In this document: piece after piece, positions 1 to 64,000 of the stretch | Position numbering within the stretch: position 1 is the first letter of the stretch | Layout of the letters: every line of letters starts with the position of its first letter | NCBI GenBank assembly: GCA_963775685.1 | Contig: CAVZJV010000014.1 | Span: 1-64,000 of the forward strand | Reading direction: 5' to 3' | DNA from: Candidatus Bathyarchaeota archaeon | GTDB lineage: Archaea; Thermoproteota; Bathyarchaeia; Bathyarchaeales; Bathycorpusculaceae | DNA length: 64,000 nucleotides | The notes under the pieces: model-generated | Database searches by the model: none | Told to the model about the DNA's origin: nothing | What the model saw: only the letters and a program-made list of their open reading frames with translations | Program-made: the position numbers and the translations under genes

Positions 1-771
1 TTTTTTGACTGCCCTTAATTGCATCTTCGAAAAGACGCTCACCCCACTCGATCGCCTCAATGCTATCGGACAGCAAATCCATACGATCATCATACATTCC
101 CGATCGGCGAAAAAGACCAAGTGAGAAACTATTCTCAGTCAAAGCAAGAGCAACTTTAAATCTTCTTTTAGATAAATTCTCAGTTTGTCCTCTTTCAAAT
201 ATTTCTTGACTAACTCTATGTCGCACAAAACCCTGTAATCTTGTTAGAACATCACTGCTAACGATTAATTCAATTGTGCTTCCTTGATCGAGCAGTTGAC
301 CGAATAAAGAAATGAAATCCGGATGGAAAATAGGAGATATTCCCTTGATCCTTTTGGATGTTTTAAGGGCTTCAAGGAATGTTTTATGAACAATTCCTAG
401 TTCTGTTGCTCCAGTCTTAACTAATTGGGCGTCTTTTAGTGCGCCCATGTTTTGAAGAAGGTATGCAGGTATATCATCGACATTATGGGACAACCAAAAA
501 TCCTTAAATTTTTCAATCACTTCTTCGGCTAAAGGAACTCTTTAATAATTTTAGCTTCGATGACTCCAAGTGACGAGAGTTTGTAAACTCCTTGAGTTTT
601 TGTTATTAGATTGAGATCGCCAAATTCTTCAAGAACATGAAGAATAGTGGTATCTCTCGTTTCGACGTCAGATCTTAGCTCAGATATTCTTCTCTTTCCG
701 TTAAAGAGACTTAACAAAATTTTGAGTTTAAGTTCTGATCTGAGTAAAGATAAATAATCCAAGGAAACCAT
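1..771 (-). pseudogene. winged-helix regulator (DUF1724-like), frameshifted, runs off window
   Basis: ORF 529..771 is an N-terminal wHTH. Downstream frames continue AEEVIEKFKDFWLSHNVDDIP...ISPIFHPDF...FSLGLF...AIEWGERLF, with apparent shifts near 530 and about 220. Confidence 0.75.
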
Positions 772-1280
772 CTCATATGTCTTGTTAATCCGTATATACT
801 TGGTAGTTATTATATGGATTGCTGATTTTCACAAAAAAGCCGATGCTCCCTGATATTTTAAAAAACAAATTTACGTTACTCAAGAGTTAAACAAACCATC
901 TGATCCCAGAAAAGCGATGTTCTTCTTTAGTAATTAACAAATGAAAGGGAATGCAATAGAGGCATTCGTAATTAATCAAACATTAGTGAAGCCCAGAACT
1001 CTTGTTTGAGGGTCAAAAAATTTGGAGGTTGTTTGGAATACAAATGCCGAGGTATGTGCAAAAATTCAGCTTTTGCAAATGAAGATGAAAGCTAGAAAAA
1101 AGCATAGCCATCAAAACTCAAGAAAATCACACTTCCTTAACTATTTTCATATATAATAATTATTGTATTTTATATATAATTTTAACTCATTTTATATTAT
1201 GATTTGTATTTTTGTCAATAAAAAGAATAATTGTTTGAACAAAGCATAAGAACATTTATTAATGCTCTCGCGCTCCTCTC

Positions 1281-1574
1281 ATGAAAAGGAGATTCACAAT
1301 GAGACGAATTCATCTAGAAATATACGTTGACATAATTAGCTTGTTAGCTCGACACGGTCCTCTAAAACTGTCACATATAATGCACAATGTCAATTTAAAT
1401 GGCTGTGTGCTTAAAGAAGACTTGAACTTCTTGATTAAGCAAGCCTTAGTTGAAGAGCGAACTATTGGAAAAGATAGAATAGTCTTTGCAGTCACCCAAC
1501 GAGGCATTACGGTGTTAAAGTACTTCCGAGACCTCAAACAAACGTTACCAATTGTTGAAGAAGCCTATACCTAA
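1281..1574 (+). CDS. winged helix-turn-helix protein (HTH_45-like)
   Basis: IYVDIISLL...LSHIMHNVNLN...L...VTQRG pattern. Confidence 0.8.
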   Translation: MKRRFTMRRIHLEIYVDIISLLARHGPLKLSHIMHNVNLNGCVLKEDLNFLIKQALVEERTIGKDRIVFAVTQRGITVLKYFRDLKQTLPIVEEAYT

Positions 1575-1872
1575 TGAAAATTCAGCTTTCACTACCTTTA
1601 TCTTCACAGAGCCGGCTGATCAGGAGTTAAGGAGCAATTTTATGATTTTGGCTGAAGCATTAGAATTTTCAAAACAATTTCCCAATTGTCACCCAAAAAT
1701 ATTCAAGGGATTTGTTGAATGGAAGAATTGTAGTGCTGAAACAAACGGTTACGTAGTTTTAACAACTTTAGCTAATGAATCCTTCTCAACTCAAATGACA
1801 GATTATATTAAAAGTCATAAATTAAGAGTAGAACAAGTTAAAGATTATTGGGTGATTTGCAAACTCATTTGA
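1552..1872 (+). CDS. hypothetical protein (likely start ATG 1642)
   Basis: ORF directly following the wHTH gene. Confidence 0.5.
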   Translation: MLKKPIPNENSAFTTFIFTEPADQELRSNFMILAEALEFSKQFPNCHPKIFKGFVEWKNCSAETNGYVVLTTLANESFSTQMTDYIKSHKLRVEQVKDYWVICKLI

Positions 1873-2166
1873 GCCTTTGAGCAGAAAAATAACCATGACA
1901 AATGCGCGCTATTTAACCTTCCAAAGGTGGTTCCATTCATTTGAGTTTTCTGGGAACTTTAAGGGTTAAAAACGATTTAAATTTTCTATACTTTCACAAT
2001 GCAATGAAAAACATAATCACCAAACATCACAAACAGGGCTTGATTCATTGCAAAAAACGGCATCTTCATGATTACCTCTGGTCCTCCAGAAATTAACGAA
2101 ACTATGAGAAAAAAAGCTACTTTGGGCTTTCGCTAAAGCGAAAAAAGGCCAACTAGAATACACGCT

Positions 2167-2228
2167 ATTTCTAGCCATTTCTAGCCATTTCTTAGCCATT
2201 TTCTAGCCATTCCCCACCATTTCTAGCC
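2167..2228. repeat. tandem 10-11 bp repeat ATTTCTAGCC, about 6 copies, some degenerate
   Basis: Directly visible in the sequence. Confidence 0.8.
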
Positions 2229-2460
2229 GCAACTTACGCATATATCAAAGTCTAAACAACAAAAGCACCCCAAAACAAACCCATCCTTTTTTGCAAAATC
2301 AACTGGTGTTGTTCTTCAATTGAAAAAAAAGACTATTTAAAGAAGGCTTAACCGACCCTGTTCTATCCTCAATAAACCGCCATCTATCGAGCGGATGCTT
2401 TAAGTCAAAGAAGAAAATTGAACTAACAAGCTCAAAGTTTACACAACACAAAGAAGGACA

Positions 2461-2483
2461 TGGTAGGTCTCTGGGATTTGAAC
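2461..2483 (-). repeat. degenerate tRNA 3'-end copy (relic att site)
   Basis: tggtaggtctctgggatttgaac compared with tRNA tggtgaggccgctgggatttgaac. Confidence 0.6.
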
Positions 2484-2965
2484 TTGCTTTCCATGGATTT
2501 GTCGCTCACAATATTTCTTTAGTTATATTTGTGTGGGTGTGGGGAGGTAAAAACTGCACTCTACACTGGGGGTTTTGGAATTGTTTGCTTTTTTAGTTTG
2601 GGTTTTTTTCCTGTTGCGGTTTAAGTGTGGGAAGAGGGTTTAACTCACACAGTCAACATGGATGCTATGTTAAGAGTGTGAGTGTGGGCGTGTTGGAAGC
2701 ATGTTGACACTTCTATTTTTGTATCATGTGCCTGGTTTTTCTCCGGCATACTAAACTAGGTTTTGAAGGCTCGTTTAGTGTGCAAACAATCGGGTCGGGT
2801 ATTAAGCTGTGACTAACCGCAGAGGATGGCTGTTTAACAGGAGCTTAGCTGAATGGATCGTCGAAGGTAAAGCAAATTACAAGCAAGCATTCTCTAAACT
2901 TCACAAGAAGCCCCAAGTTGCGACAGTGATATTGAAATATTAACGCTTAGGCTAGAAGTAAATAA

Positions 2966-2988
2966 TGGTGGGGCCGCTGGGATTTGAA
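2966..2988 (-). repeat. att site: displaced 3' end of tRNA-Pro
   Basis: tggtggggccgctgggatttgaa matches 41474..41496 at 22/23; the match ends in the T-loop. Confidence 0.9.
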
Positions 2989-3095
2989 GGCGGACCACCG
3001 AGGCGACATTTTTCCAGTTATCGCCACAATATCTGTTTAAGCTCCGCAGCCTTCTTCCCTTTTTTCTTAACAGTACCCACTTGGAGGCTAACCCA

Positions 3096-3242
3096 TTGAA
3101 TCAGAAGCAGATAGATGCTGCCGCGGTTATTCTTCGAATTGTCCTTTCAGGATTAGCCTTCAATTTTGATGCCGATTTCCATGAGCTTGAAGAAATTACC
3201 AAGCGTGCCCTACTTCAGATAGAACAGGAGCCTATTTCTTGA
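3096..3242 (+). CDS. small hypothetical protein (48 aa, MNQKQIDAAAVILR...)
   Basis: GGAGG at 3083, TTG start, stop overlaps the next gene. Confidence 0.55.
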   Translation: MNQKQIDAAAVILRIVLSGLAFNFDADFHELEEITKRALLQIEQEPIS

Positions 3243-3778
3243 GCATCATTTTTACTTACCTACGTCAGCCGCTTAATCGCTATACGTTCAAGGCGCCAAA
3301 AACTAGGGCATGGGTTGAGGACCACTGCAAGGGCAAGTATGTGGTGAACCTCTTTGCGGGTCCTACTCGACTCAACGGCTGCATAGAAGTAGCCAACGAC
3401 ATCGACCCTAACGTGCCGTATACTCTTTTTAGGATGGATGCCCTGGACTGCGCCAAACATCTCAGGGAAAAAGGCGAGTTATTCGATGTTATTTTGCTTG
3501 ACCCACCGTATAGTTACCGCAAGAGCATGGAGCTCTACAATGGGCACAAGAACAGTCGTTTCAAGCAGCTTCTCGATGTTCTGCCTGAAATTTTGACGTC
3601 TCAAGGCTGGGTTATCACTTTTGGGTATCATAGTCGCGTTATGAGTGCTAGCCGTGGCTTTAGGATCCGTGAAATTTGTCTGATTAGCCATGGTGGGGCT
3701 CAGCATGATACGATTGCTACGGTTGAGGAGCGAATCCAAGTAACGAGAGGAGAAATCAAAGATGAGCAACAAAGTTAG
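3239..3778 (+). CDS. small amino-DNA methyltransferase
   Basis: NLFAG (SAM-binding motif I) and LLDPPY (motif IV). Confidence 0.8.
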   Translation: MSIIFTYLRQPLNRYTFKAPKTRAWVEDHCKGKYVVNLFAGPTRLNGCIEVANDIDPNVPYTLFRMDALDCAKHLREKGELFDVILLDPPYSYRKSMELYNGHKNSRFKQLLDVLPEILTSQGWVITFGYHSRVMSASRGFRIREICLISHGGAQHDTIATVEERIQVTRGEIKDEQQS

Positions 3779-3808
3779 TTTTGTTCTAAATCGCAATCCG
3801 CCCTACCT

Positions 3809-4318
3809 ATGGATACAACAGTTCCTTATGAGCGGACTAAAGCGGAAATTGAGATTCTTCTGAAAAGCTACGGGATAAAGAACATTCGCTGGACCACTCT
3901 TGAAGGCCAGGATGATACTTTAGAGTTCATCATTGACGCTGAAGTGCAGGGTGTTAAGAAGCAACTAGGCGTCGCAGTTAAGCCTCCTCATATTGTTATA
4001 AAAAAGAAGCTTCATGGGAAACTCGTTGATACTGAGAACATTAACCAGGAGTACCGGCTGCTGTTTCATTGGATAAAAAGCAAGATTGAGGCGGTCGTTT
4101 GGGGTCTTAGCACAATCGAGAAGGAATTTCTCAGCGAGGTTTTAATGAAACTGCCCAACGGCCAGCAATCAACAGTTGGCGATGTGGTAGTAAATTTGAT
4201 GAGTAAAGATACGCTGCAGAGCTTGCCTTTCTACAGTTCCCGACAGAGCGAGTTACCTCGTCGAGTAATTGAGCATGAAGTAATTTTGCCCTCTGAAGAT
4301 AATTCGGGAGGTTCATAG
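3809..4318 (+). CDS. viral hypothetical protein
   Basis: TTVPYERTKAEIEILLKSYG N-terminus resembles a common phage family; operonic position. Confidence 0.75.
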   Translation: MDTTVPYERTKAEIEILLKSYGIKNIRWTTLEGQDDTLEFIIDAEVQGVKKQLGVAVKPPHIVIKKKLHGKLVDTENINQEYRLLFHWIKSKIEAVVWGLSTIEKEFLSEVLMKLPNGQQSTVGDVVVNLMSKDTLQSLPFYSSRQSELPRRVIEHEVILPSEDNSGGS

Positions 4319-4319
4319 T

Positions 4320-4628
4320 TTGGGGTATTTTCGTATGGGTCCTCTGAACATTCTTCAGCCTTTGCTTGAGCAGGCTGCTTTAGAGCAGCAGTCGCTGGGT
4401 GCTCCTGCAAAAAAGACGTTGCTTGAGATTGCAGAGTTGATGGTTCGGTGGGCGCCTAACTTGTATAGCAGCTGCAGTAACCCAGGCTATTCTGACGAGG
4501 AGAAGACTGCTGCTAAGGCGTTGCTGAAAAAGTATGGTTTAGAGAAGCTTGGGAATTTGAGTCCCCGATACAAGAAGGCAACCTTAGAGCAGATAGAGAA
4601 GTTAAAAGCTCAAGCAGAGCAACTTTAG
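4320..4628 (+). CDS. hypothetical protein
   Basis: Operonic ORF followed by a T-run. Confidence 0.6.
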   Translation: MGYFRMGPLNILQPLLEQAALEQQSLGAPAKKTLLEIAELMVRWAPNLYSSCSNPGYSDEEKTAAKALLKKYGLEKLGNLSPRYKKATLEQIEKLKAQAEQL

Positions 4629-4641
4629 GAGCTGTTTTTTT

Positions 4642-5595
4642 GTGGTTGAAGCATCTGATAACACCGCCAACACCCCTACCAACAGGTGTTGCAACAGTTG
4701 GCACCCCTCAAAGCCCAAAGGCATAGAAGCACTAACATATCAGATTATCGATGCTTCAGAAATTGAGCTAAAACCCTGCGAGATAGCCCGAAAAATCCAT
4801 GCCCCAAGGAAGCCAACACCTGGTCAGTATTCGACTGTTCGCTTTTTCTGCTCCAAATTGCTGCAAAAAGGCATGATCATTCAGCCTTACCCTGGAGCAT
4901 ACTGTAACAAAATCACCTACGGGGTGCGGTTCGTGCCGCTCTCAGTGCATAACATTAGCTTGCGCAGTTTTGTCTGCCAGGATGTGAAGCATTGGGAGAT
5001 GGATGAGTTTGTCGGGGGAGTGAAGATTCATGTTTGTTTTGGGTCGGAGCGGCGTAAAATCAGCGGATACCTCGCCTGTGACGTCGGAGGCATGAGCCAT
5101 GACGCATGTCTTTTGGCGCTTAACCGTTGGTTTGATCTAGTCAATGACCATTTAGGCTTCCAACTTAATGATTTGGAGATTTTAACTTTTGAGTGCAACA
5201 AAGACTATCATGGCATCAGATTGGATGGTGTTCAATGCATCACCAAAATCGATCTCTATGGTATGGTTGAGCGGGTGTATCAAAAAGAGGAAGCCCTTGT
5301 GCGCAAGGAACGCAAGATCACAAAGCCCATGAGCGTAAACAGGTTTGAGCAAGCGATATCCAAAGGCTTTGCTGACACCGAAAGATCTCAGCATGCATTT
5401 GAGCTTCGCGAAGAGGTCAAACGCAATACTGAAGCGCTAAAGTACGCTAACAGTAGGCTTTTGCAGCTTGAACGTCTAAACGAGGCAATGTTTGGAGCTC
5501 TCACAAAACTCAACGATGTCTTGGGTAAGCTTGGCGATGTGGGCAGCCCTTTGCCTCTTGGGAAAGGGCAGGATTCTGAGGAGTATGTTCGTTGA
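4642..5595 (+). CDS. wHTH protein with possible Rep_trans-like initiator domain and C-terminal coiled coil
   Basis: N-terminal HTH (EIARKIH...LLQKGMI); ECNKD, RVYQK and VRKE motifs; function tentative. Confidence 0.5.
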   Translation: MVEASDNTANTPTNRCCNSWHPSKPKGIEALTYQIIDASEIELKPCEIARKIHAPRKPTPGQYSTVRFFCSKLLQKGMIIQPYPGAYCNKITYGVRFVPLSVHNISLRSFVCQDVKHWEMDEFVGGVKIHVCFGSERRKISGYLACDVGGMSHDACLLALNRWFDLVNDHLGFQLNDLEILTFECNKDYHGIRLDGVQCITKIDLYGMVERVYQKEEALVRKERKITKPMSVNRFEQAISKGFADTERSQHAFELREEVKRNTEALKYANSRLLQLERLNEAMFGALTKLNDVLGKLGDVGSPLPLGKGQDSEEYVR

Positions 5596-5698
5596 TAGTT
5601 ATGGAGTTGATTGTTTGGGAAGTCATGAGAAAAAAAGAGCTAAAAAAAGACAGAAACAACTAATGTTGGAACTAAAGAAATTGGGGGTTTACCCATGA
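5585..5698 (+). CDS. small basic hypothetical protein
   Basis: ATG 5585; ATGA overlap with the next gene. Confidence 0.45.
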   Translation: MFVDSYGVDCLGSHEKKRAKKRQKQLMLELKKLGVYP

Positions 5699-6261
5699 GT
5701 GAAAAGAAAACGGTCCTAAAGGTTCCAGATGCATACAAGGGTCTTTTGGAAGATATCCGTCTGCTAAAATCGGACGAAGCTAACCCTAACAAAATGACTA
5801 ACAAGCAAAAAGAACAGGTTTGGAAAAGCCTCCAAAAACACGGCTGGATCTACCCCATAGTTACCGATTTGAAGGGGGTCTTTGGGGATGGGGAACAACG
5901 TGTTCAAGTTTGCAAGGATCATGGGGAGTTTTATGCGCCGGTGCTTAGGCTTGCCCTCTCAGATTCTCAGAGGCGACTTCTAAGGCAAACCCTAAACAAG
6001 CTTAGAGGGAAGCATAACAGAGAGCTTGACGAAGCCGACTACAAGCGAATAATTGAGGCGGGCGAGAAAGAAGATTTACAGGCACTTTTGACGGCGATTG
6101 GCGAGAAAATTCCTGAAGATCTAGGCGGACCTCGCGAGGGTTCTATGTTGATTCCTGAAAGCTACGAGCTGGTCATTGAGTGCAAAGATGAAACTGACCA
6201 GAAAGCCAAATTTGACCAATTAACCGCTCAAGGGTATGCTGTGAGGGTGCTGAATCTCTAA
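5695..6261 (+). CDS. ParB/Srx-like N-terminal domain protein
   Basis: NPNKM...SLQKHGWIYPIV...DGEQR...LNKLRGKH; C-terminal LVIECKDETDQ. Confidence 0.8.
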   Translation: MSEKKTVLKVPDAYKGLLEDIRLLKSDEANPNKMTNKQKEQVWKSLQKHGWIYPIVTDLKGVFGDGEQRVQVCKDHGEFYAPVLRLALSDSQRRLLRQTLNKLRGKHNRELDEADYKRIIEAGEKEDLQALLTAIGEKIPEDLGGPREGSMLIPESYELVIECKDETDQKAKFDQLTAQGYAVRVLNL

Positions 6262-6944
6262 TGGACTTCGACTTCTATAACACCTGGAATGAGCCTGACA
6301 GTTTCCGAGCGCAAAGTGTCGTTGGCAGTTTCACCCTAAACGATGTGAAGTTGCAGAAGCACTTCAAAGGATCTCTACCTATTGAAGATGATGATTGGCA
6401 AATAGGCATAATAGTTGGTCGCAGCGGCTCTGGAAAAAGCAGCATCGCAAAAAAACTCTTTCCCAACGAGTACATCACAAGTTTTGAATACCAGGGCAAA
6501 TGCATTCTCGACGACTTTCCCAAAGTGCTTAGCACATCAGAGATTACCCGTATGCTTTGCAGTGTCGGTTTTGCTTCTCCTCCTGATTGGCTGAAGGCTT
6601 ACAGTTGTCTTAGCCAGGGCGAGAAGATGCGTGTCGATGTTGCTCGTGCACTTTGCCTGCCTCAGAAGCGCATAGTCTTCGACGAATTTACCAGCGTCGT
6701 AGACAGAGAAGTTGCTAAAATCGGATCCTATGCCATCAGCAAAGCCGTCCGAGCCCAAAGCGGAAAACAATTCATAGCGGTCACCTGCCACTTCGATGTT
6801 ATCGACTGGCTGGAAGTTGATTGGGTCTTCAACACCGATACAATGGAGTTTAGTCGAAAAAAAGAAGTCGGCCGCCCGTTGAGCTCAAAGTTTACCGGTG
6901 CGGCAATTCCATGTGGAAGAGTTTTCGGCAATATCACTATTTGA
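6261..6944 (+). CDS. ABC-type ATPase (phage ABC-GNAT family, N-terminal part)
   Basis: GRSGSGKS, LSQGE, VFDEFTSVVDR and TCH motifs. Confidence 0.9.
   Translation: MDFDFYNTWNEPDSFRAQSVVGSFTLNDVKLQKHFKGSLPIEDDDWQIGIIVGRSGSGKSSIAKKLFPNEYITSFEYQGKCILDDFPKVLSTSEITRMLCSVGFASPPDWLKAYSCLSQGEKMRVDVARALCLPQKRIVFDEFTSVVDREVAKIGSYAISKAVRAQSGKQFIAVTCHFDVIDWLEVDWVFNTDTMEFSRKKEVGRPLSSKFTGAAIPCGRVFGNITI
6857..6904 (+). other. candidate -1 programmed frameshift signal
   Basis: In-frame A_AAA_AAA (6857-6863), 7-nt spacer, then GC stem gccgcccg (6871-78) pairing with cggtgcggc (6896-6904). Confidence 0.55.
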
Positions 6945-7345
6945 ACGGGAAACTTGGCGCCGGAGTACGATGCTACGTTGTCGTCTACAACGATAAACCT
7001 GTGGGTTTTGTTGCGATTGTCCATACAAGGATGAAAGCCAATTACTTCCGTGTCAGCCGCCTCGTAGTTTTGCCAGATTATCAAGGCATAGGCTTAGGCA
7101 AACGGCTACTCAACTTTATCGCTGAGCTCTACACTTCCCAAATCAACCTACCCTTCTATCTAGTCACTTCTAATCCTCAGCTTGTCCGGGGCAACTTGGG
7201 GAACTGGCGTGTAAAGCGTGTTGGGCACGGCACAGCTGGAAACGAAGACACAAGAATCAACTCAGAACTCACCAAAAGCAACAGCAAACGACGCCTAAGC
7301 GTAACCCTACAATACATACCTAAACTGAAATCTGGAGGTTTATAG
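6860..7345 (+). CDS. GNAT acetyltransferase (-1 frame continuation of the ATPase)
   Basis: RPPVELKVYRC...WKSFRQYHYL...RLVVLPDYQGIGLG; ORF track start is 6911. Confidence 0.85.
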   Translation, partial: KRSRPPVELKVYRCGNSMWKSFRQYHYLNGKLGAGVRCYVVVYNDKPVGFVAIVHTRMKANYFRVSRLVVLPDYQGIGLGKRLLNFIAELYTSQINLPFYLVTSNPQLVRGNLGNWRVKRVGHGTAGNEDTRINSELTKSNSKRRLSVTLQYIPKLKSGGL

Positions 7346-7488
7346 TGCCAAAAACCTGCAAAGGCAAATGCGGACGAAAAATCTCCTACCAAAACAAAAC
7401 AGGTTATTGCAAAGAATGTTTCGGCCGTTTCATCCTTAGCCCTAAGGGTGCGAGCGCAAGTAAACGAGATACTTCAAAACAAAAATAA
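7345..7488 (+). CDS. small Zn-finger protein (MPKTCKGKCGRKISYQNKTGYCKECF...)
   Basis: GGAGG upstream, GTG overlapping the GNAT stop, CxxxC...CxxC. Confidence 0.65.
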   Translation: MPKTCKGKCGRKISYQNKTGYCKECFGRFILSPKGASASKRDTSKQK

Positions 7489-7662
7489 TTAAGCGCTCAA
7501 CCTTTAGCTAATTTGTCAACGCCGAGGTTACGAAATGTATATTGCTTGAAGTATGCCCTGCAACGCATTGACTGAAAGCTTAAACGGTTTACTTAAAAGA
7601 ATGCCGTCTCAAGCTACCGCTTAACCAACCCTCCTCATTTCATTTAATCCTCTTGTTTTAGT

Positions 7663-7699
7663 GTTCTATTGTTAGAACGAAACGTTCTATGACCAGAGC
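7663..7699 (+). promoter_or_regulatory. tandem palindromic operator GTTCTA-N4-TAGAAC-N5-GTTCTA-N4-CAGAGC
   Basis: Same geometry at 9765, 32180 and 37982; TATA-like sequence follows. Confidence 0.75.
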
Positions 7700-7739
7700 T
7701 AATAAGCACCTTCGAAACAATGGTTTGTAGTGAAGGTGT

Positions 7740-8948
7740 ATGGAGTTCAAGTACAAACTCATCGCAGTTGCTGTTCTCGCTTTGTTGAGTGGAACAGCGT
7801 TTGCGGCACCACTGCTCGTCGTGCCCTTGGATGTCAAACCATACCCCCACATAACCGAAGGTCCCAAAGCAGATTTCAGCATAGAACTGCTATATGCAAA
7901 TTTCAGTGTGGTGGAATGGGAAAAACAGCAAACTACGCAACAGCTTGTGAGCAACTTCACAACGGGAAACTTTTCTTATGTTAATGTCATGCAAGCGGTC
8001 AAGTATGCGAACGTAACGTATACGGTTGTCGCTAACATAACTAACATTTCAGACTTTGCCGCTAAAATGTCCGAGGCAAGTTTCACCGCTGCCGAGAAAG
8101 TCAACGTCCTTAGCTCCGCTTTAGGTGGTTTTTCCGTTAACAAGGGCTTAGGTGATTGGCGCGGCACAAACTACGGCGGCGTAGTAGACGGGATTTGGCT
8201 GGATGGAAAATGGCTTAATACAACCTGGATTCAAGGCATAGACTATCCCCTGAACCTATTTCGTGTTATGAACCAAGACCACCGCACGCTACCCGTGATT
8301 CCCGACTTGCCTGAAAACGCTTCAGAAGACGGCACTTGGATAGAGGGAGTTCCGATCGCCGAGTATTATGACGGCACACGCCAGGTGGCAACTCAAATTT
8401 ACATCAACGGGGCATGGGCTGATGTAACAGGCAGAGTACAGCCGCATAATCCCCAGCCTATGGTACTGGCAAGCAACACCTTAGCGAACCTAGTATTAAC
8501 GTCAGGCACACCCATTTACCGAAACGAGGGAAATGCAACCGTTGGCCCTGTCACAGGGTTCCCAAGTTGGGGCATAGGGGTGGGTCAAACATATCGTTGG
8601 ACAGGCACATATGGGTTTGACAAAACTTGGCAACCCCGCCAATCCAAACTATTAATCTTCAATGGAACCCAAACCTTTGCTAATCCACAGCTAGGCATAG
8701 ACCTAACCGTTGCCGCTATGGACACTGGTACAATAGACCTCTATGGCTCTTTCACCAGCTACATAAACAACATGCCAGTCAACGGAACCTATACCAACAC
8801 AGTATCCACAACCACATGGGTAAAGTCGATCACACTGGAGAAAACTCAAAACAATTATGTGTACAACAATATATTGGGTCCAAACCAAGCCTTCGAAATT
8901 GCGCCCAACCGCGTTGAAGTATACATAAAGCAGGTGAATGAGCCTTGA
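7740..8948 (+). CDS. secreted/surface protein (cargo)
   Basis: Signal peptide, many N-x-S/T sequons. Confidence 0.85.
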   Translation: MEFKYKLIAVAVLALLSGTAFAAPLLVVPLDVKPYPHITEGPKADFSIELLYANFSVVEWEKQQTTQQLVSNFTTGNFSYVNVMQAVKYANVTYTVVANITNISDFAAKMSEASFTAAEKVNVLSSALGGFSVNKGLGDWRGTNYGGVVDGIWLDGKWLNTTWIQGIDYPLNLFRVMNQDHRTLPVIPDLPENASEDGTWIEGVPIAEYYDGTRQVATQIYINGAWADVTGRVQPHNPQPMVLASNTLANLVLTSGTPIYRNEGNATVGPVTGFPSWGIGVGQTYRWTGTYGFDKTWQPRQSKLLIFNGTQTFANPQLGIDLTVAAMDTGTIDLYGSFTSYINNMPVNGTYTNTVSTTTWVKSITLEKTQNNYVYNNILGPNQAFEIAPNRVEVYIKQVNEP

Positions 8949-9430
8949 CTAACGCCGAAGGATTAGAAGGAACAACCCTGATCGTTTACTCCCAGCTGGT
9001 AAAAGATGGAAAACCACTCGGTCCACGGGAGGTTATGCGTCTGGCTAACCTTAGCAGTCCAAGCGTTGCCTACTGGCACCTGCAAAAACTTGAATCCCTG
9101 GGCTTAATCGCAAAAACTGAATATGGCGAATACGAAGTCAAAGAAAAAGTAAACATCAGTGGTCACCTTTGGGTTGGAAAAACCCTTGTTCCACGGCTAA
9201 TCTTCTATGCCTTCTTCTTTATCGGCATCTTAATTGTCGAAGCCATAGCAATTGTCGGCCCATTCGTGCGTAGTGGACAAACCCCTGACCTTTTCCTTTT
9301 CTATCTGCTCGCTCCAACAGCCATCGCTACGGTCCTGTTCCTAACTGAAGGCATGTGGCTACGTAAGAAAACAAAAAGTGATAGCACTAAAAAGAAACAG
9401 ACTGCAGAAAAAAAGGAAGAGAGAAAATGA
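8945..9430 (+). CDS. membrane-anchored wHTH transcription regulator
   Basis: LEGTTL...PLGPREV...LSSPSVAYWHLQKLESLGL plus 2 TM helices; paralog of 32706. Confidence 0.85.
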   Translation: MTNAEGLEGTTLIVYSQLVKDGKPLGPREVMRLANLSSPSVAYWHLQKLESLGLIAKTEYGEYEVKEKVNISGHLWVGKTLVPRLIFYAFFFIGILIVEAIAIVGPFVRSGQTPDLFLFYLLAPTAIATVLFLTEGMWLRKKTKSDSTKKKQTAEKKEERK

Positions 9431-9738
9431 TTGAATGTCCTAAATGTGGTAGTAAAGTAAAAGCACGCAAACTTTTCTTCCTCACAAATATTAGTACAAT
9501 AAATTGTTCCGTATGCGGTTCTAAACTACGCATTAAAAACAGAGAAGTCAGCAGTGCGATTGGCGGTTTGGGTGGTGGAATCGGTGCTGGATTGGGTACC
9601 TTACTCCTGATCTTTTACATTCTAAGCGGTAATGTTATCTTCTTGGGGTTGTTTGGGGCATTAATTGTTGCTGTAGGCGTCGTTGCTTGGATTATTTTTG
9701 CTAAGTATGTTCGTTTAGAGTTATCTCAACGTGTTTAA
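9427..9738 (+). CDS. Zn-ribbon (CxxC-x20-CxxC) membrane protein
   Basis: CPKC...CSVC plus 2 TM helices. Confidence 0.8.
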   Translation: MIECPKCGSKVKARKLFFLTNISTINCSVCGSKLRIKNREVSSAIGGLGGGIGAGLGTLLLIFYILSGNVIFLGLFGALIVAVGVVAWIIFAKYVRLELSQRV

Positions 9739-9764
9739 AACCGTGCTCGTTAGGGGTTGGTGCT

Positions 9765-9801
9765 GTTCTAATACTAGAACAAAGTGTTCTATCAGCAGAG
9801 C
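9765..9801 (+). promoter_or_regulatory. tandem palindromic operator (GTTCTA type)
   Basis: gttcta-atac-tagaac-aaagt-gttcta-tcag-cagagc-taaaa. Confidence 0.75.
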
Positions 9802-9840
9802 TAAAAACAGATAACAACTAATATGATATAGTGAACAAGC

Positions 9841-11106
9841 ATGAAAGTTCCCAAAATAGTCGTAAACCTCTCAAGCTTACCTAATGTTGAGCCCCCGAAA
9901 ATTCAGCCCACAAAGAATTGGCGATTAGGCAAAAGACTCTATATCACTCTCGCAGTCATCGTCGCAGTAATAACGGTTACAGTGGCGCTTGTAGTAACGC
10001 AGGGAAACAGCATCGGTGCACAGACAGAATGGAGCAACACCTATTACGGCGACACTGGTCGTGCAATTCAGACTTCTGATGGAGGCTACGCTATCGCTGG
10101 CTCCAATGCATCAATAATGTATCCAGCTTGGGAACGTGCCCCAATTCTTATCAAGACGGATGCCTCTGGAAAGTTGCTGTGGAACAGAACCTTTGGCACT
10201 GGGCACGTTGCAACATCAAGCATTATACAAACTCAAGACGGCGGCTTCGCTATGTCAGGAACCAATATCGGGCTACCCGTTACAAACCCAGTTTACAGCG
10301 GATGGCTAATCAAAACCGATAGCAACGGCATGGTGCAGTGGACTAAAACTTTCGGTTTACCTCTTCAAACTTGTCATGCTATCCAAACAAGCGATGGCAA
10401 TTATGTCGTTGTAGGTTATGCGACAAATGAGGCGAAGGGCGCCGACACAGTTCTCTACAAATTGAATGCCCAAGGAACCTTGGTTTGGACTAAAACTTTT
10501 GGCGGAAACTCTTCAAAATTGTTTGGCATGGGTCTGGTTGAAGCCAACAGTGGCGGTTATGTGCTTGCAGGTGCTGTGGACCGAGACGGTTGGCTCGCCA
10601 AAACTGACACCAACGGCAACTTGCAATGGAGCCAAACATACAACATCAACACCGCAACTCTTCCGTTTACCTCGATAGCCAAAACTAAAGACGGCGGCTA
10701 CATACTCTCAGGGGGCAATTTGCAAAACAGTTGGCTCTTTAAAGCCAACGCAGACGGAAAACAAGAATGGGTCAAAACATTGCCGATGAATGGATTGATT
10801 GGAACTGCCGTGCAAACCCTTGATGGCAGATATATAGCAGTAGGCACAAGTGCCCGGCAAGCGTATGTTGCTGTAACTGATGCCTCAGGTAACTTGCAGT
10901 ACAATGCTTCCTACGGTGAAGTAAATGGGAACGTAAGCAGTAACGCCCAGTCCGTTGCCTTAACGGACGACGGTTTTGTTGTGGGAGGTTCACTTAACCG
11001 TTATGCGCCAACAAGCATCGAGGGACTCAAAGTTACTCCTCCAATAGGCTGCAATGTTTGGCTGGCAAAGTTTCCATTACAACCAAATGCGGAACCAACG
11101 GGTTAG
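9841..11106 (+). CDS. membrane-anchored beta-propeller repeat protein
   Basis: N-terminal TM; QTSDGGYAIAG...LIKTDxxG..W repeats. Confidence 0.85.
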   Translation: MKVPKIVVNLSSLPNVEPPKIQPTKNWRLGKRLYITLAVIVAVITVTVALVVTQGNSIGAQTEWSNTYYGDTGRAIQTSDGGYAIAGSNASIMYPAWERAPILIKTDASGKLLWNRTFGTGHVATSSIIQTQDGGFAMSGTNIGLPVTNPVYSGWLIKTDSNGMVQWTKTFGLPLQTCHAIQTSDGNYVVVGYATNEAKGADTVLYKLNAQGTLVWTKTFGGNSSKLFGMGLVEANSGGYVLAGAVDRDGWLAKTDTNGNLQWSQTYNINTATLPFTSIAKTKDGGYILSGGNLQNSWLFKANADGKQEWVKTLPMNGLIGTAVQTLDGRYIAVGTSARQAYVAVTDASGNLQYNASYGEVNGNVSSNAQSVALTDDGFVVGGSLNRYAPTSIEGLKVTPPIGCNVWLAKFPLQPNAEPTG

Positions 11107-11470
11107 AGTTGTAGCAAAAACCCCTATGAAGACGGTTTCTACAATTGTTGCTCAAAGGACTGTTTGGGAAGAGATTGTTATATAAGTGCAAACAAGCATA
11201 GGGTGGATACAATGTGGGAAAATGTCATTGGTTCAAGTACGGTTTTCCGATGCTTTCTAAAATTAGAACAGCTGATATGTTAACACAGCTTATTCATAAT
11301 AATCGCGGGAAATCCCACTACTTGAATGATTTCTCATAAACAATTATTTGAAGTAAATTTGCCAAGTATTCTTGTGTGCAATTGCTTAAGAGCAAGCGCT
11401 TCTTAGTGTAATTTGTTGGGTTAACCTCTTGCAAGCAAGCGTTTAGTTTCCTCGCCTCCTTAGTTGGAGC

Positions 11471-11794
11471 GTGAATGGTTTGCAGTGGTTTCTGTCATTG
11501 TTCATCTTTCGTTATGGGTGTTGTTTATGCCTCATAAAAGAAGTTATCAGGGAAAAATTATTCAGCGGCAGCGAGAGCAAGATTACGCCGCTATTAGAGT
11601 TCAGCGTAAGGCAGCTTGGCAAATACATTAGGGAGACTGAGTTTCGTGATCGCTTGATCGGCGAGACTGTTTGTCGAACTGATATTAATACGATTACTGA
11701 TGAGTTAGCAAAGCTTTTTGGTCAGCCTGAATCTGAAGCTGTTCCTAACGTTGAGCAGGGTTTAGTTCTTGATGGTCCGTTAAAGGAGTTTTAA
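11471..11794 (+). CDS. hypothetical viral protein (start and frame uncertain)
   Basis: ORF at the head of the late operon. Confidence 0.4.
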   Translation: MNGLQWFLSLFIFRYGCCLCLIKEVIREKLFSGSESKITPLLEFSVRQLGKYIRETEFRDRLIGETVCRTDINTITDELAKLFGQPESEAVPNVEQGLVLDGPLKEF

Positions 11795-11799
11795 TTCTG

Positions 11800-12054
11800 A
11801 TGCCTGAAGAGTTACATCCCGATTATAGTTTATGCCCTAGTTGCCCCGAGATCAAGCGGAAGATTGACCGTATAGATTTGGCTCTTTTGGGAGAGGACGG
11901 CACTGGCTTAAACGGCGGCATTGTTAAGGCTATAACGGATTTGCAGAAGAAGAGTAAGGTTTCGGCTAGTTGGGCAAGTTTTGCTAAACCCATCGCTATT
12001 GGTGCTGTCACGTCGATTGTGACTTTTCTGTTAACTTACGCTTTAGCTCATTAA
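11800..12054 (+). CDS. small coiled-coil plus C-terminal TM protein (holin-like candidate)
   Basis: C-terminal hydrophobic helix; viral context. Confidence 0.6.
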   Translation: MPEELHPDYSLCPSCPEIKRKIDRIDLALLGEDGTGLNGGIVKAITDLQKKSKVSASWASFAKPIAIGAVTSIVTFLLTYALAH

Positions 12055-12070
12055 TTTAGGAGAGGATTGT

Positions 12071-12256
12071 TTGGAACCTGAAGAGTTTATTGGAGAAATC
12101 AAGAAGACCTTTAGCAGAGCCGCTATGTTGCCTGATTGGATGCAGCAGATTCTCTTAGAAGACATAAACGCTGCTATAGAAAACCGCATCCGCACGATGG
12201 AACTGATCATTCAAGCTAAACCTAAGGCTGCAGAGACCTTGAAACCTGGACAATAA
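12071..12256 (+). CDS. hypothetical protein
   Basis: GAGGA upstream, operonic. Confidence 0.65.
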   Translation: MEPEEFIGEIKKTFSRAAMLPDWMQQILLEDINAAIENRIRTMELIIQAKPKAAETLKPGQ

Positions 12257-12281
12257 CACATTCGAAGGGAGAGCGTAAAAT

Positions 12282-12545
12282 TTGGTGAAGAAGATCCATC
12301 TTTTGAGCATGTCCTTGGCTATCTTGGAAGTTGTGCGGACGCCAAAGATTCTAACGCATATTATGTATAAAACTAACGTTAACTGCAGTGTACTCAAGCC
12401 GCTTCTTGAGGACCTAATGAAGAAGGGTTTAATCACAACAGTTGAGATGCGCAGAGGAATTTCAAGGAAGCATTATGTGATTTCTCAGAAGGGCATAGAT
12501 GTGCTTTGCGCTGTTAGAAAGGCTGCGGAGTTACTGCAGGCTTAG
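12282..12545 (+). CDS. winged helix-turn-helix protein (HTH_45-like)
   Basis: THIMYKTNVNCSVLK...ISQKG; similar to 1281. Confidence 0.8.
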   Translation: MVKKIHLLSMSLAILEVVRTPKILTHIMYKTNVNCSVLKPLLEDLMKKGLITTVEMRRGISRKHYVISQKGIDVLCAVRKAAELLQA

Positions 12546-12556
12546 GGTGAGGTTGC

Positions 12557-13132
12557 TTGTCTATTACTTTGGAAGAGGCTTTGGGCTTAAAGCAACCAGA
12601 AAAGCCTGTTGAAGCAGAAGCCGAGGAAGAATACTCTGAGGCGGACCTTAAGCGTATCCTACGTAGAAAGTTCGTGTTTGAACGTAGAGCTCGTGGAGAT
12701 ACGGTTGAGGAGATTGTCAGTTTTTGTCAGAAAAAAGGGTACCCTGTCACCCAACGAACAATCTTTAGGGATTTGAAAAGTGATGAAGTAGCTTCCCTTA
12801 TCGATGAGCTTGTGCGTGTGCAATTGCGGGATATTGCTTTGCTGCGTGGCTATGCTTTAGAGGATCCCAAGAATCCCAATTTGAAGGCGTTGGCTGCTGC
12901 AATTGGTGCTCGAGGCTTTATGGTCAGTTGTTTGAAGCCTAAACTTGAACCTAGTGTGAATGTGGAAGTGAATGTCGCTAACAAAACCCAACACGTGCTC
13001 CTCGCAGAATACGCCGGCGTCATATCGGAAGCTGCAACTCTTAACAGCAATCTTTCAAGAGTACGTGTTGGAGAATCCTTGGATTCCAAATCGTCCTCAT
13101 CCAGTGACGGGAAAGAGCGGTCCGACTCCTAA
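12557..13132 (+). CDS. putative terminase small subunit
   Basis: HTH (VTQRTIFRDLK); lies immediately before TerL. Confidence 0.6.
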   Translation: MSITLEEALGLKQPEKPVEAEAEEEYSEADLKRILRRKFVFERRARGDTVEEIVSFCQKKGYPVTQRTIFRDLKSDEVASLIDELVRVQLRDIALLRGYALEDPKNPNLKALAAAIGARGFMVSCLKPKLEPSVNVEVNVANKTQHVLLAEYAGVISEAATLNSNLSRVRVGESLDSKSSSSSDGKERSDS

Positions 13133-14481
13133 GCAGGCAAAGTTTCTTCTGTTGCTTGATTGTTTGGAGGCTTTGTTTGGTGGCGCCGCAGGAGGCGGAA
13201 AGTCAGATGCTTTGCTTATGGCTGCCGCGATGTTTCTGGATGTCCCAGGGTATGCCGCGATTATTCTTCGACGTAGCTTCACGGACTTGAATAAACCTGG
13301 CGCTTTAATATCGAGAAGTTTTGAGTGGTGGGGTAAGACTGCTGCTCGTTGGGATGGGATTAATCATACGTGGCATTTTCCCTCAGGTGCATCGTTGACT
13401 TTTGGGTTTTTGGAAAATGACCGGGACGTTTTTCATCATCAGAGTGCGGAGTACCAGTTTGAGGGTTGGGATGAGATCACCCAGTTTACTGAGTATTCTT
13501 ATCGTTACATGATAAGTCGTATGCGTCGGCTTAAACGGTTTGAGTGGCTTCCTCTGCGTGTTCGTGCTGCATCCAATCCGCCGCATAAGATTGGGGGTGT
13601 TGTGCAGGGGTATTGGGTTAAGGGTTATTTTTTGCCTTGGTTTGTTTGCCATCATTGCGGTTTTAAGATGCAGACTGAAGACTTAGACCTCGCAATTTGC
13701 CCTGAATGCAATAGTTCTGAGAGTCATGTTGAGTTTAATTGTGATGAGGAAAGCGGTGAGCCACGGAGTCTTTATTCCCTCAACTTTGGATGATAACATT
13801 TTCCTCGATAAGACAAGTTACATTAAAAGCCTAAATCGGCTGGATCCTATTACCCGTGAGCAGCTGCGTCGGGGTAGCTGGAAAGTCAGTTCAAGCGGGA
13901 TGCTTAAGCGAGAGTGGTTTGTTAACGGCAAAGAGCGCCTACTTATTGATGCTTCAGCTGTACCTGAGAAGGCTAGACGGGTGCGGGTTTGGGATTTGGC
14001 TTGTACTGAAGAGGGCGATGCACCTGACCCCGATTATACAAGCGCTCTAAGAGCTGCTATGGTTGAGGGGCACATGTACATTGAGGATGTAAGGCGTTTT
14101 CGTGGCAGTCCTTCAAGGATCCAGAGCGAGATGGCGGCTTGTGCAGAATTAGATGGTCAAACAATGCCTATTCACATCGAGCAGGAAAAGGGTTCAGCTG
14201 GAAAGAACTTAATTGATCTCATTAGCCGCACTACCTTGTTGGGTTACGTTGTTGTTAGTGAGTCACCGACTGGTGAGAAAGCTGTCAGGGCTACCCCGTT
14301 GGCGAATGCTGCAGAGCGTGGGCACGTGCATTTGGTTCGTGGCCAGTGGAACAGTGCTTTCCTAGATGAGGCGGAGTTTTTTCCCTCGGGCAAGCATAAG
14401 GACCAGATCGATACGGCTGCTTATGCCTACAACATTTTAGCGATGGTTAAGAAGAGACCCAAGGCGGCAAATGCATCATGA
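12972..14481 (+). CDS. terL: terminase large subunit, split by a +1 indel near 13766
   Basis: GGAAGGGKS, WDEITQF and ASNP in ORF1; VFIPSTLDDN, WDLA...DYTS and KHKDQID in ORF2. Confidence 0.92.
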
Positions 14482-14618
14482 AGAGACGTTTAGGAAAAAT
14501 CTTTGCAGGCAAAAACAGAGCTGAGGGTGCGGATCGCTTTGCCGATTTTGACCCAGAGTTTAAGGACCTACAAAGGCAGGGTGCAATTAGGGTTTTAAGT
14601 ACTGCATCGGATCGGTAG
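14478..14618 (+). CDS. small hypothetical protein (46 aa)
   Basis: ATGA overlap with the terL stop; fills the gap to the portal gene. Confidence 0.55.
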   Translation: MKRRLGKIFAGKNRAEGADRFADFDPEFKDLQRQGAIRVLSTASDR

Positions 14619-14624
14619 AGAGTC

Positions 14625-16268
14625 TTGAGTGAGAAAAAATCTTCCTGGAAGGGTTTGTCGCATTACGCTAAAGTGCTAGTTTACGGCAGCGCAGCGAGTT
14701 CTCCCAAGATAGGCAAAGGCGACTTCGGAACCACCAATACCCCAACAGACAGCGAGAATTATGCAAGCATGGACAGGGATTACCGTTGGTTTCGCCAAGA
14801 CGAGCTTGTCCGCAGATGCACAATAATTAATGCTTGTTTTACTGCTTTGGCAGCTGGATTTGAGACTGTCCTTGAGCCATCAAAACCTATAGCGGATGAG
14901 AACGAAAAGAAAGCCCTCTTGAAGAAATATCAGTACATCAAGGATTATGTGGATGCAGTTAACAAAGCAGTAAACTTTGACCAGGTTCTATTTGTAGCCC
15001 AAATTAAACGCAGCATCTTTGGGAAATGCGGGTTTGAGATCGTGTTTAAAACCGACGGCAAAACTCCTGCATACCTCATCAGCCTTCAGAGCCCAAAGTT
15101 AACTCCCAAGAAAAACAAGGATTGGGAGCTCACCGGCTTCAAATACACCGGCATCAAAGAAGGTTACAACGTCGATGAAGTCTTATATTTTGTCAATACT
15201 CAACTCGAGAACGATTTCTTGGGTTTAAGCGATGTTGAACCCATCCGTTCAACCTGCAAAGCCCGAAATTACTTGCTCGACAAAGATTTCCCCGAGATTA
15301 CCCGTCGGCTTTGGGCACCCTATACGCTACTCGAAGCAGATACAGCCGATATGCCCGATGATGATGAAACCGCTTTTCTTAAGGATCTGGCAAAGATCGC
15401 TGAAGCGGGCAAGAGCACTGCAATTAACAAATCTGTCACAGCCCAAGTGGTTGAGTTCCGCATTAACTTAGGAGGGCTTGTGCAGTTGATGGACAAGCTT
15501 GAAGAAGGGGTTATTCGAGCGTATGGAACGCCACGTTTTCTAATTAACAAGACGCCTGAGAACAGGGCAACAGCTTATGTTGAATTTGAAGCCTATGTTG
15601 AGGGGGTTATCAAGCCTAATCAGCGTTACTTCAAGCGAGCTCTCGAATCTGAGATGTGGTATGATCGGCTAGCACGGCTTGCCATGGAAGAGAAGGGTGA
15701 GAAAATTGCTAAAGGTGTTGCTCTTCCGGTCAAGGTTAAGCAAAATTTCAAGCCAGTTAAAGCCTCTGACATCTACGCCATGGCAGTAGCAGTTGCAAGT
15801 CTCTATGGTAACGGCAGCGGCGTTCTGGCCGAGTTCCCCGAGATTGCTTTTGAGATGATGAATTGGGACCAAGAGTTGCTAAAGGCAAAAGAAAAGGCTC
15901 CACTGCCGCCCGGAAAAGCCGTGGTTGTTAAGGGGAAGATAAGAAGGGGAAATATGAGGAGTACATTATCCGTCGTCGATTGCCTGCAGCTCATCAGCAC
16001 AGTTGATGCCATAGATGTCCTTGAAGCTTTCAAGCGGATCCCCGACCAATTTAGGGGTTATGCCTTCTTTGGCTCTGATGACCGCTGGCTATACATTAAA
16101 TCTGGCAATCCGAACCTTTGCGAGAACTGTTCGGGCTACGATGGTGAAGTCTTCTACGGAGATAGCCTTTGCTCCGAGTTTCCATATCTGCGAATTATTG
16201 ATGAGAACACGATTAACCCCAATGTTCACCCACATTGTGAATGTCTTCTGATTCGGGTTCCAGCTTAA
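14625..16268 (+). CDS. portal protein with C-terminal MuF-like (head morphogenesis) segment
   Basis: Position after TerL; FGKCGFEI, GLSDVEP, AYGTPRFL..NRATA; terminal CENC...HPHCEC. Confidence 0.8.
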   Translation: MSEKKSSWKGLSHYAKVLVYGSAASSPKIGKGDFGTTNTPTDSENYASMDRDYRWFRQDELVRRCTIINACFTALAAGFETVLEPSKPIADENEKKALLKKYQYIKDYVDAVNKAVNFDQVLFVAQIKRSIFGKCGFEIVFKTDGKTPAYLISLQSPKLTPKKNKDWELTGFKYTGIKEGYNVDEVLYFVNTQLENDFLGLSDVEPIRSTCKARNYLLDKDFPEITRRLWAPYTLLEADTADMPDDDETAFLKDLAKIAEAGKSTAINKSVTAQVVEFRINLGGLVQLMDKLEEGVIRAYGTPRFLINKTPENRATAYVEFEAYVEGVIKPNQRYFKRALESEMWYDRLARLAMEEKGEKIAKGVALPVKVKQNFKPVKASDIYAMAVAVASLYGNGSGVLAEFPEIAFEMMNWDQELLKAKEKAPLPPGKAVVVKGKIRRGNMRSTLSVVDCLQLISTVDAIDVLEAFKRIPDQFRGYAFFGSDDRWLYIKSGNPNLCENCSGYDGEVFYGDSLCSEFPYLRIIDENTINPNVHPHCECLLIRVPA

Positions 16269-16298
16269 CAGATTGAACAGTAAAAGAGGTAATATTAT

Positions 16299-17348
16299 TT
16301 GTCTAAACAGCATAGTCATGAATTAGTCTTCATTGCTGGTTTACACCGGCTTGATGCTGCCAATAAGAAGGCAGTTTTCTACTTGATGAATACCAGCCGG
16401 AACCGTAACCGCTGGGGCGTCACGCAGAAAGCTCTCGACGAAGCTTTGCCTTCGCTGTTAAAGAAGCCCTTGGGCATGGGTAAGGATTACAAGCTGGGGC
16501 ATTTTGCAGACGATGAATGCATGAATGTTGGGTTGTTTTCGGCTTTTGAGAACAAAGGCAACTATGCATTGGGCACTGTCGATTTAACCGATGATAAAGC
16601 CTTAGCTATGCTTGAATCTGGCGAGTTGGGACCGATTAGTTCTGTCATCCTTCCCTATTATGATACTTGCAGCGCTTGTGGTGAAGTTTTGGAGACTGAC
16701 TGGGAAAATCACCCTTGCATAGCCCAGAATAGGGGTTTCTCAGAAGTGCAGTCTTTTGAGTTTCACCGCTTTGATTTTGTTGACGTTCCAGCGTATCCGC
16801 AGGCAGGCTTCATGAATTTTGCCTCCAAACGAGAGGACAAGAGCGTGCCTCTTACGCTTCTGGCAAGCGTCTACAACAATTCACGATCTCCAATTTTACA
16901 GGAGCAAAATAAAGTGTCCGAAAAACAAGAGAATGAAAAAATATCGGCACTTGAGCAGAGGGCAACCAAAGCCGAAGCTGACCTCAAAAAAGCACAAGAC
17001 GACGCATCAGCCAACGCGACTAAAGTCAATGAGCTCAGTGCAGAACTCAAAGCAATCAAAGATGAAAAACACGCTGGCCTGGTAGAGCAAGCCTACAGGG
17101 CGCGTGTGGAAGCTGGCATTGCAGACCAAGAGAAGGCAGATAGAGAGATGCTTGCTGCGTTAGATGACAAGAACTTGAAGCTTTTCTTTGTTGAGGCTGT
17201 GAAAATCGCTAAAGTTGTTTCTACTCAAGGGCATCAATCCCCCAAAAACAAGTATCAAGCGGGTGAGGAAGATGAGCTTGCAGCTGCAGTCGCAGCCAAA
17301 AGAGCAGAGCTTGGCTTACCCGAAATAAAAAAACAGGAGAAAAAATAA
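16299..17348 (+). CDS. prohead protease/scaffold protein
   Basis: NRNRW, CSACG, DFVDVPAYPQA plus coiled-coil C-terminus. Confidence 0.75.
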   Translation: MSKQHSHELVFIAGLHRLDAANKKAVFYLMNTSRNRNRWGVTQKALDEALPSLLKKPLGMGKDYKLGHFADDECMNVGLFSAFENKGNYALGTVDLTDDKALAMLESGELGPISSVILPYYDTCSACGEVLETDWENHPCIAQNRGFSEVQSFEFHRFDFVDVPAYPQAGFMNFASKREDKSVPLTLLASVYNNSRSPILQEQNKVSEKQENEKISALEQRATKAEADLKKAQDDASANATKVNELSAELKAIKDEKHAGLVEQAYRARVEAGIADQEKADREMLAALDDKNLKLFFVEAVKIAKVVSTQGHQSPKNKYQAGEEDELAAAVAAKRAELGLPEIKKQEKK

Positions 17349-17349
17349 T

Positions 17350-17808
17350 TTGACGTTAGGAGATTATGGACTCAAATCAGCTCTTCTTGTAGTTGAAAAA
17401 ATGACCATGAAGAGCAACACAGACGCGGTAAAGGGCAAACTCTACGCTGACGACGGCGCAGGCTTAGTTCTCGCAACCGCTGCCCTAGCTGCAGTGACAA
17501 AGGTTGTTATGGCAAACGAAGATCACGACTACAGCGAAGAAACAGACCACGACATCAGCGTAACCGTAGTGGGCTTGGTTGAATGCGCAAAAGTCGCAGG
17601 CTCCGGCTTAGCACGCAAAGGCGACAAAATCATGATTTCCGCAACCGCAGGAGAATGCACCAAATTCGTTGCGGGCAATGTTACTGCTACAGTCAACGAA
17701 TCTACAGTTGAAGCAGCTAACCTAGTTAACCTTGGCAAGATCGGCACAGCCTACGAAACCTCAGCCGACGCAGATACCACACAGAAAATGTGGTTAGGAG
17801 TCTTTTAG
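17350..17808 (+). CDS. capsid decoration/cement protein (putative)
   Basis: Small G/A/T-rich beta protein between protease and MCP. Confidence 0.6.
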   Translation: MTLGDYGLKSALLVVEKMTMKSNTDAVKGKLYADDGAGLVLATAALAAVTKVVMANEDHDYSEETDHDISVTVVGLVECAKVAGSGLARKGDKIMISATAGECTKFVAGNVTATVNESTVEAANLVNLGKIGTAYETSADADTTQKMWLGVF

Positions 17809-17809
17809 T

Positions 17810-18763
17810 ATGTCTCATCCAATCAGGGTTTTTAAATCCGCTGTAGACGGCAAATTCTACAAAGCAAACTACACAGAACGTGGAAGAAACGCAAGCTTAA
17901 CTGCAGGCGGAATAGTTTCCCCAAGCGATGTTGAAGCAGTCGAAGCCGTAACAATCCTAGAACAAGTCTTAGGCTACGCATGGCCCAACTACAACTTGAG
18001 ATCGATCTGCCGCACTATCCAGATGGATAACCTGCAGGAACGCATCGACATCGCAACCAAATCAACAGGTCAACGCAAAGTTAAGCCAATGCAGGAAGCG
18101 GAGATCAGCAAAGACGCATTCGCACCAGTAAACTTTGACCTATGGAAAAACGTTGTGCACGTTGCAGTCGCAGATGAGGCAGGCATGAAATCAGCGCATA
18201 ACATCCTGCAGCTCCAAACTGAAGCTGCTGGCAGAGATCTAGGTCGCATGGAAAACCTCGACATCAAAGACATCGCCGAAGCCTGCACAGAAAAAACATC
18301 CAGCACCCCATACGTGGATTGGGCAGCAAAGACAAGCGGCATTAGCACAAACGACCCCTTCGACGCTATCATTCCCGCAATCGATTACATCCAAGGCAAA
18401 GGCTGGCCCGTTGACTTCATGGCACTACACCCCACGATCTACAGCAAATTCATCCGCAACACACACGTCAGAGAATTAGTTCATGCAGGCATTGCGAGTT
18501 TGGGTCCAAACGGCGGCGCCTTCACATTGCCAGGTTACCCAACCATCAAAGTTGTCACCGACTTTGCATTAACAGAAACTCCAGATGCAACTCATGGTCC
18601 ACTTGTTGGCAGTTCAGTTGCTCCAGGCTTAGTTTTCGGTGAAGGCCCAACGATGGCAGCGCAGTACAGAGACGAAGCCAAAGGCTTTGAAGGCTACATC
18701 ATCCGCAAATGGCAAGAGCCTAAAGTAGTCATACAAGATGCTCTCACAAAAATCTGCACCTAA
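17810..18763 (+). CDS. major capsid protein (HK97-like)
   Basis: Size, position, and backbone-helix/P-domain-like pattern (VADEA...AAGRDLGRMEN; MALHPTIY). Confidence 0.8.
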   Translation: MSHPIRVFKSAVDGKFYKANYTERGRNASLTAGGIVSPSDVEAVEAVTILEQVLGYAWPNYNLRSICRTIQMDNLQERIDIATKSTGQRKVKPMQEAEISKDAFAPVNFDLWKNVVHVAVADEAGMKSAHNILQLQTEAAGRDLGRMENLDIKDIAEACTEKTSSTPYVDWAAKTSGISTNDPFDAIIPAIDYIQGKGWPVDFMALHPTIYSKFIRNTHVRELVHAGIASLGPNGGAFTLPGYPTIKVVTDFALTETPDATHGPLVGSSVAPGLVFGEGPTMAAQYRDEAKGFEGYIIRKWQEPKVVIQDALTKICT

Positions 18764-18819
18764 ACAATCCTTTTGCAAACCAATAGTCATTAGGCTTTAG
18801 CATAAAAAATTTTTGAGCT

Positions 18820-20073
18820 TCATTTTTTTCTTTTCCTTGATCTTCTTAGCATTAGAATAATCACTGTCACGCAAGTAAGAATGATAATCGAAATACCTGT
18901 TATAAGTAACGGAAGGTTGAATGGTGGAGGAGAGCCAAAAGCTACTAGATATCCAGCTTCAGTTCCTACGCAGAGAATTCCGTCTGCTGCAGCAAAGGAA
19001 CTCACAAATTCGCCTATAGGGTAACGCCATATTACATATCCCGTAGAGCAGTTAAAGGCATAAAAGTCCAAGCTGTTTGAGCTTATGTAGACTACGCCGT
19101 CAACAACTGCAGGTGACGAAGCTACAGGGTACCCCGTATAGTAACTCCATATCTCGGATCCGGTGGTCGCATTGAGAGCATACATATTATCGTTTCCCGA
19201 ACCCACATAAACCACACCGTTGAAAATAGAGGGAGACGAAGTATCAAACCCACCAGTTCGATAATTCCAAATTTTGACGCCCGTTGTAGCATTTAAGGCA
19301 TAGATGTTTCCATCGTTGGAACCAAAATACACAATTCCATTTGATATGGCAGGAGAAGTTTCCGCAAAGCTTCCAGTGGTATAGTTCCAAACTTTATTGC
19401 CATTTGTAGCATTTAGAGCATAAATGTTAAAGTCAAGCGAGCAAGTGTAGATAATTCCTTCCGAAAAAGCAGGAGGTGACAAGCCTGGAATGTCGCTAGT
19501 CCATATTTGATTGCCGTTTGTGGCATTCAAAGCATAAACAACATGACCATTATTATCAAAAAGGATTCCGTTGACAACCGTTGGAGACGTACCACCATTA
19601 GCAGTATTGTTCCAAAGTGAATGACCATTTGAGGCGTCTAATGCTCCCACATAATGATTAGAGCTGAAATATACCACTCCATTGAGAACTACGGGGGTGC
19701 CTATGTTGTCAGATGAGTTATCTTGATAATCCCAGATTAATGCTCCATTGAAAGCCTTAAAAGCATAAACATCAGCCCAAGTAATTGGATTATATGCATT
19801 ATCCCCAACAAAACTGGCACCAACATAAACTACGCCGTCGACGATTGTGGGGGCGCTCCAAAAGTTCGCAAAATTTTTCGTTTGCCAAAGCACGTGTGAA
19901 GTAAGCACTGGATTACCAGTTCCCACTCCACTATGGGAAGGGTCGCCCTGAAACATTGGCCAATTTCCTGATGTTTGCTGGGCAAGCCCAAATTTAGGCA
20001 TAGTTATACTTGCACTTAAAACAACAAGTGTTAAAGCCAAAACTAATGCGAAGCTCTGGTTAAGGTTGCCCAT
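18820..20073 (-). CDS. PQQ/BamB-like beta-propeller surface protein (cargo, antisense)
   Basis: WPMFQGDPSHSG; SSPA..GVVY.GS.D..YALNATTG..IW repeats; signal peptide and C-terminal TM. Confidence 0.92.
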   Translation of the reverse strand: MGNLNQSFALVLALTLVVLSASITMPKFGLAQQTSGNWPMFQGDPSHSGVGTGNPVLTSHVLWQTKNFANFWSAPTIVDGVVYVGASFVGDNAYNPITWADVYAFKAFNGALIWDYQDNSSDNIGTPVVLNGVVYFSSNHYVGALDASNGHSLWNNTANGGTSPTVVNGILFDNNGHVVYALNATNGNQIWTSDIPGLSPPAFSEGIIYTCSLDFNIYALNATNGNKVWNYTTGSFAETSPAISNGIVYFGSNDGNIYALNATTGVKIWNYRTGGFDTSSPSIFNGVVYVGSGNDNMYALNATTGSEIWSYYTGYPVASSPAVVDGVVYISSNSLDFYAFNCSTGYVIWRYPIGEFVSSFAAADGILCVGTEAGYLVAFGSPPPFNLPLLITGISIIILTCVTVIILMLRRSRKRKK

Positions 20074-20160
20074 GTTTATGCAGTTGATTTAATCTGATAT
20101 AATGTTTCCCTAATTCAAACTCCAATTAGATTAACTTAAGCTTGAGCAAAAAGTGATATC

Positions 20161-20511
20161 ATGTCTACCCTAAGGTATGGTTCTTTGGCGAATGTTCAAG
20201 TTATGGCAGCCGTGACTGTAAATGATGGCGTGAGCTCTGCCGATACGGAGTTAACTATGTATTTGGGTAAGGCCTGCGATTTCATTAACGACTCCCTCAA
20301 GGGATTTGTGTCGGTACCGCTGGATCCTGTGCCTGCAGTTGTGGATACGATTGCAGAGTTCTACGCTTCGGGGCTCTATCTTGCCCGAAACAATCTTCCT
20401 GACGGCCAGACGCAGCATCCCAACGTGGTCTTGGCAGAAAAGAAGCTGGCTGAGTATAGGGCAAGTCTTCGCCGAGGCTACAAACTGTTTAGTAACGCTG
20501 AAGAGGAGTAA
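20161..20511 (+). CDS. head-tail adaptor
   Basis: Position; YLGKACDFINDSLKG...VPLDPVPAVV pattern. Confidence 0.7.
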   Translation: MSTLRYGSLANVQVMAAVTVNDGVSSADTELTMYLGKACDFINDSLKGFVSVPLDPVPAVVDTIAEFYASGLYLARNNLPDGQTQHPNVVLAEKKLAEYRASLRRGYKLFSNAEEE

Positions 20512-20517
20512 GGCGCC

Positions 20518-20976
20518 TTGTCTGTTCGGGTTAAAGTTGATTCCACTAGGCTTGAGAGTCTAGTCGGTGGGGTGGCTGCTCAGCAAGGGCTTGTTTTTGG
20601 TGAGTGGCAACGGCAGGGATCCGTCGAGGCTGAGCGTGTGTTGCAAGCTAATACACCTGTTCGCACGGGGTTTCTGCGTGACAGTATCGTTAAGCAGTTG
20701 ACGCCTTCAGGTTTCACAGTTTACCCCACAGCATCCTATGCATCATCAGTAGAGCATGGGACTGGTCCGCACACGATTTTTCCTTCACATGCCAAGGTTC
20801 TCTGTTTCAGAACCGGCAAGCTTGGTTGGGTGTTCGGGGAAGGCGCAATATTTGCCAGGCGAGTTAAGCATCCCGGGTTTGCTGGTCGCTTTTTCATACG
20901 CAAAAGCCGTGATGAGTTGCGTGTTAAACTGCGAGATTTGTATTTGATGCTTTGGAGTCGGATGCAAAATGAGTAA
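20518..20976 (+). CDS. HK97 gp10-like neck protein
   Basis: TPVRTGFLRDSI...YASSVEHGT...HPG..GRFF. Confidence 0.85.
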   Translation: MSVRVKVDSTRLESLVGGVAAQQGLVFGEWQRQGSVEAERVLQANTPVRTGFLRDSIVKQLTPSGFTVYPTASYASSVEHGTGPHTIFPSHAKVLCFRTGKLGWVFGEGAIFARRVKHPGFAGRFFIRKSRDELRVKLRDLYLMLWSRMQNE

Positions 20977-21394
20977 CACAATATTAGCCATTAAAGTAGC
21001 TGTTAAAAGTGTTCTTTTGGATGCTTCTTTAGGTCAGGTTTCTAAGTGGCTCTCAGCTGAGCCTTCGCCTTCTGCTTATCCTGGGCTGTGTTTTGGGTGG
21101 GTTGAGTGGAGCGGCGGGTCCGTTGTGCAGGCGAATTTTGATCGCAAAAAAGCGGTTGATGAATTCTTCATAGTCATAATTACTAAGAATGCTGATTCCG
21201 ACCAGGCGGAAAGTGACGGATTGGCGCTAGCTGAGAAGGCTGAGGCTTTGTTCTCTGCTGATCGTAAGTTGGGTGGCGCCGTAACTGATAGTTTGATAAC
21301 GTTGCGTGAGAAGCAAAAAGTGTTCGACGGAAAATTCAGCATTAATGCTGTTCGGTTAACGCTGCAAACTTGGCGCTGGATATCTACTAATTAA
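20969..21394 (+). CDS. tail terminator protein (putative)
   Basis: Position; DRKLGGAV motif. Confidence 0.65.
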   Translation: MSNTILAIKVAVKSVLLDASLGQVSKWLSAEPSPSAYPGLCFGWVEWSGGSVVQANFDRKKAVDEFFIVIITKNADSDQAESDGLALAEKAEALFSADRKLGGAVTDSLITLREKQKVFDGKFSINAVRLTLQTWRWISTN

Positions 21395-21460
21395 GCGATT
21401 AAAAATGTGTTTTTCTATTCTTTAACTCATACTCTGCAGACATAGATAAAAAGAGAGTTA

Positions 21461-21920
21461 GTCAAGAAACATTGACAAGCCTTTGGTCAAGAAATCGCAA
21501 ATTCCCTCTCCAGGACATCAGTATTTCACAGGGTCAACTGAAGTCACGAAATATGCCAGACGGAAATCATAATATCACAATAACAGCTTATGCAGGCGGC
21601 TTCTATCCTGCTGACGGCTTCAGTATAGGTGATGGATTAGGATTTTATCGCTTTCTGATTAATGGTATGTCTACAGTCTTTTTCACAGCTGGTAACCCAG
21701 CAAATGCAACTCCTTTAGCACACATATTCAAACACCTTTGCTGACGCCTTCGCACTCAATTGACAACTTGTTCTTTCAAATAGAAATTCTAATAGTCTTA
21801 GTTTCGATATTTATCATCATTACAGTCTCCATATTTGTTTTCAGAAGGCATCGAAAAACAGTTAACTTAGTCAAGAAACTTTGACCGAGCAGTTTTCTGA
21901 GTTAGTCAAGAAAGCTTGAC
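21461..21920. repeat. three GTCAAG-N4-[ACT]TTGAC palindromes (21461, 21870, 21905) plus a half site (21486)
   Basis: Directly visible; a fourth copy is at 34919. Confidence 0.8.
21472..21884 (+). pseudogene. 5'-truncated, frameshifted surface-protein gene
   Basis: Ig-like fragment (GNHNITITAYAGG), then in another frame a TM helix plus FRRHRKTVNLVKKL*. Confidence 0.65.
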
Positions 21921-21952
21921 GAAAGGCTTTTTATTCCAAACAAAATGAAAAT

Positions 21953-22591
21953 GTGAATGGCTATAATATGAAAATAATTGCCCTCGTGATGCTTGCCTTC
22001 CTTGTCTATTCCACATTTTTTGCAGCTTGCAACGGAGCAGTATGGTTTGAAGGATACAACCCGCAGGAATTCCAAGAAATCCGACTAAACATGCAATACA
22101 TTCAACAACCTCCTGAACACACGCCATCTTCTCCTCCCTTTTGTCATTTGACTCTAAATGAAACAGAACCGCATACTGTTAACCTCACAATAACCGTTTC
22201 CACGATGGCACTATTCCGCCAAACTTCAAACTTTGAAACTTGGCTATCCATCGACTCCCAAGAACCCGAAAAACTAGTTGGAGTCCTTGATTCAACCGTT
22301 TCAGCAACGGGAGCAACATACCAACGCCAATATAACGTAACCCTAAACGAGTTGGTGGATGGCACTCACTCCATAGAAATTCGGGTAGCAGGAGACTATT
22401 ACGGTCCCGATCTTGAGGGAGAGAAATACAACTGCGAAGGCAACATAACCGCTATAATTAACGACTTAACTATAACTCCGTCCCCTTCTGTTCCAGAGTT
22501 TTCTTGGTTAACAATTCTACCCTTACTACTCGCTATTCCAATTGCTCTGGTCATATTCAGAAAAACCGTTTCTAGAAACATTACCTTGTAG
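21953..22591 (+). CDS. surface protein with PEF-CTERM-like sorting tail
   Basis: Signal peptide, DGTHSIEI Ig-like strand, PSVPEF-TM-RK. Confidence 0.85.
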   Translation: MNGYNMKIIALVMLAFLVYSTFFAACNGAVWFEGYNPQEFQEIRLNMQYIQQPPEHTPSSPPFCHLTLNETEPHTVNLTITVSTMALFRQTSNFETWLSIDSQEPEKLVGVLDSTVSATGATYQRQYNVTLNELVDGTHSIEIRVAGDYYGPDLEGEKYNCEGNITAIINDLTITPSPSVPEFSWLTILPLLLAIPIALVIFRKTVSRNITL

Positions 22592-22724
22592 GATTGAAGC
22601 ACCAACAAAAAACATGATTGTCATAAGGCGGGTTTTAGCTAACACTCCTGTTAATCAATTAGTTTTGGTAACTGCCTTTTTGGCATTACAACTAAAAATT
22701 TAGAAATTTTGGAGGCAAAAAATT

Positions 22725-23117
22725 ATGTCTATTCCAGTCCCTGTTTTGGGTAGAGATGCTCGTTTAATAAAATCCAGTGTCGCCATCGGTTTTGGCAAAA
22801 GCATTAAAGTATCCGCGGATGCTGAAGAAATAAAAGTCTACAGTATGGATTCTTTGCAGCCTGCTATCACTGCTGCTGGGAAGCAGTCTTTTAAGTGGTC
22901 CTGTGATCGGCTTTTCACCGATAAAACTTATTTGGCGCTGCTGATGGCTGGCACCAAGTTTGATTTGGTGTTTGCTCCCGAGGGCGATGCTGAGGGCGAT
23001 ACGGTTGAGACTTGGAAGAACTGCAGTATTTTGCATTGTGAGCGTTCAGCCGGCGAAGATGACGGCGTTTTGGAGAGCATTAGTGGTTCTGCCGAAAATG
23101 TCGAGTTTCCAGCTTAA
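22725..23117 (+). CDS. tail tube protein
   Basis: GGAGG RBS, position before the chaperone, beta-rich. Confidence 0.7.
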   Translation: MSIPVPVLGRDARLIKSSVAIGFGKSIKVSADAEEIKVYSMDSLQPAITAAGKQSFKWSCDRLFTDKTYLALLMAGTKFDLVFAPEGDAEGDTVETWKNCSILHCERSAGEDDGVLESISGSAENVEFPA

Positions 23118-23126
23118 GGCGGGTTA

Positions 23127-23600
23127 TTGATGGGTAATGAAAAGAAGTTGAGTTCTGCTGCGGCTGCTATGTTGCCTGAGAATGAGGCTAAGATTGCAGA
23201 GTTTAAGAGGCGTGCTGAAGCTGACGATGCCCGAAATGAAACAGTTACCAAGTTATTTGACCCTGTTGCGTTGCTGCAGCGAGCTGGCCAGATCCATGAA
23301 GCTCAACATCCAACTTTGGGTTTGATTCGTTATGGTGAATTGGTGATCGCTGATTCCGAGGTTATCAATAAATGCAAGAACAAAGCAGACCGCAACGCTA
23401 TGAGCATCTATTTGATGCTTAAGAAAGCCTATTCTAATCTCCCAGATTATACCCCTGAGACCATTAATGAATTTAACCATTCTTTTCCAATGTTGGAAGC
23501 ATCAGAACTAATCAAGTTCCTAAATGAGCAACCGGGTTTTTTGTTAACCAAATCGCCACCTGGATCAAGCACAGTTCAGACGCCGAAAACATCGGCTTAA
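23127..23600 (+). CDS. tail assembly chaperone (gpG-like)
   Basis: Between tube and tape measure; slippery G_GGT_TTT at 23534-23540. Confidence 0.75.
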   Translation: MMGNEKKLSSAAAAMLPENEAKIAEFKRRAEADDARNETVTKLFDPVALLQRAGQIHEAQHPTLGLIRYGELVIADSEVINKCKNKADRNAMSIYLMLKKAYSNLPDYTPETINEFNHSFPMLEASELIKFLNEQPGFLLTKSPPGSSTVQTPKTSA

Positions 23601-23710
23601 TTCTCTCTACTTTTCCCCAATTCAATTTTAGCAGCTTGCGAGAGCTCACAATCCTGCAGTATAATTACCTGGTTGCCTGGGCAAGACTGCATCAGGTTAA
23701 GGTGAGGTAG
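23540..23710 (+). CDS. -1 frame extension (gpT-like part of gpGT)
   Basis: FVNQIATW...LRELTILQYNYLVAWARLHQVKVR*, stops 1 nt before the tape measure start. Confidence 0.75.
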   Translation, partial: FVNQIATWIKHSSDAENIGLILSTFPQFNFSSLRELTILQYNYLVAWARLHQVKVR

Positions 23711-23711
23711 C

Positions 23712-25067
23712 TTGGCTGATTCTGACATAGAAATCAATCTAGAACTAATCGACAATGCTAGTAGTCAGCTAGCGGAAGCCTCATCAAACATTTCCAGCAG
23801 CCTTGATATGGTTTCAAATTCGAGTAGCCAATTAGCTTCTGCCGCTGAATCGACCGTGCCTCCATTATCTGAGAGTGAGCATGCTCAGAGGCAGTTGACT
23901 TCTGCAGCAGTGGAGCTGAAGGATACACAGTCTACGTTGGCGTCTGCCACTGAGAACCTCAACACCGCTATTCGGAAGAATGGATCCGATAGCCAAGAGG
24001 CCGCTGTGGCTCTTCGGGATTTTACAGCTGCCCAGCAAAATCTTAAGAATAGCCAAAGTGAGCTTAATTCTATTACCAAGCAGAGTTCTGGTTCTCTAAA
24101 GGGATTTGCTCTTGGTGCATCTGGAGCTGCCACTGCAGGCTTTAGTCTCTATAGTAGTTTTGATAGGATTCAGAAAGCGGAGCTTGCGGTTGACAGGGCT
24201 AATTTGCAGGTGCGCACTTCCACTAAAGGGGTTGAGGATGCCCAGCGTAACCTCAATGCAGCCGTGGTTGAGCATGGCGCTAGTAGTGTCGAAGCTAAAG
24301 CCGCGTCAGAGCAACTAAGCATTGCACAGGAGCGTTTGGAGGTATCCAATGAGCGGGCTAAGCAGTCGCAGGACAACGTCAATCAAGCAATGATCGCAAG
24401 TGCAATACAAGTTATCCCTTCCACCATCACCATGGTTGATAGTCTAAGTAGGGCTTGGAAGAATTTTCCCGACATGACAGGCGTTCTAAAGACTCTTGGT
24501 ACCAATGTTTCTGATGTTGGCAGCAAGGCGTCGCTTGCGGCTATTGGGGTTGGTTCTTTTGTCGGCGGCTTCACTTTGGGGGTTACTGTGATTAAGCAGT
24601 TTGGTGACCAGCTGGGTCCTGTTGGCAGGGCTTTGATGGTTGTTGTTCCAGCTATTATTGCGGCTGCCGCTGCGGTTTGGATGCTCCAGGAAGGCATAAC
24701 CTTGGGAGTTGCCACCGCTGCTTTGGTTGCTTCTGGTGTTGCTGTGGGCGCTATGGTTGCGAACCTGCAGAGTTATGGCAATGTCGCTGGTTTAGCCGCA
24801 GGTGGCGTGGTTGATCACCCGATGCTGGCGTTGATCGGTGAAGGCGGCGAAAAAGAAATCGTTATGCCCCTTAGCCAATACGAGGCCCAACGCACAGAAA
24901 GCAAAGAAACAAAGCAGGCTGCAGCTGGCTATCCACAGAACGTGACTTACATCACCTTTGAGCAGCACCTTCACGGCGATATTGTCAGCCCTGCCGATGA
25001 AGACAGAGTAGCCCAAAAAGCAATTGACAAACTTGATGAGGAACTGTATCGCAGGAGAAACAGTTAA
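23712..25067 (+). CDS. tail tape measure protein (short, 451 aa)
   Basis: IEINLELIDNAS start, coiled coils, TM region, GLAAGGVV...LIGEGGEKEIVMPL. Confidence 0.88.
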   Translation: MADSDIEINLELIDNASSQLAEASSNISSSLDMVSNSSSQLASAAESTVPPLSESEHAQRQLTSAAVELKDTQSTLASATENLNTAIRKNGSDSQEAAVALRDFTAAQQNLKNSQSELNSITKQSSGSLKGFALGASGAATAGFSLYSSFDRIQKAELAVDRANLQVRTSTKGVEDAQRNLNAAVVEHGASSVEAKAASEQLSIAQERLEVSNERAKQSQDNVNQAMIASAIQVIPSTITMVDSLSRAWKNFPDMTGVLKTLGTNVSDVGSKASLAAIGVGSFVGGFTLGVTVIKQFGDQLGPVGRALMVVVPAIIAAAAAVWMLQEGITLGVATAALVASGVAVGAMVANLQSYGNVAGLAAGGVVDHPMLALIGEGGEKEIVMPLSQYEAQRTESKETKQAAAGYPQNVTYITFEQHLHGDIVSPADEDRVAQKAIDKLDEELYRRRNS

Positions 25068-25423
25068 TGGCATTCATCATTGGAACAGTAACGCTTCCCG
25101 AAGTGCCTGAGCGTATGAGTGTTCAGAAATCAGCCAACAAGCAAACAGAGCCCAAATCAGGCGATTATCCGCTTGCAATGGTAGACGGCTTTTCTGGATC
25201 CATAACTTTATCGGGAAAGCTTGAGGGCAGCTGGCTAACTAATTTTGAGGCAATCCTGTCACCCCTACTAAATGCGGTTGGCACAGCTGTTTCATGCACA
25301 TTAGGCGGCGGACTTGACGGCACATATCTGCTTGATGACTTCAAGTTTGATCCCGAAAACCCCTCAGTAACACCCTACACAATCAAGTTGACTTCAGCTA
25401 GCACAGTTTACGCATTGAGTTGA
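25067..25423 (+). CDS. distal tail protein (putative)
   Basis: Position after the tape measure gene. Confidence 0.6.
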   Translation: MAFIIGTVTLPEVPERMSVQKSANKQTEPKSGDYPLAMVDGFSGSITLSGKLEGSWLTNFEAILSPLLNAVGTAVSCTLGGGLDGTYLLDDFKFDPENPSVTPYTIKLTSASTVYALS

Positions 25424-25427
25424 GATT

Positions 25428-28226
25428 ATGGCAAGATGGTCAATTGAATACTACGATGATGTTGCACAAGACTTCGTTGAATTCACAGGGTACAATCTTA
25501 ATCAGGTTTATGAGGAACTGGGCGAGAACGGCGAGCCACATCTATATTTTCATGTGTTCAATACGGCTGCCAACCGTGCACTTTTGCAGCAAGACCTTCT
25601 GGTTAATGCGTATTATAATGACGTGCTGCAGTTCACGGGGATTCTGCAGGGCGGAGATATAGAAGATCGCCCTGGCAAAATCAAAATGGTTGTCTACGAC
25701 GATTTTATCATAACGCTTGATCAGGCCTCATCATTCACAGGCGCGTATGAAAAATCAGCCAAAGACATAATCGACGCAATCCTTGATGGCACTGGCTATA
25801 GTGCGCACTCAAGTACACCGACAACTATTATCCCTGTTGTTTTCTACCATGCGAACCGACTTGATGCGATTAAATTCATGCAGAAGGCGCTTGCATGTGA
25901 CGTTTGGCACAGTGGAACAACAGTCTATTTCGGCGCCAAAGGTGCAGAAGTAACCCACAATCCAACAACTATAGCACTCAGCAAACGTGGCATAGACCGA
26001 TCCAAAGGGCAATTTACAAAAGTTGAGATCAGAGGCACTGACGTAACTGGATTTCACATTTTAGGAGTTGCCGGCTCGGGCACAAAGGTCTGGAAGGGCA
26101 ACGAAGACCAGATGACCGATGAAACAACCCTCAACAGTATAGCAGCTAAGAAACTTGCAGAGTTAGCCACTGATTCAAGCGGTTTGCCTGTTAGTGTTCT
26201 GATGACAGAGGGCAAAGACTACTCGCTTGGCGAATCAGTCGCAGTATCAGATGCGCGTTACCTGCTTGATGGAACATACCGAATCATGCAGATGACTAAA
26301 ACAAAATTCAAATGCAATATGCAGCTTGATAGGGCGCGTAAAACGCTTGCTGCGACAGTTGATGAACTGAAAGGTTGGGAGAAAAAAGGCATCTATGCGC
26401 CTGGAAGTGAAGCATGGGAAGTTAACCTTCAGGGGCTAGTTGGGCTTTTCCACCTAAATGAAGGCGAAGGCACAATCGCGAAGAATGCAGCGCCCCTTGA
26501 AGAACCAATCGATGGAGTAATTAATGATGGAAGTTGGGAAGATGGACCTATCACAAAAATGCTTACATTTAATGGAACAAGCTCTATGGTTAGTCTTGGC
26601 GATGCCAGTCAAGCAGGAATCAACTTTACGGGTAAGCTGAGTTTTGGCGGCTGGTTTTCTCCTTCAGCAACTGATTCAACCAAACGTTTTGTCTGCCATA
26701 AAGACGGTCAATTCGCATTGTATTATCATGTTAACACAGGCGTTCTTGGCTGCGATATAGTCACTGACACTGGTACGCATAGTTATAGTTCTGATGCTGG
26801 TTTGATCAAGGTCGGTGGCCGCATTTTTGTTATGGTTACTTATGATCAAGTTAAAGTGCGCATGTACTATAATGGTTGGCTGCATAAAGAATGGTCATTG
26901 ACGGGTGCGCCGTTATCTTCAGAGAACCCTGTTTATCTTGGTGTTTTCTTGAAGGGTGTTCTATCAGAAGTTATGCTCTGGTCACGGGCTCTGGTTGATC
27001 AGGAGGTGCTTGAGCTCTACTTTTTTCCCCTGCTTAGGTCTATGAGTAAAATTAAGCCAGATGGCTTTTATCTGACGTATGGTCCCAGCGTTAAAGAGCG
27101 TAAGGCTGTTACGCTTGATTACATGCTGAGTTCTTTAATCCTTAATGGTGAAGCAGTTGTTTCTTCGGCTACTGGAACGATGAACAGCTACGAAGCAGGG
27201 TATGCAGTTTTGGCACTTCTGGATTTTGGCGGATCATCGTATTATGGTCTTTGTGAGGATATTTTGGATTTGTGGGTTTCTCTGCAGAACGTTGATGGCA
27301 GCTGGTACCAACAGTACAATCCATATTCGCCCTATGACGTTGTTGCTTTGACCTCTTTGGGCACTGATGGCGATTTGAAGGTTGATTCTGGTGCTGCTCT
27401 TCTTGCTTGGGCAATGAGTCGCTATGATGAGTTAACAAGTAGTACAAGATACAGAGTTATAGTTCAGAAAGCGTTAAGCTTTTTGCGGGACCTTCAATAC
27501 TCTCACCTGGTTGCTCACTCAACTAACTTGCTCTCAAACCTTATTTTAGATGGAGTAACAGACACGACTGCATTGCTTGCTGATTGTGGTGAATGCTTGC
27601 TTTCAGCTAAACATGCCTTAGATGCGTATGGCGACAGTCTGCTGACGTCGGCAAGTTATAGCGTGAAAACCTTCGCAAACGACCTCTACTATAGTATATG
27701 TGTGGTTGGGTGGCGAGGCAGCTTAGCTCTCTATTTTGATACTTCTTATCCCTATGAACAAAACACGAGCATCCCATTCAACTATAAGGAGAAAATTAGC
27801 TATACTCAGGCTCTTTGCAGCTGGGCAGTCTTCGAGTTTGCTGGCAGTGCATATTTAACTGCGTCTGATTACCGATCAGGAATCTGTGAACCTTGCCTTG
27901 ATTATATTGTTACTGTTACTAGGGGGTCTTGGGGCGGAGAGTATTTTTGCCCTTATACCGGGGGAACTGGGGAATCGCAGGATGAATTTGCAGGTTATTC
28001 TGGCCTATTGTGTATTGCTGCGCAAAAGGTGAACAACACAAAATATACCCATCTCATAACGGGCTTGAGAGGCTTCATTAGGTGGCTCACGTTGCCCGAC
28101 GGCCAGATATGTGATGTTGCTGATGCAACGGGAAAATTGTGGCGCAGCAAATTAGATGAGACCACAGAAGGCGGGTTCTTAGTTTTGCCAATCGCTATTG
28201 CTTTGTTGGCTGGCGCTGGAAGTTAA
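25428..28226 (+). CDS. tail-tip/hub protein with LamG domain and C-terminal alpha/alpha-toroid domain
   Basis: Hub-like N-terminus; GLVGLFHLNEGEGT...LWSRAL...E (LamG); QNVDGSWYQQY helical repeats. Confidence 0.8.
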   Translation: MARWSIEYYDDVAQDFVEFTGYNLNQVYEELGENGEPHLYFHVFNTAANRALLQQDLLVNAYYNDVLQFTGILQGGDIEDRPGKIKMVVYDDFIITLDQASSFTGAYEKSAKDIIDAILDGTGYSAHSSTPTTIIPVVFYHANRLDAIKFMQKALACDVWHSGTTVYFGAKGAEVTHNPTTIALSKRGIDRSKGQFTKVEIRGTDVTGFHILGVAGSGTKVWKGNEDQMTDETTLNSIAAKKLAELATDSSGLPVSVLMTEGKDYSLGESVAVSDARYLLDGTYRIMQMTKTKFKCNMQLDRARKTLAATVDELKGWEKKGIYAPGSEAWEVNLQGLVGLFHLNEGEGTIAKNAAPLEEPIDGVINDGSWEDGPITKMLTFNGTSSMVSLGDASQAGINFTGKLSFGGWFSPSATDSTKRFVCHKDGQFALYYHVNTGVLGCDIVTDTGTHSYSSDAGLIKVGGRIFVMVTYDQVKVRMYYNGWLHKEWSLTGAPLSSENPVYLGVFLKGVLSEVMLWSRALVDQEVLELYFFPLLRSMSKIKPDGFYLTYGPSVKERKAVTLDYMLSSLILNGEAVVSSATGTMNSYEAGYAVLALLDFGGSSYYGLCEDILDLWVSLQNVDGSWYQQYNPYSPYDVVALTSLGTDGDLKVDSGAALLAWAMSRYDELTSSTRYRVIVQKALSFLRDLQYSHLVAHSTNLLSNLILDGVTDTTALLADCGECLLSAKHALDAYGDSLLTSASYSVKTFANDLYYSICVVGWRGSLALYFDTSYPYEQNTSIPFNYKEKISYTQALCSWAVFEFAGSAYLTASDYRSGICEPCLDYIVTVTRGSWGGEYFCPYTGGTGESQDEFAGYSGLLCIAAQKVNNTKYTHLITGLRGFIRWLTLPDGQICDVADATGKLWRSKLDETTEGGFLVLPIAIALLAGAGS

Positions 28227-28311
28227 TCGCCCTTTGTCGGCAACTTTTATTCTAAATTATTGTTGATTTCGAAATTCTATAGTTATCCTTGTTTGTTGGA
28301 GGTGATTTTGT

Positions 28312-28506
28312 TTGGTTGATGAGATTGAGGTATCTGAGAATAAGGAAGCCCTGATCGTTTTGGCTGGTACAGTTGCGGGCGCTGCTACTACGTTTGTTGC
28401 TTCTTTGCCGATTCCGCTGGAAATTAAAGCTCCGGCGACTGTGTTAGCATCCACTGTGACGGCTGCGATTCTGCTTTACTGGAAGAATAAAGTCAACAAG
28501 CAGTAA
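28312..28506 (+). CDS. small 2-TM protein (holin-like candidate)
   Basis: GGAGGTGA RBS, hydrophobic helices, end of the late operon followed by a T-rich tract. Confidence 0.6.
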   Translation: MVDEIEVSENKEALIVLAGTVAGAATTFVASLPIPLEIKAPATVLASTVTAAILLYWKNKVNKQ

Positions 28507-28668
28507 GCATCCACTTTTCTTTCTTTTTAGCGCAGTCTAAAGGTGTTTCCATTTTCACAAACCCCTCTCCCCTGCTTCCAACATACGCTTTTACAGCGCT
28601 TTTTTTAAGGACTATCAGCATATGCATCGCCCGATGGATGTCTGAATCAAAATGAGAAGTGAAAGTCA

Positions 28669-28980
28669 GTGAAAGAGATTCAAATGTCAGACGAACTTTA
28701 CATAAAATTTCGTGAATTAGCTGCCCGTATCACCTTAGTAGAGGGTAAAGAAACAACCATCGTTGATGCATTAGAACTTGTTACCGTGCCCCTGAAAGCT
28801 TTCGGCGAACCCGAAGAACGGATGCCTGAAAATCTGCAGAAATACCAAAAAATAGTGGAGGAAAACAAGGATCTTGCACAAGAGAATCTTGAAATGTTGT
28901 TATCGGGCTTAATACGCGACTACAATGATTTCCTTGACACTAAACAGAATCCCCAAGAGCCAAACCAGACAAACATCTGA
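28669..28980 (+). CDS. hypothetical protein (possible RHH-like N-terminus)
   Basis: ORF; IQMSDELYIKFRELA. Confidence 0.55.
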   Translation: MKEIQMSDELYIKFRELAARITLVEGKETTIVDALELVTVPLKAFGEPEERMPENLQKYQKIVEENKDLAQENLEMLLSGLIRDYNDFLDTKQNPQEPNQTNI

Positions 28981-28995
28981 GCTTTTTTTAGTCAG

Positions 28996-29232
28996 TTATT
29001 TTTTTGGCTTAGCGGTAGCTCTGGCTTCTTCTTCATCTGCTTTTCTTTCGTCTTCCTCGATTTCTTTTAGCAAGTCTTCGTCTTCAACTAGGCAAGTGTT
29101 CTCCTCATCCACTTCGACGGCTCGGTCTTGGATCCGATGTTTCGCTATTGCAATCGCTTCTTCTTTGGTGTTTGCATCCACAATTTCTGAACAATATTCA
29201 ATTATAAAGTAGTTCTTTTTTGGTTTGGACAT
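28996..29232 (-). CDS. small acidic viral hypothetical protein
   Basis: GGAG upstream; VDANTKEEAIAIA motif. Confidence 0.6.
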   Translation of the reverse strand: MSKPKKNYFIIEYCSEIVDANTKEEAIAIAKHRIQDRAVEVDEENTCLVEDEDLLKEIEEDERKADEEEARATAKPKK

Positions 29233-29594
29233 AGGTTAATCTCCATTATGCTGAGCCTTTACTATCTTATTATGTCTAACGAAAAGTTTGGGCATATGGG
29301 GCGCTCGTTTGATTACTCGCAGACGGCACCTACATCGCAGTCTCGCCAGCACCAGAAAACATCAATGCACTACTCGCAGCAGTAGCATACATCTGCGGCT
29401 AGCCGTTACCAACCTTTCGGGAAAACCTCTGATTACTTTGCTAGCATTTTAAACGCTGATTCTGCGAAATTGGCGAAGCTGATTAGGCTTGTTGAAATGC
29501 TTCAGCAAACAAAGGTTACCTGTTTTTGGTTAAACTTTAGCTCATAGTCCAAAATGCTTATAGTTGTCATTATACATTTTATTAACTGACCATT

Positions 29595-30044
29595 ATGTCT
29601 GAGAAAACAGTCTCAATCCTTCGAGCAATAGGAAACCCGAACAAAGCAAAAATAATCGCGCACCTGGCAAAGCATAGAGGTGAGACGGCTGAAGGCATTG
29701 GAAAACACTTAGGCTATCCGCTACCAACCGTTTACAAGTACCTTCGAGAGCTTGAAGCTGCAAGCGTTGTAGAGAGCGAAGCTAAAGGCAACACAAGAGT
29801 GTATTTTGCTGGCGATTTCAAGCTTGAAGTTTCTCCTGAGAAGTTAATGGAGGCGTTCGAGGAACAAACGATGATGGATCTCCACAAAGGCCGATTTGGG
29901 GCTAAGGGCATAGAGAAGTTTAACAACGTTGCAGCTAAAGCGAAAGCGGGAAAGATGACTTTTAGGCAAGCAGCCGCCACACTGGGAATAACCTACTACG
30001 AGTTTATCTCACTTTTAGAAGAAGCCGGCGCTCTGGATGCCTAA
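29595..30044 (+). CDS. wHTH antitoxin/regulator (ArsR-like plus UPF0175-like C-terminus)
   Basis: AIGNPNKAKII...TVYKYLRELE; MTFRQAAATLGITYYEF. Confidence 0.75.
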   Translation: MSEKTVSILRAIGNPNKAKIIAHLAKHRGETAEGIGKHLGYPLPTVYKYLRELEAASVVESEAKGNTRVYFAGDFKLEVSPEKLMEAFEEQTMMDLHKGRFGAKGIEKFNNVAAKAKAGKMTFRQAAATLGITYYEFISLLEEAGALDA

Positions 30045-30546
30045 GCGTCTTGTAGTAGATTCGTCAGTTCTCATATTCTATGATAGAAAGAGGAAATTAG
30101 AGGATTTCTTGCAGGCGAAAAAGAAAGAAAACTATAAAGTCATAATTCCAAAAGCGATAGCACAGGAAGTCGTTGATGAACCAAAAGAGTTTGCAAGAGA
30201 AATCAAACAAACAGCTCCCGAATCCGCAAAGCAAATACTTGATTCTGTGAAAAGGTTCAACACTGCCATTGAACAAGGACTTATCCAAGTAGAAAATGTG
30301 AATTATAGAGAATATTCGAAAGTAATAGATAACGTTAGAAAACACTTAAGCAGGCTCGATGCTACTCCGGAATACGCGGTAAAGAAGGGCGACCCAGAAC
30401 TCATAGCGCTTGTTATTCAACTCTACGGTGAAGCTAAAGAGAAGGTCTTTGTTGCAACATTGGATAAGGGGTTGCTAAAGGCGCTCAAGCCATTTGGAGG
30501 CTTAGTTGATTACGAAGTCATGGTCCAAAATTCCATCCATAAATGA
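30037..30546 (+). CDS. PIN-domain (VapC-like) toxin
   Basis: VVDSSVLI...IPKAIAQE...GDPELIAL...ATLDKGL; overlaps the antitoxin. Confidence 0.8.
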   Translation: MPKRLVVDSSVLIFYDRKRKLEDFLQAKKKENYKVIIPKAIAQEVVDEPKEFAREIKQTAPESAKQILDSVKRFNTAIEQGLIQVENVNYREYSKVIDNVRKHLSRLDATPEYAVKKGDPELIALVIQLYGEAKEKVFVATLDKGLLKALKPFGGLVDYEVMVQNSIHK

Positions 30547-30640
30547 AATTAAGAGCATTATTTCGATCTAATTTAGCGCTGTGGGACCATGTGATTTGGG
30601 TCGCTGATTGGGGTTTCCGCCATTTCGGCTTGGACTTGAG

Positions 30641-30908
30641 TCATGTTAACGGGGATTGCTTTAGCTGGGTTAAAGGGCGGCAAGGTAGGCCAGGACCAGT
30701 TTCGGTCGCGGTTATGCTTGGAATTTTTAATGGTGCCAAAGCATGCTGAGAATTAGCTAATGTTGCATTAGAGTTTGAGAACTGGATTAGGTCAAGCCCT
30801 AATGGCGTATTGGATTGTATTGATTGTGCGAGGACCGTTACAGTAAAGGCAGTGATAAATAAAATTACAAGCAAACTAGTTGCTATTATTTTCTTTATCT
30901 TTTTTCAC
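30641..30908 (-). pseudogene. N-terminal fragment of a secreted-protein gene
   Basis: Signal peptide KIIATSLLVILFITAFTVTVLAQ; extra A near 30903; truncated. Confidence 0.5.
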
Positions 30909-31248
30909 CTCTATACTCAAATCTCAATCGGCAAAATTACCGCTAAACTAAACTGTGATAAGCAATTTGAGTTTTTTCAAGTTATTTACTCCTTTGCAGT
31001 TTTATCATGAACCATAGGTTAACTGTTAATAGTCCCCAAAATAACCAAAAAGGTGTGTTCAAATACCAAAAAATACCTTGAACAGCCGAAAGGCTACCGT
31101 TGAAGTATGCATAATGTTGAGCACTAATTCCTATTGGACCCAATGACTAGTTATTAGAATTGTATTAGTGCCATTCATCGCATTCCAAATTGTGGCGTTA
31201 GAGTAAATAAAAAGCAAACTTAGGATAATATTTGTAACGATTAAATAT

Positions 31249-32154
31249 TTAACTATTTTTTGCGTGTTTCTCAACCTCCAAATATTGCTTGCCCTTTTTT
31301 TTGTTCAGCATTAATTTCAAGCGATGTCTGTTTGTGAATAAGGCAACTGAGACTATGACAGCACTTGCCATAGCAACAAGCAGTAAGTAAGGTAACCAGA
31401 CGGGTGAGATTGAAGCTTTAGTAGTCGATAAACTGGAGTCTATCAGTGATTGATCTACAGGCGCAGGCACAGGCGCCCAAGCGTATTTGATGCTAACATT
31501 TGAAGTAGCTCCCTCAACTATGAGTCCTGTGCCGTATGGAATCACTCCATCGGTAAAGTTCAAACTGGATGTGTTATAATCTGCTTGTTTGCCATCAATG
31601 CAAACCTCAACACCCAATGGCCAAGTGAACGTTCCATTAATGGTATCTTGAGAAGGCTCTGTCCAATTTGCCCGATTGAACCGGATTCTAATAATTTGCT
31701 CTCCAATACCAGCTACTGTGTAATTTAGCCAGCCCTCTGTTAACCATGAACCCCTATTCTGGTTGTCACTTCCATCTGGGGTTAGAAGCCGTTCGAAACT
31801 GGTTATAGTGATATTGCTGTCTTGTGTTGTTATGTTTAGGTTTGCGGTTGTTGGGCTGTCAGAGAGGATATCGGCGTGTTGTGGGTCAAGTTGTAGGTGA
31901 GTAAAAACCCATGTGTCATCGACGAGAGTGGCGTTACTATAATATCCTGTCTCGTTGAAACATATGGTGCCGTTTGTTGTCGGGATGGTAAATTGGGTTT
32001 CTGACGTGAACGCCATCGAAGTTGCGATGCTTGTAAATATGTTGGTTTCGTACGCTTTTATGGGAAAGAAGACATACGACAATGCTAAGATTACACAAAG
32101 TGCTACAATGATATTTCTGCATTTCATTGTTGTTACCTCTTGCTTTTGACACAA
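31249..32154 (-). CDS. membrane-anchored surface protein
   Basis: Signal peptide, sequons, C-terminal TM plus basic tail. Confidence 0.85.
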   Translation of the reverse strand: MCQKQEVTTMKCRNIIVALCVILALSYVFFPIKAYETNIFTSIATSMAFTSETQFTIPTTNGTICFNETGYYSNATLVDDTWVFTHLQLDPQHADILSDSPTTANLNITTQDSNITITSFERLLTPDGSDNQNRGSWLTEGWLNYTVAGIGEQIIRIRFNRANWTEPSQDTINGTFTWPLGVEVCIDGKQADYNTSSLNFTDGVIPYGTGLIVEGATSNVSIKYAWAPVPAPVDQSLIDSSLSTTKASISPVWLPYLLLVAMASAVIVSVALFTNRHRLKLMLNKKKGKQYLEVEKHAKNS

Positions 32155-32179
32155 TACACTGATGTGGGGCGGTACTTAA

Positions 32180-32216
32180 TGCGATGTTTTAGAACGAACT
32201 GTTCTTTTTTTAGAAC
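32180..32216 (-). promoter_or_regulatory. tandem palindromic operator (GTTCTA type)
   Basis: Minus strand gttcta-aaaa-aagaac-agttc-gttcta-aaac-atcgca-ttaagta. Confidence 0.7.
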
Positions 32217-32241
32217 ATGCTTTACTAGAGGAAGTCATTAT

Positions 32242-32574
32242 CTACCGATTAATTTCCTTCTTGAGGCTTCTTTCTGAAAATAACAAAAGAGCAGCAACTA
32301 TCGCAACTACTATAGCGGCAACAGCAAAAAGAATTGAAACTATATTGCCACTTAATGGGGTAGTTTGCGCCACTGGGGGTGATGTCGGCAAGGGCGTCAT
32401 TGTAGAATTAGGATTTGAGGTAGGTTGAGGGTTTGGGGGACCTTGCGAAGCATCTTGGGGCAAAAAACTTACCGATCCTGCAAGCAATAAGGCTAATGCG
32501 ATTGCAAGAATGGGCGCGAACAGCATTTTCTTTCGGAGCAGGCTCATAATTTCAACCTTACCTACGATACTCAT
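32242..32574 (-). CDS. small protein: signal/TM, P/T-rich linker, TM
   Basis: Two hydrophobic helices flanking a PT linker. Confidence 0.75.
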   Translation of the reverse strand: MSIVGKVEIMSLLRKKMLFAPILAIALALLLAGSVSFLPQDASQGPPNPQPTSNPNSTMTPLPTSPPVAQTTPLSGNIVSILFAVAAIVVAIVAALLLFSERSLKKEINR

Positions 32575-32618
32575 GAAAACACGCAGTCGGTTATTTAATG
32601 CTATATTTTATTGAAGGT

Positions 32619-32634
32619 GTTCTAATTTTCGAAC
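32619..32634. promoter_or_regulatory. palindromic operator gttcta-attt-tcgaac
   Basis: In the divergent intergenic region before the wHTH-TM regulator. Confidence 0.65.
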
Positions 32635-32705
32635 AGGCTACATGAGTAACTGTTGAGGGTAGCTCTTAAATTATTGTTGCGCTTTGTTTTGGCATGTGAA
32701 AGAGT

Positions 32706-33128
32706 TTGGTTGACGATGACCCCAAAGAAGTGCTAAGAGGAACTACTCTTGAAGTTTACCGTTTTCTGTTAAAAAGCAACAAGCCTATTGGAACAAGGGA
32801 ACTTCAAAGAGCTCTAAACCTTAGCAGTTCCTCGGTAGCCACGTACCATCTATCTAAACTTGAAGATGCCGGGCTTCTAAGAAAGGAGCCTGGCGGTTTC
32901 ACCGTTAGCAAATTCCTTTTGGAAAACAGCATCAAAATAAATCGTTTTCTAGTTCCAAGATACTTTTTTTATGCGATATTTGCCATAGCAATTCTCATAA
33001 TAGAATTGACAATTATGAAGCCGGCTGTTCTTTATCGTGAATACGTTTTTTCGTTGGTTGCAACCGTTATACTCACCTTTTTCTTTTGTTACGAAACACT
33101 AAAAACTTGGCGACGGGGCAATTTGTAA
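32706..33128 (+). CDS. membrane-anchored wHTH transcription regulator
   Basis: LRGTTL...PIGTRELQRALNLSSSSVATYHLSKLEDAGL plus 2 TM helices. Confidence 0.88.
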   Translation: MVDDDPKEVLRGTTLEVYRFLLKSNKPIGTRELQRALNLSSSSVATYHLSKLEDAGLLRKEPGGFTVSKFLLENSIKINRFLVPRYFFYAIFAIAILIIELTIMKPAVLYREYVFSLVATVILTFFFCYETLKTWRRGNL

Positions 33129-33162
33129 TAGATATCAGGTCACAGGCAAATATTACTAAACC

Positions 33163-34818
33163 CTACCTTCTATTTATCACTGAAGATCGCCGTCTCCTTT
33201 TTGCTCTAATGACAATGATAGTTACTGCGGCTATGATTGCGGCTGCAACTAATAGTCCGATTATAAGTGGAGTTGAAAAGGAAGTGGCTGACTGGTTCCA
33301 ATAGTATATTTGGCTGTATTTTTCAGTGATGTTATAGGCTGGGTCGTCATAGACTATGTCTAGTTTTGAGCCGTATTGCGCCAGTTTGTTTTGGAGCTGG
33401 TTCCAGATTTGCTGTGACGTATCATTTGGTTTCCACAATCCCCAAATCGTGTCGTTTGTATGCCTCATGCCCCATCCATAGTCTTGGGGTAAAACCAATG
33501 CTGCTTCACCTGTAATTCCGCCATGGACAACCTTGGGGTTTTGCACTACATCGTTCCAGAAGCGCTGGAGAGCTTGGAAATGCTCAGTCTGTAATGTTCC
33601 ATAGGGATCAGTCATGTTTTCAGCGTAATTAAAAACCACAACATACTGAGCGCCACACTCATAAGACAAGTGCATTTGATCATACATTTCATCTCCGCTG
33701 GGTAAATAGGGCGGCTGATTGTATTTCCAATCTATGATAGTGCCCCAATTTTTACCCTGCAAATTCGCCGATCCTCTTACAAGACCGATTTCTTGGGCAA
33801 CAGTATTATTCCAGCCTAATTCAGCAAAGACTGTATCATAGCCAATTTGGTAGTCCCACCAATAAAGAACATAGTCAGAAGTGAAAAGCTTAACGTCATC
33901 TCGATTAGCTATCCAATCTGTTGTCGCTTGCTGGTTTTTTAAATAAGACGCGGCTACTGCGGATAAATCATCCATTGTTTGGAATGGACGTGAATCCCAA
34001 AGTTGTCGGTAGGGTTCAAACTGGGAAATATTACCCATATCCGTCACCGCTACAAAAAAGGGTTTATTTAACAATTGGTTGAGAACAGTTCCAGTTGTTC
34101 TCCAAGAGTCATTATTTGCGTTCGGAGAGCTTGTTTGTTTGAGCACGGTTCCATTTGTCAAGTAAATCACATATTCATTGTTTTTTGCAAGAGCGATGGT
34201 TCCATTCGGAAAATAGTTAATCATCGTGTAATTGCCTGCCGCCAAGTCAGCATACTGTACATTAATCTGTCCTGAAAAGTCAGGACTATAAAGGAATGAT
34301 TTACTCGTCATGATTGAGCCAGAGGTTTGGCTGACGGTGAGGTCATGGCTGCTTACCGACACATTGCCTATATTGGGTACGTTATCCAAGCGCATGATTC
34401 CATCGAATGCTTTTCCGCTAGCTTCATCTCCATAGTATATTCCCAAGAAGTGGTTGCCCCATCGTTCCTGCGCTGTATCGATAAAGGCAGCGGTTTTATC
34501 CCTATTTGTCTCGTATGAACCGAAATAAACGATGATATCTAACCCTGATTTAACAGCATAATCGCAAGTTTTAACCAATTCGTCGATATTACCCTGTAGG
34601 GGACCTGAAGCTACAACAAACAGGTTAGTATAATCTTTAACTTTATCAATCAGTATTTTCGCATCGGCGGCGTTGTCCCCGCCGAACGTTACGCCAACAT
34701 GAAACGGCTGGCTATCTTGTGCGTTTGCATTACCTACGCTGTTAACTGCAAAAATATTTACTATAAAAATGGCTATTAAAAGCACTGCAAACGCCGAAAA
34801 TAGTTTTGCTCTTTTCAT
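33163..34818 (-). CDS. membrane-anchored surface protein, possible glycoside-hydrolase-like TIM barrel
   Basis: Signal peptide, FLGIYYGDE motif, C-terminal TM. Confidence 0.85.
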   Translation of the reverse strand: MKRAKLFSAFAVLLIAIFIVNIFAVNSVGNANAQDSQPFHVGVTFGGDNAADAKILIDKVKDYTNLFVVASGPLQGNIDELVKTCDYAVKSGLDIIVYFGSYETNRDKTAAFIDTAQERWGNHFLGIYYGDEASGKAFDGIMRLDNVPNIGNVSVSSHDLTVSQTSGSIMTSKSFLYSPDFSGQINVQYADLAAGNYTMINYFPNGTIALAKNNEYVIYLTNGTVLKQTSSPNANNDSWRTTGTVLNQLLNKPFFVAVTDMGNISQFEPYRQLWDSRPFQTMDDLSAVAASYLKNQQATTDWIANRDDVKLFTSDYVLYWWDYQIGYDTVFAELGWNNTVAQEIGLVRGSANLQGKNWGTIIDWKYNQPPYLPSGDEMYDQMHLSYECGAQYVVVFNYAENMTDPYGTLQTEHFQALQRFWNDVVQNPKVVHGGITGEAALVLPQDYGWGMRHTNDTIWGLWKPNDTSQQIWNQLQNKLAQYGSKLDIVYDDPAYNITEKYSQIYYWNQSATSFSTPLIIGLLVAAAIIAAVTIIVIRAKRRRRSSVINRR

Positions 34819-34907
34819 TCAACAGCTCTCCTTTAGCTTCTAATTACCGGTAAATACAGCATTAGGCTTCTTATTTTTATCCCTAATTCGAAGTGTTCTA
34901 ATCTTTA

Positions 34908-35882
34908 GTGCAGTCTTGGTTAAGAAACCTTGACGAATGCACTTATATCTTTAATGAGTGCCTAACAAATTGTAGAGATGATGATGTGAACAAGCATTGG
35001 GTTCTGCCAATCAGCCTTGCCTTTCTTTTGTCCATGGTTGCCACTATTCCAGTTATCAATGCACAATCAGTTGGCAATATAGTGATCAACTCCGACGGCG
35101 CCTTCACAGGGACAGATGCCATTAACCGCAAGGGTAACACCTACACTTTAACGGCAAACATTTCAGGCAACATACAAATTCAGAGGAGCAACATAATAGT
35201 AGACGGCGCAGGGTATTCGCTTAACCAAGGTGGAATAGACCTAACAAACGGAATAGGGCAAGACCCAACACGTTCTACCATTATCAATGTAACAATCGAA
35301 AACTTGTATGTCGAAAGCGGCAGCATAGGCACTAATGGGGGTGGAAATTACACTTTCTACGATGACTACATACCTTCTATCCAGTTTTTAGGAGACTGTA
35401 TTAACAATAACATAACTTTCTGCACCGTTGAAGCAGTATCATTTGATTACGGAGGAAACGCAACATTAACTGAAAATAACCTCGGTAGCGTCTTAGTATG
35501 GTTAAGCTTTGGCGGAGTTGCTGACAGAAACTATTGGAGTGATTATTTAACAAAATATTCTAATGCTACAGAAATAGACAGCACGGGAATAGGTAACACG
35601 CCCTATGTATATTCTATAGTAGAAACACAGACGCCCTTAATCTATAAGGACAATCATCCGTTAATGAAGCCAGTTGCAATTCCGTTGATGGGTTCAAATA
35701 CTTTAAGCCCATTAACCCCAACACCTACTATAACACAGCTTCCTACAGTTAATACTGGTGCAGAAACACCACAGACAGAGTCTATAATTATTGTCGCTAT
35801 TACCTTTGTAATCGCATTAGCGGTGGCTGCTGGTTTGTTTTACTATTTCAGGAAACAGAAGCATGGAGCTGTACAAGGATGA
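34908..35882 (+). CDS. NosD/beta-helix-like surface protein (likely start about 34986)
   Basis: IVINSDG...YTLTANI...IIVDGAGYSL; NYWSDY...GIGNTPY...DNHPLMKP; C-terminal TM. Confidence 0.85.
   Translation: MQSWLRNLDECTYIFNECLTNCRDDDVNKHWVLPISLAFLLSMVATIPVINAQSVGNIVINSDGAFTGTDAINRKGNTYTLTANISGNIQIQRSNIIVDGAGYSLNQGGIDLTNGIGQDPTRSTIINVTIENLYVESGSIGTNGGGNYTFYDDYIPSIQFLGDCINNNITFCTVEAVSFDYGGNATLTENNLGSVLVWLSFGGVADRNYWSDYLTKYSNATEIDSTGIGNTPYVYSIVETQTPLIYKDNHPLMKPVAIPLMGSNTLSPLTPTPTITQLPTVNTGAETPQTESIIIVAITFVIALAVAAGLFYYFRKQKHGAVQG
34919..34934. promoter_or_regulatory. palindrome gttaag-aaac-cttgac upstream of a TATA-like ttatat
   Basis: Matches the 21905 site, with the same 8-nt spacing to a TATA-like element. 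Confidence 0.65.
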
Positions 35883-36559
35883 AAAGAACAAAATTGGCGG
35901 TAATAGTCATTTTAGCGCTAGTAATTTCAGTGCCAGCGCTTCTACAAGTTAATTTGGTAAGAGCGCATTATTATCCACCGCCCTCCATTGAAATCTTTTC
36001 GCCAATCCCTGCTCCCGACGTTCATTCAACTGCATCTGTTCCACTTCAGGTTCGTGTTAACGTCTTAACAGACGACGCTGCCATTACTTTCATCCGTTAT
36101 AGTCTGGATGGAGGAGCCAACGTTACACTTACCGATTTAACAAGAGAAGACGGGCTTTATTATTGGACTACTACAAAAGGCGTTTTTGCACATGGCAATG
36201 CTTTCAGTACACAAGCCTCTTTGGACAACGTAGACGAAGGCAATCATACGCTTATCGTGTACTCGCACGCTGCTGATGGTAAAGAAATGTCGCGAACACG
36301 AGAGTTTAAAGTGGACTACAACTATGTGCCGCCTCAACTACCACCTTTAACATTGCCCAATGGCACATCAATGCAACCAGCGACTTCATCAGCCCAAACT
36401 GAAACACCCATAACAACAAACGCAGATAGTTTCCAACCCTTCGAAGACCCTGCATTATTCATAATTATAGCTTGCATTTCGGTATCGCTGTTAGCAGGAA
36501 TACTGTTCTTCAGAAAAAAACCTAAAGGTTTTATGAAATTGAAGGACAAAGAAAATTGA
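35879..36559 (+). CDS. Ig-like surface protein with C-terminal TM
   Basis: YSLDGGAN...EGNHTLIVY. Confidence 0.85.
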   Translation: MKRTKLAVIVILALVISVPALLQVNLVRAHYYPPPSIEIFSPIPAPDVHSTASVPLQVRVNVLTDDAAITFIRYSLDGGANVTLTDLTREDGLYYWTTTKGVFAHGNAFSTQASLDNVDEGNHTLIVYSHAADGKEMSRTREFKVDYNYVPPQLPPLTLPNGTSMQPATSSAQTETPITTNADSFQPFEDPALFIIIACISVSLLAGILFFRKKPKGFMKLKDKEN

Positions 36560-36582
36560 GTGTACCAAAACGTTGGTCGCTT

Positions 36583-36598
36583 GTTCTAAACTGTAGCA
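36583..36598 (+). promoter_or_regulatory. TATA-proximal GTTCTA-type site
   Basis: gttcta-aact-gtagca-ttaaata, like the second site at 32180. Confidence 0.5.
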
Positions 36599-36643
36599 TT
36601 AAATATCACTTTAAAGCTTAGATAGACTGGGAATGCCACCTAA

Positions 36644-37177
36644 ATGAAAATAACTCGAAAGCATACGCTATTACTAGTTGTTATTCTTTTAATTGCCCTT
36701 TTCTTAGTCTTAACCGTTTTTTTGGCGAGTAATCAACCAGTGGCCTCTTCTCCCCAATCAGAAGGTAGTGTCTATCTTCATTTTCCAAGTGATTACCAAG
36801 GAGGCGAAGAAACCAAGGCTTACTTGATTGACTCACAACTTTATTATGGAAATTACAACCAAAGCTTCACCCGCTCAGGCGCCACAGGCTCTTATTCTAT
36901 TAACAATGGCGATGCGTGCGTTATCATAAATGGAACAATTAGAAATGACTACTCCAAAGATTACTATTTCAGCATAACAGCAAATGTTTACAATTCTACA
37001 AACCAAAAAATCGGACCAATTCTTACCGCAAACTCGCCACAGCCAGGTTTCACCATTACTAAAGTGAGCAACAGTTCAATAGGAACATTTGAAATACAAA
37101 TACCATACGACAGAAAAGACATCGCAAACTACGACCTTCTTCTCGCATTCGAACCAACCGAAACCCCACCCCCTTAG
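36644..37177 (+). CDS. N-terminally anchored extracellular protein
   Basis: TM plus beta-sandwich (IINGTIRNDY). Confidence 0.8.
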   Translation: MKITRKHTLLLVVILLIALFLVLTVFLASNQPVASSPQSEGSVYLHFPSDYQGGEETKAYLIDSQLYYGNYNQSFTRSGATGSYSINNGDACVIINGTIRNDYSKDYYFSITANVYNSTNQKIGPILTANSPQPGFTITKVSNSSIGTFEIQIPYDRKDIANYDLLLAFEPTETPPP

Positions 37178-37298
37178 GAGATTTGACTTGAAAAGCCCAA
37201 GCGTCCAACCAAATAATGCAACTGTTAACGCGATTCCTATAGCGCTAGCAATAGTTACGGTTGCTGGTTTGTTGGCGTACTCCAAAAAACATAAGCCG

Positions 37299-37934
37299 AT
37301 GAAGTTAAGTGAGCTGAGTAAAGGTTTGGCTTTAGCTTTTGTTCTAACATTGGTTGTGTCAAGCCTAATGATGGTTGAATCTGCAGTCGCTCAGACACCT
37401 ACACCTGTTGCAACTTTGACACAGTCAGAACCAACTGTTTCTTTTGCTCTTTGGCATACAAATTCATCTGTTATTCAGCCACCAGCAGATGAACTTGAAC
37501 ATATTCCTCCAATCTGTGAAATAGTGTTTCCTGAAAATCAAACTGTGTTGCAAGCAAGCAACTTTACATTAACAGTAGATGTGGCTTCGTATTTTTGGAC
37601 GATTGATAGTGTTTATTACCAAGCGGATTGGCAAGACGGTATTCACCAGCTTTTTGGTATTCAGACTAATTATGTAAACTCATTAAACGCCTCAATTGTC
37701 GCAACGTTTCAACAGATTCCTTTCGGTAATCATACATTGACCGTTTATGCTAATACCCATGATAACTCCCATAGCAATGCCACAGTTACATTTTCAACCG
37801 AAAGGTTCACAGAAAAACCTCAGCCTTCTTCGTCTTTTTCCGTCGTAGCTGTTGTTGCTGTCATCTTAGTAGTTTTCGGAATAAGTGTAGGTTTTATGCT
37901 TTATAGAAGGCATCGAAAAACCGCTAACCCCTGA
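37299..37934 (+). CDS. Ig-like surface protein ending YRRHRKTANP
   Basis: Signal peptide from ATG 37299, GNHTLTVYAN, TM; the in-frame upstream part is a relic TM tail. Confidence 0.8.
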   Translation: MKLSELSKGLALAFVLTLVVSSLMMVESAVAQTPTPVATLTQSEPTVSFALWHTNSSVIQPPADELEHIPPICEIVFPENQTVLQASNFTLTVDVASYFWTIDSVYYQADWQDGIHQLFGIQTNYVNSLNASIVATFQQIPFGNHTLTVYANTHDNSHSNATVTFSTERFTEKPQPSSSFSVVAVVAVILVVFGISVGFMLYRRHRKTANP

Positions 37935-37981
37935 ATTAAGGCCTTTTCTCAATCAAATTTATAATCACCCAATCGCTTGCT

Positions 37982-38018
37982 GTTCTTTTAGCGGAACAGA
38001 TTGTTCTCTAAGGAGAGC
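37982..38018 (+). promoter_or_regulatory. tandem palindromic operator (GTTCTA type)
   Basis: gttctt-ttag-cggaac-agatt-gttctc-taag-gagagc-taaaa. Confidence 0.7.
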
Positions 38019-38093
38019 TAAAAGTAACTCTAGCATACTCTATTTTGAGCAGAAATAAAGAAAGCTCTGTAACTAAGGGGAAATGATGACTAA

Positions 38094-38546
38094 ATGAAAA
38101 CCAAAGTAAAAGTTTTAGCTATAATAATTTCAGCAATAGTCATAGCAACCATTGGATTTACTGTTGAATTTAGTGTTATACCAACCGAAACACAGTCTAT
38201 TTCTTCACTAATAACAACGCCAACGAAACCTATAACAAATAATGTGACAGTCTCAGGTTTAATTATTAGCCACGGCTTAACTGTCCCACCTACCGAAGTG
38301 CAATTCATAAACACAGAAACCCATGAGGTTTACAAAGCGCCAATAAGTCAGCCACAATATTCCTATGCTATATCTCTTCCAGTTAATCAAACGTATGGTA
38401 TAGAAGGCGACTGGAACGGCAGGACATTTAACGCTACTGGAATACCGATGGGTGCCATAACAATGAGATGTGACAATGGTTTACCAATTCTAAATCTATA
38501 CAACGCCAACAGCACAATGATACAAAATCTTGTCGTTGGGCAATAA
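38094..38546 (+). CDS. N-terminally anchored extracellular protein
   Basis: TM plus beta-rich domain. Confidence 0.75.
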   Translation: MKTKVKVLAIIISAIVIATIGFTVEFSVIPTETQSISSLITTPTKPITNNVTVSGLIISHGLTVPPTEVQFINTETHEVYKAPISQPQYSYAISLPVNQTYGIEGDWNGRTFNATGIPMGAITMRCDNGLPILNLYNANSTMIQNLVVGQ

Positions 38547-38882
38547 GAGTAAGTAAACCTTTTCCCACGGCTAGAATACACTTTCATTTTAAGGCATGCT
38601 GTTTAGTGGTCCCTTTGCCTGCGACTGGTGAAAAGCATATTTCTCTAATTATGGACGCAGTTGCGGAAAAAGCTCTCATCAGTCTCCAGCTTAATATCCC
38701 CTGTCTTGAGCTTCAGCGTTGACTATATGTTAATTCTTATAAAGTGGCTTGGTGATAGGCCTATTTTGTGTAGGCCGCTCTGTGGAAAGCGGTAAGTTTC
38801 AATCTCTTCCCGGGGCTGCGGGCTTGCTAGTTTACTTCAAGAAACGCAAATACTACAGTCAATAGCAAAGAAACAAAACAGA

Positions 38883-39111
38883 ACCCTTGGCATTCACCCG
38901 CTTATCCGCACGGATTCTACAGAGTATAACATGCGGCTGGCAGGAATGCTTTCTCCAAAGGAATGCGTCTCAAGTACAGTCGAGGCCTAATTAAAGATGA
39001 CAAAGTAATCTCAGGAGTGGACAAGAAAGAAGTATTCACCGCTTTATAATTGACCTGCCCTTTGCCACATGATCGCGAGATATTAGAAACAAACCTCTTT
39101 GGCAAAAATAG
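38883..39111 (+). pseudogene. PolX C-terminal remnant
   Basis: TLGIHPLIRTDSTEYNMRLAG / KGMRLKYSRGLIKD...EVFTAL*LTCPLPHDREI aligns with 54621..55205. Confidence 0.8.
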
Positions 39112-39134
39112 AACCCAAGCGACAACTGATTTGG

Positions 39135-39555
39135 TTAACGGTATTGTTTGGTCTTCTTGTATTCATCGTATTTGTAGAGGGTTTCGGATATTTGGCTGCG
39201 TATAAATTGCTCTGGACTGCGGAAAGGTGAACCCATTTCTTTTAGGGCTTCATCGAGCTCATCATACTGCTCACGAGAAACTTCTAGGAATTCGTTATCG
39301 TTTTTCAATCGTTCTAGTCGGTAGCGTATGGCATCACGGACAAAGTCCTCTTTGTTGGTGAAGCCTATGTCTTTGTTTTCTTCAATGAAGTTTTCCACTT
39401 TGGCAATGACTTCAGACGGAAGAATAACCGACTGCTGCTAGGAGAGCGTTTATAGCGTCTTGGTAAGTTTGCATTTTGTTAGTCTCAGCGGTGAGCTCGC
39501 CTAGGAGACCGGTTAGTTTGCTATGGATGTCGTCTGAGATTTTTATTGCTTTCAT
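39135..39555 (-). CDS. ribbon-helix-helix regulator, frameshifted near 39440
   Basis: MKAIKISDDIHSKL...TYQDAI / SVILPSE...FTNKEDFVRDAIR; homolog of 55695..56045. Confidence 0.75.
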
Positions 39556-39660
39556 GCCGTATTTCTCCTGTGAACAGAAGTATGATTAGTAGGATTAGAT
39601 TTATAAGGTTTCTCATAGTAACGGAGTTAACTAAGTTAACCATAAGGGGAATTGTGAGAA

Positions 39661-39873
39661 ATGAAAGCAAAAGTCGCCTTCACTATCGATCAAGAGGTTC
39701 TAAAAGAAATAGACGCCTTAAGGGACCTAGCAACGCGAAGCGCTTTCGCCAATGAAATCCTCAAACAAGGACTCAAAGCATACAAGGCAACTCATAAGCG
39801 ACCTAAGGCGCCATTTCCAGCCGTGACCTTTGATACGGCTGAGGAAACAGCGTTAGCGAGGGAGAGACCATGA
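39661..39873 (+). CDS. small CopG/RHH regulator
   Basis: VAFTIDQEVLKEID...TRSAFANEILKQGL. Confidence 0.8.
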   Translation: MKAKVAFTIDQEVLKEIDALRDLATRSAFANEILKQGLKAYKATHKRPKAPFPAVTFDTAEETALARERP

Positions 39874-40109
39874 CGGAGCGACATAAGGTTTGCCCCTTAG
39901 CCGCAGCCCATCCTCAACAGGAAAACAGCGATTGCCTAGGCGAAGCGTGCGCATGTCACGTAAAAATGCAAAAGCCCCGCTTAATGCAGACAGGCAATAC
40001 CAGCATTGTTGATCCAGAGAGTTTCTATCGCTATGTCGGATGCGGACTGGTAGCACACATTCCTTGGGAACTTGTCAACTTCGAAAAGATTCCAGAACTA
40101 AACAAGTAA
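39870..40109 (+). CDS. small Cys-rich protein
   Basis: VCPL...CLGEACAC...GCGL; ATGA overlap. Confidence 0.65.
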   Translation: MTERHKVCPLAAAHPQQENSDCLGEACACHVKMQKPRLMQTGNTSIVDPESFYRYVGCGLVAHIPWELVNFEKIPELNK

Positions 40110-40153
40110 ACTAACCAATCACAAGAAACTGAAATAACAAAGGGTGGGAGGGA

Positions 40154-41423
40154 ATGGTTGGATATTCAGGCGGGGTTAAGTCTTCTGACGTTTTTGGCAC
40201 CTTCTCCAGCATGCCCGCTTGTGGATCCACGCTTCAAGAAAGCATCCCCCTAAACCCACCTTGCCCTCAATGTAACTCAAAACGGCTATGGCGAGACTCC
40301 AAACGTTACACAGCCGCAGGAGACGAAATACAAAGATGGCTCTGCCGAGACTGTGGCTTACGTTTTAGCGATCCAATGGACCTCAAAAACTCATGGACCA
40401 ATAAGGAAAGGGCGCATCGGACCAATCAACCCAATGAATTAAAAACGGCACAGGGAATACTATATCTCAAGCCAAATATGCGCAATCGAGACGAAAAATT
40501 TGGATGCAGAACAACAGACCACTGGAGTTCTGCGGAGCAACAATCAAGCAGACATCAAAGGCAAAATCATTGAACACGCTTTCTGGATGCAAAAAGAAGG
40601 ATACGCCGAAGCAACAATCTCACGCCGCATACGGTTCCTAAAAACAATGATGAACAAAGGAGCCAACCTAGCAGACCCCGAATCACTCAAAGAAATGATA
40701 GCCAGACAACAAAACTGGCAAGTCAAAACAAAAGACATCGCCGTCGAAACATACAGCCTCTTCCTAAAAATGCAAGGCTTAACCTGGAACCCACCAAAAT
40801 TCAAAAGCGTCAAAAAACTGCCATTTATCCCAACAGAGCAAGAAATCAACAGCCTAATCGCCGGCAGCAACAGAAAAACCGCAACCTTCCTACAGCTACT
40901 CAAAGAAACAGGAATGCGATGCGGAGAAGCCTTCATGCTCAAATGGACCGACTTCAACTTCGAAAACAGAACCGTCGACATAACCCCCGAAAAAGGCAGC
41001 GAACCAAGACAACTACCAATCTCAAATCAGCTAATAGCAATGCTAAACAGCCTACCAAGAGACCACGAACAACCCTACGGATGCAGCGAAAGACATTTCG
41101 CAAGAGCCTTCCGCCTACAAAGAAGCAGAATAGCATTCAACCTCAAAAACGACCGCTTAAAAAAAATCCACTTCCACACCCTACGCCACTGGAAAGCCAC
41201 CACTGAATACGCCAAAACCAAAGACATCTTACACGTCATGAAAATACTCGGCCACAGAAACATCCAAAACACCTTACTCTACACACAGCTCATAACTTTC
41301 AAAAACGACGAATTCCACACCGCAACCGCCAAAACCGTAGAAGACGCACAAAAACTCGTTGAAGCAGGATTTGAATACGTATGCGACTTTGGAGAAGTAA
41401 AACTATTCAGGAAGCGAAAGTAA
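40154..41423 (+). CDS. tyrosine integrase with N-terminal Zn ribbon, split by a +1 indel near 40463
   Basis: CPQC...QRWLCRDCGLRFS; ETGMRCGEA, HTLRH, LGHRNIQNTLLY. Confidence 0.9.
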
Positions 41424-41473
41424 AATGACTAAAAAATCGAACAAAATCATCGCCAATGGGGCCACTGGAAATG

Positions 41474-41552
41474 TGGTGAGGCCGCTGGGATTTGAACCCA
41501 GGATCGCATACGCCCCAGGCATGTATCCTGAACCATGCTAGACGACGGCCCC
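41474..41552 (-). tRNA. tRNA-Pro(GGG), CCA encoded
   Basis: GGGGCCG...CATGC-CTGGGGC-GTATG...CTGGG-TTCAAAT-CCCAG-CGGCCTC-ACCA cloverleaf. Confidence 0.95.
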
Positions 41553-41568
41553 ATGTCCATGCTTTTTC

Positions 41569-41584
41569 GCTAGATGACGGTCCT
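41569..41584 (-). repeat. degenerate copy of the tRNA 5' end
   Basis: gctagatgacggtcct versus gctagacgacggcccc (41537-41552), 13/16. Confidence 0.55.
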
Positions 41585-41632
41585 ACTATCTTCGTGGAGA
41601 TGCTGCGACCGCATTGAATTATTGCCCGTTGT

Positions 41633-42940
41633 TTATTTAGCTTTTCTGAAATAGTGGACGCCTCCATCGTTGATATTAAGCACTGGATCATAACCTTTTT
41701 GCAGTAGCATTCTGATTCTCGGTTTGTCATTGTCGTCGGCTTCTTGCACGTCAAATTCTTGATTGTTACCAAAGTAATCGACGCTTAATCTGGCGTATAA
41801 TCCGACGTAACTTAGCGACGTGTGGCCTAACAGGTATTGAACGCTGTCTGGGTTGCCTTTTTTGTGTCTTTCCTCGGTTGCTCGCCAGTATCGGCAGGTG
41901 TAAAAGTGTATTTTGCGAAGTTCTTGGTTGCCTGTCTTTGCGATTGCTCGTTTGCGCATTCTTCGGAATCCTTTTTCAGCATATTGATATTCTCCGTAGG
42001 AAAACACCAGTTTTCCCTTTCTTGGTAACTGCTGGAGCATGCTAATTAGATCGTCGCTTACTCTGATGGCGCGTGTATTGTTGCCTTTAGCTGGATGATT
42101 GATGGCTATTTTTTTGTTTGCGAAGTCTATGTCGTTCCATTCTATTCTAAGCGCTTCAACGGGTCTGGCAGCTGTATCTTTGAGGGTAAAGCAAAAGCAA
42201 GTCATCTGTTGGCTGAAGCTGTTAAACAGCTGTGCAAGATGCTCAGTTGGTGGTAAGTAAGGGTCTTTTCGTCGGGCACATTTGTATTTAGGCAGTTTAC
42301 AATCGATTTTGCGGTAGTTAAGAAAGCTTTGGTATGCTTTTGCTAAACAGTATTTGTGGGTTTCTGAGAAGCTGCTTAAGGCAAGGGTTTCTTTGAATGA
42401 TTCTGGATTAAAGAGGTTTACTCCATTTGTTGATAGCTGATTTAATGAATGCCGGTAACTTCTGATTGTTCCTTCTGCTTTATTTTCTTTCTTCAGGTGC
42501 CATAGGAAGTCAAGGATTGCGCCGTTTTGGTCCATCTCACTTTTCTGCGGAACTTTTACGATTTGTTGTTCCGCTTCCAAATTTTTCGTCTCCGTAACGC
42601 ATATTTGGCGAGTAAATACTTTGTCTTCGGCGCTTTTTAATGACTTCGTTTCAATCATTTCAACTGTTGCAACAGCTTTCTTAGCCTGCAATAGGTCGTT
42701 AGGGTCTGAAAATCGTAGGCCACATTCTCGGCAGAGCCACCGTTGGATTGATTCACCAAACATTAGGGAACGAGTGCCGTCTCGCCAGACTTTTTTTGAG
42801 CTGCATTGTGGGCATTGGGGGCAGGTGCCGGCAAAGGCTTGGGCAGACTCTGACTTACAAGATTTAGAAACAGCTTTAGTGTCAAATACGTATTCTTCTG
42901 TCGAGATGCCATGACTAGCCTGTCCTTGCCCATCAATCAA
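41633..42940 (-). CDS. tyrosine integrase with N-terminal Zn ribbon (second element)
   Basis: CPQC...QRWLCRECGLRFS; TAARPVEA, HFYTCRY, LGHTSLSYVGLY. Confidence 0.9.
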   Translation of the reverse strand: MIDGQGQASHGISTEEYVFDTKAVSKSCKSESAQAFAGTCPQCPQCSSKKVWRDGTRSLMFGESIQRWLCRECGLRFSDPNDLLQAKKAVATVEMIETKSLKSAEDKVFTRQICVTETKNLEAEQQIVKVPQKSEMDQNGAILDFLWHLKKENKAEGTIRSYRHSLNQLSTNGVNLFNPESFKETLALSSFSETHKYCLAKAYQSFLNYRKIDCKLPKYKCARRKDPYLPPTEHLAQLFNSFSQQMTCFCFTLKDTAARPVEALRIEWNDIDFANKKIAINHPAKGNNTRAIRVSDDLISMLQQLPRKGKLVFSYGEYQYAEKGFRRMRKRAIAKTGNQELRKIHFYTCRYWRATEERHKKGNPDSVQYLLGHTSLSYVGLYARLSVDYFGNNQEFDVQEADDNDKPRIRMLLQKGYDPVLNINDGGVHYFRKAK

Positions 42941-43203
42941 TAGTGCGAAGCCCCCTTTTTGCGAGCTCCATACTTCATATCTGGGTTGTCAATTATCATG
43001 GGCTTAACTTGAACCAAAACAAACGGTTGTCCATCAAGAAAAGTGCCCTCAAACCGATAGCCTTCTTCTAGAAATATAAGGATCCAATCAAGATCAAGCT
43101 CCTCACCAGGAATAGCGATACAATCACCCAAGCCCTCAACGGGCAAAGCAGCGAATTTCTGCTTGAGATAATCAAATGAAATCATAGGCGGCGCCCTCCG
43201 CAC
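42937..43203 (-). CDS. hypothetical protein
   Basis: Overlaps the integrase start. Confidence 0.55.
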   Translation of the reverse strand: MRRAPPMISFDYLKQKFAALPVEGLGDCIAIPGEELDLDWILIFLEEGYRFEGTFLDGQPFVLVQVKPMIIDNPDMKYGARKKGASHY

Positions 43204-43398
43204 TTACCTTCATAACTTAATGAACAAACGAGCAAACAAACAAGCCCAAGAGGTGAGGTGTTCTTGTTTAGGAAGCTTTTTGAATTGGGGAGAGGGGTTT
43301 CAAAAACTGTCAGAAGGCCTCTATCATGGTGCCTAAACTTGCGAACCTTTCTGAATGCAAAACTTAATGCAAGCTTTTTCCCCAAGAACACTTGCCTC

Positions 43399-43554
43399 TT
43401 AGGTTGGTGAGGGTTGGTATTTTTCTGAGAGTCTTCGTAGTGCGTCTTTTAGGACGTCGGCTCTGCTTGAGTAGCCGTGGGTTCCGACTAGTGGGTCGAG
43501 TACTTCGTTGACTATGTTGCTGGGTAGTTTTATGGTGACGTATTCGTGTGTCAT
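43399..43554 (-). CDS. small RHH regulator (51 aa, MTHEYVTIKLPSN...SSRADVLKDALRRL)
   Basis: Translated by hand; AGGTGA RBS; below the ORF-track size cutoff. Confidence 0.8.
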   Translation of the reverse strand: MTHEYVTIKLPSNIVNEVLDPLVGTHGYSSRADVLKDALRRLSEKYQPSPT

Positions 43555-43705
43555 TTATTCACCTATTATTAATTGGTTCATATCGACTATATTGAATTTA
43601 AGGTTTTATTGTAGCCTATTAGTAATCTATGGCGTCTTGATATGTGATAAATTGCCAAAAATACTTAAACAAGCACGTTACTAATACATTACTAAAGGGT
43701 AAAAA

Positions 43706-44098
43706 TTGCCAAGAAAAATAGAAAAAGAACCAACCGAAGGCGACTACACAACCATAAAACTTCCAAACGACCTAGTCTGCTCCATGGACAAATTAATCGG
43801 CACCTACGGCTTTAAGAGCCGCGCAGAAATCGTAAAAGAAGCCCTCCGCGAACTATTAAACAAATACAAACCCCCCCTGCCACGCTATGACCACTTCAAC
43901 ATGGGAGTGCATGGCGTGCGAATCACCGATCGGCAGCTCCACCGAATAGCCGACATCCGCTTTAGGCCAGAGGGAATCTATTGCGAATTAGACGAGAGTG
44001 AGACCTGTGGACACATAGAATTTGCCTTAACGGTTCCGGAAATCAAAGAAATAATCCGCAACAAAAGAAAAGAAGGCTGGAAACTCCCAGACATCTAA
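43706..44098 (+). CDS. RHH regulator with C-terminal Cys/His domain
   Basis: YTTIKLPNDL...SRAEIVKEALRELL; CELD...CGHI. Confidence 0.85.
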   Translation: MPRKIEKEPTEGDYTTIKLPNDLVCSMDKLIGTYGFKSRAEIVKEALRELLNKYKPPLPRYDHFNMGVHGVRITDRQLHRIADIRFRPEGIYCELDESETCGHIEFALTVPEIKEIIRNKRKEGWKLPDI

Positions 44099-44153
44099 GA
44101 TCTTATATAAACCCCTGACCTTTCGAAGTTTCATATTTTTTCAATTGGCAAAA

Positions 44154-44471
44154 TCATTGGTAGACGTTTTTCCTTGGACCTATAGCTATAGCATAGACAC
44201 CTTTGTCTTCCTCAGAAACGGTATATATTAATCGTAGTTTTCCAACACGCAGACTAAAGTTCTCTTTCAAGTCTCCGTGAAGCTTCTTTCCAGCATACGC
44301 ATCCTCTTCTAAACTAATCAAGCACGCTCGAACGTTTATTTTGTCTTTTCCCTCTAACTTTTTGTAGAAACGCTCAGTTTGCCTTGATAAAACAACCTTG
44401 TACTTAGGCTTCAACGTGCTCTTCCTTAAGAAGGGAACGCAAATCCTTGACTCTTCCAGCCTTAATGTCAT
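44154..44471 (-). CDS. RelE/ParE family toxin (true start probably about 44414)
   Basis: YKVVLSRQ...KKLHGDLK..FSLRVGKLRLIY...IGPRKNVY. Confidence 0.88.
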   Translation of the reverse strand: MTLRLEESRICVPFLRKSTLKPKYKVVLSRQTERFYKKLEGKDKINVRACLISLEEDAYAGKKLHGDLKENFSLRVGKLRLIYTVSEEDKGVYAIAIGPRKNVYQ

Positions 44472-44637
44472 CTTGACCTTGCTTGATAGCTTTCATCATT
44501 TCTGGATCACTTAAAACATCGATGGTTTCCATAAGTTCACTCATCAGCTTAGTAGCTTCATCTAGCTTTTGTTTGGTTTCAAAAAGAAGTTTACGGTCTT
44601 CTTCATCTAAATACGCAGTTTTAGCCATCAAACCCAC
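44404..44637 (-). CDS. RelB-like antitoxin
   Basis: ETIDVLSDPEMMKAIKQGQDDIKAGR; upstream of and overlapping the toxin. Confidence 0.8.
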   Translation of the reverse strand: MGLMAKTAYLDEEDRKLLFETKQKLDEATKLMSELMETIDVLSDPEMMKAIKQGQDDIKAGRVKDLRSLLKEEHVEA

Positions 44638-44798
44638 CGAACTAGTGAAATAATATTGATGCAGATGGCACTAATAAATTTGAACATGCCATTACATAAT
44701 CAGACCAAACTTATGCTCCTTTAAGACAGGTAAACTTTTGTCTACAGCATCATTCCAATAAGCTTAACTATTTTCGCTCTTTTTGTGCATCCGCGTTT

Positions 44799-45233
44799 TT
44801 AATGAAGTTTGTTTTGTCGGATGTTTCCGTTAGCTGACGCAGGTCTTTGATTGTTGGATGCGGGATGAGGGTTTGGTGTAAAAATTATGGTTATGGTTAC
44901 GGTTACGTTTTCTTTGGCGTTCCAGTCGAAGTCTTTGTCGGTATAGGTTTTATCTTTTTTTTGGTAGGCTGTGTCCAGTCTTTTTACGAGACGTTTTAGC
45001 TCTCTTTTATCCTTATCTAAATAGAAGAGTTCAATGATTTCATCTCTTCTTTTCTTCTCTTGAAAGGGACAATTTGTAAGACGTGTAAATATGTATTCTT
45101 TAATTTCTGTGCATTCGTCACACAAACTAATTTCACTTTTATGGTGGTCTTTACAATATATGGTCACCATGTATGCTACCGATTTTTTCTCTCGGTCCAA
45201 CATTTTATTGTAGGTTGACCGTGGTTGCGTCAT
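44799..45233 (-). pseudogene. chimera: YgbA-like (nitrous oxide-stimulated promoter family) N-terminus fused to unrelated sequence
   Basis: REKKSV..MV.IYCKDHH...LCDEC...RL..CPFQEKK, then loses the expected Cys motifs. Confidence 0.6.
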
Positions 45234-45243
45234 CGTAAGAGTC

Positions 45244-46143
45244 CTATTGAGTGATTGCTTTTTTGGTCTTGGATCTCAACTTGATTATTGCTATGCCCAG
45301 GATTGGAAGGGTTATCATCCAGAAATCAGTTAAATACAAAAAAGAACTGTACACTGGAACCCAAATTGAAACCAAATCATAAATAATAAAATAACTTCCA
45401 AACAAAATTAAGGCAGTACCAACTAAGCATTTGTTCATTTTTTTCTTTTGGTAAAAAGTATAGCAAGCGACCGCTGTCAGTATTCCTGCAACCAGCAGAG
45501 TTAACATGGCATTTGCAGCCCCCACTGTACTCATTAATGTAGCTTGTTTGGGTCCTAACGGTAAAAGCGCATCCAGCCACAAAAACAAATACTTCAACCA
45601 AAATCCAAAAACAAATAAAAGCGCAGCAATAGCTATCCATTTTAAAATTGAAGCATGCTTCTGGGGTTTTCTAAGATTATGACTGAGTATCAGAAAAGGC
45701 GGTACAATGAGCAGTGCTTGTAGCAGAAATGAAAGCCCAACGTACATATCAACGTAAGTCCATGAAAGAACGACCCCTAAAAGATGATGGATACCAGATG
45801 GAATTAGCAGGATAAAAAAAAGTGCCTCAAAAAGAAAAGCTTTGCCAAGTCTGTCACGATATTTTTCGTCATTTTTTGTGAATAGGACGATGGATTGAAT
45901 AGCAAATACGGAACCAATTAGCGCCAGAAAATAGCCAACTGAGGCGCCATACTCCTGGACAAGTAGAACTCCAAATTCCAGAGTGTCTCCCCCTCCAAAC
46001 AAAGTAGTGCCCGCTGCGAACCATGTATTGATATTGATTGTAAGATGGTAAATCCAAAATACGCTATATGCTGTCCAATAGATACTGTATGCCAAAAAAG
46101 AAATAGCAATAAGGAATAGAGAAGTCTTTAGATAAATTGGCAA
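45244..46143 (-). CDS. multipass membrane protein
   Basis: About 8 TM helices; resembles 46873. Confidence 0.85.
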   Translation of the reverse strand: MPIYLKTSLFLIAISFLAYSIYWTAYSVFWIYHLTININTWFAAGTTLFGGGDTLEFGVLLVQEYGASVGYFLALIGSVFAIQSIVLFTKNDEKYRDRLGKAFLFEALFFILLIPSGIHHLLGVVLSWTYVDMYVGLSFLLQALLIVPPFLILSHNLRKPQKHASILKWIAIAALLFVFGFWLKYLFLWLDALLPLGPKQATLMSTVGAANAMLTLLVAGILTAVACYTFYQKKKMNKCLVGTALILFGSYFIIYDLVSIWVPVYSSFLYLTDFWMITLPILGIAIIKLRSKTKKAITQ

Positions 46144-46491
46144 ATTTTTCTCAGAATTTATTTCTTATCAGCCTTCGAGGTAGATATCGTCATTTTCATC
46201 AAGCCAATAGGGTTATTTTTGTTTTGAGTGTTGCTCAGGAGATATATCTTTTTGTTACTTGAAAAAATGTCGGGCGATGAGGACCTTGACTCCAACATTT
46301 GTTTTAGCTCTTTTTCTATTAAGTACCCTGCTGAGTTTTGGACATTCATCGAGACTGGTTATCCAAGTCAATGGGAATCGCCTGAGATTTTTAGCAAAAA
46401 ATCAAGGAATACCCTATACGTTCTGCTATCTTAATAACTGTAACCTTGTTTTGCTTTTAGCACCAATATTTTTTGAAAGACTAGAATACCG

Positions 46492-46680
46492 CTAAATGCT
46501 ACTTTTTGTCGAATTATTTTTCTTTGATGAAACTGCAAGGATAATAACAGCAAAAATAAGTATCAAAAGAATAGAACCAAAAACGATAAGCGGGATTTTA
46601 AATGCGGGCTCAGAGTGCAAAACGGTAGTTGAAGGAGTCATAAACATGCCACCCAGGTAAGCTGCTAAGAAAATGCCCAC
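46492..46680 (-). CDS. small membrane protein (may extend upstream)
   Basis: Hydrophobic helices. Confidence 0.45.
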   Translation of the reverse strand: MGIFLAAYLGGMFMTPSTTVLHSEPAFKIPLIVFGSILLILIFAVIILAVSSKKNNSTKSSI

Positions 46681-46872
46681 GAAAACGGCGCCTACACCTT
46701 CAAGAGCAAATAGTAAGGTATGAGTTATCTTATTGGTCTGTTCCAGAGCAAACCCTCATCAAATAATAACAACTAGCTTAAATATTTAAAACTTTAATTC
46801 ACCTCAGGCGATACACCGAAAGTATAATATATCCAACTATCCGATTGTTTTTCAACCAACGGTTGCTTCTAT

Positions 46873-47781
46873 ATGGCAGATAATAAAACAATTACTCCGC
46901 TAAAAGTAGGCTTACTGATAGTTGTTGCCTCATATTTCTTATTCACTTTGCATGCGATGTTTACGCTTCAATGGTGGGGTGAATGGAACATCAGAGGATC
47001 ATTCAACTTTGGCGTATTCATAACGGATATATCGGCTCTCCCTGGGCTCATAGTCCGGTTAATAGGCAGCCTAATTGCTTTTGTCACTGTCTCTCTCGCT
47101 TTAACCAAAAAAACTCTGCCCCAATCCTTGGCCTACAAACTTCTCAAGATAGTTCTAGTCTTGGAAGCTTTCTACTGGATAAGCCTCTTGCCCTCAGGAA
47201 TATGGGGCATCTTGCCAACAGCACAAGGTTTTAGTACAAGCCTTTTAGTGTCGACAGGGCTACCCTGCCTTGTAGGATCTATAGGCATTCCTATTGCCTT
47301 GTTTGTGCTTGTTAGAAATCTGGGAGTAGACAAGCCTCAAAAGGGGGCAATCAAATGGTCGATGATTGCAGGCATATTCTACCTTTTGTCTTTCTGGCTC
47401 AACAATAGTGGTATGTGGACAGTTACGGTTATGCAAAAAGGGTTTGGATACGTCCTTGGTACACCTCAATACTTGCTAAGTTTTTCAGCTACTTTGTTTG
47501 GATTACTTGGCCTTGCAATTTACACAGTCTACTTTGCCAAGAAATCGTTAGAAACCATACAAGTGCATGATCTTCGTATTCGAGCAGTTGGCGCCATCGT
47601 TACCTCATTAGGTATTTACTTTTTATGGAATTATTTAACTTGGATTTTCTTTGGTGGCTGGAACCAATGGTACGCATGGATTCTTGGCCACAACTTGGAT
47701 TTATGGATGCTATCACTTCCGCTAGTTGGGTTACCCCTGCTCTTTGGGAGCAAACCCATTAAACAAACCGCTGAAACCTAA
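46873..47781 (+). CDS. multipass membrane protein
   Basis: About 8 TM helices; EAFYWISLLPSG and DLWMLSLPLVG shared with 45244. Confidence 0.85.
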   Translation: MADNKTITPLKVGLLIVVASYFLFTLHAMFTLQWWGEWNIRGSFNFGVFITDISALPGLIVRLIGSLIAFVTVSLALTKKTLPQSLAYKLLKIVLVLEAFYWISLLPSGIWGILPTAQGFSTSLLVSTGLPCLVGSIGIPIALFVLVRNLGVDKPQKGAIKWSMIAGIFYLLSFWLNNSGMWTVTVMQKGFGYVLGTPQYLLSFSATLFGLLGLAIYTVYFAKKSLETIQVHDLRIRAVGAIVTSLGIYFLWNYLTWIFFGGWNQWYAWILGHNLDLWMLSLPLVGLPLLFGSKPIKQTAET

Positions 47782-48025
47782 GCAGACCATTAATGTTTTT
47801 TAACAAAACGTTGAGCTGGCCTATGAATTCTGAGCCGCCTTTATATTTTAGCGGTCTTGTTTTTCAAGCAGTGTTTTTGTGTTATTCTAGTTAGTTTGGA
47901 GCGTGCTCCGCTAATCTAACAGGATTTATCCATGGGTATTCATCATCTTTGCTGATTTAGCACAAGTCTTATATAATTATTGCAAGAGAATTGAAAACAT
48001 TGAACAGGTACAAATCTTTCAAAGT

Positions 48026-50665
48026 TTGTTTCTGTTCAATTATGACTTAATGGAGAAAAGAAAAATGCAAAATAAGAATAAAACTTTAGCTATTATGATT
48101 GCTTTACTTCTAACAATTTCGATGGCAACTACAATTGTACTAATACCAGAAACTAGCGCACATACGCCACCTTGGACTGTTCCAACATATGCATACATAA
48201 ATGTTGCACCTAACCCAATAGGCGTCGGACAGCAAGTATCCCTAAATGCTTGGCTTGACAAAGTACCACCAGGGGCAGTTGGCCAATGGGGTATGCGATG
48301 GGAGAACATGAAGATCGAAGTAACAAAGCCCGATGGAACAACTGAAACAAAAGGACCATATACTTCTGATCCTGTGGGAGGAGCTTGGGATTGGTATACA
48401 CCTACTCAACAGGGCACCTACAAGTTTGTGTTCAGTTTCCCAGGACAAGTAGCAGCGTCGAAAAATCCCTATCCTTATGGACCACAAGCAGGAACAGACT
48501 TCTACAATGACACTTACTTAGCAAGCACCAGCACACCGTTCTACCTAACTGTACAAGCTGACCCAATATCAACCGCTTATCCTGCCAATCCACTTCCAAC
48601 TGAGTACTGGACTCGTCCAATTAACTCAATGAACAGAGAATGGTCAACGATAGGCGGAAACTGGCTTGGACTTGCCTCAACACAATTTGGATACACTGGA
48701 ATGTACGCTAACACTGGAAACTTTGCTCCCTACACTACAGCACCCGACAGCGCTCACGTAGTATGGACAGAACCATATGCTTTCGGAGGACAAATTGGAG
48801 GCGAATCAGGCTCGCTTGACACAAGCATCTATAATACAGGAACTGCTTATGAAGCTAAATTTGGACCGGTAATTCTTAACGGCATACTTTATTACACTGA
48901 ATATCCAGGCGCTGCCAGTAATCCTACAGGCTTAAAAGCCTTAGACATACGCACTGGAGAAACCTTATGGGAAAAAGACATGACAAGTAATTGGCAAACA
49001 CTGAAATGTGGTATGATATACAACTTCATAACTGGTGACCAATACGGCGCACATGCCTACCTATTTACAGCAACAACAGCCCAAGGGTTCGTTAATACAC
49101 AAGAACCATCACGCTGGTCTATGTATGACGCTATGACTGGAGACTGGATACTAGATATTGCAAACGCAACAGCCGGAACGCTAGTAGTAGGTGATAACGG
49201 GGAAATCTTGAGCTACCGTGTTGCAGGGGGTCAGTTAAGCCTATGGAACATGAGTAAATGCATCGCAGTCGGATCGGGAAAGAATCTGACTTTTGCAAAC
49301 TATAGTCCTGCAGAAATCTGGAGACCCCCACAAGGAGCCACCATTAACTGGAATGACGGGTACGAATGGACAACGCCTATAGCAACAAACATAAGTGGAG
49401 TACCTATTAGTCCCTCTCTTGCTATTTCAGCTGTTTCTGATGGCGTAGTGCTTACAATTGGACAAGACACATCAACTCCTGGAAGATTCCAAACCGGATA
49501 TACTATATACGCAGGCTACAGTGCAGTTGACGGGCATCCAATTTTCGGTCCGAATAATTTAACACTTCCTGCATTCACTGGGACAGTATTGCGTTCTGGA
49601 GAAGGAGTTTACGCAGAATACAACAGGAACCTGATGTCATGGACCGGCTACGATATTCATACAGGCCTAAAGCTTTGGGGTCCGACTCAGTCTGCTAATA
49701 GCAGCTGGGCCTACTATGACTTCACTGCTCCAAGCATTATCGGCTATGGCAACCTATATAGTTGGGGCTTAGCTGGAGAAGTTTACTGCTATGACGTTAA
49801 AACAGGGGATCTAAAATGGTCTTACAACACGGGAAGTTCAGGTGTTGACAGTCCTTTTGGCTCATGGCCTTTAGGAACTTGGTGGCAACATCATATCTTA
49901 GCTGATGGCAAGCTTTATGTCCGCGCAGGTCACGACTACACGCCGCCAGTATTCAAAGGCGCAAAATTATACTGCTTGAATGCTACTACAGGTGAAGAAA
50001 TCTGGAGTTCTTTGAACTTTGGTGTTGTCGGAGGAGTTGCGGTTGCTGACGGCTACATGATTTGGCCAAATGGCTATGACAACCAACTGTATTGTTACGG
50101 ACAAGGACCAACCAAGCTTACTGTTACAGCACCGGCAGTCGGCGTTACAACCTCTGCTCCCATAACAATTAGCGGCACAATAACTGACATTTCTGCAGGC
50201 GCAAAGCAGCAAGCAGTAGCCGCAAACTTCCCCAATGGACTTCCATGTATATCTGACGACAGCATGAGCTCATTTATGGAAGCAGTCTACCAGCAACAGC
50301 AAATGCCACTTGATGCAAGCGGTGTTCCAATTTCCTTAAATGTTGTTGACGCAAACGGTAACTACAGAACAATTGGAACTGCAATAAGCAACATCTATGG
50401 AACCTACAGCTACACATGGACACCTGACATCTCAGGAGACTACACAGTAATCGCAAACTTCGCAGGCACGAACTCATATTATCCATCAACAGCCTCGACA
50501 GCATTCACTGCAAGCGAGCTATCTCAAACAACTGCGCCAACAGTTGCAACTCAATCAAACCTTGCAACCACAACAGATGTTATGATGTACATAGCCATCG
50601 CAGCAGTTGGAATAATCATCGCAATCGCCATAGTGGGTATTCTGATGCTTAGAAAGCGACCATAA
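48026..50665 (+). CDS. large PQQ-like beta-propeller surface protein
   Basis: HTPPW.VPTYA..VAPNPIGVGQ, PLPTEYWTRPI, C-terminal TM-RKRP; likely start 48047 or 48065. Confidence 0.92.
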   Translation: MFLFNYDLMEKRKMQNKNKTLAIMIALLLTISMATTIVLIPETSAHTPPWTVPTYAYINVAPNPIGVGQQVSLNAWLDKVPPGAVGQWGMRWENMKIEVTKPDGTTETKGPYTSDPVGGAWDWYTPTQQGTYKFVFSFPGQVAASKNPYPYGPQAGTDFYNDTYLASTSTPFYLTVQADPISTAYPANPLPTEYWTRPINSMNREWSTIGGNWLGLASTQFGYTGMYANTGNFAPYTTAPDSAHVVWTEPYAFGGQIGGESGSLDTSIYNTGTAYEAKFGPVILNGILYYTEYPGAASNPTGLKALDIRTGETLWEKDMTSNWQTLKCGMIYNFITGDQYGAHAYLFTATTAQGFVNTQEPSRWSMYDAMTGDWILDIANATAGTLVVGDNGEILSYRVAGGQLSLWNMSKCIAVGSGKNLTFANYSPAEIWRPPQGATINWNDGYEWTTPIATNISGVPISPSLAISAVSDGVVLTIGQDTSTPGRFQTGYTIYAGYSAVDGHPIFGPNNLTLPAFTGTVLRSGEGVYAEYNRNLMSWTGYDIHTGLKLWGPTQSANSSWAYYDFTAPSIIGYGNLYSWGLAGEVYCYDVKTGDLKWSYNTGSSGVDSPFGSWPLGTWWQHHILADGKLYVRAGHDYTPPVFKGAKLYCLNATTGEEIWSSLNFGVVGGVAVADGYMIWPNGYDNQLYCYGQGPTKLTVTAPAVGVTTSAPITISGTITDISAGAKQQAVAANFPNGLPCISDDSMSSFMEAVYQQQQMPLDASGVPISLNVVDANGNYRTIGTAISNIYGTYSYTWTPDISGDYTVIANFAGTNSYYPSTASTAFTASELSQTTAPTVATQSNLATTTDVMMYIAIAAVGIIIAIAIVGILMLRKRP

Positions 50666-50682
50666 AAAAGCCAAACAAACAA

Positions 50683-50706
50683 AAACTATCTTTCCCCTTT
50701 TTTAGT
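50683..50706 (+). terminator. oligo-T terminator (aaactatctttcccctttttag, shared with about 53770)
   Basis: Near-identical pyrimidine tract after both PQQ paralogs. Confidence 0.6.
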
Positions 50707-51151
50707 TACGAAAAAAATAGAAGAAAAATGGGCTGAGAAGGCTCTGAATAAAATCAAAGATGAAATATTCCCAATTATGTTGTGTTCTTTTCTCCCCTTG
50801 TCCCAGAAGCCTCAGCAAACCGTTCGAACAATATGAAAGAAGTAGTCAAGCAAAAAAGAAAAAGAATTGTAAGAAAACAAAGCAAGAAAATCGATTGAGG
50901 AAAAATCAAAAAACACTTGACCACAAAAGATGTCTATGACCGTTTTCTTTTTGGCTTGAGAGGCAGTTCAACCCAAAAAGCGACACTTCATTGTTCATGC
51001 TTGATTAAATCTATCATGCATCAGACACAACGATTTTTTCGATAAGGCCTTTAGTAGAAAACTATTTAAATTATCCAAAAAAACTATAACTAGTCGTGAA
51101 TAGCACTTTTAAGGCGCACTTTTCACGACTTAAATTCTTAGGAGAATAAAA

Positions 51152-53755
51152 ATGAAAAAATTAAACAAATTCTTTGCAATTGGCATTACAATGCTTTTTA
51201 TGCTCTCTTTACCCACTTCAATAATGCTTCTTCCAACCACTAGTGCACACACGCCTCCATGGCAAGTTCCAACCTATGCCTTTATGGTTGTTGCACCAAA
51301 CCCAATAGGAGTTGGACAACAGACAACTGTCGCATTCTGGCTTGATAAAGTTCCAATTGGAGCCGAAGGCCAATGGGGCTCAAGATGGCACAACATGAAA
51401 GTCACCGTAACAAAGCCTGACGGAACAAATGAAACGCTGGGAAGTTTCAACTCAGATGTTAACGGCGGAGCTTCAACACGATATACACCTACTGTCGCTG
51501 GAACGTACAAATTTTACATTGAATATCCAGGGCAAGTGGCTCTAAATGAGAATCCCTATCCTTTCGGTGCTGGCTTTGTTCCTCTTGGGCTTGATTACTT
51601 AAATGATACTTATCTGGCTAGCAGTGCAAGCGCAACGCTTACAGTTCAGCAAGATCCAATAAGCCTGACATATACACCTAATCCGCTTCCAACCAATTAC
51701 TGGACACGTCCAATAAGCTCAATGAATAGAGAATGGGCTTCAATCAGTGGTAATTGGCTTGGACTTGGAGCAACTAACTTTGGCGCAACGGGACTATATG
51801 CAAACAACGGCAATTATGATCCATACACAACAGCTCCCAATAGCGCCCACGTTATGTGGACTCTGCCAGAAGCTTTCGGCGGTCAAATTGGAGGAGAATT
51901 TGGAAGTTCCGAAACTGGTCTTTACGCTACAGGAACCGCTTATGAAACCAAGTTTGGCGCAGTTATTCTCAACGGAATCCTCTACTACACTGAATATCCA
52001 GGCGCTGGAAACAATCCGACAGGTTTGAAAGCTGTGAATATGCGAACTGGCGAAACTGTTTGGGAAAGAAATATCACCACACCACTAAAATGCGGAATGA
52101 TACTTAACTTCATAACAGGCGATCAATACGGAGGCCACGCCTACTTGTTCTGTGCACCTGCGACGATTGGATTCATTCCTTATCCGCCTGGAAGCAACTG
52201 GGAAATGTACGATGCTATGACTGGAGCTTGGATACTCAATATAGCCAACGTAAGCTCTGGAACGCTTGTTGAGGGTCCAAACGGCGAAATACTAAGTTAC
52301 ACTGCAGCAAACGGAATGTTGAACATGTGGAACTCAACCAAATGCATTGCAGCTGGATCTCAGAAAAACCTGTATTATTTGACCTATAGCTCTGCTGAAA
52401 TCTGGCGACCTCCCCAAGGAGCAACAATCGATTGGAATGACGGATACCAATGGAGTATACCCTTAGCCACCAATATTAGCGGTGTACCAATAATCCCTGG
52501 ACTAGCCGTATCTAAAGTTACAGATGATGTAGTGCTGACAACCGCAATCCCAGGAGGAATATTCACAGGACCACCTGGAGGCGCTCAATTGGGGTATGAA
52601 ATTGACGCTGGCTACAGTGCAAGCACAGGACAACTGCTATGGGGACCAGTGAACAGAACACTAACACCCTTTACCACTGTTGTCATACAGGCAGGTGAAG
52701 GCAAATACGCTGAATACTCTCAACAGACTATGACCTGGACTGGTTATGACATAACGACAGGCGAGAAACTATGGACAACTCCATCAGAAAACAGTTCATG
52801 GGGTTACTATGATTTCAGCGGCAACGGCGCATTTGGCAATGGCAACTTCTACACTTGGGGACTAGGCGGCGCAGTATATTGTTATGATGCTACAACTGGG
52901 ACCCTTAAGTGGTATTGGACATCAGGTAATGCTGGAATTGACACACCATATGGCACCTGGCCATTAGGTACTTGGTGGTCACACTACATTATTGCAGACG
53001 ATAAAATTTACGTAAGAGCTGGACACGACTATACGCCACCGGTGTTTAAAGGTGCAAAACTCTACTGCCTAAATGCTACAACTGGCGACTTAATCTGGGA
53101 TAGCTTAAGCTTTGATATTGGCAGCTCACCCGCTGTTGCTGACGGCTATATGGTTTGGTTTAACGGCTATGACAATCAAATATACTCCTATGGTAAAGGA
53201 CCAAGCAAATTGACAGTCACAGCCCCTAATATTGGTGTGACAACTTCAACAGCCATAACCATCAGCGGTACAATAACCGACATTTCCGCCGGCACAAACC
53301 AAAATGCAGTAGCAGCTAACTTCCCCAATGGTTTACCATGTGTATCTGATGCAAGCATGAGTCAATTCATGGAAACAGTATATCAGCAGCAACCAATGCC
53401 AACAAACGTTACCGGTGTTCCAGTGACCATAAACGTTATTGATTCAAATGGAAACTTTAGACAAATAGGAAGCACAACCAGCGACGTAAGTGGTACATTT
53501 GCATTAACTTGGACTCCTGATATCTCTGGCGACTTTACTGTGATTGCTAACTTTGCAGGTTCAGAATCATATTATCCGTCATCTGCTGAGGCACACTTTA
53601 ACGCTGCAAATCTAGCGCCAACCGCGGCGCCAGTTGCTACTGAAGCACCATCGATGGCTGACCAATACTTTGTTCCATCAGTTGTAGCCATAATCGTTGT
53701 CATCATCATAGTCGGCGTAGTGCTAGCATTGTTAATGCTCAGAAAACGACCATAA
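51152..53755 (+). CDS. large PQQ-like beta-propeller surface protein (tandem paralog)
   Basis: Collinear with 48026; AGGAG RBS. Confidence 0.93.
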   Translation: MKKLNKFFAIGITMLFMLSLPTSIMLLPTTSAHTPPWQVPTYAFMVVAPNPIGVGQQTTVAFWLDKVPIGAEGQWGSRWHNMKVTVTKPDGTNETLGSFNSDVNGGASTRYTPTVAGTYKFYIEYPGQVALNENPYPFGAGFVPLGLDYLNDTYLASSASATLTVQQDPISLTYTPNPLPTNYWTRPISSMNREWASISGNWLGLGATNFGATGLYANNGNYDPYTTAPNSAHVMWTLPEAFGGQIGGEFGSSETGLYATGTAYETKFGAVILNGILYYTEYPGAGNNPTGLKAVNMRTGETVWERNITTPLKCGMILNFITGDQYGGHAYLFCAPATIGFIPYPPGSNWEMYDAMTGAWILNIANVSSGTLVEGPNGEILSYTAANGMLNMWNSTKCIAAGSQKNLYYLTYSSAEIWRPPQGATIDWNDGYQWSIPLATNISGVPIIPGLAVSKVTDDVVLTTAIPGGIFTGPPGGAQLGYEIDAGYSASTGQLLWGPVNRTLTPFTTVVIQAGEGKYAEYSQQTMTWTGYDITTGEKLWTTPSENSSWGYYDFSGNGAFGNGNFYTWGLGGAVYCYDATTGTLKWYWTSGNAGIDTPYGTWPLGTWWSHYIIADDKIYVRAGHDYTPPVFKGAKLYCLNATTGDLIWDSLSFDIGSSPAVADGYMVWFNGYDNQIYSYGKGPSKLTVTAPNIGVTTSTAITISGTITDISAGTNQNAVAANFPNGLPCVSDASMSQFMETVYQQQPMPTNVTGVPVTINVIDSNGNFRQIGSTTSDVSGTFALTWTPDISGDFTVIANFAGSESYYPSSAEAHFNAANLAPTAAPVATEAPSMADQYFVPSVVAIIVVIIIVGVVLALLMLRKRP

Positions 53756-54230
53756 GAATGCCATACAAAAAACTATCTTTCCCCTTTTTTAGTTTTAAAA
53801 AGACATTTGAGAAAAAGATGTGAGGCTAAGGAAATTCCTTTGGGCAAGCATCAGTTCAAATTTCTTTATAACTTAAATTTCTCAACAACCTTCTTGTGCA
53901 GCGGAGAGTTGAGTAAAAGTGAAATGATGTTCTTTCTGGTTTTAATGAAACTTGGAGGTTAATTGTAAGGTAACATCATTTGAGTAACTCTGTTCTTAAA
54001 AAAAATAAGGCGGACTCCTCTTTTATCCTGGCGAAAAACCTGCTTCTCTGTTAGGAAGGGGCTTCGGTTTATGTGAGGATATTTTTGAGGTTATTTAGAT
54101 GTCCGCTGAATTGGATATGTAATTTCAAGAAAATAAACTGTTGTGGTTGCCTTAAAGCAGTAACATACCTTTATGTTTCGATGGTTTTGCTCTTTTTTTG
54201 GTTGATGGTCTATTATTTTGATGATGTGTT

Positions 54231-54548
54231 TTAGCTCCTTTTTTCCTTACCTGAATAGAAGCGGTCAATGATTTCATCCCTTCCTTTCTCTGTTAACTTC
54301 AACAAAACCTCTGAGCCACCCTTGGGGTCATTAACAACGCTCCAAGAGTCACCCTTCTGTAACTCTTTAAGAAAAGTTTCACGGTCCCCTTTAGGATCCA
54401 AATGGTCGAAAAGAGAAGAGAACCTAATCCCAATATGGCGTGCAAGTGTATATTTGACGGCGACCCTGTAAATCGGAGGGTTTTTCTCAAGAAACTCTAG
54501 TAGCTCTTCCTTAGGATTCTTTGCTTTGTAAACATTACTTTTTTCCAT
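54231..54548 (-). CDS. hypothetical protein
   Basis: GAGGT RBS, ATG start. Confidence 0.6.
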   Translation of the reverse strand: MEKSNVYKAKNPKEELLEFLEKNPPIYRVAVKYTLARHIGIRFSSLFDHLDPKGDRETFLKELQKGDSWSVVNDPKGGSEVLLKLTEKGRDEIIDRFYSGKEKRS

Positions 54549-54620
54549 TTGTGTTACCTCGCTTCTTCTCCTTTCTCTGCAGTCTTGATATTGATCTTTA
54601 TCGGCTAGCTTGATGGAATG

Positions 54621-55205
54621 TTACAGTTTTTCAGGAGGCATCCAAACGGTTTTGCCGTTCACTATCTCCCGCTCGGAGGGTAAAGGATAGGGCAAGCCTA
54701 AGGCTTTAAACACGCCCTGCTCGTTTTCTCCAGCGACTGCCACGCCGTCTTTGATTAGACCTTCACTGTATTTGAGCCGCATACCTTTTGATAACGCATG
54801 CCCAGCCAGCCACATGTTGTGGTCAGCTGAACCAGTACGGACTAACAGGTGAATTCCGAAGGTTGATGGTTTAGCTCTGTAGAAATCAACTTGAAAGAGG
54901 CCTTCCTGGCAGGGTATATAGGCTTTAATTACGCTGTTACCAGCACAGCTGGGTTTAGCTTTTAGTTGCTTGAGTTTTTCATTAATCTTCAGCCAATCCG
55001 TGTCGCTTTTTGAAACAACCACGAAGTCAATATCGTGTACCTTGGTTTTTTGTCGTCTTATGCTGCCTGCAACTTCAATCAAATCGCACAGAGTTTCCAC
55101 TGATGCTTTTACTTGGGCTGCTATTGTTTCGGCTTCAGATAAGTTTAATTCAGCGACAATCTTTATTGCGTCTTGAGGAAATAATGTGGACTGTTTTTTC
55201 ATCAT
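54621..55205 (-). CDS. minimal DNA polymerase X (palm and thumb only)
   Basis: AGSIRR...HDIDFV, QVDF, RTGSADHN, E..VFKALGLPY...RE. Confidence 0.88.
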   Translation of the reverse strand: MMKKQSTLFPQDAIKIVAELNLSEAETIAAQVKASVETLCDLIEVAGSIRRQKTKVHDIDFVVVSKSDTDWLKINEKLKQLKAKPSCAGNSVIKAYIPCQEGLFQVDFYRAKPSTFGIHLLVRTGSADHNMWLAGHALSKGMRLKYSEGLIKDGVAVAGENEQGVFKALGLPYPLPSEREIVNGKTVWMPPEKL

Positions 55206-55429
55206 GTTTATTCACTTACTGTTGAGGTTCCCTATTAGGTTCCGCTGAAGAGCAGTTCGGTTAGTTTTTGTCGGCCTTTTTCTGTTAGGGCACAAGAGGC
55301 TCCTCATCTATCGATGGGTCAAAGATTATCTTTACTAAGCCATGTTGCTGCAGTTTCCCTAAAAGCGGAGTAATTTCGAATGCCCTCTTGAATCCATGGT
55401 TTATTTTGGATAGCCTAATTCCTCGCTCC

Positions 55430-55691
55430 ATTTTACTGCAACAACATATTTTGAAGTTTGAGTTCAAGCTTCCGTGTTCTTTTTTGTTGTCTATAGAAGA
55501 ATACTCATTACCATTGGTTCGAAGATTATTGGGTTTGTAGTATTGCTGCTTTCTGAGGCAAAAGTCCTGTACATATTCATCATCTCGTCGAATGCTTCCA
55601 GATCTTTATCTCTCCTCGATGCTTTCTAAAACCCTACACGTACCAATCTCACTTCCAACGCCACCCTAAAAGACTCAACAGACTTACACAT
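55430..55691 (-). pseudogene. degraded small gene (MxKSVESFRVALE...EAFDEMM...NPIIFEPMVMSIL)
   Basis: 5' part is repeated at about 56176-56214 (MGKTVESFRMALEEEINRW). Confidence 0.45.
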
Positions 55692-55694
55692 CAA

Positions 55695-56045
55695 CTAAGC
55701 TTCTGTTAGGCTTTGAATTTTGGAGTTTTCGGCGTCTTCCTTTTCTTGGCTTGCCTCATGTTTTGGGTGTATCTTATGCTTTCTGTTTAGTTCCTCCATT
55801 AACCAGCGTGCTGCTCCTCTCAAAAAATCCTCTTTGGTCAAATAACCCAACTGTTTGTTGCTCTTAACAAACTCCTCAACTTCTGTTAGAAGGCCAGGCG
55901 GCAAAATTACGGACCGGTGAATAAGCGCCTCTATCGCGTCTCCGTATGTTTTCATTTGGCATGATTCTGCTATCAGCTCTCCAACAATAGGTACCAATTC
56001 TGCATGAATTTGATCTGACACTTTTACTGCTTTCACTTGCATCAT
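55695..56045 (-). CDS. RHH regulator
   Basis: Homolog of 39135..39555. Confidence 0.8.
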   Translation of the reverse strand: MMQVKAVKVSDQIHAELVPIVGELIAESCQMKTYGDAIEALIHRSVILPPGLLTEVEEFVKSNKQLGYLTKEDFLRGAARWLMEELNRKHKIHPKHEASQEKEDAENSKIQSLTEA

Positions 56046-56402
56046 CTCGAGATTTACACTCTACGCTCTAACAGCTTAAATAGAAGCTGAAGAAACGTAC
56101 GTTGCGAGTAGGGGAGAGAGTTGATTAAAAATGAAGTTCAATCCGCTATAGCACCTCCAGCGGTTAATCTCTTCCTCCAATGCCATCCTGAAAGATTCAA
56201 CAGTCTTACCCATAATTATCAAGCCTCAAAACAACTTTAGCAAATTGCTTCCATAGCTAATCCCTCGGAGCACATGCATCAGATCAAGTACAAAATAAAA
56301 CAAACTCTCAAACGACTTAGCAAGAAATAGAGAGTAATCAAGGAAGCAATTAACAAATGGTATTATGTTGCAAACATTAGTGTTTTGGTAATTATTATGG
56401 AA

Positions 56403-57089
56403 TTAGCTAAGAACGCCTACTTGTTTTAATTTTCCAAATACTTCATTCCCGTGCGGCGCAGATTTAATGTCCTTTGTGAGGTCCTTACCTGCATTGTGAG
56501 CGCCCATATGATAGCCAGTCTGCCATAAGCTGCTGTTTGAAGAATCGTAAACTTTTCCTTCAAACGCAAAGTAAACTGGTTTTCCTCCCGATCCGTTGTA
56601 TTGTTTGAGTTCTTCTAAAGTGAACTTTTTGAGCTCTTGTCCCGAAACGCTAACATTCTTACTCGAGTTGTTAACTATTGTCTGAAGCTCCGCAAGACGC
56701 GTTTGGAGTGTTTTGAGTAATTCTTTCCTCAGCTCCTCATCAGAAAGCCCTGAGGAAATTTTGTCTATCCTCAATGCTAATTCTTGATCACCTAAAGTGG
56801 TTTGCACCCAATTTTGGAAATCACGACGCTGAAAATGAAATTTAACAGACTGCAAATCTATAGTTCTGAGCTCTATGTAAAAACTGAATAAGTTAATTGC
56901 GGTTTCCAAAGTAAACTTGCCCTCTTCTGTAGCAAAATGAAATCCTTGGTCAAAAGATACGGAACGTAAGATTTTTTCAGCTCCATCATTCTCGATTGAT
57001 GTCTTCTGAGTTTTGTTTAATTGCATAATAAAGCCTATCGTTAAGGTGTTGCAAAGGATGCCTAAATGTCTATGTGATAGCATATTCAC
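56403..57089 (-). CDS. DUF5752-like domain fused to a cytochrome b5-like heme-binding domain
   Basis: GFHF...FHFQRRDFQNWVQTTLGDQELA; FTLEELKQYNG...GKVYD...HMGAHNAGKDLT...APHG. Confidence 0.85.
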   Translation of the reverse strand: MNMLSHRHLGILCNTLTIGFIMQLNKTQKTSIENDGAEKILRSVSFDQGFHFATEEGKFTLETAINLFSFYIELRTIDLQSVKFHFQRRDFQNWVQTTLGDQELALRIDKISSGLSDEELRKELLKTLQTRLAELQTIVNNSSKNVSVSGQELKKFTLEELKQYNGSGGKPVYFAFEGKVYDSSNSSLWQTGYHMGAHNAGKDLTKDIKSAPHGNEVFGKLKQVGVLS

Positions 57090-57353
57090 AACAACAAAAT
57101 CGTCATCTGGGTTTTTACTTCCTGACTTCAGGATTGCAGCGATATTGGTATTCTTTGTGACAGGGTTTTTTGTGGAGAGGTATAGCTTTCTTGTTAGTTA
57201 CTCTGCATATTATATGGGTGAGTCCACCAAGCTCTTGCAAAGTCACTCTAGTTAAACTCTCCTCTGTATCTCACAGTGGATGAGTAATAATCTTCCCCAC
57301 TTAAGTGATAAGGATCGCGTTATCTCTGAAATATTCCAGGGTTTTTCTTTTAA

Positions 57354-57581
57354 TCAAGTTTCAGCGGATTTTCCAATAATACAGTAATATGTCTGCTTTA
57401 ATCCATATTTGATGGAGACTGGACATGCAGGGCAAGGGCAAGAAACACTTTTTACTGGTTCTTTCGCTTTTCCTCTGGCACAGAAAAGTGTTCCAGTTAG
57501 GTTCGAGTTCGTGTAAGTTGGACAAGCTGGGCATATGCAGCTTTTTTGGTTTTCTTCATTATCTGGTATTGAAATTGTCAT
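57354..57581 (-). CDS. DUF2769-like Cys-rich protein
   Basis: CICPACPTY...LFCARGK...CPCPACPV...YYC. Confidence 0.85.
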   Translation of the reverse strand: MTISIPDNEENQKSCICPACPTYTNSNLTGTLFCARGKAKEPVKSVSCPCPACPVSIKYGLKQTYYCIIGKSAET

Positions 57582-57607
57582 ATTAATTTCTCAAGTTTCT
57601 TTTTTTG

Positions 57608-57955
57608 CTATGAACACTCTCTGAAGGTATATTTGCATTTTGTGCATCTTAGGAATTGAGTTGATGATTCGTCGGCGCCTCTTGTCTGGACTTGCCACGC
57701 ATAAGCATTTTTATTTCCACATTTTGAACATGTCACCTTAATGGTAGGTAGAGTGCTTAACTGAAGTGCTTTGTCTATTACTGAAACCAGCTGTTTGGGA
57801 CTGTGTTTTATGACTTTGCTGTAGATTTTAGTTTCACTTGATTGGTTTGTTTTTTGACCGCATTTGCTGCAGGCAAGTATGAGTATTGCTTGATGACCTG
57901 ACTTGACCTTTTTTGGTTCAAGACGGGATCCGCATTCTTTACAAAAATCCATCAT
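57608..57955 (-). CDS. tfs: archaeal transcription factor S
   Basis: FCKECG...CSKCG...WQVQTRGADESSTQF.RCTKC.YTFRE. Confidence 0.92.
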   Translation of the reverse strand: MMDFCKECGSRLEPKKVKSGHQAILILACSKCGQKTNQSSETKIYSKVIKHSPKQLVSVIDKALQLSTLPTIKVTCSKCGNKNAYAWQVQTRGADESSTQFLRCTKCKYTFRECS

Positions 57956-58103
57956 TTCAACCCTTTCCAGACTAAAGCACCATGGAACAATAAATAATCA
58001 TGGTACTACACGCCGGACACAACAGAAGGGTAATTTTGGCAAAATTTTATATATCTTACAACCGCTAAATCATTAAAATAGTGGGCGTACAGAGGGGGAA
58101 CAC

Positions 58104-58322
58104 TTGAACAGACTTGAAGCGATGGCTATGTTGAAAGAGTTGGTGGCAAATAATTTAGTTGATCCTTCGTTTGTACATATTTGCGAAAGAAAGCCTAAAA
58201 ATTACCAGATTCAAATTAAATGTGATTATAATAGATTGGAAATAGAAGAGCATGCAAAAAAATACGGATTAACGATTGAAGAAGATAAAGAGAGAAAATA
58301 TTTACTGATTTTCAAGCCATAG
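58104..58322 (+). CDS. hypothetical protein
   Basis: GAGGGGG RBS; TATA-like element upstream. Confidence 0.65.
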   Translation: MNRLEAMAMLKELVANNLVDPSFVHICERKPKNYQIQIKCDYNRLEIEEHAKKYGLTIEEDKERKYLLIFKP

Positions 58323-58611
58323 AAAATGGCCTTTCCCAAAAATAAAAACCAGATTTCTTGTTTAGGGGGAGAAGGGGTGATTGAGTGGATTTAGCCGTGT
58401 GCCAACATCGGGCAAGATGAAAAGGGTAATTATGTCTTGCCTGATTTTGGCAGCCAGACCCGCCCAACAGTTTAAAGCACTATGTCTGATCACATATTAC
58501 CGATTGAAAATAATATAAAATAATGCTGTCACAAACTGAAACAACAAAAATTACAACGATCTATGGCAATTTTAAAAAAGGTCTATCCTCTTAAGAATAG
58601 TGAAGTTGTTT

Positions 58612-59579
58612 ATGCGTTTTTATAAGCCGATGCTTGCCAAATCTGTTCCAAAGCCTTTTTCTGGTAAGATTGGATTTTTGAGATAAAGTGGGATGGTTTT
58701 CGAGCGATAGCTTACGTGGACGACTTCTTCACGATCCAAAGCCGAAATGCAAAAGAACTCAAAACCTTCTTTCCCGAACTAGAGGAACTTAGGCAGCTTG
58801 CAAAGAATGTGGTTGTTGACGGCGAAATCGTCACCATGAAACAAGGAAAAGTAGACTTCCACTCACTCCAAGAAAGAGGTCACGTAATTTCGGCAAGAGA
58901 AGTCGAGGGTTTGCGGCAAAAGTCGCCAGCCACTTTCATACTTTTTGACATCCTAGAGAAAAAAGGTCAGCCTCTAATTGACTTACCATTAATAGAAAGA
59001 AAAGTCATCCTAAAAGAGTCAGTCAAGGAAGGCTCCCACATAATCATCAACGACTATGTCGAGGATAAAGGCGAACAATACTATCAAGTAATCTTGCAGC
59101 AAGACTTGGAGGGGATGGTTGCCAAACGCAAGGACAGCCTATATGAACTAGGCCTCAGGACGGGCAGTTGGTTAAAAATTAAGAACATTAAAAGTTGCGA
59201 CTGCGTAATCTTTGGGTATTCAAAGGGCGAGGGTGCTCGAGAGTCAACTTTTGGCGCTTTAGTCGTTGGCCTTTACGATAAAGAGGGAAAACCAGTCTAC
59301 ATTGCTCACGTTGGCACTGGGTTCACCCAACAATTACTCGAGGATCTTATGAGAGATTTCAAAAAACTCAAACGATCTTTGGCACCTTTTATCGCTAGAG
59401 ACATGGAAGCAATAACGTGGATTGAGCCTAAGCTTGTCTGCGAAGTCATCTACCAAGTAGTTACGAGTGATTGCCGGTTAAGGATGCCGCGCTTACACGC
59501 TTTAAGAATCGATAAAGAACCTGGCGAATGCACCCTCGACCAAATAGAAGGCAAAGGCAAATGCTTTTCTGGCAGATGA
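58612..59579 (+). CDS. ATP-dependent DNA ligase (LigD ligase domain), frameshift near 58668
   Basis: YKPMLA...WIFEIKWDGFR; DGEI, FDIL, EGMVAK, WLKIK, VGTGF, W.EPKLVCEV. Confidence 0.88.
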
Positions 59580-60059
59580 AAATCAAATATACAACTTGAT
59601 CAACAAAGCAAACTATGGAATTCTGGTTTTCAATCCAAGAGACGCTATTCTTAGAATTCAAACTCTCAAACGGCTCCGGATGGCTAACCAACAACCGCCT
59701 AATCATTGTGGAACATAAGCCAGGCCAGCTCAACAAAGGAAAGCGTAAAGACTATTGTTTAAAAACTTTGAAAAAACCCAAATAAAAAACACACCCAATC
59801 TTCTTCTCTTTCTAAACATAAAATTGATTTATCCAAAACTCTTAAGGGTCGATTTAGGGACAAAGCGGCGCGCTAATCTTTCCATTGCAGATAATTTAAT
59901 TAAATATCTCGCAAACAATATAGAAATATATTGGATTGACAATCAAAGAGATTCTGGGCTAATTTTTAGGGCTTAAGGGTAGATAGCGATAGAGAATAGT
60001 AACGATGGGTAAAAATTTTTTTTGCTCGCATTTAAGTGGTTAAAGAAATACTGAGACAA

Positions 60060-60320
60060 TTAGGCATCGGGGCGTTTAATTTGCTTAAGGAGAAATAATC
60101 CAGCCAATAAAATTGCCATAAATATTGGGATTGTATAGAAAGGAACTTCAGGTACTGTTGGTGAAGGAACAATGGTGGACTCACTTATTTGAGGGGAAGC
60201 AGTTGGTGAGGAAGTAGTGGTTTGTGTTGGAGGATTTGTTGGCGGAGCTGTTGTTGTTGGTAGGTTCAATTCTAATCTGCCCCAACTAAAGGCGGCGTCG
60301 ACGCCCACCAATTTAATCAA
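60060..60320 (-). pseudogene. orphan C-terminal PT-linker plus VPE-TM tail fragment
   Basis: PSPTVPEVP-TM-KQIKR with no N-terminal domain. Confidence 0.55.
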
Positions 60321-60387
60321 TTGCAGATTGGCTTGTGTGCTTTTTCTGTAATGTCCATTATCGTTTGGTAATCGTCAAATGTGTGTG

Positions 60388-60410
60388 TGGGGATTAAAAT
60401 TTAATCCCCA
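60388..60410. promoter_or_regulatory. perfect inverted repeat TGGGGATTAAA-A-TTTAATCCCCA
   Basis: Directly visible; upstream of 60446. Confidence 0.55.
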
Positions 60411-60445
60411 AACCGAATCATTGACCACAAAAGTTTAAGCTATCT

Positions 60446-60899
60446 TTGGTTGATGTATTTTGCAGTGATTTAATGGTTGACCTGCAAGAGTTCGCACTTG
60501 ACCTAAGAAACTACTTTAAATGCTGCCCAATTTGTTTTGCATCAGCTAAAGGAACGTTAAAAGTTCACTTAACTTTAGGCGAGAGAGATACCCTTACATG
60601 CAGTATTTGTGAAGCTAAGTGGCATATCTACATCGTGCCTTTCGCTGGTTTCCAATGGGCAGAACTTGATTCAACAGCTAAAGATGGAAGAGGCCAAGAG
60701 CTGCTTAACAGACGCTTGGATAAAAAGGAAGTTCTCTCGATGACTCAAAATGCAAGTCGTGACCAAAACAACCAACCAGTTCCAACAAAGGAAATCATTA
60801 AAGAGAAAGAGGTCATAACAAGAGTTCGTTGCCCTTATTGTCATGGCGCTTACAATGAAAATTTTAGATAAATGTCCACATTGCGGAGCAAAAGCTTAA
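60446..60899 (+). CDS. Zn-ribbon protein, frameshift near 60862
   Basis: CPIC, CSIC, CPYC; another frame continues DKCPHCGAKA*. Confidence 0.7.
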
Positions 60900-61046
60900 A
60901 GGATTATGACTGCAAAATGCCAAATTTTGCCTCAATTCTGTGTAAAATTGAAGAATGTTAACTAATTACTTTCACTCAACTCTCTACTGTTTGACAATGT
61001 TCTTCGAAGGTTTGTATTTTAAGGCTAAAGACAGGTATGTTATTCT

Positions 61047-61253
61047 ATGACTTTTTTTGATTATTTCGATTTAAGCAAGCCTTGTGATGCGTGCGGTCAC
61101 ATGGTTGGTGGTGGCGTTTATTGGTGTCCTAAATGCAAAATCTGCTTCTGCTCTAACTGCTATAGCAGCTTGGTATCAGAGCAAGTTCTAAAAGACCTAA
61201 AAAAAATACATTTACACTGCCCCATGTGTGGGACCCAATTTGAATCCCCTTAG
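61047..61253 (+). CDS. Cys-rich Zn-finger protein
   Basis: Four CxxC pairs. Confidence 0.65.
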   Translation: MTFFDYFDLSKPCDACGHMVGGGVYWCPKCKICFCSNCYSSLVSEQVLKDLKKIHLHCPMCGTQFESP

Positions 61254-61926
61254 TTCTTATACATCCAACTTAGTTATAAAAAACTAACTGTAATGAGCGC
61301 ACAGTTAAATTGAACAAGTATGAATTGCGGATCTTACAATTTGCCGCTAAATACAATAATCCAGATGAATTTATTTCGATAATTATTTTAAAAAGTTCGC
61401 TTTTTAGCTAAATATTTGCGATTTTTTCCACTATTGACGCTTCCTAAAAAGTTGCTTTCAGTACTCCCCTAATCGAAAGCTAAGCGAATGTATCTTAAAT
61501 TGCTCATAATTACTCAATTTATGGAAATTTCTGAAGAACTATGAAATAACTTGAAGAAGAATATTCTAAGTGGAGTGATAGCCAAAACTACTTTGAGCCT
61601 CAAACTATATTTCTTCAGATTAGCTTCTCAATTAATAGGCTTCTGCGAAGCATTCAAACCAATCGACAGTTTGTTTTTGAAGACGCAGACAAAAAGCAAA
61701 CGACGGATTAAAATCTGGACAATTTTTGCAAAAGCGGATTTTCGAATTTTCTCTCACTCTATTTTGTTCTATCATTGCAATACTCAATGTATTCAATGAA
61801 ATCGACTTAAGAAGGATTATTTCCAGAAACGCATTATTCCCAAAAAAACGATCTTTTTGAATTTACAGCAATATTTAAAAGTAGTTTGTTTAATATCATT
61901 TTTAACTGCTTGATCACGGGATTTCA

Positions 61927-62415
61927 ATGGTGACTTGGGGAAGGGCTTGGAGAGCGGCTGGGACTTGGTTAGTATGGAGCCTTATATGGGGGTTTATTGG
62001 CATTATACTAATTGGAATTGGCATTTTTGTAATCTCCCGTTCTTCATATAATTTGGGAGCACTATTGTTTGGAAGTTCCGCTTCTTACGCTACTGAATTA
62101 ATTGGCGGTTTGATCTTGATAGTCATTGGAGTTATTATTCTAGGATTTGGGGCAATTGCATCTTTCTTTAAGATAAACTCTGAGGTCATCGCTGAAGAAA
62201 TTTACCATGCACGCGATTTTGACGCAATTCTGACCGAAAATGACAACTTTACTTGTCTTTTGTGTTGTGAGCACAATTTTACAGGCGATGCGGGAAGAAT
62301 TGTCGAGCACATAGAGCAAATGCACAATATCGATATTGATTACCAGGCGATTAAGGGTTGGAACGATGGCTTTGAAAATGAAGCAGAAATCTACCTAAAA
62401 AAACAAAAAAGATAA
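61927..62415 (+). CDS. 2-TM membrane protein with C2H2-like C-terminus
   Basis: TM helices; CLLC...HIEQMH. Confidence 0.7.
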   Translation: MVTWGRAWRAAGTWLVWSLIWGFIGIILIGIGIFVISRSSYNLGALLFGSSASYATELIGGLILIVIGVIILGFGAIASFFKINSEVIAEEIYHARDFDAILTENDNFTCLLCCEHNFTGDAGRIVEHIEQMHNIDIDYQAIKGWNDGFENEAEIYLKKQKR

Positions 62416-63156
62416 GGTTAAAAAGTCAAATGGGGGTTTCTTACCTTTTGTTTTATCATTTCTCTTTCTTAACAGCGCTCTATCGCTTCTAAGCTGATTT
62501 ATCAACAGTTCAATTTTTTCAAAAAGCAACTTGTTGTACTCATCGCTATAATGGCATTTTTTAGCCGCGTCTTTTTCACGCATTCTATATATCGGGTTTG
62601 CGAAGAAAGCCTAAAACAATTCATCGCTTTCCCATTTTTTTAATCGCTAATCATATTCTATGGAAAGCTTCAGCTCCCAAAGACTAAAGCTCAAAACATC
62701 ATGCAAATCACTGTCTGTTAGTCTGTCTAATTGACTTGCCGATAACTTGCTATAAAATTCTTTTTCATCAAATTTAATAGTCTAAGGGTAGATTATCGGC
62801 TTCTTGGAGCTTAATATAATTCCTTAAATCGCCTTCAGATCCTAGCCACATACTTCTAAACCGGAAAAGTCAAAATCCAACTCCCAATTTATGCCCCCAC
62901 CCTACTCTAGAGATCAAAAACTTCACAGAAGAGTTCGCAAAATACTGTAACAAACCTAAAAAGGAGAGGCCAGACTTCAATGAAAGAAATTGGTTTTTGG
63001 CGAAATACGCACCCTTAAAGTAATACTTTCGCAAAAGAACCATCTTCCAAAGCTCATTCGCACTACGGTTGTTACCGCCCGAACATATTTTTTTCAATTA
63101 TTGATGGTTTACTGTTTTGGCATGTAATTATTTTTTGTTGTCTTGTGTAGGTTTTC

Positions 63157-63789
63157 TTAAATTAAAGAATCTATTTCGAGCTTGGGCATAGAATGGGTAT
63201 TTGATGAATATTTGACTTGTTGAGTGCGGTTGCAAGAGTTGGTTGTTTTTTGTTTTGGTACTTTCTTGGGAAGCATCACTTCTAAAACGCCTTCTGATAA
63301 GTTGGCTGTGACTTCGTCTGCTTTTATCTCTTCAGGTAAATCGACCACTCTGTAAAACGATTTGCAAGCTCGCTCTTTGCAAATGTATTCATGTTCTTTC
63401 TTGTCGTATTTCCACCCTACCTCGCCAGCTATTACTACAAGGTTGTCTTGCACTTCGATTTCGATGTCTTCTTTTTTAAAGCCGGGCATTTCCGCCTTCA
63501 ACCGGTAGTCTTTTTCTCGATCTTCCAAATCAACTACTGGAACTCTTGTTTCAGGCATAAAAGAAAAAGCGTCAACCCAATTTGCTGGAAATAGGATTTC
63601 TTCAAAATCGTTTCTGAATCCTGCGAAGGTGTCGTCAAATGCTTGCCAAAGATCTGAAGATGTTGCTGGAGCTAAGGCTGATGTCTTCTTCGAGGGCTTG
63701 CTAATTGCTGCTGTTTTCTTTTTTGTGATTGCCCTTTCAGTTTTTTAGGAGTCTCTTCTGCTTTCGCGGGTTTTTTTATTTTCGCTCAC
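63157..63789 (-). CDS. small heat-shock protein Hsp20 (5' end apparently frameshifted)
   Basis: PVVDLED...AEMPGFKKEDI...ER...FYR.VDLP...GVLEVMLPK. Confidence 0.88.
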
Positions 63790-64000
63790 TAAAATTACAT
63801 CGTATCCGCTTAACGCAGCTAGATCAACAGCATGTGCTCTCGTATTCGAACGGGAAAAAGCTACTTTCGCAGGGAATACTTCAATTCTCCCTTTTCAGAC
63901 TTCAATAGGTAAGAAGGGAAATTGAAGCGCGTTAATTTAGACTTATTGGCTTATTTTAGCAAGTTTATGCTCTCTTCCAGATTCATGGCAAGCTTGATTT

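What the first reader, a model, noticed from the sequence alone, without database searches (positions are those of the whole stretch)
7663..38546. Provirus-borne surface-protein regulon: repeated GTTCTA-N4-TAGAAC operators plus membrane-anchored wHTH regulators
Seen: a 37-bp bipartite element (16-bp palindrome, 5-nt spacer, degenerate second copy, then TAAT/TAAA/TTAA) recurs with identical spacing at 7663, 9765, 37982 and (minus strand) 32180. Single sites occur at 32619 and 36583. Each lies just upstream of a secreted or membrane-anchored cargo gene; I noticed none before the viral core genes. Two paralogous wHTH+2TM proteins (8945, 32706) sit next to such sites: one in the operon behind 7663, the other divergent across 32619. 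Inference: a membrane-tethered one-component system, architecturally like ToxR/CadC, that controls a dispersed set of surface proteins carried by an archaeal virus, possibly for envelope sensing, receptor masking or superinfection exclusion.
Basis: partly seen in the sequence, partly recalled or inferred. Interest (0 to 1): 0.85.

Follow-up and report, generated by a model that had tools for sequence, protein, structure and literature searches.

The report
Membrane-anchored regulators' operators, host-wide, borrowed by provirus
The repeated DNA element is real, but it is the standard control site in front of secreted-protein genes across a whole genus of Bathyarchaeia, most likely read by small membrane-anchored DNA-binding proteins, and the provirus merely carries two such host-type gene cassettes.

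Summary
Observation confirmed. The 37-bp element (16-bp palindrome, 5 nt, second box, then TAAA/TAAT) stands at 7663, 9765, 37982 and 32216-32180(-). The exact core occurs only 6 times in the 3.06-Mb genome.

Interpretation partly supported. The element is not virus-specific. The same architecture, [TGTTCY-N6-RGAACA]-N3-[TGTTCY-N6-AGARC]-TATA, with a start codon about 40 nt on, matches 30 of 36 genomes of the genus (238 matches against 8 for the reversed control). It nearly always precedes signal-peptide genes (55 of 63).

The wHTH+2TM proteins are a paralogous host family. Four lines tie them to the boxes:
- fixed boxes in or beside the regulator's own promoter;
- half-site variants that change with the recognition helix (GTTCT against GTTCG);
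- box length that changes with the helix (16 against 17 bp);
- phyletic co-occurrence.

Both cassettes lie in chromosomes with no viral genes nearby in 6 of 7 other genomes examined, so the provirus (att 2972/41480) captured host cassettes.

The closest known system is ArnR/ArnR1 of Sulfolobus; these proteins lack its HAMP and sensor part. Binding, the sign of regulation and the signal are all inferred.

Earlier AI notes of this scan describe similar membrane-regulator/surface-gene pairs in other archaea.

The parts
2972..2988 (.). attL: 17-nt direct repeat of the 3' part of tRNA-Pro; left end of the provirus
   Evidence: The same 17-mer stands at 2972 and 41480. Similarity to the other proviruses of the genome begins at 3230.
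7663..7706 (+). Bipartite operator 1: box 1 at 7663-7678, box 2 at 7684-7699, TATA-like TAATAAG at 7700-7706. Promoter of the cassette A operon.
   Evidence: An equivalent site is held at about -1110 to -1400 from the regulator gene in 23 of 30 orthologous loci.
7740..8948 (+). 402-aa secreted protein with a signal peptide, no family match; first gene of the cassette A operon
   Evidence: MEFKYKLIAVAVLALLSGTAFA.... No Pfam, PHROG or NCBIfam hit. 57-63% identical orthologs stand next to wHTH-A orthologs in 5 other genomes.
8945..9430 (+). wHTH-A: membrane-anchored winged-helix regulator, 161 aa. Its TTG start overlaps the stop of the upstream gene.
9427..9738 (+). Zinc-ribbon protein with a C-terminal membrane segment; third gene of the operon
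   Evidence: Orthologs follow wHTH-A in G064 and G001.
9765..9808 (+). Bipartite operator 2: box 1 at 9765-9780, box 2 at 9786-9801, TAAAAAC
   Evidence: The equivalent site directly after the regulator gene or operon is seen in L040-L045 and L047.
9841..11106 (+). 421-aa membrane-anchored protein (anchor at about residues 29-59), beta-propeller-like repeats
   Evidence: A 60% identical ortholog stands after wHTH-A in G096.
31249..32127 (-). 292-aa surface protein (counted from the ATG): signal peptide, C-terminal anchor, 11 N-x-S/T sequons
32173..32216 (-). Bipartite operator 3, on the minus strand: box 1 at 32216-32201, box 2 at 32195-32180 (degenerate), TTAAGTA
   Evidence: Homologous copies are seen in P3 and in the B-type loci L099, L102, L103 and L106.
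32242..32574 (-). 110-aa Pro/Thr-rich surface protein with a signal peptide and a C-terminal anchor, divergent from wHTH-B
   Evidence: Orthologs lie beside wHTH-B in G064, G023 and G129.
32619..32634 (.). Single palindrome GTTCTAATTTTCGAAC between the two divergent TATA-like boxes (TAAAATATAG on the minus strand, CTTAAATT on the plus strand)
   Evidence: It is present within 170 nt upstream of the regulator in 29 of 30 B-type loci, with 0 matches elsewhere in 191,610 nt of the same loci.
32706..33128 (+). wHTH-B: membrane-anchored winged-helix regulator, 140 aa
   Evidence: Pfam HTH_20 at 31.3 bits against a cut-off of 27.
33163..37934 (.). Five further genes for signal-peptide and/or membrane-anchored proteins: 33163-34818(-), 34908-35882(+), 35879-36559(+), 36644-37177(+), 37089-37934(+). 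A lone half-site plus TTAAA stands at 36583-36603.
   Evidence: The 36583 half-site is not conserved. No bipartite site lies before these genes.
37982..38025 (+). Bipartite operator 4: box 1 at 37982-37997, box 2 at 38003-38018, TAAAAGT
   Evidence: A near-identical copy is at C14:1511125 in provirus P3.
38094..38546 (+). 150-aa protein with an N-terminal anchor or signal
40500..41423 (+). Tyrosine integrase of the provirus
   Evidence: Pfam Phage_integrase E 4.9e-21; PHROG 1 E 2e-27.
41474..41552 (-). tRNA-Pro(GGG), the integration target; attR repeat at 41480-41496

Best explanation
**What it is.** The 37-bp element is a two-box operator built into the promoter of genes for secreted and membrane proteins in one genus of Bathyarchaeia.

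**Layout.** Each box is a palindrome of the type TGTTCY-N6-RGAACA. The two boxes start 21 bp apart, which is two helical turns and so the same face of the DNA. Box 2 abuts a TATA-like TAAAAG/TAATAA. The start codon follows about 40 nt later.

**Who reads it.** The boxes are most likely bound by dimers of small regulators. Each regulator has an N-terminal winged helix, a short beta-hairpin and a two-helix membrane hairpin with both ends in the cytoplasm. The family has diversified into paralog groups. Each group has its own half-site variant:
- GTTCTA..TAGAAC
- GTTCGG..CCGAAC
- GTTCCA..TGGAAC
- GTTCTAA..TCGAAC

**How it probably works.** All boxes lie upstream of the TATA box and none lies over the expected transcription start. 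I therefore think the regulators activate by helping TFB/TBP onto a weak BRE/TATA (about 55:45 over repression). While bound they would hold these genes at the membrane. The signal is probably sensed inside the membrane, where both membrane helices carry a conserved Glu, or through a co-encoded surface protein.

**Role of the provirus.** The tailed provirus (2972-41496) carries two complete host-type cassettes as accessory cargo. Cassette A is 7663-11106 and cassette B is 31249-38546.

**Shown by computation:** the motif, its placement, the class of its targets, its linkage and co-variation with the regulators, and its host-wide distribution.

**Inferred:** binding, the sign of regulation, the signal, and the benefit to virus or host.
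For: **1. Architecture.**
- I found 65 distinct promoter-oriented sites in G000 and the fetched loci. Their consensus is GTTCta....tgGAACA...TGTTCt.t.a.tAGAGCTAAaa.
- The distance from the end of box 2 to the start codon has median 40 nt, IQR 38.5-43.

**2. Targets.**
- 55 of 63 downstream ORFs have an N-terminal hydrophobic stretch, against 773 of 3625 ORFs genome-wide by the same crude measure.
- 5 of the 8 misses are ORFs cut by the end of the locus.

**3. Distribution.**
- The pattern GTTCY-N7-GAAC-N5-GTTCY matches 30 of 36 other genomes of the genus and 4 of 24 genomes from other families of the order.
- There are 238 matches in all, against 8 for the reversed control.

**4. Linkage of boxes to the regulator genes.**
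- A-type: 23 of 30 loci have the site at the operon promoter.
- B-type: 29 of 30 have the palindrome in the regulator's own divergent promoter, with 0 matches elsewhere in 191,610 nt.
- C-type: 11 of 30 have a GTTCC-type bipartite site just downstream.
- E-type, a core gene across the order: 18 of 29 have GT[TA]CTA-N4-6-GG..-TTATA at -71 to -82, with 0 elsewhere in 183,098 nt.
- D-type loci serve as a negative control: 0 of 30 have a bipartite site, and only 5 hold a stray single GTTC..GAAC match, at no fixed place.

**5. Co-variation of helix and box.**
- Helix ..NLSSPSVA(Y/H)WHLQ goes with box 1 GTTCT in 14 of 14 loci.
- Helix ..NLTSPS(V/I)AHWHLQ goes with GTTCG in 9 of 9 loci. Box 2's left arm changes the same way, while the arm next to TATA stays AGAGC.
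- In B-type loci, helix SSSS goes with a 16-bp box in 13 of 14. Helix SSPS goes with a 17-bp box in 13 of 15 (one 16 bp, one with no box). One STPS locus also has 17 bp.
- The B-type states are interleaved on a FastTree tree.

**6. Phyletic co-occurrence.**
- The six genomes of the genus without the pattern (G002, G006, G017, G018, G033, G036) are also those with no hit better than E 1e-40 to the A, B or C queries and none at 1e-45 to D.
- 29 of the 30 genomes with the pattern have an A, B or C hit at 1e-45 or better; with D included it is 30 of 30. I chose this threshold after seeing the data.

**7. Other regulators of the provirus do not travel with the cassettes.** HTH 12282 had no hit in any of 7 relatives' regions. 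HTH 29595 hit only in the G129 provirus.

**8. Precedent.** ArnR/ArnR1 of S. acidocaldarius have an N-terminal HTH and two C-terminal membrane helices. They need two 15-bp inverted-repeat boxes at -43 to -84 of the archaellin promoter (PMC6396743, passages read).
Against: - There is no binding data, no mapped transcription start and no expression data.
- Orthologous loci are kin, so the counts are not independent. The GTTCT to GTTCG switch maps to one clade (10 of 10 tips, support 0.967) and is therefore a single event.
- Seven of the 14 bipartite sites in G000 lie far from any regulator gene.
- The commonest host class (GTTCT..GGAAC + GAGAGY) could not be tied to one paralog.
- The D-type paralog has no site nearby.
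- The family as a whole is much wider than the bipartite element: 58 of 61 genomes of the order against 35 of 61.
- Box 2 covers the place of the BRE, which would equally suit a repressor.
- Signal peptides were judged by a hydropathy window and a crude ORF caller, not by a trained predictor.
Confidence: 0.62

Rival explanations
1. The boxes are operators of some other, soluble regulator of the host. The wHTH+2TM genes are merely members of that regulon, being membrane proteins like the other targets.
For: - Seven of 14 sites in G000 are far from any wHTH+2TM gene.
- The regulators are themselves membrane proteins, so they fit the target class.
- Linkage in orthologous loci can be inherited without any function.
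Against: - Half-site changes track changes in the recognition helix of the neighbouring regulator.
- Boxes are fixed in the regulators' own promoters in three subfamilies.
- The other HTH genes of the provirus do not accompany the cassettes in other genomes.
- Genomes without A-D paralogs lack the element.
Confidence: 0.2
2. The element is an extended core-promoter signal, a special BRE or upstream element read by a TFB/TBP variant for secretome genes, with no dedicated regulator.
For: - Box 2 abuts the TATA-like motif.
- Its TATA-side arm (AGAGC/AGAAC) stays the same across all box variants.
Against: - Two dyad-symmetric boxes on the same DNA face are the signature of dimeric wHTH proteins, not of TFB.
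- The symmetric arm changes (GTTCG..CGAAC) would not be needed for a BRE.
- I did not search the genomes for extra TFB or TBP paralogs.
Confidence: 0.07
3. The elements are recombination or cassette-boundary sites that move surface-protein genes between islands and proviruses.
For: - The cassettes are mosaic. They occupy variable slots in three related proviruses and in chromosomal islands.
- Inverted repeats are typical recombinase targets.
Against: - The orientation is fixed and the distance to the start codon is tight (IQR 38.5-43 nt).
- The element is fused to a TATA-like motif.
- Sites also stand before single-copy core genes such as the E-type regulator across the order.
- No recombinase is linked to the chromosomal cassettes.
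Confidence: 0.04

Closest known systems
ArnR / ArnR1 of Sulfolobus acidocaldarius, membrane-bound one-component activators of the archaellum (PMC6396743, passages read; Lassak et al. 2013 known only as cited there)
   Same: - N-terminal HTH and two C-terminal membrane helices.
- Two inverted-repeat boxes upstream of BRE/TATA, both needed for binding.
- The targets are cell-surface structures.
- Paralogs exist with overlapping roles.
   Different: - ArnR has a HAMP-like and a sensor domain between the HTH and the membrane helices. Here only an 18-residue hairpin separates them, in proteins of 140-161 aa.
- The box consensus is TCGAC-N5-GTCGA at -43 to -84. Here it is TGTTCY-N6-RGAACA, with box 2 touching the TATA.
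- The targets here are a broad set of secreted glycoprotein-like proteins, not type IV pili.
- Sequence relatedness to ArnR was not tested.
ToxR, CadC, TcpP and the co-component pairs VtrA/VtrC and ToxR/ToxS of bacteria (census PMC10269533, passages read; PMC9214523, abstract read)
   Same: - A DNA-binding domain is held at the membrane and acts on promoters without a kinase.
- Some work with a separately encoded outside partner whose gene overlaps theirs. Here the 402-aa secreted protein gene overlaps the wHTH-A start.
   Different: - Those have an OmpR-type winged helix, one membrane pass and a periplasmic domain.
- These have an ArsR/MarR-like winged helix, a two-helix hairpin with an outside loop of 5-10 residues, and no outside domain.
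Archaeal activators that bind just upstream of BRE/TATA (Ptr2 of M. jannaschii, TFB-RF1 of P. furiosus). Recalled from my own knowledge, not read here.
   Same: Dimer sites sit directly upstream of the core promoter. Two sites are used in the case of Ptr2. They recruit TBP or TFB.
   Different: Those are soluble Lrp-type or other regulators, with no membrane anchor and unrelated recognition sequences.
Phage morons and lysogenic-conversion cassettes (general concept, recalled)
   Same: Self-contained gene cassettes with their own promoters sit in variable slots of a tailed provirus. They encode surface proteins that are not needed for virion production.
   Different: Here the cassette brings its own membrane-anchored regulator and operator, of a type native to the host lineage. 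The same cassettes are chromosomal in most relatives.

Membership tests
ToxR/CadC-type transmembrane regulators | OmpR-type winged-helix DNA-binding domain (Pfam Trans_reg_C) | tested here: not met
   The Pfam scan gave HTH_20, LexA_DNA_bind, MarR and similar, and no Trans_reg_C, for either protein.
ToxR/CadC-type transmembrane regulators | Single membrane pass followed by a periplasmic or extracellular sensor domain | tested here: not met
   There are two hydrophobic helices (84-110 and 116 to about 140) joined by a short loop, and a basic C-terminal tail.
ArnR/ArnR1 family | N-terminal HTH and two C-terminal transmembrane helices | tested here: met
   The ArnR architecture is as described in PMC6396743.
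ArnR/ArnR1 family | HAMP-like and sensor domains between the HTH and the membrane helices | tested here: not met
   The proteins are 140-161 aa. The wing ends at about residue 65 and the first membrane helix starts at 84. No HAMP hit was found in Pfam.
ArnR/ArnR1 family | Sequence homology to ArnR | not tested
NCBIfam gave only weak sub-threshold hits to ArsR/SmtB, Lrs14 and Sta1 models.
ArnR/ArnR1 family | Two inverted-repeat boxes upstream of BRE/TATA of the target promoter | tested here: met
   The 16-5-16 architecture ahead of a TATA-like motif is seen. The consensus differs from TCGAC-N5-GTCGA. No transcription start has been mapped.
ArsR/SmtB-like winged-helix regulators (Pfam HTH_20/HTH_5) | Winged-helix fold and a profile match | tested here: inconclusive
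   - wHTH-B scores 31.3 bits on HTH_20, above the cut-off of 27. wHTH-A scores 17.0 bits, below it.
- The fold is a winged helix: 2d1h_B aligns at rmsd 1.8 over 63 columns. No Foldseek match has E <= 0.001.
- The best PDB sequence hit is MJ223 (1ku9), E 0.0026.
- Metal-site residues were not examined.
Transmembrane transcription regulators as defined by Demey et al. 2023 (a predicted DNA-binding domain plus at least one transmembrane region) | Both features in one polypeptide | tested here: met
   The definition was read in PMC10269533.
Integrated tailed virus (Caudoviricetes-like provirus) | Terminase, tail and neck genes, an integrase, and att repeats at a tRNA | tested here: met
   - TerL: PHROG 979, E 2.5e-52 and 2.3e-39, but split into two frames.
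- Tape measure protein, and an HK97 gp10-like neck protein.
- Integrase.
- A 17-nt att repeat at 2972 and 41480.
- Portal and capsid are assigned only by position and by homology to the other proviruses.

The most novel reading that the evidence does not exclude
The wHTH+2TM proteins are the DNA-binding halves of kinase-free outside-to-gene relays.

- The co-translated surface protein acts as the extracellular sensor partner. For cassette A this is the 402-aa secreted protein, whose gene overlaps the regulator's start codon.
- The membrane tether keeps the secretome genes at the membrane, so that transcription, translation and export are coupled.
- Tailed viruses of Bathyarchaeia carry complete, self-contained relay cassettes, consisting of operator, sensor, regulator and effector surface protein. 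With these they re-dress the lysogen's surface, for example to shut out superinfecting viruses.
Probability: 0.2. Interest if true: 0.85.

Novelty: new variant of a known kind. Interest (0 to 1): 0.62.

Why it matters
Bathyarchaeia are abundant and uncultivated, and as far as I could find nothing is known about how they regulate genes.

This finding gives a concrete, testable regulon:
- a defined cis-element;
- a defined class of targets, the secretome;
- a small family of candidate regulators whose DNA-reading helix and half-site appear to change together.

That amounts to a natural specificity series that could be tested with a handful of purified domains.

It also extends the ArnR-type idea of membrane-bound archaeal transcription factors to a minimal form with no sensor domain.

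Finally, it shows that archaeal tailed proviruses can pick up whole host regulatory cassettes for surface proteins. This bears on lysogenic conversion in archaea.

Tried and rejected
- **RNA evidence.** The look-up of sequencing runs on 7500-11200 listed no RNA holder, so no transcription start or expression could be examined.
- **Dimer prediction.** Two copies of wHTH-A with a 56-row alignment gave 'no answer' (score 0.01, mark 0.42). I make nothing of it.
- **Alignment query on genome contigs.** I used the genome search with single paralogs instead.
- **Viral contigs.** Peptide-pattern scans of viral contigs with wHTH-A and wHTH-B found no relative. A DNA-pattern scan found one IMG/VR contig, L159. 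It has a GTTCC-type site before a signal-peptide gene, next to a tape-measure homolog.
- **Other provirus regulators as the binder.** I considered the HTH genes at 12282 (Sso10a-like) and 29595 (TrmB/ArsR-like, next to a PIN gene). I rejected them because they do not accompany the cassettes elsewhere.
- **The site at 36583.** It is kept only as a weak half-site.
- **The palindrome at 11254.** TTTCTAAAATTAGAAC lies in an intergenic stretch with no second box and no TATA-like tail in register. I did not count it.
- **The D-type paralog as master regulator of the commonest box class.** There is no linkage at all: 0 of 30 loci.
- **Literature.** Four searches found no description of this element or of this regulator family in Bathyarchaeia. 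The supplements of the TTR census (PMC10269533) were not opened and may list members of the family.

Full report
**The observation**

- 7663(+)
- 9765(+)
- 37982(+)
- 32216-32180(-)

.

Chance does not explain them:
- The strict palindrome with up to two mismatches gives 9 matches in the window. Shuffles give a mean of 2.63, and none of 100 reaches 9.
- The exact core GTTCT-N7-GAAC-N5-GTTCT occurs six times in the whole 3.06-Mb genome, four of them here.
- The single palindrome at 32619 is real.
- The 'site' at 36583 is only a half-site plus TTAAA, and homologous regions do not keep it.

**The setting**

The window is the first 64 kb of contig C14 of a 14-contig genome. NCBI names two close homologs of the regulators as coming from Candidatus Bathyarchaeia.

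Positions 2972-41496 are an integrated tailed virus:
- large terminase, tape measure, neck protein and integrase;
- a 17-nt direct repeat of the tRNA-Pro 3' part at both ends.

All sites lie inside it. Two further, mosaic relatives of this provirus lie in the same genome, at C14 about 571.6-604.7 kb (P2) and about 1494.2-1514.4 kb (P3).

The cargo genes behind the sites encode proteins with N-terminal signal or anchor segments. Many also have a C-terminal anchor with a basic tail and many N-x-S/T sequons.

Neither a PWM scan of the genome nor a single-box scan of the provirus found a site before a replication, packaging, head or tail gene.

**The element is not the virus's own**

A PWM built from the sites finds about 14 bipartite sites in this genome:
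- four in this provirus;
- two in P3;
- eight before host genes: C1:70071, C11:912, and C14:377925, 1339691, 1402849, 1525574, 2191242 and 2229308.

Read in the direction of the downstream gene, they all share one plan. Box 1 is followed by 5 nt, then box 2, then TAAAAG/TAATAA, then a start codon.

The pattern GTTCY-N7-GAAC-N5-GTTCY matches:
- 30 of 36 other genomes of the same genus;
- only 4 of 24 genomes from eleven other families of the order;
- 238 times in all, against 8 for the reversed control.

Over G000 and the fetched loci I collected 65 distinct promoter-oriented sites.
- The consensus is GTTCta....tgGAACA...TGTTCt.t.a.tAGAGCTAAaa.
- The two TGTTC arms start 21 bp apart.
- The distance from box 2 to the start codon has median 40 nt, IQR 38.5-43.
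- Of 63 downstream ORFs, 55 have an N-terminal hydrophobic stretch, against 773 of 3625 ORFs genome-wide by the same crude measure.
- Five of the eight misses are ORFs cut by the end of the locus.

So this is a genus-wide promoter-operator design for secreted and membrane proteins.

**The regulators**

The proteins at 8945 (A) and 32706 (B):
- They are 44% identical.
- Each has two hydrophobic helices after a winged helix.
- The AlphaFold model of A (pLDDT 93.3) shows the winged helix at 10-65, a beta-hairpin at 74-83, and helices at 84-110 and 116-160.
- With a basic C-terminal tail, both ends should be cytoplasmic and the outside loop only a few residues long.
- Foldseek finds only generic winged-helix matches.
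- The best PDB sequence hit is MJ223, at E 0.0026.

The family:
- It is small: 495 representatives at E <= 0.001 among 1.84 billion.
- It is general in the lineage: 58 of 61 genomes of the order hold 1-9 copies.
- G000 has eight.
- An alignment shows a nearly fixed recognition helix, L-S-S-P-S-V-A-x-x-H-L, and a conserved Glu in each membrane helix.

**Do the regulators read the boxes?**

Four lines of evidence say so, all computational.

*1. Position.* I took 30 loci (regulator plus or minus 1.5 kb) for each of five paralog groups.

| Group | Loci with a box | Where the box lies |
|---|---|---|
| A | 23 of 30 | promoter of the operon [about 400-aa secreted protein - regulator]; several also have a second site right after the operon |
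| B | 29 of 30 | GT[TA]CTAA..T[TC]G[AT]AC between the divergent TATA boxes of the regulator and a small surface-protein gene; none elsewhere in 191,610 nt |
| C | 11 of 30 | a GTTCC-type bipartite site just downstream |
| E | 18 of 29 | a box fused to TTATA at -71 to -82; none elsewhere in 183,098 nt |
| D | 0 of 30 | no bipartite site; five loci hold a stray single GTTC..GAAC match at no fixed place |

The E group is a core gene, found in 72 of 81 genomes of the order. The D group is single-copy and serves as a negative control.

*2. Co-variation.*
- In the A group, helix ..NLSSPSVA(Y/H)WHLQ goes with GTTCT..AGAAC in 14 of 14 loci.
- Helix ..NLTSPS(V/I)AHWHLQ goes with GTTCG in 9 of 9 loci. 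The right arm is CGAAC in 7 of those 9. Box 2's left arm also becomes GTTCGG, while the arm next to the TATA stays AGAGC.
- That switch is one clade (10 of 10 tips, support 0.967), hence one event. But it needed three coordinated base changes that keep the dyad.
- In the B group, helix SSSS goes with a 16-bp box in 13 of 14 loci. Helix SSPS goes with a 17-bp box in 13 of 15; one has 16 bp and one has no box. One STPS locus also has 17 bp.
- On a FastTree tree of these short proteins the B states are interleaved, so more than one change is likely. I did not test the support for this.

*3. Co-occurrence.*
- Six genomes of the genus lack the pattern.
- They are also the ones with no hit better than E 1e-40 to the A, B or C queries and none at 1e-45 to D.
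- 29 of the 30 genomes with the pattern have an A, B or C hit at 1e-45 or better.
- I picked the threshold after seeing the data, and kin are not independent.

*4. No rival regulator travels with the cassettes.*
- The other HTH genes of the provirus (12282, 29595) do not accompany the cassettes in other genomes.

**What speaks against it**

- There is no binding, transcription-start or expression evidence.
- Seven of the 14 sites in G000 are far from any regulator gene.
- The commonest host box class (GTTCT..GGAAC with GAGAGY) has no assigned paralog.
- The family is wider than the bipartite element.

**Host or virus?**

I fetched 40-60 kb around seven orthologous cassettes.
- In G064, G003, G001, G124, G096 and G023 the A and/or B cassette is present. 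None of the terminase, portal, capsid, tape-measure, tail or integrase queries hits at E <= 1e-8.
- Only G129 holds a near-identical provirus. It has the B cassette and no A cassette (for the missing A ortholog).
- In P2, the slot that holds cassette A here holds a 206-aa signal-peptide gene. In front of it are two GTTCC boxes that start 32 nt apart, one extra helical turn.
- One IMG/VR contig has a GTTCC-type site before a signal-peptide gene, next to a tape-measure homolog.

So viruses of this genus repeatedly carry motif-driven surface-protein genes in variable slots. But the cassettes, their operators and their regulators are of host type.

**Mechanism**

- With the TAAA motif as TATA box, box 2 covers about -46 to -31 and box 1 about -67 to -52. 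No box lies over the expected start.
- As I recall the general rule for archaeal regulators (not read here), sites upstream of BRE/TATA usually activate.
- The invariant TATA-side arm of box 2 looks like a shared BRE-like part.
- I therefore favour activation by recruitment of TFB/TBP, at about 55:45 over repression.
- Only 18 residues separate the wing from the first membrane helix. The DNA must therefore come to the membrane, which would place secretome genes at the site of export.
- There is no outside domain. The signal must be sensed in the membrane (the conserved Glu residues) or through a partner.
- The 402-aa secreted protein gene overlaps the start of wHTH-A. The pair is kept in at least five other genomes. 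This recalls the bacterial co-component pairs (PMC9214523, abstract).
- All of this is inference.

**Comparison with what is known**

- The nearest known system is ArnR/ArnR1 of Sulfolobus acidocaldarius. It has an N-terminal HTH and two C-terminal membrane helices. It uses two inverted-repeat boxes upstream of BRE/TATA, both of which are needed. Its targets are surface structures (PMC6396743).
- The present proteins lack ArnR's HAMP and sensor part and have a different box. Homology was not tested.
- They meet the broad definition of transmembrane transcription regulators (PMC10269533). They fail the defining features of ToxR/CadC.
- Four literature searches found no description of this element or family in Bathyarchaeia.

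**Earlier notes of this scan**

Earlier AI notes, which I did not check, describe similar pairs of a membrane-anchored regulator and a surface-protein gene with palindromic operators in other archaea. One of them shares sequence words with wHTH-B. The theme is therefore not unique to this window.

**Verdict**

- The regulator-operator idea is supported by several independent computational lines, though unproven.
- The 'provirus-borne regulon' framing is wrong. This is a host-lineage regulatory design of which the provirus carries two cassettes.
- It is a new variant of a known kind: membrane-bound archaeal one-component regulators.
- Its value lies in giving a testable regulon and an apparent specificity series in an uncultivated group.

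Noticed in passing
window 12972-14481: The large terminase is split into two overlapping frames (12972-13790 and 13687-14478). The 90% identical provirus P2 has one 502-aa frame. This provirus may be defective, or the assembly may carry a frameshift error.
   Followed up: partly
G000 C14:571,600-604,700 (P2) and C14:1,494,200-1,514,400 (P3): Two further mosaic relatives of the provirus lie in the same genome. They share different modules with it at 83-94% identity. P3 has the B cassette and P2 has the structural module.
   Followed up: partly
window 18820-20073 (-): A PQQ-like beta-propeller surface protein, with a signal peptide and a C-terminal anchor, is encoded antisense in the middle of the head-tail module. 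No box stands in front of it. Paralogs lie beside the chromosomal cassettes in G064, G001, G096 and G023.
   Followed up: no
window 41633-42940 (-) and 40154-40573: A second tyrosine integrase with an N-terminal zinc ribbon lies just beyond tRNA-Pro. Similar integrase stretches occur elsewhere in the genome. This looks like a tRNA-Pro integration hot spot, or the remnant of another element.
   Followed up: no
window 48026-50665 and 51152-53755: Two large paralogous genes, 66% identical to each other at the DNA level, have dozens of partial look-alikes across the genome. One copy at C14:819,128-822,245 is 97% identical. I did not annotate them.
   Followed up: no
window 29595-30546: A TrmB/ArsR-like HTH gene overlaps a PIN-domain gene. 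The pair is 100% identical in the G129 provirus and 94% identical at the DNA level in P3. It may be a toxin-antitoxin-like or lysogeny-control pair.
   Followed up: no
G000 C14:599759-599806 (P2): A variant bipartite site has boxes that start 32 nt apart instead of 21, which still puts them on the same DNA face. It stands before a 206-aa signal-peptide gene, in the slot that holds cassette A in the window.
   Followed up: partly
window 8945; G000 paralogs: Most regulator paralogs start with TTG. wHTH-A's start overlaps the stop codon of the upstream gene. The paralog at C14:575973 has no ATG, GTG or TTG start in frame near its N-terminus.
   Followed up: no
alignments A1 and A2: One Glu in each of the two membrane helices is conserved across the family (E135 of wHTH-A in at least 90% of 56 sequences). 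Charged residues inside a membrane hairpin suggest a partner or an ion or lipid signal.
   Followed up: no
window 1-2970: The stretch left of attL is 92% identical to the end of contig C12 in reverse. It is either a repeat or an assembly duplication at contig ends.
   Followed up: no

Follow-up and report, generated by a model that had tools for sequence, protein, structure and literature searches.

Polymorphic surface-gene slots in the late operon of a Bathyarchaeia-associated head-tail provirus

The window, by which we mean the whole 64,000-nucleotide stretch of DNA analysed here, carries a 38.5-kb head-tail provirus integrated at a tRNA-Pro gene and belonging to a Bathyarchaeia-associated virus family. 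The gene boundaries of its late operon are polymorphic slots, which are either empty or occupied by inserts of 0.65-2 kb that consist of one or two genes together with about 100 bp of upstream DNA. In our view the inserts are probably morons, carried by a temperate head-tail virus that circulates actively in a Bathyarchaeia lineage and built up through capture, selection and recombination. The provirus and its core genes are organized as follows.

2966..2988, forward strand: att direct repeat at the distal provirus end, 22 of 23 nt identical to 41474-41496 at the 3' end of the tRNA-Pro gene
12972..14481, forward strand: large terminase (PHROG 979), split by a 1-bp frameshift near 13767; intact, at 502 aa, in the relative L002
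14625..16268, forward strand: portal fused with a MuF-like ORF by a 1-bp frameshift; also holds the empty alleles of the portal/MuF and MuF/protease slots
16299..17808, forward strand: putative prohead protease/scaffold and decoration gene, named from position alone; most related loci conserve it
17810..18763, forward strand: major capsid protein (MCP), with 157 homologues, many with PF25209/PF05065 and some named Bathyarchaeota
20161..20511, forward strand: head-tail adaptor, HK97 gp6-like, whose first codons differ in every allele
20518..21394, forward strand: Neck1 and tail terminator; the insert supplies the terminator's last codons
22725..23117, forward strand: tail tube, with an Atlas score of 0.97 against viral clusters, among them PF18906 (14% of members)
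23127..28226, forward strand: tail chaperone, tape measure and distal tail genes, with PHROG tape-measure matches and the other labels given by position
40500..41423, forward strand: tyrosine integrase (Pfam Phage_integrase, E 5e-21)
41474..41552, reverse strand: integration site, tRNA-Pro(GGG)

Terminase, portal, HK97-type capsid, adaptor, tube, tape measure, integrase and att repeat together identify a member of the Caudoviricetes of the long non-contractile tail type, and no tail sheath was detected in the provirus. The individual assignments differ in strength: PHROGs matched Neck1 at 20518-20976 with an E of 1e-14 and the terminator at 20969-21394 weakly (E 0.002), the portal match (E 0.009) and the MuF label (TIGR01641, E 0.2) are weak, and the adaptor model found HK97 gp6 as its best PDB match with a Foldseek probability of 0.99, a TM of 0.56 and an E of only 0.13. 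Family searches gave no match for the protease/scaffold and decoration gene, a tblastn search with the capsid found no counterpart among 50,697 phage records, and the Rfam scan matched nothing except the tRNA, which by family search is flanked by two integrases. A possible replication protein lies at 4642-5595, for which single-sequence folding gave no usable model (pLDDT 42). Relative to L002 and L003, the terminase carries a +1 shift near 13767 and the portal a -1 shift near 15934 that joins it to the downstream MuF-like ORF; either sequencing error or decay may account for the shifts.

The evidence for the slots comes from six close relatives (L001-L006), whose capsids are 96-97% identical to that of the window. 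All six carry empty or alternative slot alleles with differing cargo, so that the inserted genes, which might have proved to be stable core content of the virus group, did not, and the empty sites that the sequence-only reading had hoped for in related proviruses were found. The window itself is empty at four further late-operon boundaries that relatives have filled, including a chaperone/tape-measure slot within 23127..28226 that is filled in L005. Altogether 13 inserts of 0.65-2 kb were mapped at six boundaries, and all 13 sit at gene boundaries with gene overlaps rebuilt. Their junctions are variable: six duplicate flanking DNA (about +5, +8, +50, +60, +74 and +82 bp) and seven lose 8-60 bp of it, and every one of the four inserts placed between overlapping genes is a duplication that keeps both genes. 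An apparent loss of 29 bp at the terminase slot, obtained against the window allele, was discarded, as realignment to the closer L001 allele gave an 8-bp duplication. At all six junctions that cut an ORF end, a stop codon follows within 3-8 codons, for which chance would account with a probability of about 0.375 each, two of the six sharing an origin.

The window is filled at the MCP/adaptor and terminator/tube boundaries.

18764..20174, unstranded: MCP/adaptor insert of 1,411 bp, taking the place of the empty allele's 60-bp spacer and adaptor start
18820..20073, reverse strand: PQQ-type beta-propeller of 417 aa (Pfam PQQ_2, E 2e-41), with a signal peptide and C-terminal membrane anchor predicted from hydrophobicity
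21380..22667, forward strand: terminator/tube insert of 1,288 bp, at which 8 bp present in the empty allele are missing
21461..21476, forward strand: putative palindromic promoter element, copy 1, the 5' half of whose gene is deleted
21490..21885 (about), forward strand: pseudogene in three frames that corresponds to the 3' half of a signal-Ig-anchor gene; over 62 aa it shows 73% identity to P0242, an intact protein of 225 aa, and anchor matches lie at 21732-21869
21870..21920, forward strand: tandem palindromic element directly 5' of what we take to be a BRE/TATA-like sequence
21968..22591, forward strand: surface protein with a PEF-CTERM-like anchor, whose ectodomain and anchor assort independently among homologues

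It had been noticed from the sequence alone that an antisense PQQ-propeller gene separates capsid and adaptor, that a truncated gene and a PEF-CTERM-like gene separate terminator and tube, that the flanking structural ORFs are undamaged and that no transposase is visible. The propeller held up in both coordinates and family; all four ORFs beside the two inserts are intact, the frameshifted terminase and portal lying further off; and no transposase family matched among the scanned ORFs of the element. The two genes between terminator and tube are likewise there and need refining, the truncated gene being a three-frame pseudogene and the PEF tail scoring below the cut-off. The propeller's closest homologue is 91% identical, and its assignment as a PQQ-dependent dehydrogenase was dropped (TIGR03075, 85 against a cut-off of 480 bits), which leaves a PQQ-type propeller repeat. 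L005 has nothing at the MCP/adaptor boundary, and L001, L002/L003, L004 and L006 have cargo of four other types there. All six alleles rejoin the adaptor at almost the same codon with natural-looking N-termini; this speaks against fresh captures and suggests that recombination in the flanks has moved old alleles.

The terminator/tube boundary is empty in L001 and L005, and in L004 it is filled by an insert that begins and ends at the junctions seen in the window and matches it over the final 199 bp at 86% identity, the PEF tail being common to both, whereas the interior differs. The window's insert also contains an apparent 3' end of a third gene upstream of the Ig-anchor pseudogene. ATG 21968 is the probable start of the PEF gene. 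Against TIGR03024, the PEF-CTERM family with a cut-off of 23 bits, the window tail scores 12.4 and the L006 cargo 21.1; judged by its motif-helix-basic layout, the tail is PEF-CTERM-like only. A PEF tail occurs on 2 of 47 ectodomain homologues, the window's tail recurs on other proteins at 85-91% identity, and for the PEF protein Atlas gave nothing beyond leads scoring below 0.8. A six-frame scan for anchor remnants gave 22 matches in the seven close sequences against 1-9 in shuffles; many of these are spurious, and only those inspected individually are counted here.

Two larger blocks complete the cargo.

7740..11106, forward strand: cargo block A, with four genes that by their hydrophobic segments encode membrane or secreted proteins, including a membrane-anchored wHTH, in a variable slot 5' of the packaging genes
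30641..38546, both strands: cargo block D, ten membrane or secreted ORFs

Different genes occupy the place of block A in L001, L002, L003 and L005, and a relative (72%) of the 551-aa gene of block D lies next to the distant provirus L007. The estimate of roughly 14 kb of cargo in a 38.5-kb element was borne out (12,688 of 38,531 bp are coding, about 14 kb with spacers). PADLOC, run on 22 proteins, gave HTH-type matches for slot cargo and no other defence model. The proposal of moron-like capture of whole expression units agrees with what the relatives reveal: the inserts lie between genes that are adjacent in relatives, they have empty and alternative alleles, their base composition is unlike that of their flanks (GC 0.34-0.44 against 0.43-0.50 in virion genes, a modest difference), and the cargo brings its own upstream element.

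As to how such inserts might arise, we infer an entry step of two independent imprecise joins, by end-joining or replication template switch and without a dedicated site, followed by a selective filter through which those products would survive that keep both virion genes; overlaps would be duplicated at overlapping genes because only such products survive, and at ordinary spacers small losses would be tolerated given a new stop, ribosome site or start. Homologous recombination within conserved virion genes would then spread the filled slots, whose interiors would turn over by way of the anchor-coding tails and promoter elements that are conserved in surface-gene families, leaving gene-end remnants; both steps are in part visible in the alleles. 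The lysogen may express the cargo from the cargo's own promoter and so alter its cell surface, with entry exclusion, adhesion or substrate binding as candidate effects, and the cargo may also help to fill a capsid underfilled by the roughly 24-kb core. No donor locus came to light, and the cargo's source may be a mobile pool. A bolder version, which we regard as doubtful, makes the virus family the engine of the host lineage's surface-gene expansions: capture at a high rate, opening even overlapping genes through duplication of their overlap, would load many slots with promoter-bearing surface genes, anchor tails and palindrome would serve as handles by which ectodomains are swapped in place, and integration at tRNAs with later loss of virion genes would leave the cargo in the chromosome.

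Domestication of the provirus as a surface-diversity reservoir had been offered as an alternative, and a related account, which we rate as unlikely, holds that surface genes are insertion-prone genome-wide and that proviruses are a neutral landing ground, decaying or domesticated. The terminase and portal frameshifts of the window fit such an account, as do L004 and L006, which have lost virion genes and kept intact cargo (in L006 a truncated adaptor and an integrase remnant flank a pair of large PQQ genes), modules made up of head genes only that occupy one locus of the host in other Bathyarchaeia, and the up to 46 PQQ genes per Bathy-6 genome given in the available text of PMC11697101. Neutral landing would, however, strike ORF interiors, which none of the 13 boundary-placed inserts does. 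Moreover, all 23 virion gene pairs show dN/dS of 0.03-0.25, that is, purifying selection; the nearest neighbour shifts gene by gene, with terminase and tail modules swapped; and integration sites differ (the window's provirus uses tRNA-Pro and L006 tRNA-His, while L002/L003 are two copies that share a contig). These three features favour morons of an active temperate virus over domestication; they do not support a domesticated provirus or gene transfer agent, for which one orthologous locus with fixed synteny and vertical descent would be expected.

A dedicated site-specific cassette system, integron-like or built on a tyrosine recombinase acting at the palindrome, would move promoter-gene units, and it draws on that element: two arms around an asymmetric 6-bp spacer, which in tandem arrays overlap the upstream gene's stop codon, and a deletion end that falls in one copy; two integrases flank the tRNA, and archaea do have integrons, as the accessible part of PMC9668308 reports. 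In line with this overlap, 2 of 71 homologues end in the peptide that the palindrome would encode. In favour of the moron reading, exact copies number six in 189,592 bp against 0.3 expected and none in 489,956 bp of distant loci, a count independent of the position weight matrix, which was built from 11 of the very sites that it recovers; the palindrome lies with a BRE/TATA-like sequence 5' of the cargo in 7 of 13 inserts. It stands at a fixed place relative to the TATA-like box, operator-fashion, whereas insert ends fall a variable 20-80 bp or so from it and junctions range from -60 to +82 bp; the other 6 of 13 inserts do without it, among them that of the PQQ gene, which has by eye a putative TATA-like box and a T-tract. 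A crude pattern put attC-like core pairs in 3 of 13 inserts with no repeated downstream site, and the integrases score 74.8 and 32.6 bits against an integron-integrase cut-off of 265. Among 65 pairs per end, no insert ends are shared between different slots beyond the promoter palindrome and one remnant pair, and terminal inverted or direct repeats of the 13 inserts score near shuffled levels. We therefore give such a system little credence; the suggested unrecognised mechanism, if meant as a dedicated element, finds no support in the absence of common ends, inverted repeats and a fixed target duplication, and an IS or transposon was set aside for want of transposase, terminal inverted repeats and fixed target duplication. 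A sigma-70 promoter scan stayed at chance level, that promoter type being wrong for this DNA.

That the cargo is mainly stuffer DNA for headful packaging length, its surface function incidental, is also improbable in our view: the core accounts for only some 24 kb of the 38.5-kb element, the available text of PMC11697101 describes a 46.8-kb provirus in Bathyarchaeia, and one window cargo gene is a pseudogene decayed in place, so not all cargo is maintained, but the products of 15 of 19 slot genes appear to be anchored in the membrane or secreted, the majority of the genes are complete and keep their upstream element, and cargo common to L002/L003 has a dN/dS of about 0.30. Misassembly or a chimeric contig is scarcely credible; some related contigs have many frameshifts, and L005 runs at 55-62% GC beyond about 16.5 kb in a bin labelled Alphaproteobacteria, but the terminator/tube junctions recur at matching positions in the independent assembly L004 and six other assemblies use the same slots.

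Read as morons, the inserts resemble those of lambdoid phages (HK97 gene 15, HK022 cor), which likewise lie between conserved morphogenesis genes, differ in GC and often encode envelope proteins with cellular homologues, and which are independent transcription units, as the inserts here may be; HK97 gene 15 occupies the chaperone/tape-measure boundary of the tail genes, which is also filled in L005, and Burkholderia phages carry up to 12 morons, so that a high count alone is already known (PMC3594210). The present case differs in that the host is an archaeon, that six late-operon boundaries vary among seven viruses of about 90% identity, that the cargo consists mostly of single-pass surface proteins from lineage-expanded families, and that overlapping genes are opened by duplication. 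Compared by description only, the 46,769-bp provirus of a closed Bathy-6 genome is presented without slot polymorphism, junctions or surface-gene cargo in the available text of PMC11697101. The 'Kunpengviridae' and BATPV1/2 are also temperate Caudoviricetes of Bathyarchaeia with integrase and accessory genes; the main texts of PMC10848311 and PMC11705971 have 0 occurrences of 'PQQ', and, with membership again compared by description only, the PolB, MCM and baseplate that they give for Kunpengvirus were not detected in our provirus. Opia viruses of Atabeyarchaeia are, in the accessible part of PMC11529989, closely related archaeal tailed viruses of about 40 kb with variable gene content, which they gather in one hypervariable block of cysteine-rich nuclease-like genes, as against many slots inside the virion operon here. 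Archaeal integron arrays, as portrayed in the available text of PMC9668308, likewise set tandem single-gene units near tyrosine recombinases, whereas the units here have no attC series, mixed orientation, putative promoters of their own, variable junctions and no IntI. In the openly accessible literature, with PMC11697101 covered without its supplement, no description of surface-gene slots in Bathyarchaeia viruses was found.

What is new is the insert density, the surface-gene bias and the readable junctions. The provirus is an archaeal example, of unusual density, of the accessory genes familiar from bacterial phages, and it extends morons to an uncultured archaeal virus group. The step by which a moron first enters a virion operon can usually not be seen, since filled and empty alleles have diverged too far; here 13 junction pairs can be read from alleles of about 90% identity, by which the capture step and the selective filter become testable. 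Genes of this kind call for a test before they are counted as metabolic auxiliary genes. In the available text of PMC11697101, the PQQ and surface-gene expansions of Bathyarchaeia are ascribed to lateral transfer and within-genome duplication, and the slots offer a concrete route for them; if the virus family were indeed the engine of these expansions, the surface repertoires of cells would be shuffled and amplified through the virus pool.

The provirus is delimited by a 23-nt direct repeat with 22 identities (2966–2988 versus 41474–41496) and sits at the 3′ end of a tRNA-Pro gene, with a tyrosine integrase adjoining. PHROG family matches cover the terminase, Neck1, terminator and tape measure, with a weak match for the portal; the capsid has 157 homologues, for some of which Bathyarchaeota is named, the predicted model of the adaptor matches HK97 gp6, and the tail tube gene is similar to viral tube clusters. 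Helicase, primase and Orc1 were not detected in the element. The following features concern us here:

18764–20174, insert between MCP and adaptor
21380–22667, insert between terminator and tail tube
2461–2483, degenerate third att copy, suggesting an earlier tandem integration
4642–5595, 317-aa ORF without a family match, which could be a replication protein
5695–7345, ParB-like, ABC-ATPase and GNAT genes upstream of cargo block A, the latter two also present in L004 and L008
14478–14615, unannotated ORF of ~45 codons lying between the terminase and portal genes; it is conserved in L001 and regains a start after the insertion in L006

Both inserts are present as the sequence-only reading described them, and its truncated gene is indeed truncated, being the frameshifted 3′ half of a signal–Ig–anchor gene. 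The structural ORFs flanking the inserts are undamaged, as it held, but elsewhere a 1-bp frameshift in each of terminase and portal sets these genes apart from those of close relatives, so not all structural genes are clean; sequencing error and decay both fit.

Capsid alignment in one scan of species-representative genomes yielded 47 loci, mostly from Bathyarchaeia bins, of which six (L001–L006) are close, with 96–97% capsid identity and ~90% nucleotide identity. Both slots are empty in L005, the sole close empty allele for MCP–adaptor, whose bin bears the label Alphaproteobacteria and whose GC rises past ~16.5 kb; the distant L008 and L043 likewise have no gene at that boundary. The terminator–tube slot is also empty in L001, MCP–adaptor cargo differs among L001, L002/L003, L004 and L006, and L003 retains ~60 bp from the start of the adaptor in its window-type form. 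Four boundaries empty in the window are filled in relatives:

after terminase, filled in L006
portal–MuF, filled in L005 and L006
MuF–protease, filled in L004 and L006
chaperone–tape measure, filled in L005

On the 90%-identical head sit two non-aligning types of large terminase (L001/L003/L005/L006 versus the window and L002) and two of tail module (the L002/L003 tails).

Comparison with empty alleles placed the ends of 13 inserts (647–1,966 bp); six show flank duplications (about 5, 8, 50, 60, 74 and 82 bp) and seven show flank losses of 8–60 bp. At three boundaries with overlapping genes or ribosome sites, each of the four inserts duplicates flank so that both genes stay whole; where the left junction cuts a gene's last codons, a stop follows within 3–8 codons in six of six cases (chance ~0.375 per case, two of the six sharing an origin). 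Across the 13 inserts no shared repeat was found at the ends, and no sequence is common to different slots except one remnant pair and a promoter palindrome. This palindrome is strongly enriched in the close loci (six exact copies versus 0.3 expected; none in distant loci) and occurs in seven of 13 inserts, away from their ends and mostly ~30–75 nt upstream of the cargo start, against a BRE/TATA-like sequence; we read it as a putative operator captured together with its gene.

Among the cargo are proteins of the PQQ, Kelch and beta-helix types as well as wHTH regulators with a membrane anchor. A crude scan for hydrophobicity places hydrophobic segments in 15/19 slot genes and 14/14 genes of the window's two large blocks, versus 3/14 virion genes. 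Membrane cargo lies within recognised virion spans in 4/6 close loci (seven genes, 53 kb) and in 0/40 distant loci (~147 kb, many spans being short). Other post-capsid inserts do occur in distant loci, for example a methyltransferase in L024. Behind the L035 capsid gene lies a 381-aa gene (11306–12451) that weakly matches part of Cas9 models and probably encodes an HNH nuclease; L034 has a similar gene (14793–15938).

The slots behave as landing pads refilled from within, since outer junctions are common while interiors differ, the tail assorts independently, and the window's terminator–tube slot contains a pseudogene together with what appears to be the remnant of a gene end. There, the window's outer junctions recur identically in L004, and the two share the final 199 bp, in which the PEF-like anchor lies; the PEF tail occurs on 2/47 homologues with this ectodomain, and is found at 85–91% identity on other proteins. 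In each of the six MCP–adaptor alleles the adaptor resumes at almost the same codon, and the plausible N-termini differ between them; this fits old alleles exchanged via conserved flanks and argues against each being a fresh capture.

As to domestication of the provirus, one of two options in the sequence-only reading, some copies are decayed: L004 and L006 have lost virion genes and keep cargo, and in L006 two large PQQ genes are flanked on one side by a truncated adaptor and on the other by the remains of an integrase at tRNA-His. The population is that of a recombining temperate virus, because dN/dS is 0.03–0.25 across all 23 gene pairs (dS 0.19–0.66), the nearest neighbour varies gene by gene, a head of one kind combines with either of two terminase types and either of two tail modules, and integration sites differ among copies, one contig bearing two. 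A candidate for real domestication is a head-only capsid module in another Bathyarchaeia lineage, comprising portal, protease, decoration, capsid, adaptor-like gene and a 90–108 aa ORF in L019, L020, L021 and L026, and lacking portal and protease in L025; no terminase or tail genes were seen in these loci, and in five genomes the module is followed by one common set of host-like genes, a DNA ligase among them.

The 'host' side of the window may itself be another decayed element, given a second tyrosine integrase, a toxin–antitoxin pair and two large PQQ/Ig genes (43–64 kb). The integrase, with a Zn-ribbon (41633–42940), points at the tRNA-Pro 5′ end, the same layout as in L006 at tRNA-His. Near the provirus, genes for a PolX-like polymerase (54621–55205) and for a stand-alone ATP-dependent ligase (58716–59579) are end-joining candidates; no Ku family match occurred among the ORFs scanned.

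The slots are polymorphic: insertion is confined to boundaries, flank is duplicated or lost to a varying extent, upstream elements have been captured with the cargo, and the virion genes are under constraint. A piece would first be captured through two imprecise joins, and selection for working virions would filter the products; filled slots would then spread via flank recombination, and conserved anchors would be the sites of swaps inside them. Cargo may be expressed in the lysogen and affect its surface, by analogy to HK97 gp15 and Cor (PMC3594210).

In position and base composition the inserts agree with the definition of a moron, an independent transcription unit between conserved phage genes (PMC3594210). 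They did not pass as integron cassettes, transposons or domesticated elements. Related work reportedly includes Juhala 2000. For Bathyarchaeia, PMC11697101 notes a provirus in which foreign genes are interspersed, and PQQ expansions in the lineage; the literature searched, including parts of PMC10848311, PMC11705971, PMC13573593, PMC11529989 and PMC9668308, yielded no account of this slot architecture, and the PMC11697101 supplement, outside that search, may bear on novelty. The slot architecture is real, and new as a variant of a kind, morons, already known; we consider it conceivable, if rather unlikely, that the virus pool is what drives the expansion of surface genes in the host.

Follow-up and report, generated by a model that had tools for sequence, protein, structure and literature searches.

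Phage morons are genes that, together with a promoter of their own, have been inserted in temperate phages between structural genes that are conserved. The attC sites of integrons are imperfect inverted repeats of ~57-141 bp with unpaired bases, located at the 3' end of promoterless cassettes and operating with an integrase and an attI site. With regard to transcription, the upstream sites of Ptr2 are one example of archaeal activator sites. In the excerpts of PMC5512572 considered here, the EarA boxes in the fla promoter of Methanococcus maripaludis and the Sulfolobus solfataricus ara-box are presented as activator sites immediately upstream of BRE/TATA, and archaeal activator sites in general are placed typically upstream of the BRE, whereas the sites of repressors are usually located downstream of BRE/TATA or overlap with it. 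The glycolytic motif of the Thermococcales, a palindrome present in many promoters of one functional class, and the TrmB/TrmBL1 regulon are described in excerpts of PMC4158304 and PMC4706686, and ArnR and ArnR1 of Sulfolobus acidocaldarius appear in part of PMC6396743 as membrane-bound transcription factors.

The window, i.e., the whole stretch of 64,000 nucleotides from a Candidatus Bathyarchaeota archaeon that was analysed here, carries a short inverted repeat, with exact copies of GTCAAGAAANNTTGAC at 21461-21476, 21870-21885 and 21905-21920 (no match in 100 dinucleotide shuffles) and a copy with one mismatch (GTTAAG...) at 34919-34934. The 6-4-6 geometry that the initial annotation had attributed to all four applies to the 21905 copy only (one match), the rest being GTCAA-N6-TTGAC. 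A fifth copy, overlooked there, is found 25 nt beyond the first one, at 21486..21495 (+), where GTCAAGAAAT is cut short and followed by unrelated letters. At tandem loci of public genomes the flanks extend to TTA...TAA, and the motif is evidently the core of a dyad of ~22 bp, TTAGTCAAG-N4-CTTGACTAA. With a probability of about 0.8, this motif would be the putative site of a host regulator in promoters of genes encoding secreted or surface proteins, which here heads surface genes borne by a provirus.

The motif is not a peculiarity of the provirus. In the 3.06-Mb host genome, 25 copies with at most one mismatch were counted, against 1 for the reversed control, and a position weight matrix (PWM) gave 94 sites against 7 at a score of at least 16, and 72 against 2 at a score of at least 18. 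Copies were present in each of the 24 genomes sampled from the genus, and one genome from another family contained 56, against 4 in the control. A few further genera in this order of Bathyarchaeia also carry it, and its distribution is patchy: among the genera sampled, g1, g22, g23 and g16 were positive, and it was not detected in the others. It also occurs in Candidatus Bathyarchaeum tardum (so named in the record title), a named cultivated representative. A scan of viral contigs gave seven loci, two of which (L174 and L175) contain the canonical unit; the other five, from contigs of high GC content, lack a box and have copies spaced out of phase (29 or 39), and were judged unrelated. Some host copies are located inside long open reading frames (ORFs), e.g., C14:1397932, C14:1984059 and C11:35011.

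The position of the copies relative to the promoter elements was established in a survey of 119 loci from public genomes, the box consensus being drawn from 127 tandem loci and the spacing from 128 tandem pairs. Downstream of the proximal copy the consensus reads N-AAAA-NN-C-TTTTAT; that is, one base separates the copy from an A-rich, BRE-like stretch, which is followed by a TTTTAT box. Thus, A was found at positions 2-5 in 113, 102, 95 and 100 of the 127 loci, C at position 8 in 75, T at positions 9-12 in 87, 97, 92 and 79, A at position 13 in 72 and T at position 14 in 75, with the downstream ATG mostly ~35-55 nt after the site. Start-to-start distances between tandem copies fall into three classes, 23-25 (38 pairs), 33-36 (65 pairs) and 42-47 (25 pairs), and not one of the 128 pairs showed a spacing of 26-32 or 37-41 within the search range of 21-48; these classes clearly correspond to a helical phasing of the copies. 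In the host genome itself, a strict test demanding the site, the A-rich stretch and the T box was passed by 19 of the 45 unique PWM loci, and an automatic signal-peptide test by only 9 of these 19. By eye, several of the misses in this genome were attributed to frame-broken N-termini or to slightly different boxes.

The genes located behind these sites encode, for the most part, predicted secreted or membrane-anchored surface proteins. A hydrophobic, signal-peptide-like N-terminus was detected in 57 of 80 downstream ORFs, compared with 293 of 1597 background ORFs (18%), the remaining 23 of the 80 not being signal-peptide-like. Among the kinds of targets are PQQ-type beta-propellers, NosD-like beta-helix proteins, Ig-like proteins with a PEF-like anchor and a few regulators, with own-genome targets matching the PQQ_2 and NosD/Beta_helix families. 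As for the PEF-CTERM family (TIGR03024), the tail of one target scored 17.2 bits, under the cut-off of 23, and the window protein, which ends in ...PSVPEFSWLTILPLLLAIPIALVIFRKTVSRNITL, gave no match. Two neighbouring moron-like genes, the PQQ gene 18820-20073 and a beta-helix gene in the related provirus of genome G077, have motif-free promoters.

The three exact copies of the window are contained in a moron-like insert (21384..22707) between two tail genes of an integrated head-tail virus, with a GC content of 39.2% against 49.2% and 47.8% in its flanks. Its left end lies 77 nt ahead of the first copy and its right end 116 nt past the stop of an intact gene of 207 aa (21968..22591, +), whose product shows a signal-peptide-like N-terminus, an ectodomain and a hydrophobic C-terminal anchor, PSVPEFSWLTILP... 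Searches of this protein against Pfam and NCBIfam gave no match, and a protein atlas returned only unnamed Bathyarchaeota clusters (score 0.76); homologues in other species share 48-66% identity with it, and its anchor tail matches very many proteins of the genus. The copies at 21870..21885 (+, exact) and 21905..21920 (+) would constitute the promoter of this gene. They are 35 nt apart from start to start, within the 33-36 class, and the proximal one is a perfect palindrome, GTCAAGAAAGCTTGAC, with a PWM score of 30.4, followed at 21921..21935 (+) by GAAAGGC, A-rich and BRE-like, and by TTTTTATT, a TATA-like box, which together fit the general consensus and would act as core promoter. The site is kept at the homologous position, -55 to -64 from the ATG, in all six full-length homologues from other species (6/6), and in the alignment of their promoters the invariant columns lie nearly all within the site and the T box, the flanks having diverged. 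As had been reported before, a TATA-like box follows the 21905 and 34919 copies alike, 7 nt intervening in both cases (TTTTTATT at 21928, CTTATATC at 34942). The site at 34919..34934 (+) is single, and the spacer in which it lies is flanked by two divergent signal-peptide genes, 33163-34815 (-) on one side and 34986-35882 (+) on the other.

Upstream of the intact unit, an older and decayed one is formed by the distal site at 21461..21476 (+; GTCAAGAAACATTGAC after TTA, exact, PWM score 25.9), by the cut proximal site at 21486, whose 25-nt distance fits the 23-25 class and which has no BRE/TATA after it, and by a truncated gene. This remnant (21478..21741, +) encodes an Ig-like middle domain of a surface protein, has lost its 5' part and aligns to residues ~57-175 of proteins of 283-632 aa with signal peptide and anchor in 7/7 genus loci examined; a paralogue in its own genome was not found. 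The initial annotation rightly described the 21461 and 21870 copies as bracketing a 5'-truncated gene, signal peptide and start in context both being missing. In addition, the gene is broken across two frames near 21735-21745, the second of which (21738..21884, +) encodes a hydrophobic helix and a basic tail and has its stop TGA within the 21870 site.

An over-represented dyad, a fixed register with BRE/TATA and start codon, helical phasing and conservation across species despite diverged flanks are features of a binding site, and they support the regulatory half of the earlier proposal, in which the repeat was considered a second operator class. It can be proposed that, in one group of Bathyarchaeia, a dimeric transcription factor encoded by the host binds the dyad, a typical promoter having one to three tandem copies on the same helix face, at start-to-start distances of 24, 34 or 45 bp. 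The site is probably that of an activator rather than a classical operator, because the copies lie upstream of the BRE, where archaeal activator sites are typically found according to the rule given in part of PMC5512572. Moreover, A/T runs are shorter in the boxes that accompany the motif (CTTTTATC, CTTTAATC) than in hexamers typical of promoters in general in this genome (e.g., TTAAAT, TAAATA, TTTATA), and the former boxes look weaker, as expected of activator-dependent promoters; the bound factor would most likely help to bring TFB/TBP to them, leading to activation.

The same site might be used in a repressive manner, with a dimer of dimers covering the BRE-like stretch and silencing surface genes and morons until a signal arrives, which we consider rather unlikely. 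The geometry could serve a repressor, since the proximal footprint, with its TTA...TAA flanks, would extend into the A-rich stretch, only one base away from the core; repressors too typically use cooperative, phased tandem sites, and the term operator chosen in the initial annotation agrees with repression. However, both the typical role of archaeal sites upstream of the BRE (PMC5512572, in the part cited above) and the apparent weakness of the linked boxes speak against it.

As regards the factor that would activate these promoters, two kinds of proteins have been considered. A Cys-rich multi-winged-helix protein (C14:1615141, P0001), a full-length paralogue of which, at C14:1683451, matches several winged-helix families, sits behind the strongest tandem site and was found in 23 of 24 genomes of the genus. 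As the sole factor it was rejected, since a search of G040, a genome rich in the motif, did not find it, whereas motif-poor genomes have it, and it is kept as a conserved target. On the other hand, a protein with a DUF7347/ArsR-type winged helix and a membrane helix (C14:597640-598491; Pfam) is encoded divergently from a target, three of the seven copies of its family in the host genome lie within 1.5 kb of motif promoters by coordinate comparison, and two further genes of this type bear the site in canonical register. Another membrane protein of the DUF7347 type is encoded in the host genome at C14:1223822-1224382. By neighbourhood and by the copies in their own promoters, these DUF7347-type membrane winged-helix proteins may be the regulators; the family occurs also in motif-poor genomes. 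The winged-helix proteins of the provirus itself (29595-30041 and 32706-33125) have no useful likeness to this candidate.

Related proviruses differ at the place of the insert. In the provirus of genome G109 (~90% identical, 89.7% in the flanks) the 1324 bp of the insert are replaced by 34 bp, that of G077 has a different, motif-free cassette of 820 bp at the same slot, and a metagenome contig joins 21379 directly to 22706. A second variable slot of the provirus is located at 18764-20171. Thus, genes adjacent in a close relative are parted here by an insert with a putative promoter of its own and a composition unlike its flanks, with the left breakpoint at the end of a tail gene (21381-21384) and a single T5 run (22677) near the 3' end. 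The observation that surface genes are stacked and swapped was therefore correct, the slot having three states in three related proviruses. Host-type surface genes carried by the virus come with a host promoter and would therefore respond to the host regulator during lysogeny. This provirus was detected in 7 of 101 genomes, and RNA-labelled contigs match only the flanking tail genes, at 20900-21186 and 22911-23107 (90-95% likeness; four runs), the insert being left uncovered by both RNA runs.

A broader proposal is that temperate head-tail viruses acquire host surface genes together with their promoter and so join a secretome regulon, maybe governed by membrane-anchored winged-helix sensors with the dyad in their own promoters, the shared promoter and anchor-coding ends acting as handles for cassettes that move between chromosome and virus; as a whole, this chain of steps is speculative and quite unlikely. 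Improbable, too, is the idea that the motif is regulatory in the first place and that a promoter of ~60 bp and the anchor-coding tail serve, as a by-product, as short homology handles for the exchange of cassettes between host and virus through ordinary recombination. It would be consistent with the difference in ectodomain between the window and G077 cassettes, which become homologous again from 22468, where the anchor (PSVPEF...) is encoded, and with the spread of this tail over very many genes of the genus. The G077 provirus has motif-headed genes at other slots, and the 34919 site is conserved in it together with the homologue of 33163-34815, there inverted and relocated; besides, copy density is raised ~14-fold in the provirus (4 copies in ~41 kb, compared with 21 over the other 3.02 Mb). 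Nevertheless, the left breakpoint coincides with the end of the tail gene, ahead of the first copy and not at it, the G077 cassette at this very slot is motif-free, a tract of 16-22 bp would be very short for exchange by homology, and no exchange events were caught. Should the broader proposal be true, the earlier idea of a swappable cassette would be right in effect, though not by way of site-specific recombination.

The initial annotation had also suggested a recombination site with an attC-like role, at which the local tyrosine recombinases would insert or swap surface-gene cassettes, and this we regard as highly improbable. The variable tail-gene slot in all three related proviruses, the decayed unit preceding the intact one and the presence of two integrase genes within the window could be invoked in its favour, as could a weak metagenome joint that connects 21885, where a copy ends, with 22484. 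But the insert is bounded at 21384 and 22707, away from any copy, the empty site of G109 is free of the motif, and the integrases (40500-41420 and 41633-42937) are located ~19 kb off, at the end of the provirus. Among the metagenome joints, the clean one is that from 21379 to 22706; the weak one, from one DNA run, is not counted as a rearrangement because it has only 20 letters on one side, and was taken as another motif-bearing gene. Furthermore, the copies stand 5' of genes in a fixed BRE/TATA-like register, and are spread throughout host chromosomes in every sampled genome of the genus, far beyond the few that harbour the provirus. The repeats are thus to be regarded as putative promoter parts and not as attC-like sites.

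The copies had been said, finally, to double as gene ends. Each of the 21461, 21870 and 21905 copies is indeed preceded by TTA and reads L-V-K-K-x-stop, and the 34919 copy (TTG GTT AAG...) gives L-V-K-K-P-stop, a reading that follows automatically from the letters of the motif (TTA GTC AAG AAA NNT TGA); it is likewise true that the TGA of the 21870 copy closes ORF 21738-21884, with the tail ...FRRHRKTVNLVKKL. This role does not extend to the family, and is incidental, since an open frame of at least 40 codons ends in only 4 of the 25 copies in the genome. That the palindrome forms an RNA hairpin terminating the upstream gene is hence scarcely credible, despite the stop inside the 21870 copy, the TTTT after it and the 6-bp stem possible at 21905, as most copies have 5-bp arms and 6-nt loops, their position is set by the downstream box and start codon and not by upstream stops, and some occupy divergent spacers, where genes do not end.

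Bathyarchaeia are among the most abundant archaea of sediments and soils and, to our knowledge, almost nothing is known about their gene regulation; a full-text literature search, with most subscription journals outside its scope, found no published promoter motif or regulon for them. The motif described here offers a concrete and testable regulon with dozens of secreted or surface proteins per genome, the part of the proteome that meets polymers, surfaces and viruses, and its presence in Candidatus Bathyarchaeum tardum makes start-site mapping and binding assays feasible. Bathyarchaeia proviruses carrying surface-protein genes with a putative host regulatory site suggest, moreover, how lysogenic conversion might plausibly come about in archaea.

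When compared with known systems, the locus has in common with attC sites inverted-repeat DNA beside stacked variable genes and tyrosine recombinases in the same element. However, the motif is much shorter (16-22 bp) and near-perfect, lies 5' of genes having their own promoter and off the cassette junctions, is not accompanied by an adjacent integron-type integrase or attI, and is spread over the host chromosome. The likeness to phage morons is closer, as the insert lies between adjacent tail genes, is missing in a close relative, has a lower GC content than its flanks and brings its own promoter and a cell-surface product; here, in contrast, the host is an archaeon, the promoter contains the site of a host-wide regulon, a decayed unit stands beside the intact one, and expression in the lysogen is putative. 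Similarly to ArnR/ArnR1, as these are described in part of PMC6396743, the candidate regulators are winged-helix proteins with a membrane helix that would control surface structures, although they have a DUF7347/ArsR-type domain, one helix and an outside domain. With the TrmB/TrmBL1 regulon, in the excerpts of PMC4158304 and PMC4706686, the motif shares its palindromic form, its recurrence in many promoters of one functional class and the principle that activation or repression depends on where the site lies with respect to BRE/TATA, while its sequence is unrelated and its targets are secreted and surface proteins instead of sugar metabolism. Compared with the EarA boxes, in the account excerpted from PMC5512572, the motif is a dyad of 16-22 bp and not a 6-bp box, belongs to a Bathyarchaeia lineage, and is found in dozens of promoters per genome rather than in one operon, with a strict spacing stepped by 10 bp and a factor that is only predicted. 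Like the EarA boxes and the ara-box of that account, it consists of short repeated sites directly 5' of the BRE, more than one per promoter, through which TFB/TBP would be recruited to a weak core promoter and surface structures controlled.

The stretch 21200-22200, read directly, holds the near-palindrome GTCAA-N6-TTGAC as TTAGTCAAGAAACATTGAC at 21458, TTAGTCAAGAAACTTTGAC at 21867 and TTAGTCAAGAAAGCTTGAC at 21902. In the window the pattern GTCAAGAAANNTTGAC matches exactly three times; 100 dinucleotide-preserving shuffles contain no match. When up to two mismatches are allowed, the copy at 34919 is added, a count of four that is unimpressive alone, since 4 of the 100 shuffles (mean 1.09) attain it. 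The initial annotation had listed copies at 21461, 21870, 21905 and 34919 with a common 6-4-6 geometry. Three of these are exact and 34919 matches only with mismatches; a fifth copy, cut after GTCAAGAAAT and followed by unrelated letters at 21486, 25 nt past the first, was missing from that list, and the strict palindrome GTCAAG-N4-CTTGAC has a single occurrence in the window, at 21905, to which the claimed geometry is confined. The L-V-K-K-x-stop reading noted in the same place is present, and is inherent in the letters of the motif (TTA GTC AAG AAA NNT TGA). A copy does close the frame 21738-21884, which ends in FRRHRKTVNLVKKL and a stop codon, as had been pointed out, but across the whole genome only 4 of 25 copies, this one included, close an open frame of at least 40 codons.

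The motif belongs to the host lineage rather than to this locus. The window makes up the first 64 kb of a contig of 2.47 Mb, and in the 3.06-Mb genome 25 copies (12 exact) are found with at most one mismatch, compared with 1 for the reversed control. A weight matrix made from the motif copies recovers 94 strand-specific sites at a score of at least 16 (7 in the reversed genome) and 72 at a score of at least 18 (2 in the reversed genome), the former corresponding to 45 unique loci. In a sample of 40 relatives, copies occur in all 24 same-genus genomes (e.g., 41 versus 3 in the control) and in one genome from another family of the same order (56 versus 4), the remaining 15 same-order genomes having 0-3 copies versus 0-2. 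In a wider sample from the class (150 genomes with a completeness of at least 80%, exact matches only), multi-copy genomes are restricted to the own genus (5/7), two more genera of its family and, in a second family, one genus (4/4); the motif is found in none of 12 genomes from other genera of the own family, and as single matches in 3 of 111 genomes of other orders. When one genome per prokaryote species was searched for two tandem copies, at least 119 loci were obtained. Among the matches listed, 78 of the 80 displayed are titled Bathyarchaeia, Bathyarchaeota or MCG, with a Candidatus Bathyarchaeum tardum record among the loci listed, and 2 stand under bacterial MAG names.

The 128 tandem pairs in these loci have start-to-start spacings of 23-25 (38 pairs), 33-36 (65) or 42-47 nt (25), with none at 26-32 or 37-41 within the search range of 21-48. 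As the spacing advances in steps of about 10 bp, the copies lie on one helix face, a signature of cooperative protein binding. The distal copy prefers TTA upstream and TAA after, extending the full dyad to about 22 bp. After the proximal copy, in the 127 loci having full flanks among the matches listed, A occupies positions 2-5 in 113, 102, 95 and 100 loci, C position 8 in 75, T positions 9-12 in 87, 97, 92 and 79, A position 13 in 72 and T position 14 in 75. Judged by its letters, this pattern corresponds to an A-rich, BRE-like stretch with a TTTTAT box after it, bearing out the promoter-type position that had been proposed for the motif. Among the matches listed, 80 cases have a first ATG that opens a frame of at least 25 codons, mostly 35-55 nt past the site. 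A hydrophobic start (a strongly hydrophobic 12-mer in the first 35 residues) is present in 57 of these 80 ORFs, compared with 293 of the 1597 long ORFs tested in the own genome.

In the own genome, about fifteen promoters whose flanks were judged by eye precede genes with signal-peptide-like starts. Under a strict automatic test, 19 of the 45 loci passed for architecture, 9 of them with a hydrophobic start; some of the misses have a frame-shifted N-terminus. According to Pfam/NCBIfam, some targets are PQQ-type beta-propellers or NosD-like beta-helix proteins, the majority having no family, and one target tail gives a PEF-CTERM match below cut-off. In at least five motif-headed genes (C2:2438, L145; C14:339749, L149; C14:1166011, L152; C14:1225238, L153; C14:2033799, L160) the signal-peptide-like start stops after 20-57 codons and resumes in another frame; in L145, the sole case inspected, the break is close to runs of T or A. 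Such breaks may reflect either errors of long-read assembly or genuine decay.

The protein of the window gene 21968-22588 is matched in 68 of 101 genus genomes, most matches spanning just the last 40 residues, the anchor. This tail (PSVPEFSWLTILP..., then a helix and basic residues; 22468-22591) matches very many proteins in these genomes and resembles a PEF-CTERM sorting signal, with a score below the model cut-off. The footprint covers the six loci whose N-terminal matches are long (L203-L208; identity 48-66%); those matching by the tail alone (L209-L213) were excluded. In all six, the motif lies 55-64 nt before the start, and after it come GAAAA..C and a box rich in T (TTTTAT or a near variant), in surroundings otherwise unalignable. 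The invariant columns of a seven-sequence alignment are AGTCAA, TT, AC, a single A in the A-rich stretch and two T's in the box, with three further isolated A's elsewhere. Six provirus structural proteins gave zero matches within 1.5 kb of any of these loci. Taking into account that the motif accompanies 6/6 homologues without provirus structural genes nearby, the window gene is a member of a host gene family that carries the motif promoter.

The phased dyad adjoining BRE/TATA-like elements is lineage-wide, kept in homologous promoters and associated with functionally coherent targets. It would be bound by a dimeric host factor. On present evidence this factor is predicted to be host-encoded, since the motif occurs in every sampled genus genome while the provirus is rare (its tail gene 20969-21391 is in 7 of 101 genus genomes). 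In archaea, according to PMC5512572, activators typically bind upstream of the BRE, and repressors usually over the BRE/TATA or downstream of it. The motif-linked boxes (CTTTTATC, CTTTAATC, CTTTTAC) have shorter A/T runs than the general pre-gene hexamers of the genome (TTAAAT, TAAATA, TTTATA). For these reasons activation is the favoured prediction, with a probability of roughly 0.55; repression, in which the protein on the adjoining dyad would occlude the BRE, seems less likely.

As to the factor, a DUF7347/ArsR-type winged-helix family is a circumstantial candidate: one member, which combines a single membrane helix with an outside domain, is encoded divergently from a target, and two more family genes, one from the own genome and one from the motif-rich member of the other family, have a site in canonical register before the start. 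The family is also present in motif-poor genomes, so its phylogenetic profile does not discriminate. A Cys-rich protein with several winged-helix matches, equally circumstantial as a candidate, is a conserved target in the genus; the motif-rich genome from the other family yielded no match to it. Its family (roughly 320-350 aa, Cys-rich N-terminus) is represented in the own genome at C14:1615141-1615827 and C14:1683451-1684488; the copy that follows the strongest tandem site is truncated there (229 aa), and in several relatives the gene is divergent from a 430-460-aa winged-helix membrane protein.

The insert 21384-22707 lies in a head-tail provirus, near genes for an HK97-gp10-like protein (20518-20973), a weakly matched tape-measure protein (23712-25064) and a lectin-fold fibre (25428-28223); the provirus also encodes two tyrosine recombinases (40500-42937). 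A likely toxin-antitoxin pair (43706-44468; a ribbon-helix-helix gene and a ParE-like toxin gene) is located just past the two integrase genes. The related provirus of genome G109 aligns with the window at 89.7% over 20172-21383, and the alignment resumes over 22708-24908; just 34 bp separate the two blocks in G109. A contig from one marsh metagenome joins 21379 to 22706. In a second genome, G077, the slot holds another 820-bp cassette, encoding a beta-helix protein behind a promoter without the motif and homologous to the window again from 22468, where the PSVPEFSWL anchor coding starts. Three related proviruses are thus in three states of this slot. The GC content of the insert is 39.2%, versus 49.2% and 47.8% in its flanks.

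The insert comprises two units, the first decayed and the second intact. In the first, a distal site is followed by a proximal one of which ten letters are left, and a box is lacking; the coding remnant corresponds by alignment to roughly residues 57-175 of genus surface proteins 283-632 aa long (7/7 loci examined), confirming the truncated surface gene initially associated with the copies, and runs on in another frame into a membrane helix and basic tail. The second has the sites 21870 and 21905 at a spacing of 35 nt, then GAAAGGC and TTTTTATT; its ATG follows 47 nt past the proximal site. The alternative of an attC-like recombination site fails on comparison of the motif with synteny breakpoints, since the insert edges are 77 nt upstream of the first copy and 116 nt past the gene's stop, making the motif cargo and not junction.

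A second variable slot (18764-20171) lies between putative capsid and connector genes. Its occupant in the window is a minus-strand gene for a membrane-anchored PQQ beta-propeller (GC 40.8%), whose TATA promoter is without the motif; the content of the slot differs in G109 and G077, and in G077 it is headed by a canonical unit of tandem sites 24 nt apart, box and ATG. A further canonical unit is found elsewhere in the G077 provirus, and two IMG/VR contigs have one before a signal-peptide-plus-anchor gene. The 34919 copy is situated in the spacer separating two divergent signal-peptide genes; the G077 homologue of the minus-strand gene (78.7% identity) is inverted and elsewhere in the provirus, with a copy kept at the same relative place. 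A half-site, GTTCTAAT, at 34895-34902, 24 nt before the 34919 copy, is kept as ATTAGAAC on the other strand of the homologous G077 spacer. In high-GC IMG/VR contigs (L173, L176-L179) the same 16-mer occurs twice, 29 or 39 nt apart, without a T box or signal-peptide gene after it, probably an unrelated use of a similar palindrome. Another palindrome of the initial annotation, GTTCTA-N4-TAGAAC, has three copies genome-wide versus 1 in the control, two in the provirus (7663-7678, 9765-9780) and one at C14:2229272, each with a third half-site (GTTCTAT or GTTCAAT) 5 nt later; it looks like a separate, possibly viral, operator type.

A full-text literature search found neither the motif nor a Bathyarchaeia regulon described, and the word "promoter" is absent from the accessible part of the provirus survey PMC11705971. 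The motif bears on archaeal transcription and virus-host biology, the promoter site being the ordinary answer to a more exotic recombination alternative. Compared with known systems, it fails all the attC features open to testing; the insert 21384-22707 is a moron in the phage sense, and the motif resembles the EarA boxes and the ara-box, as an upstream site of archaeal promoters.
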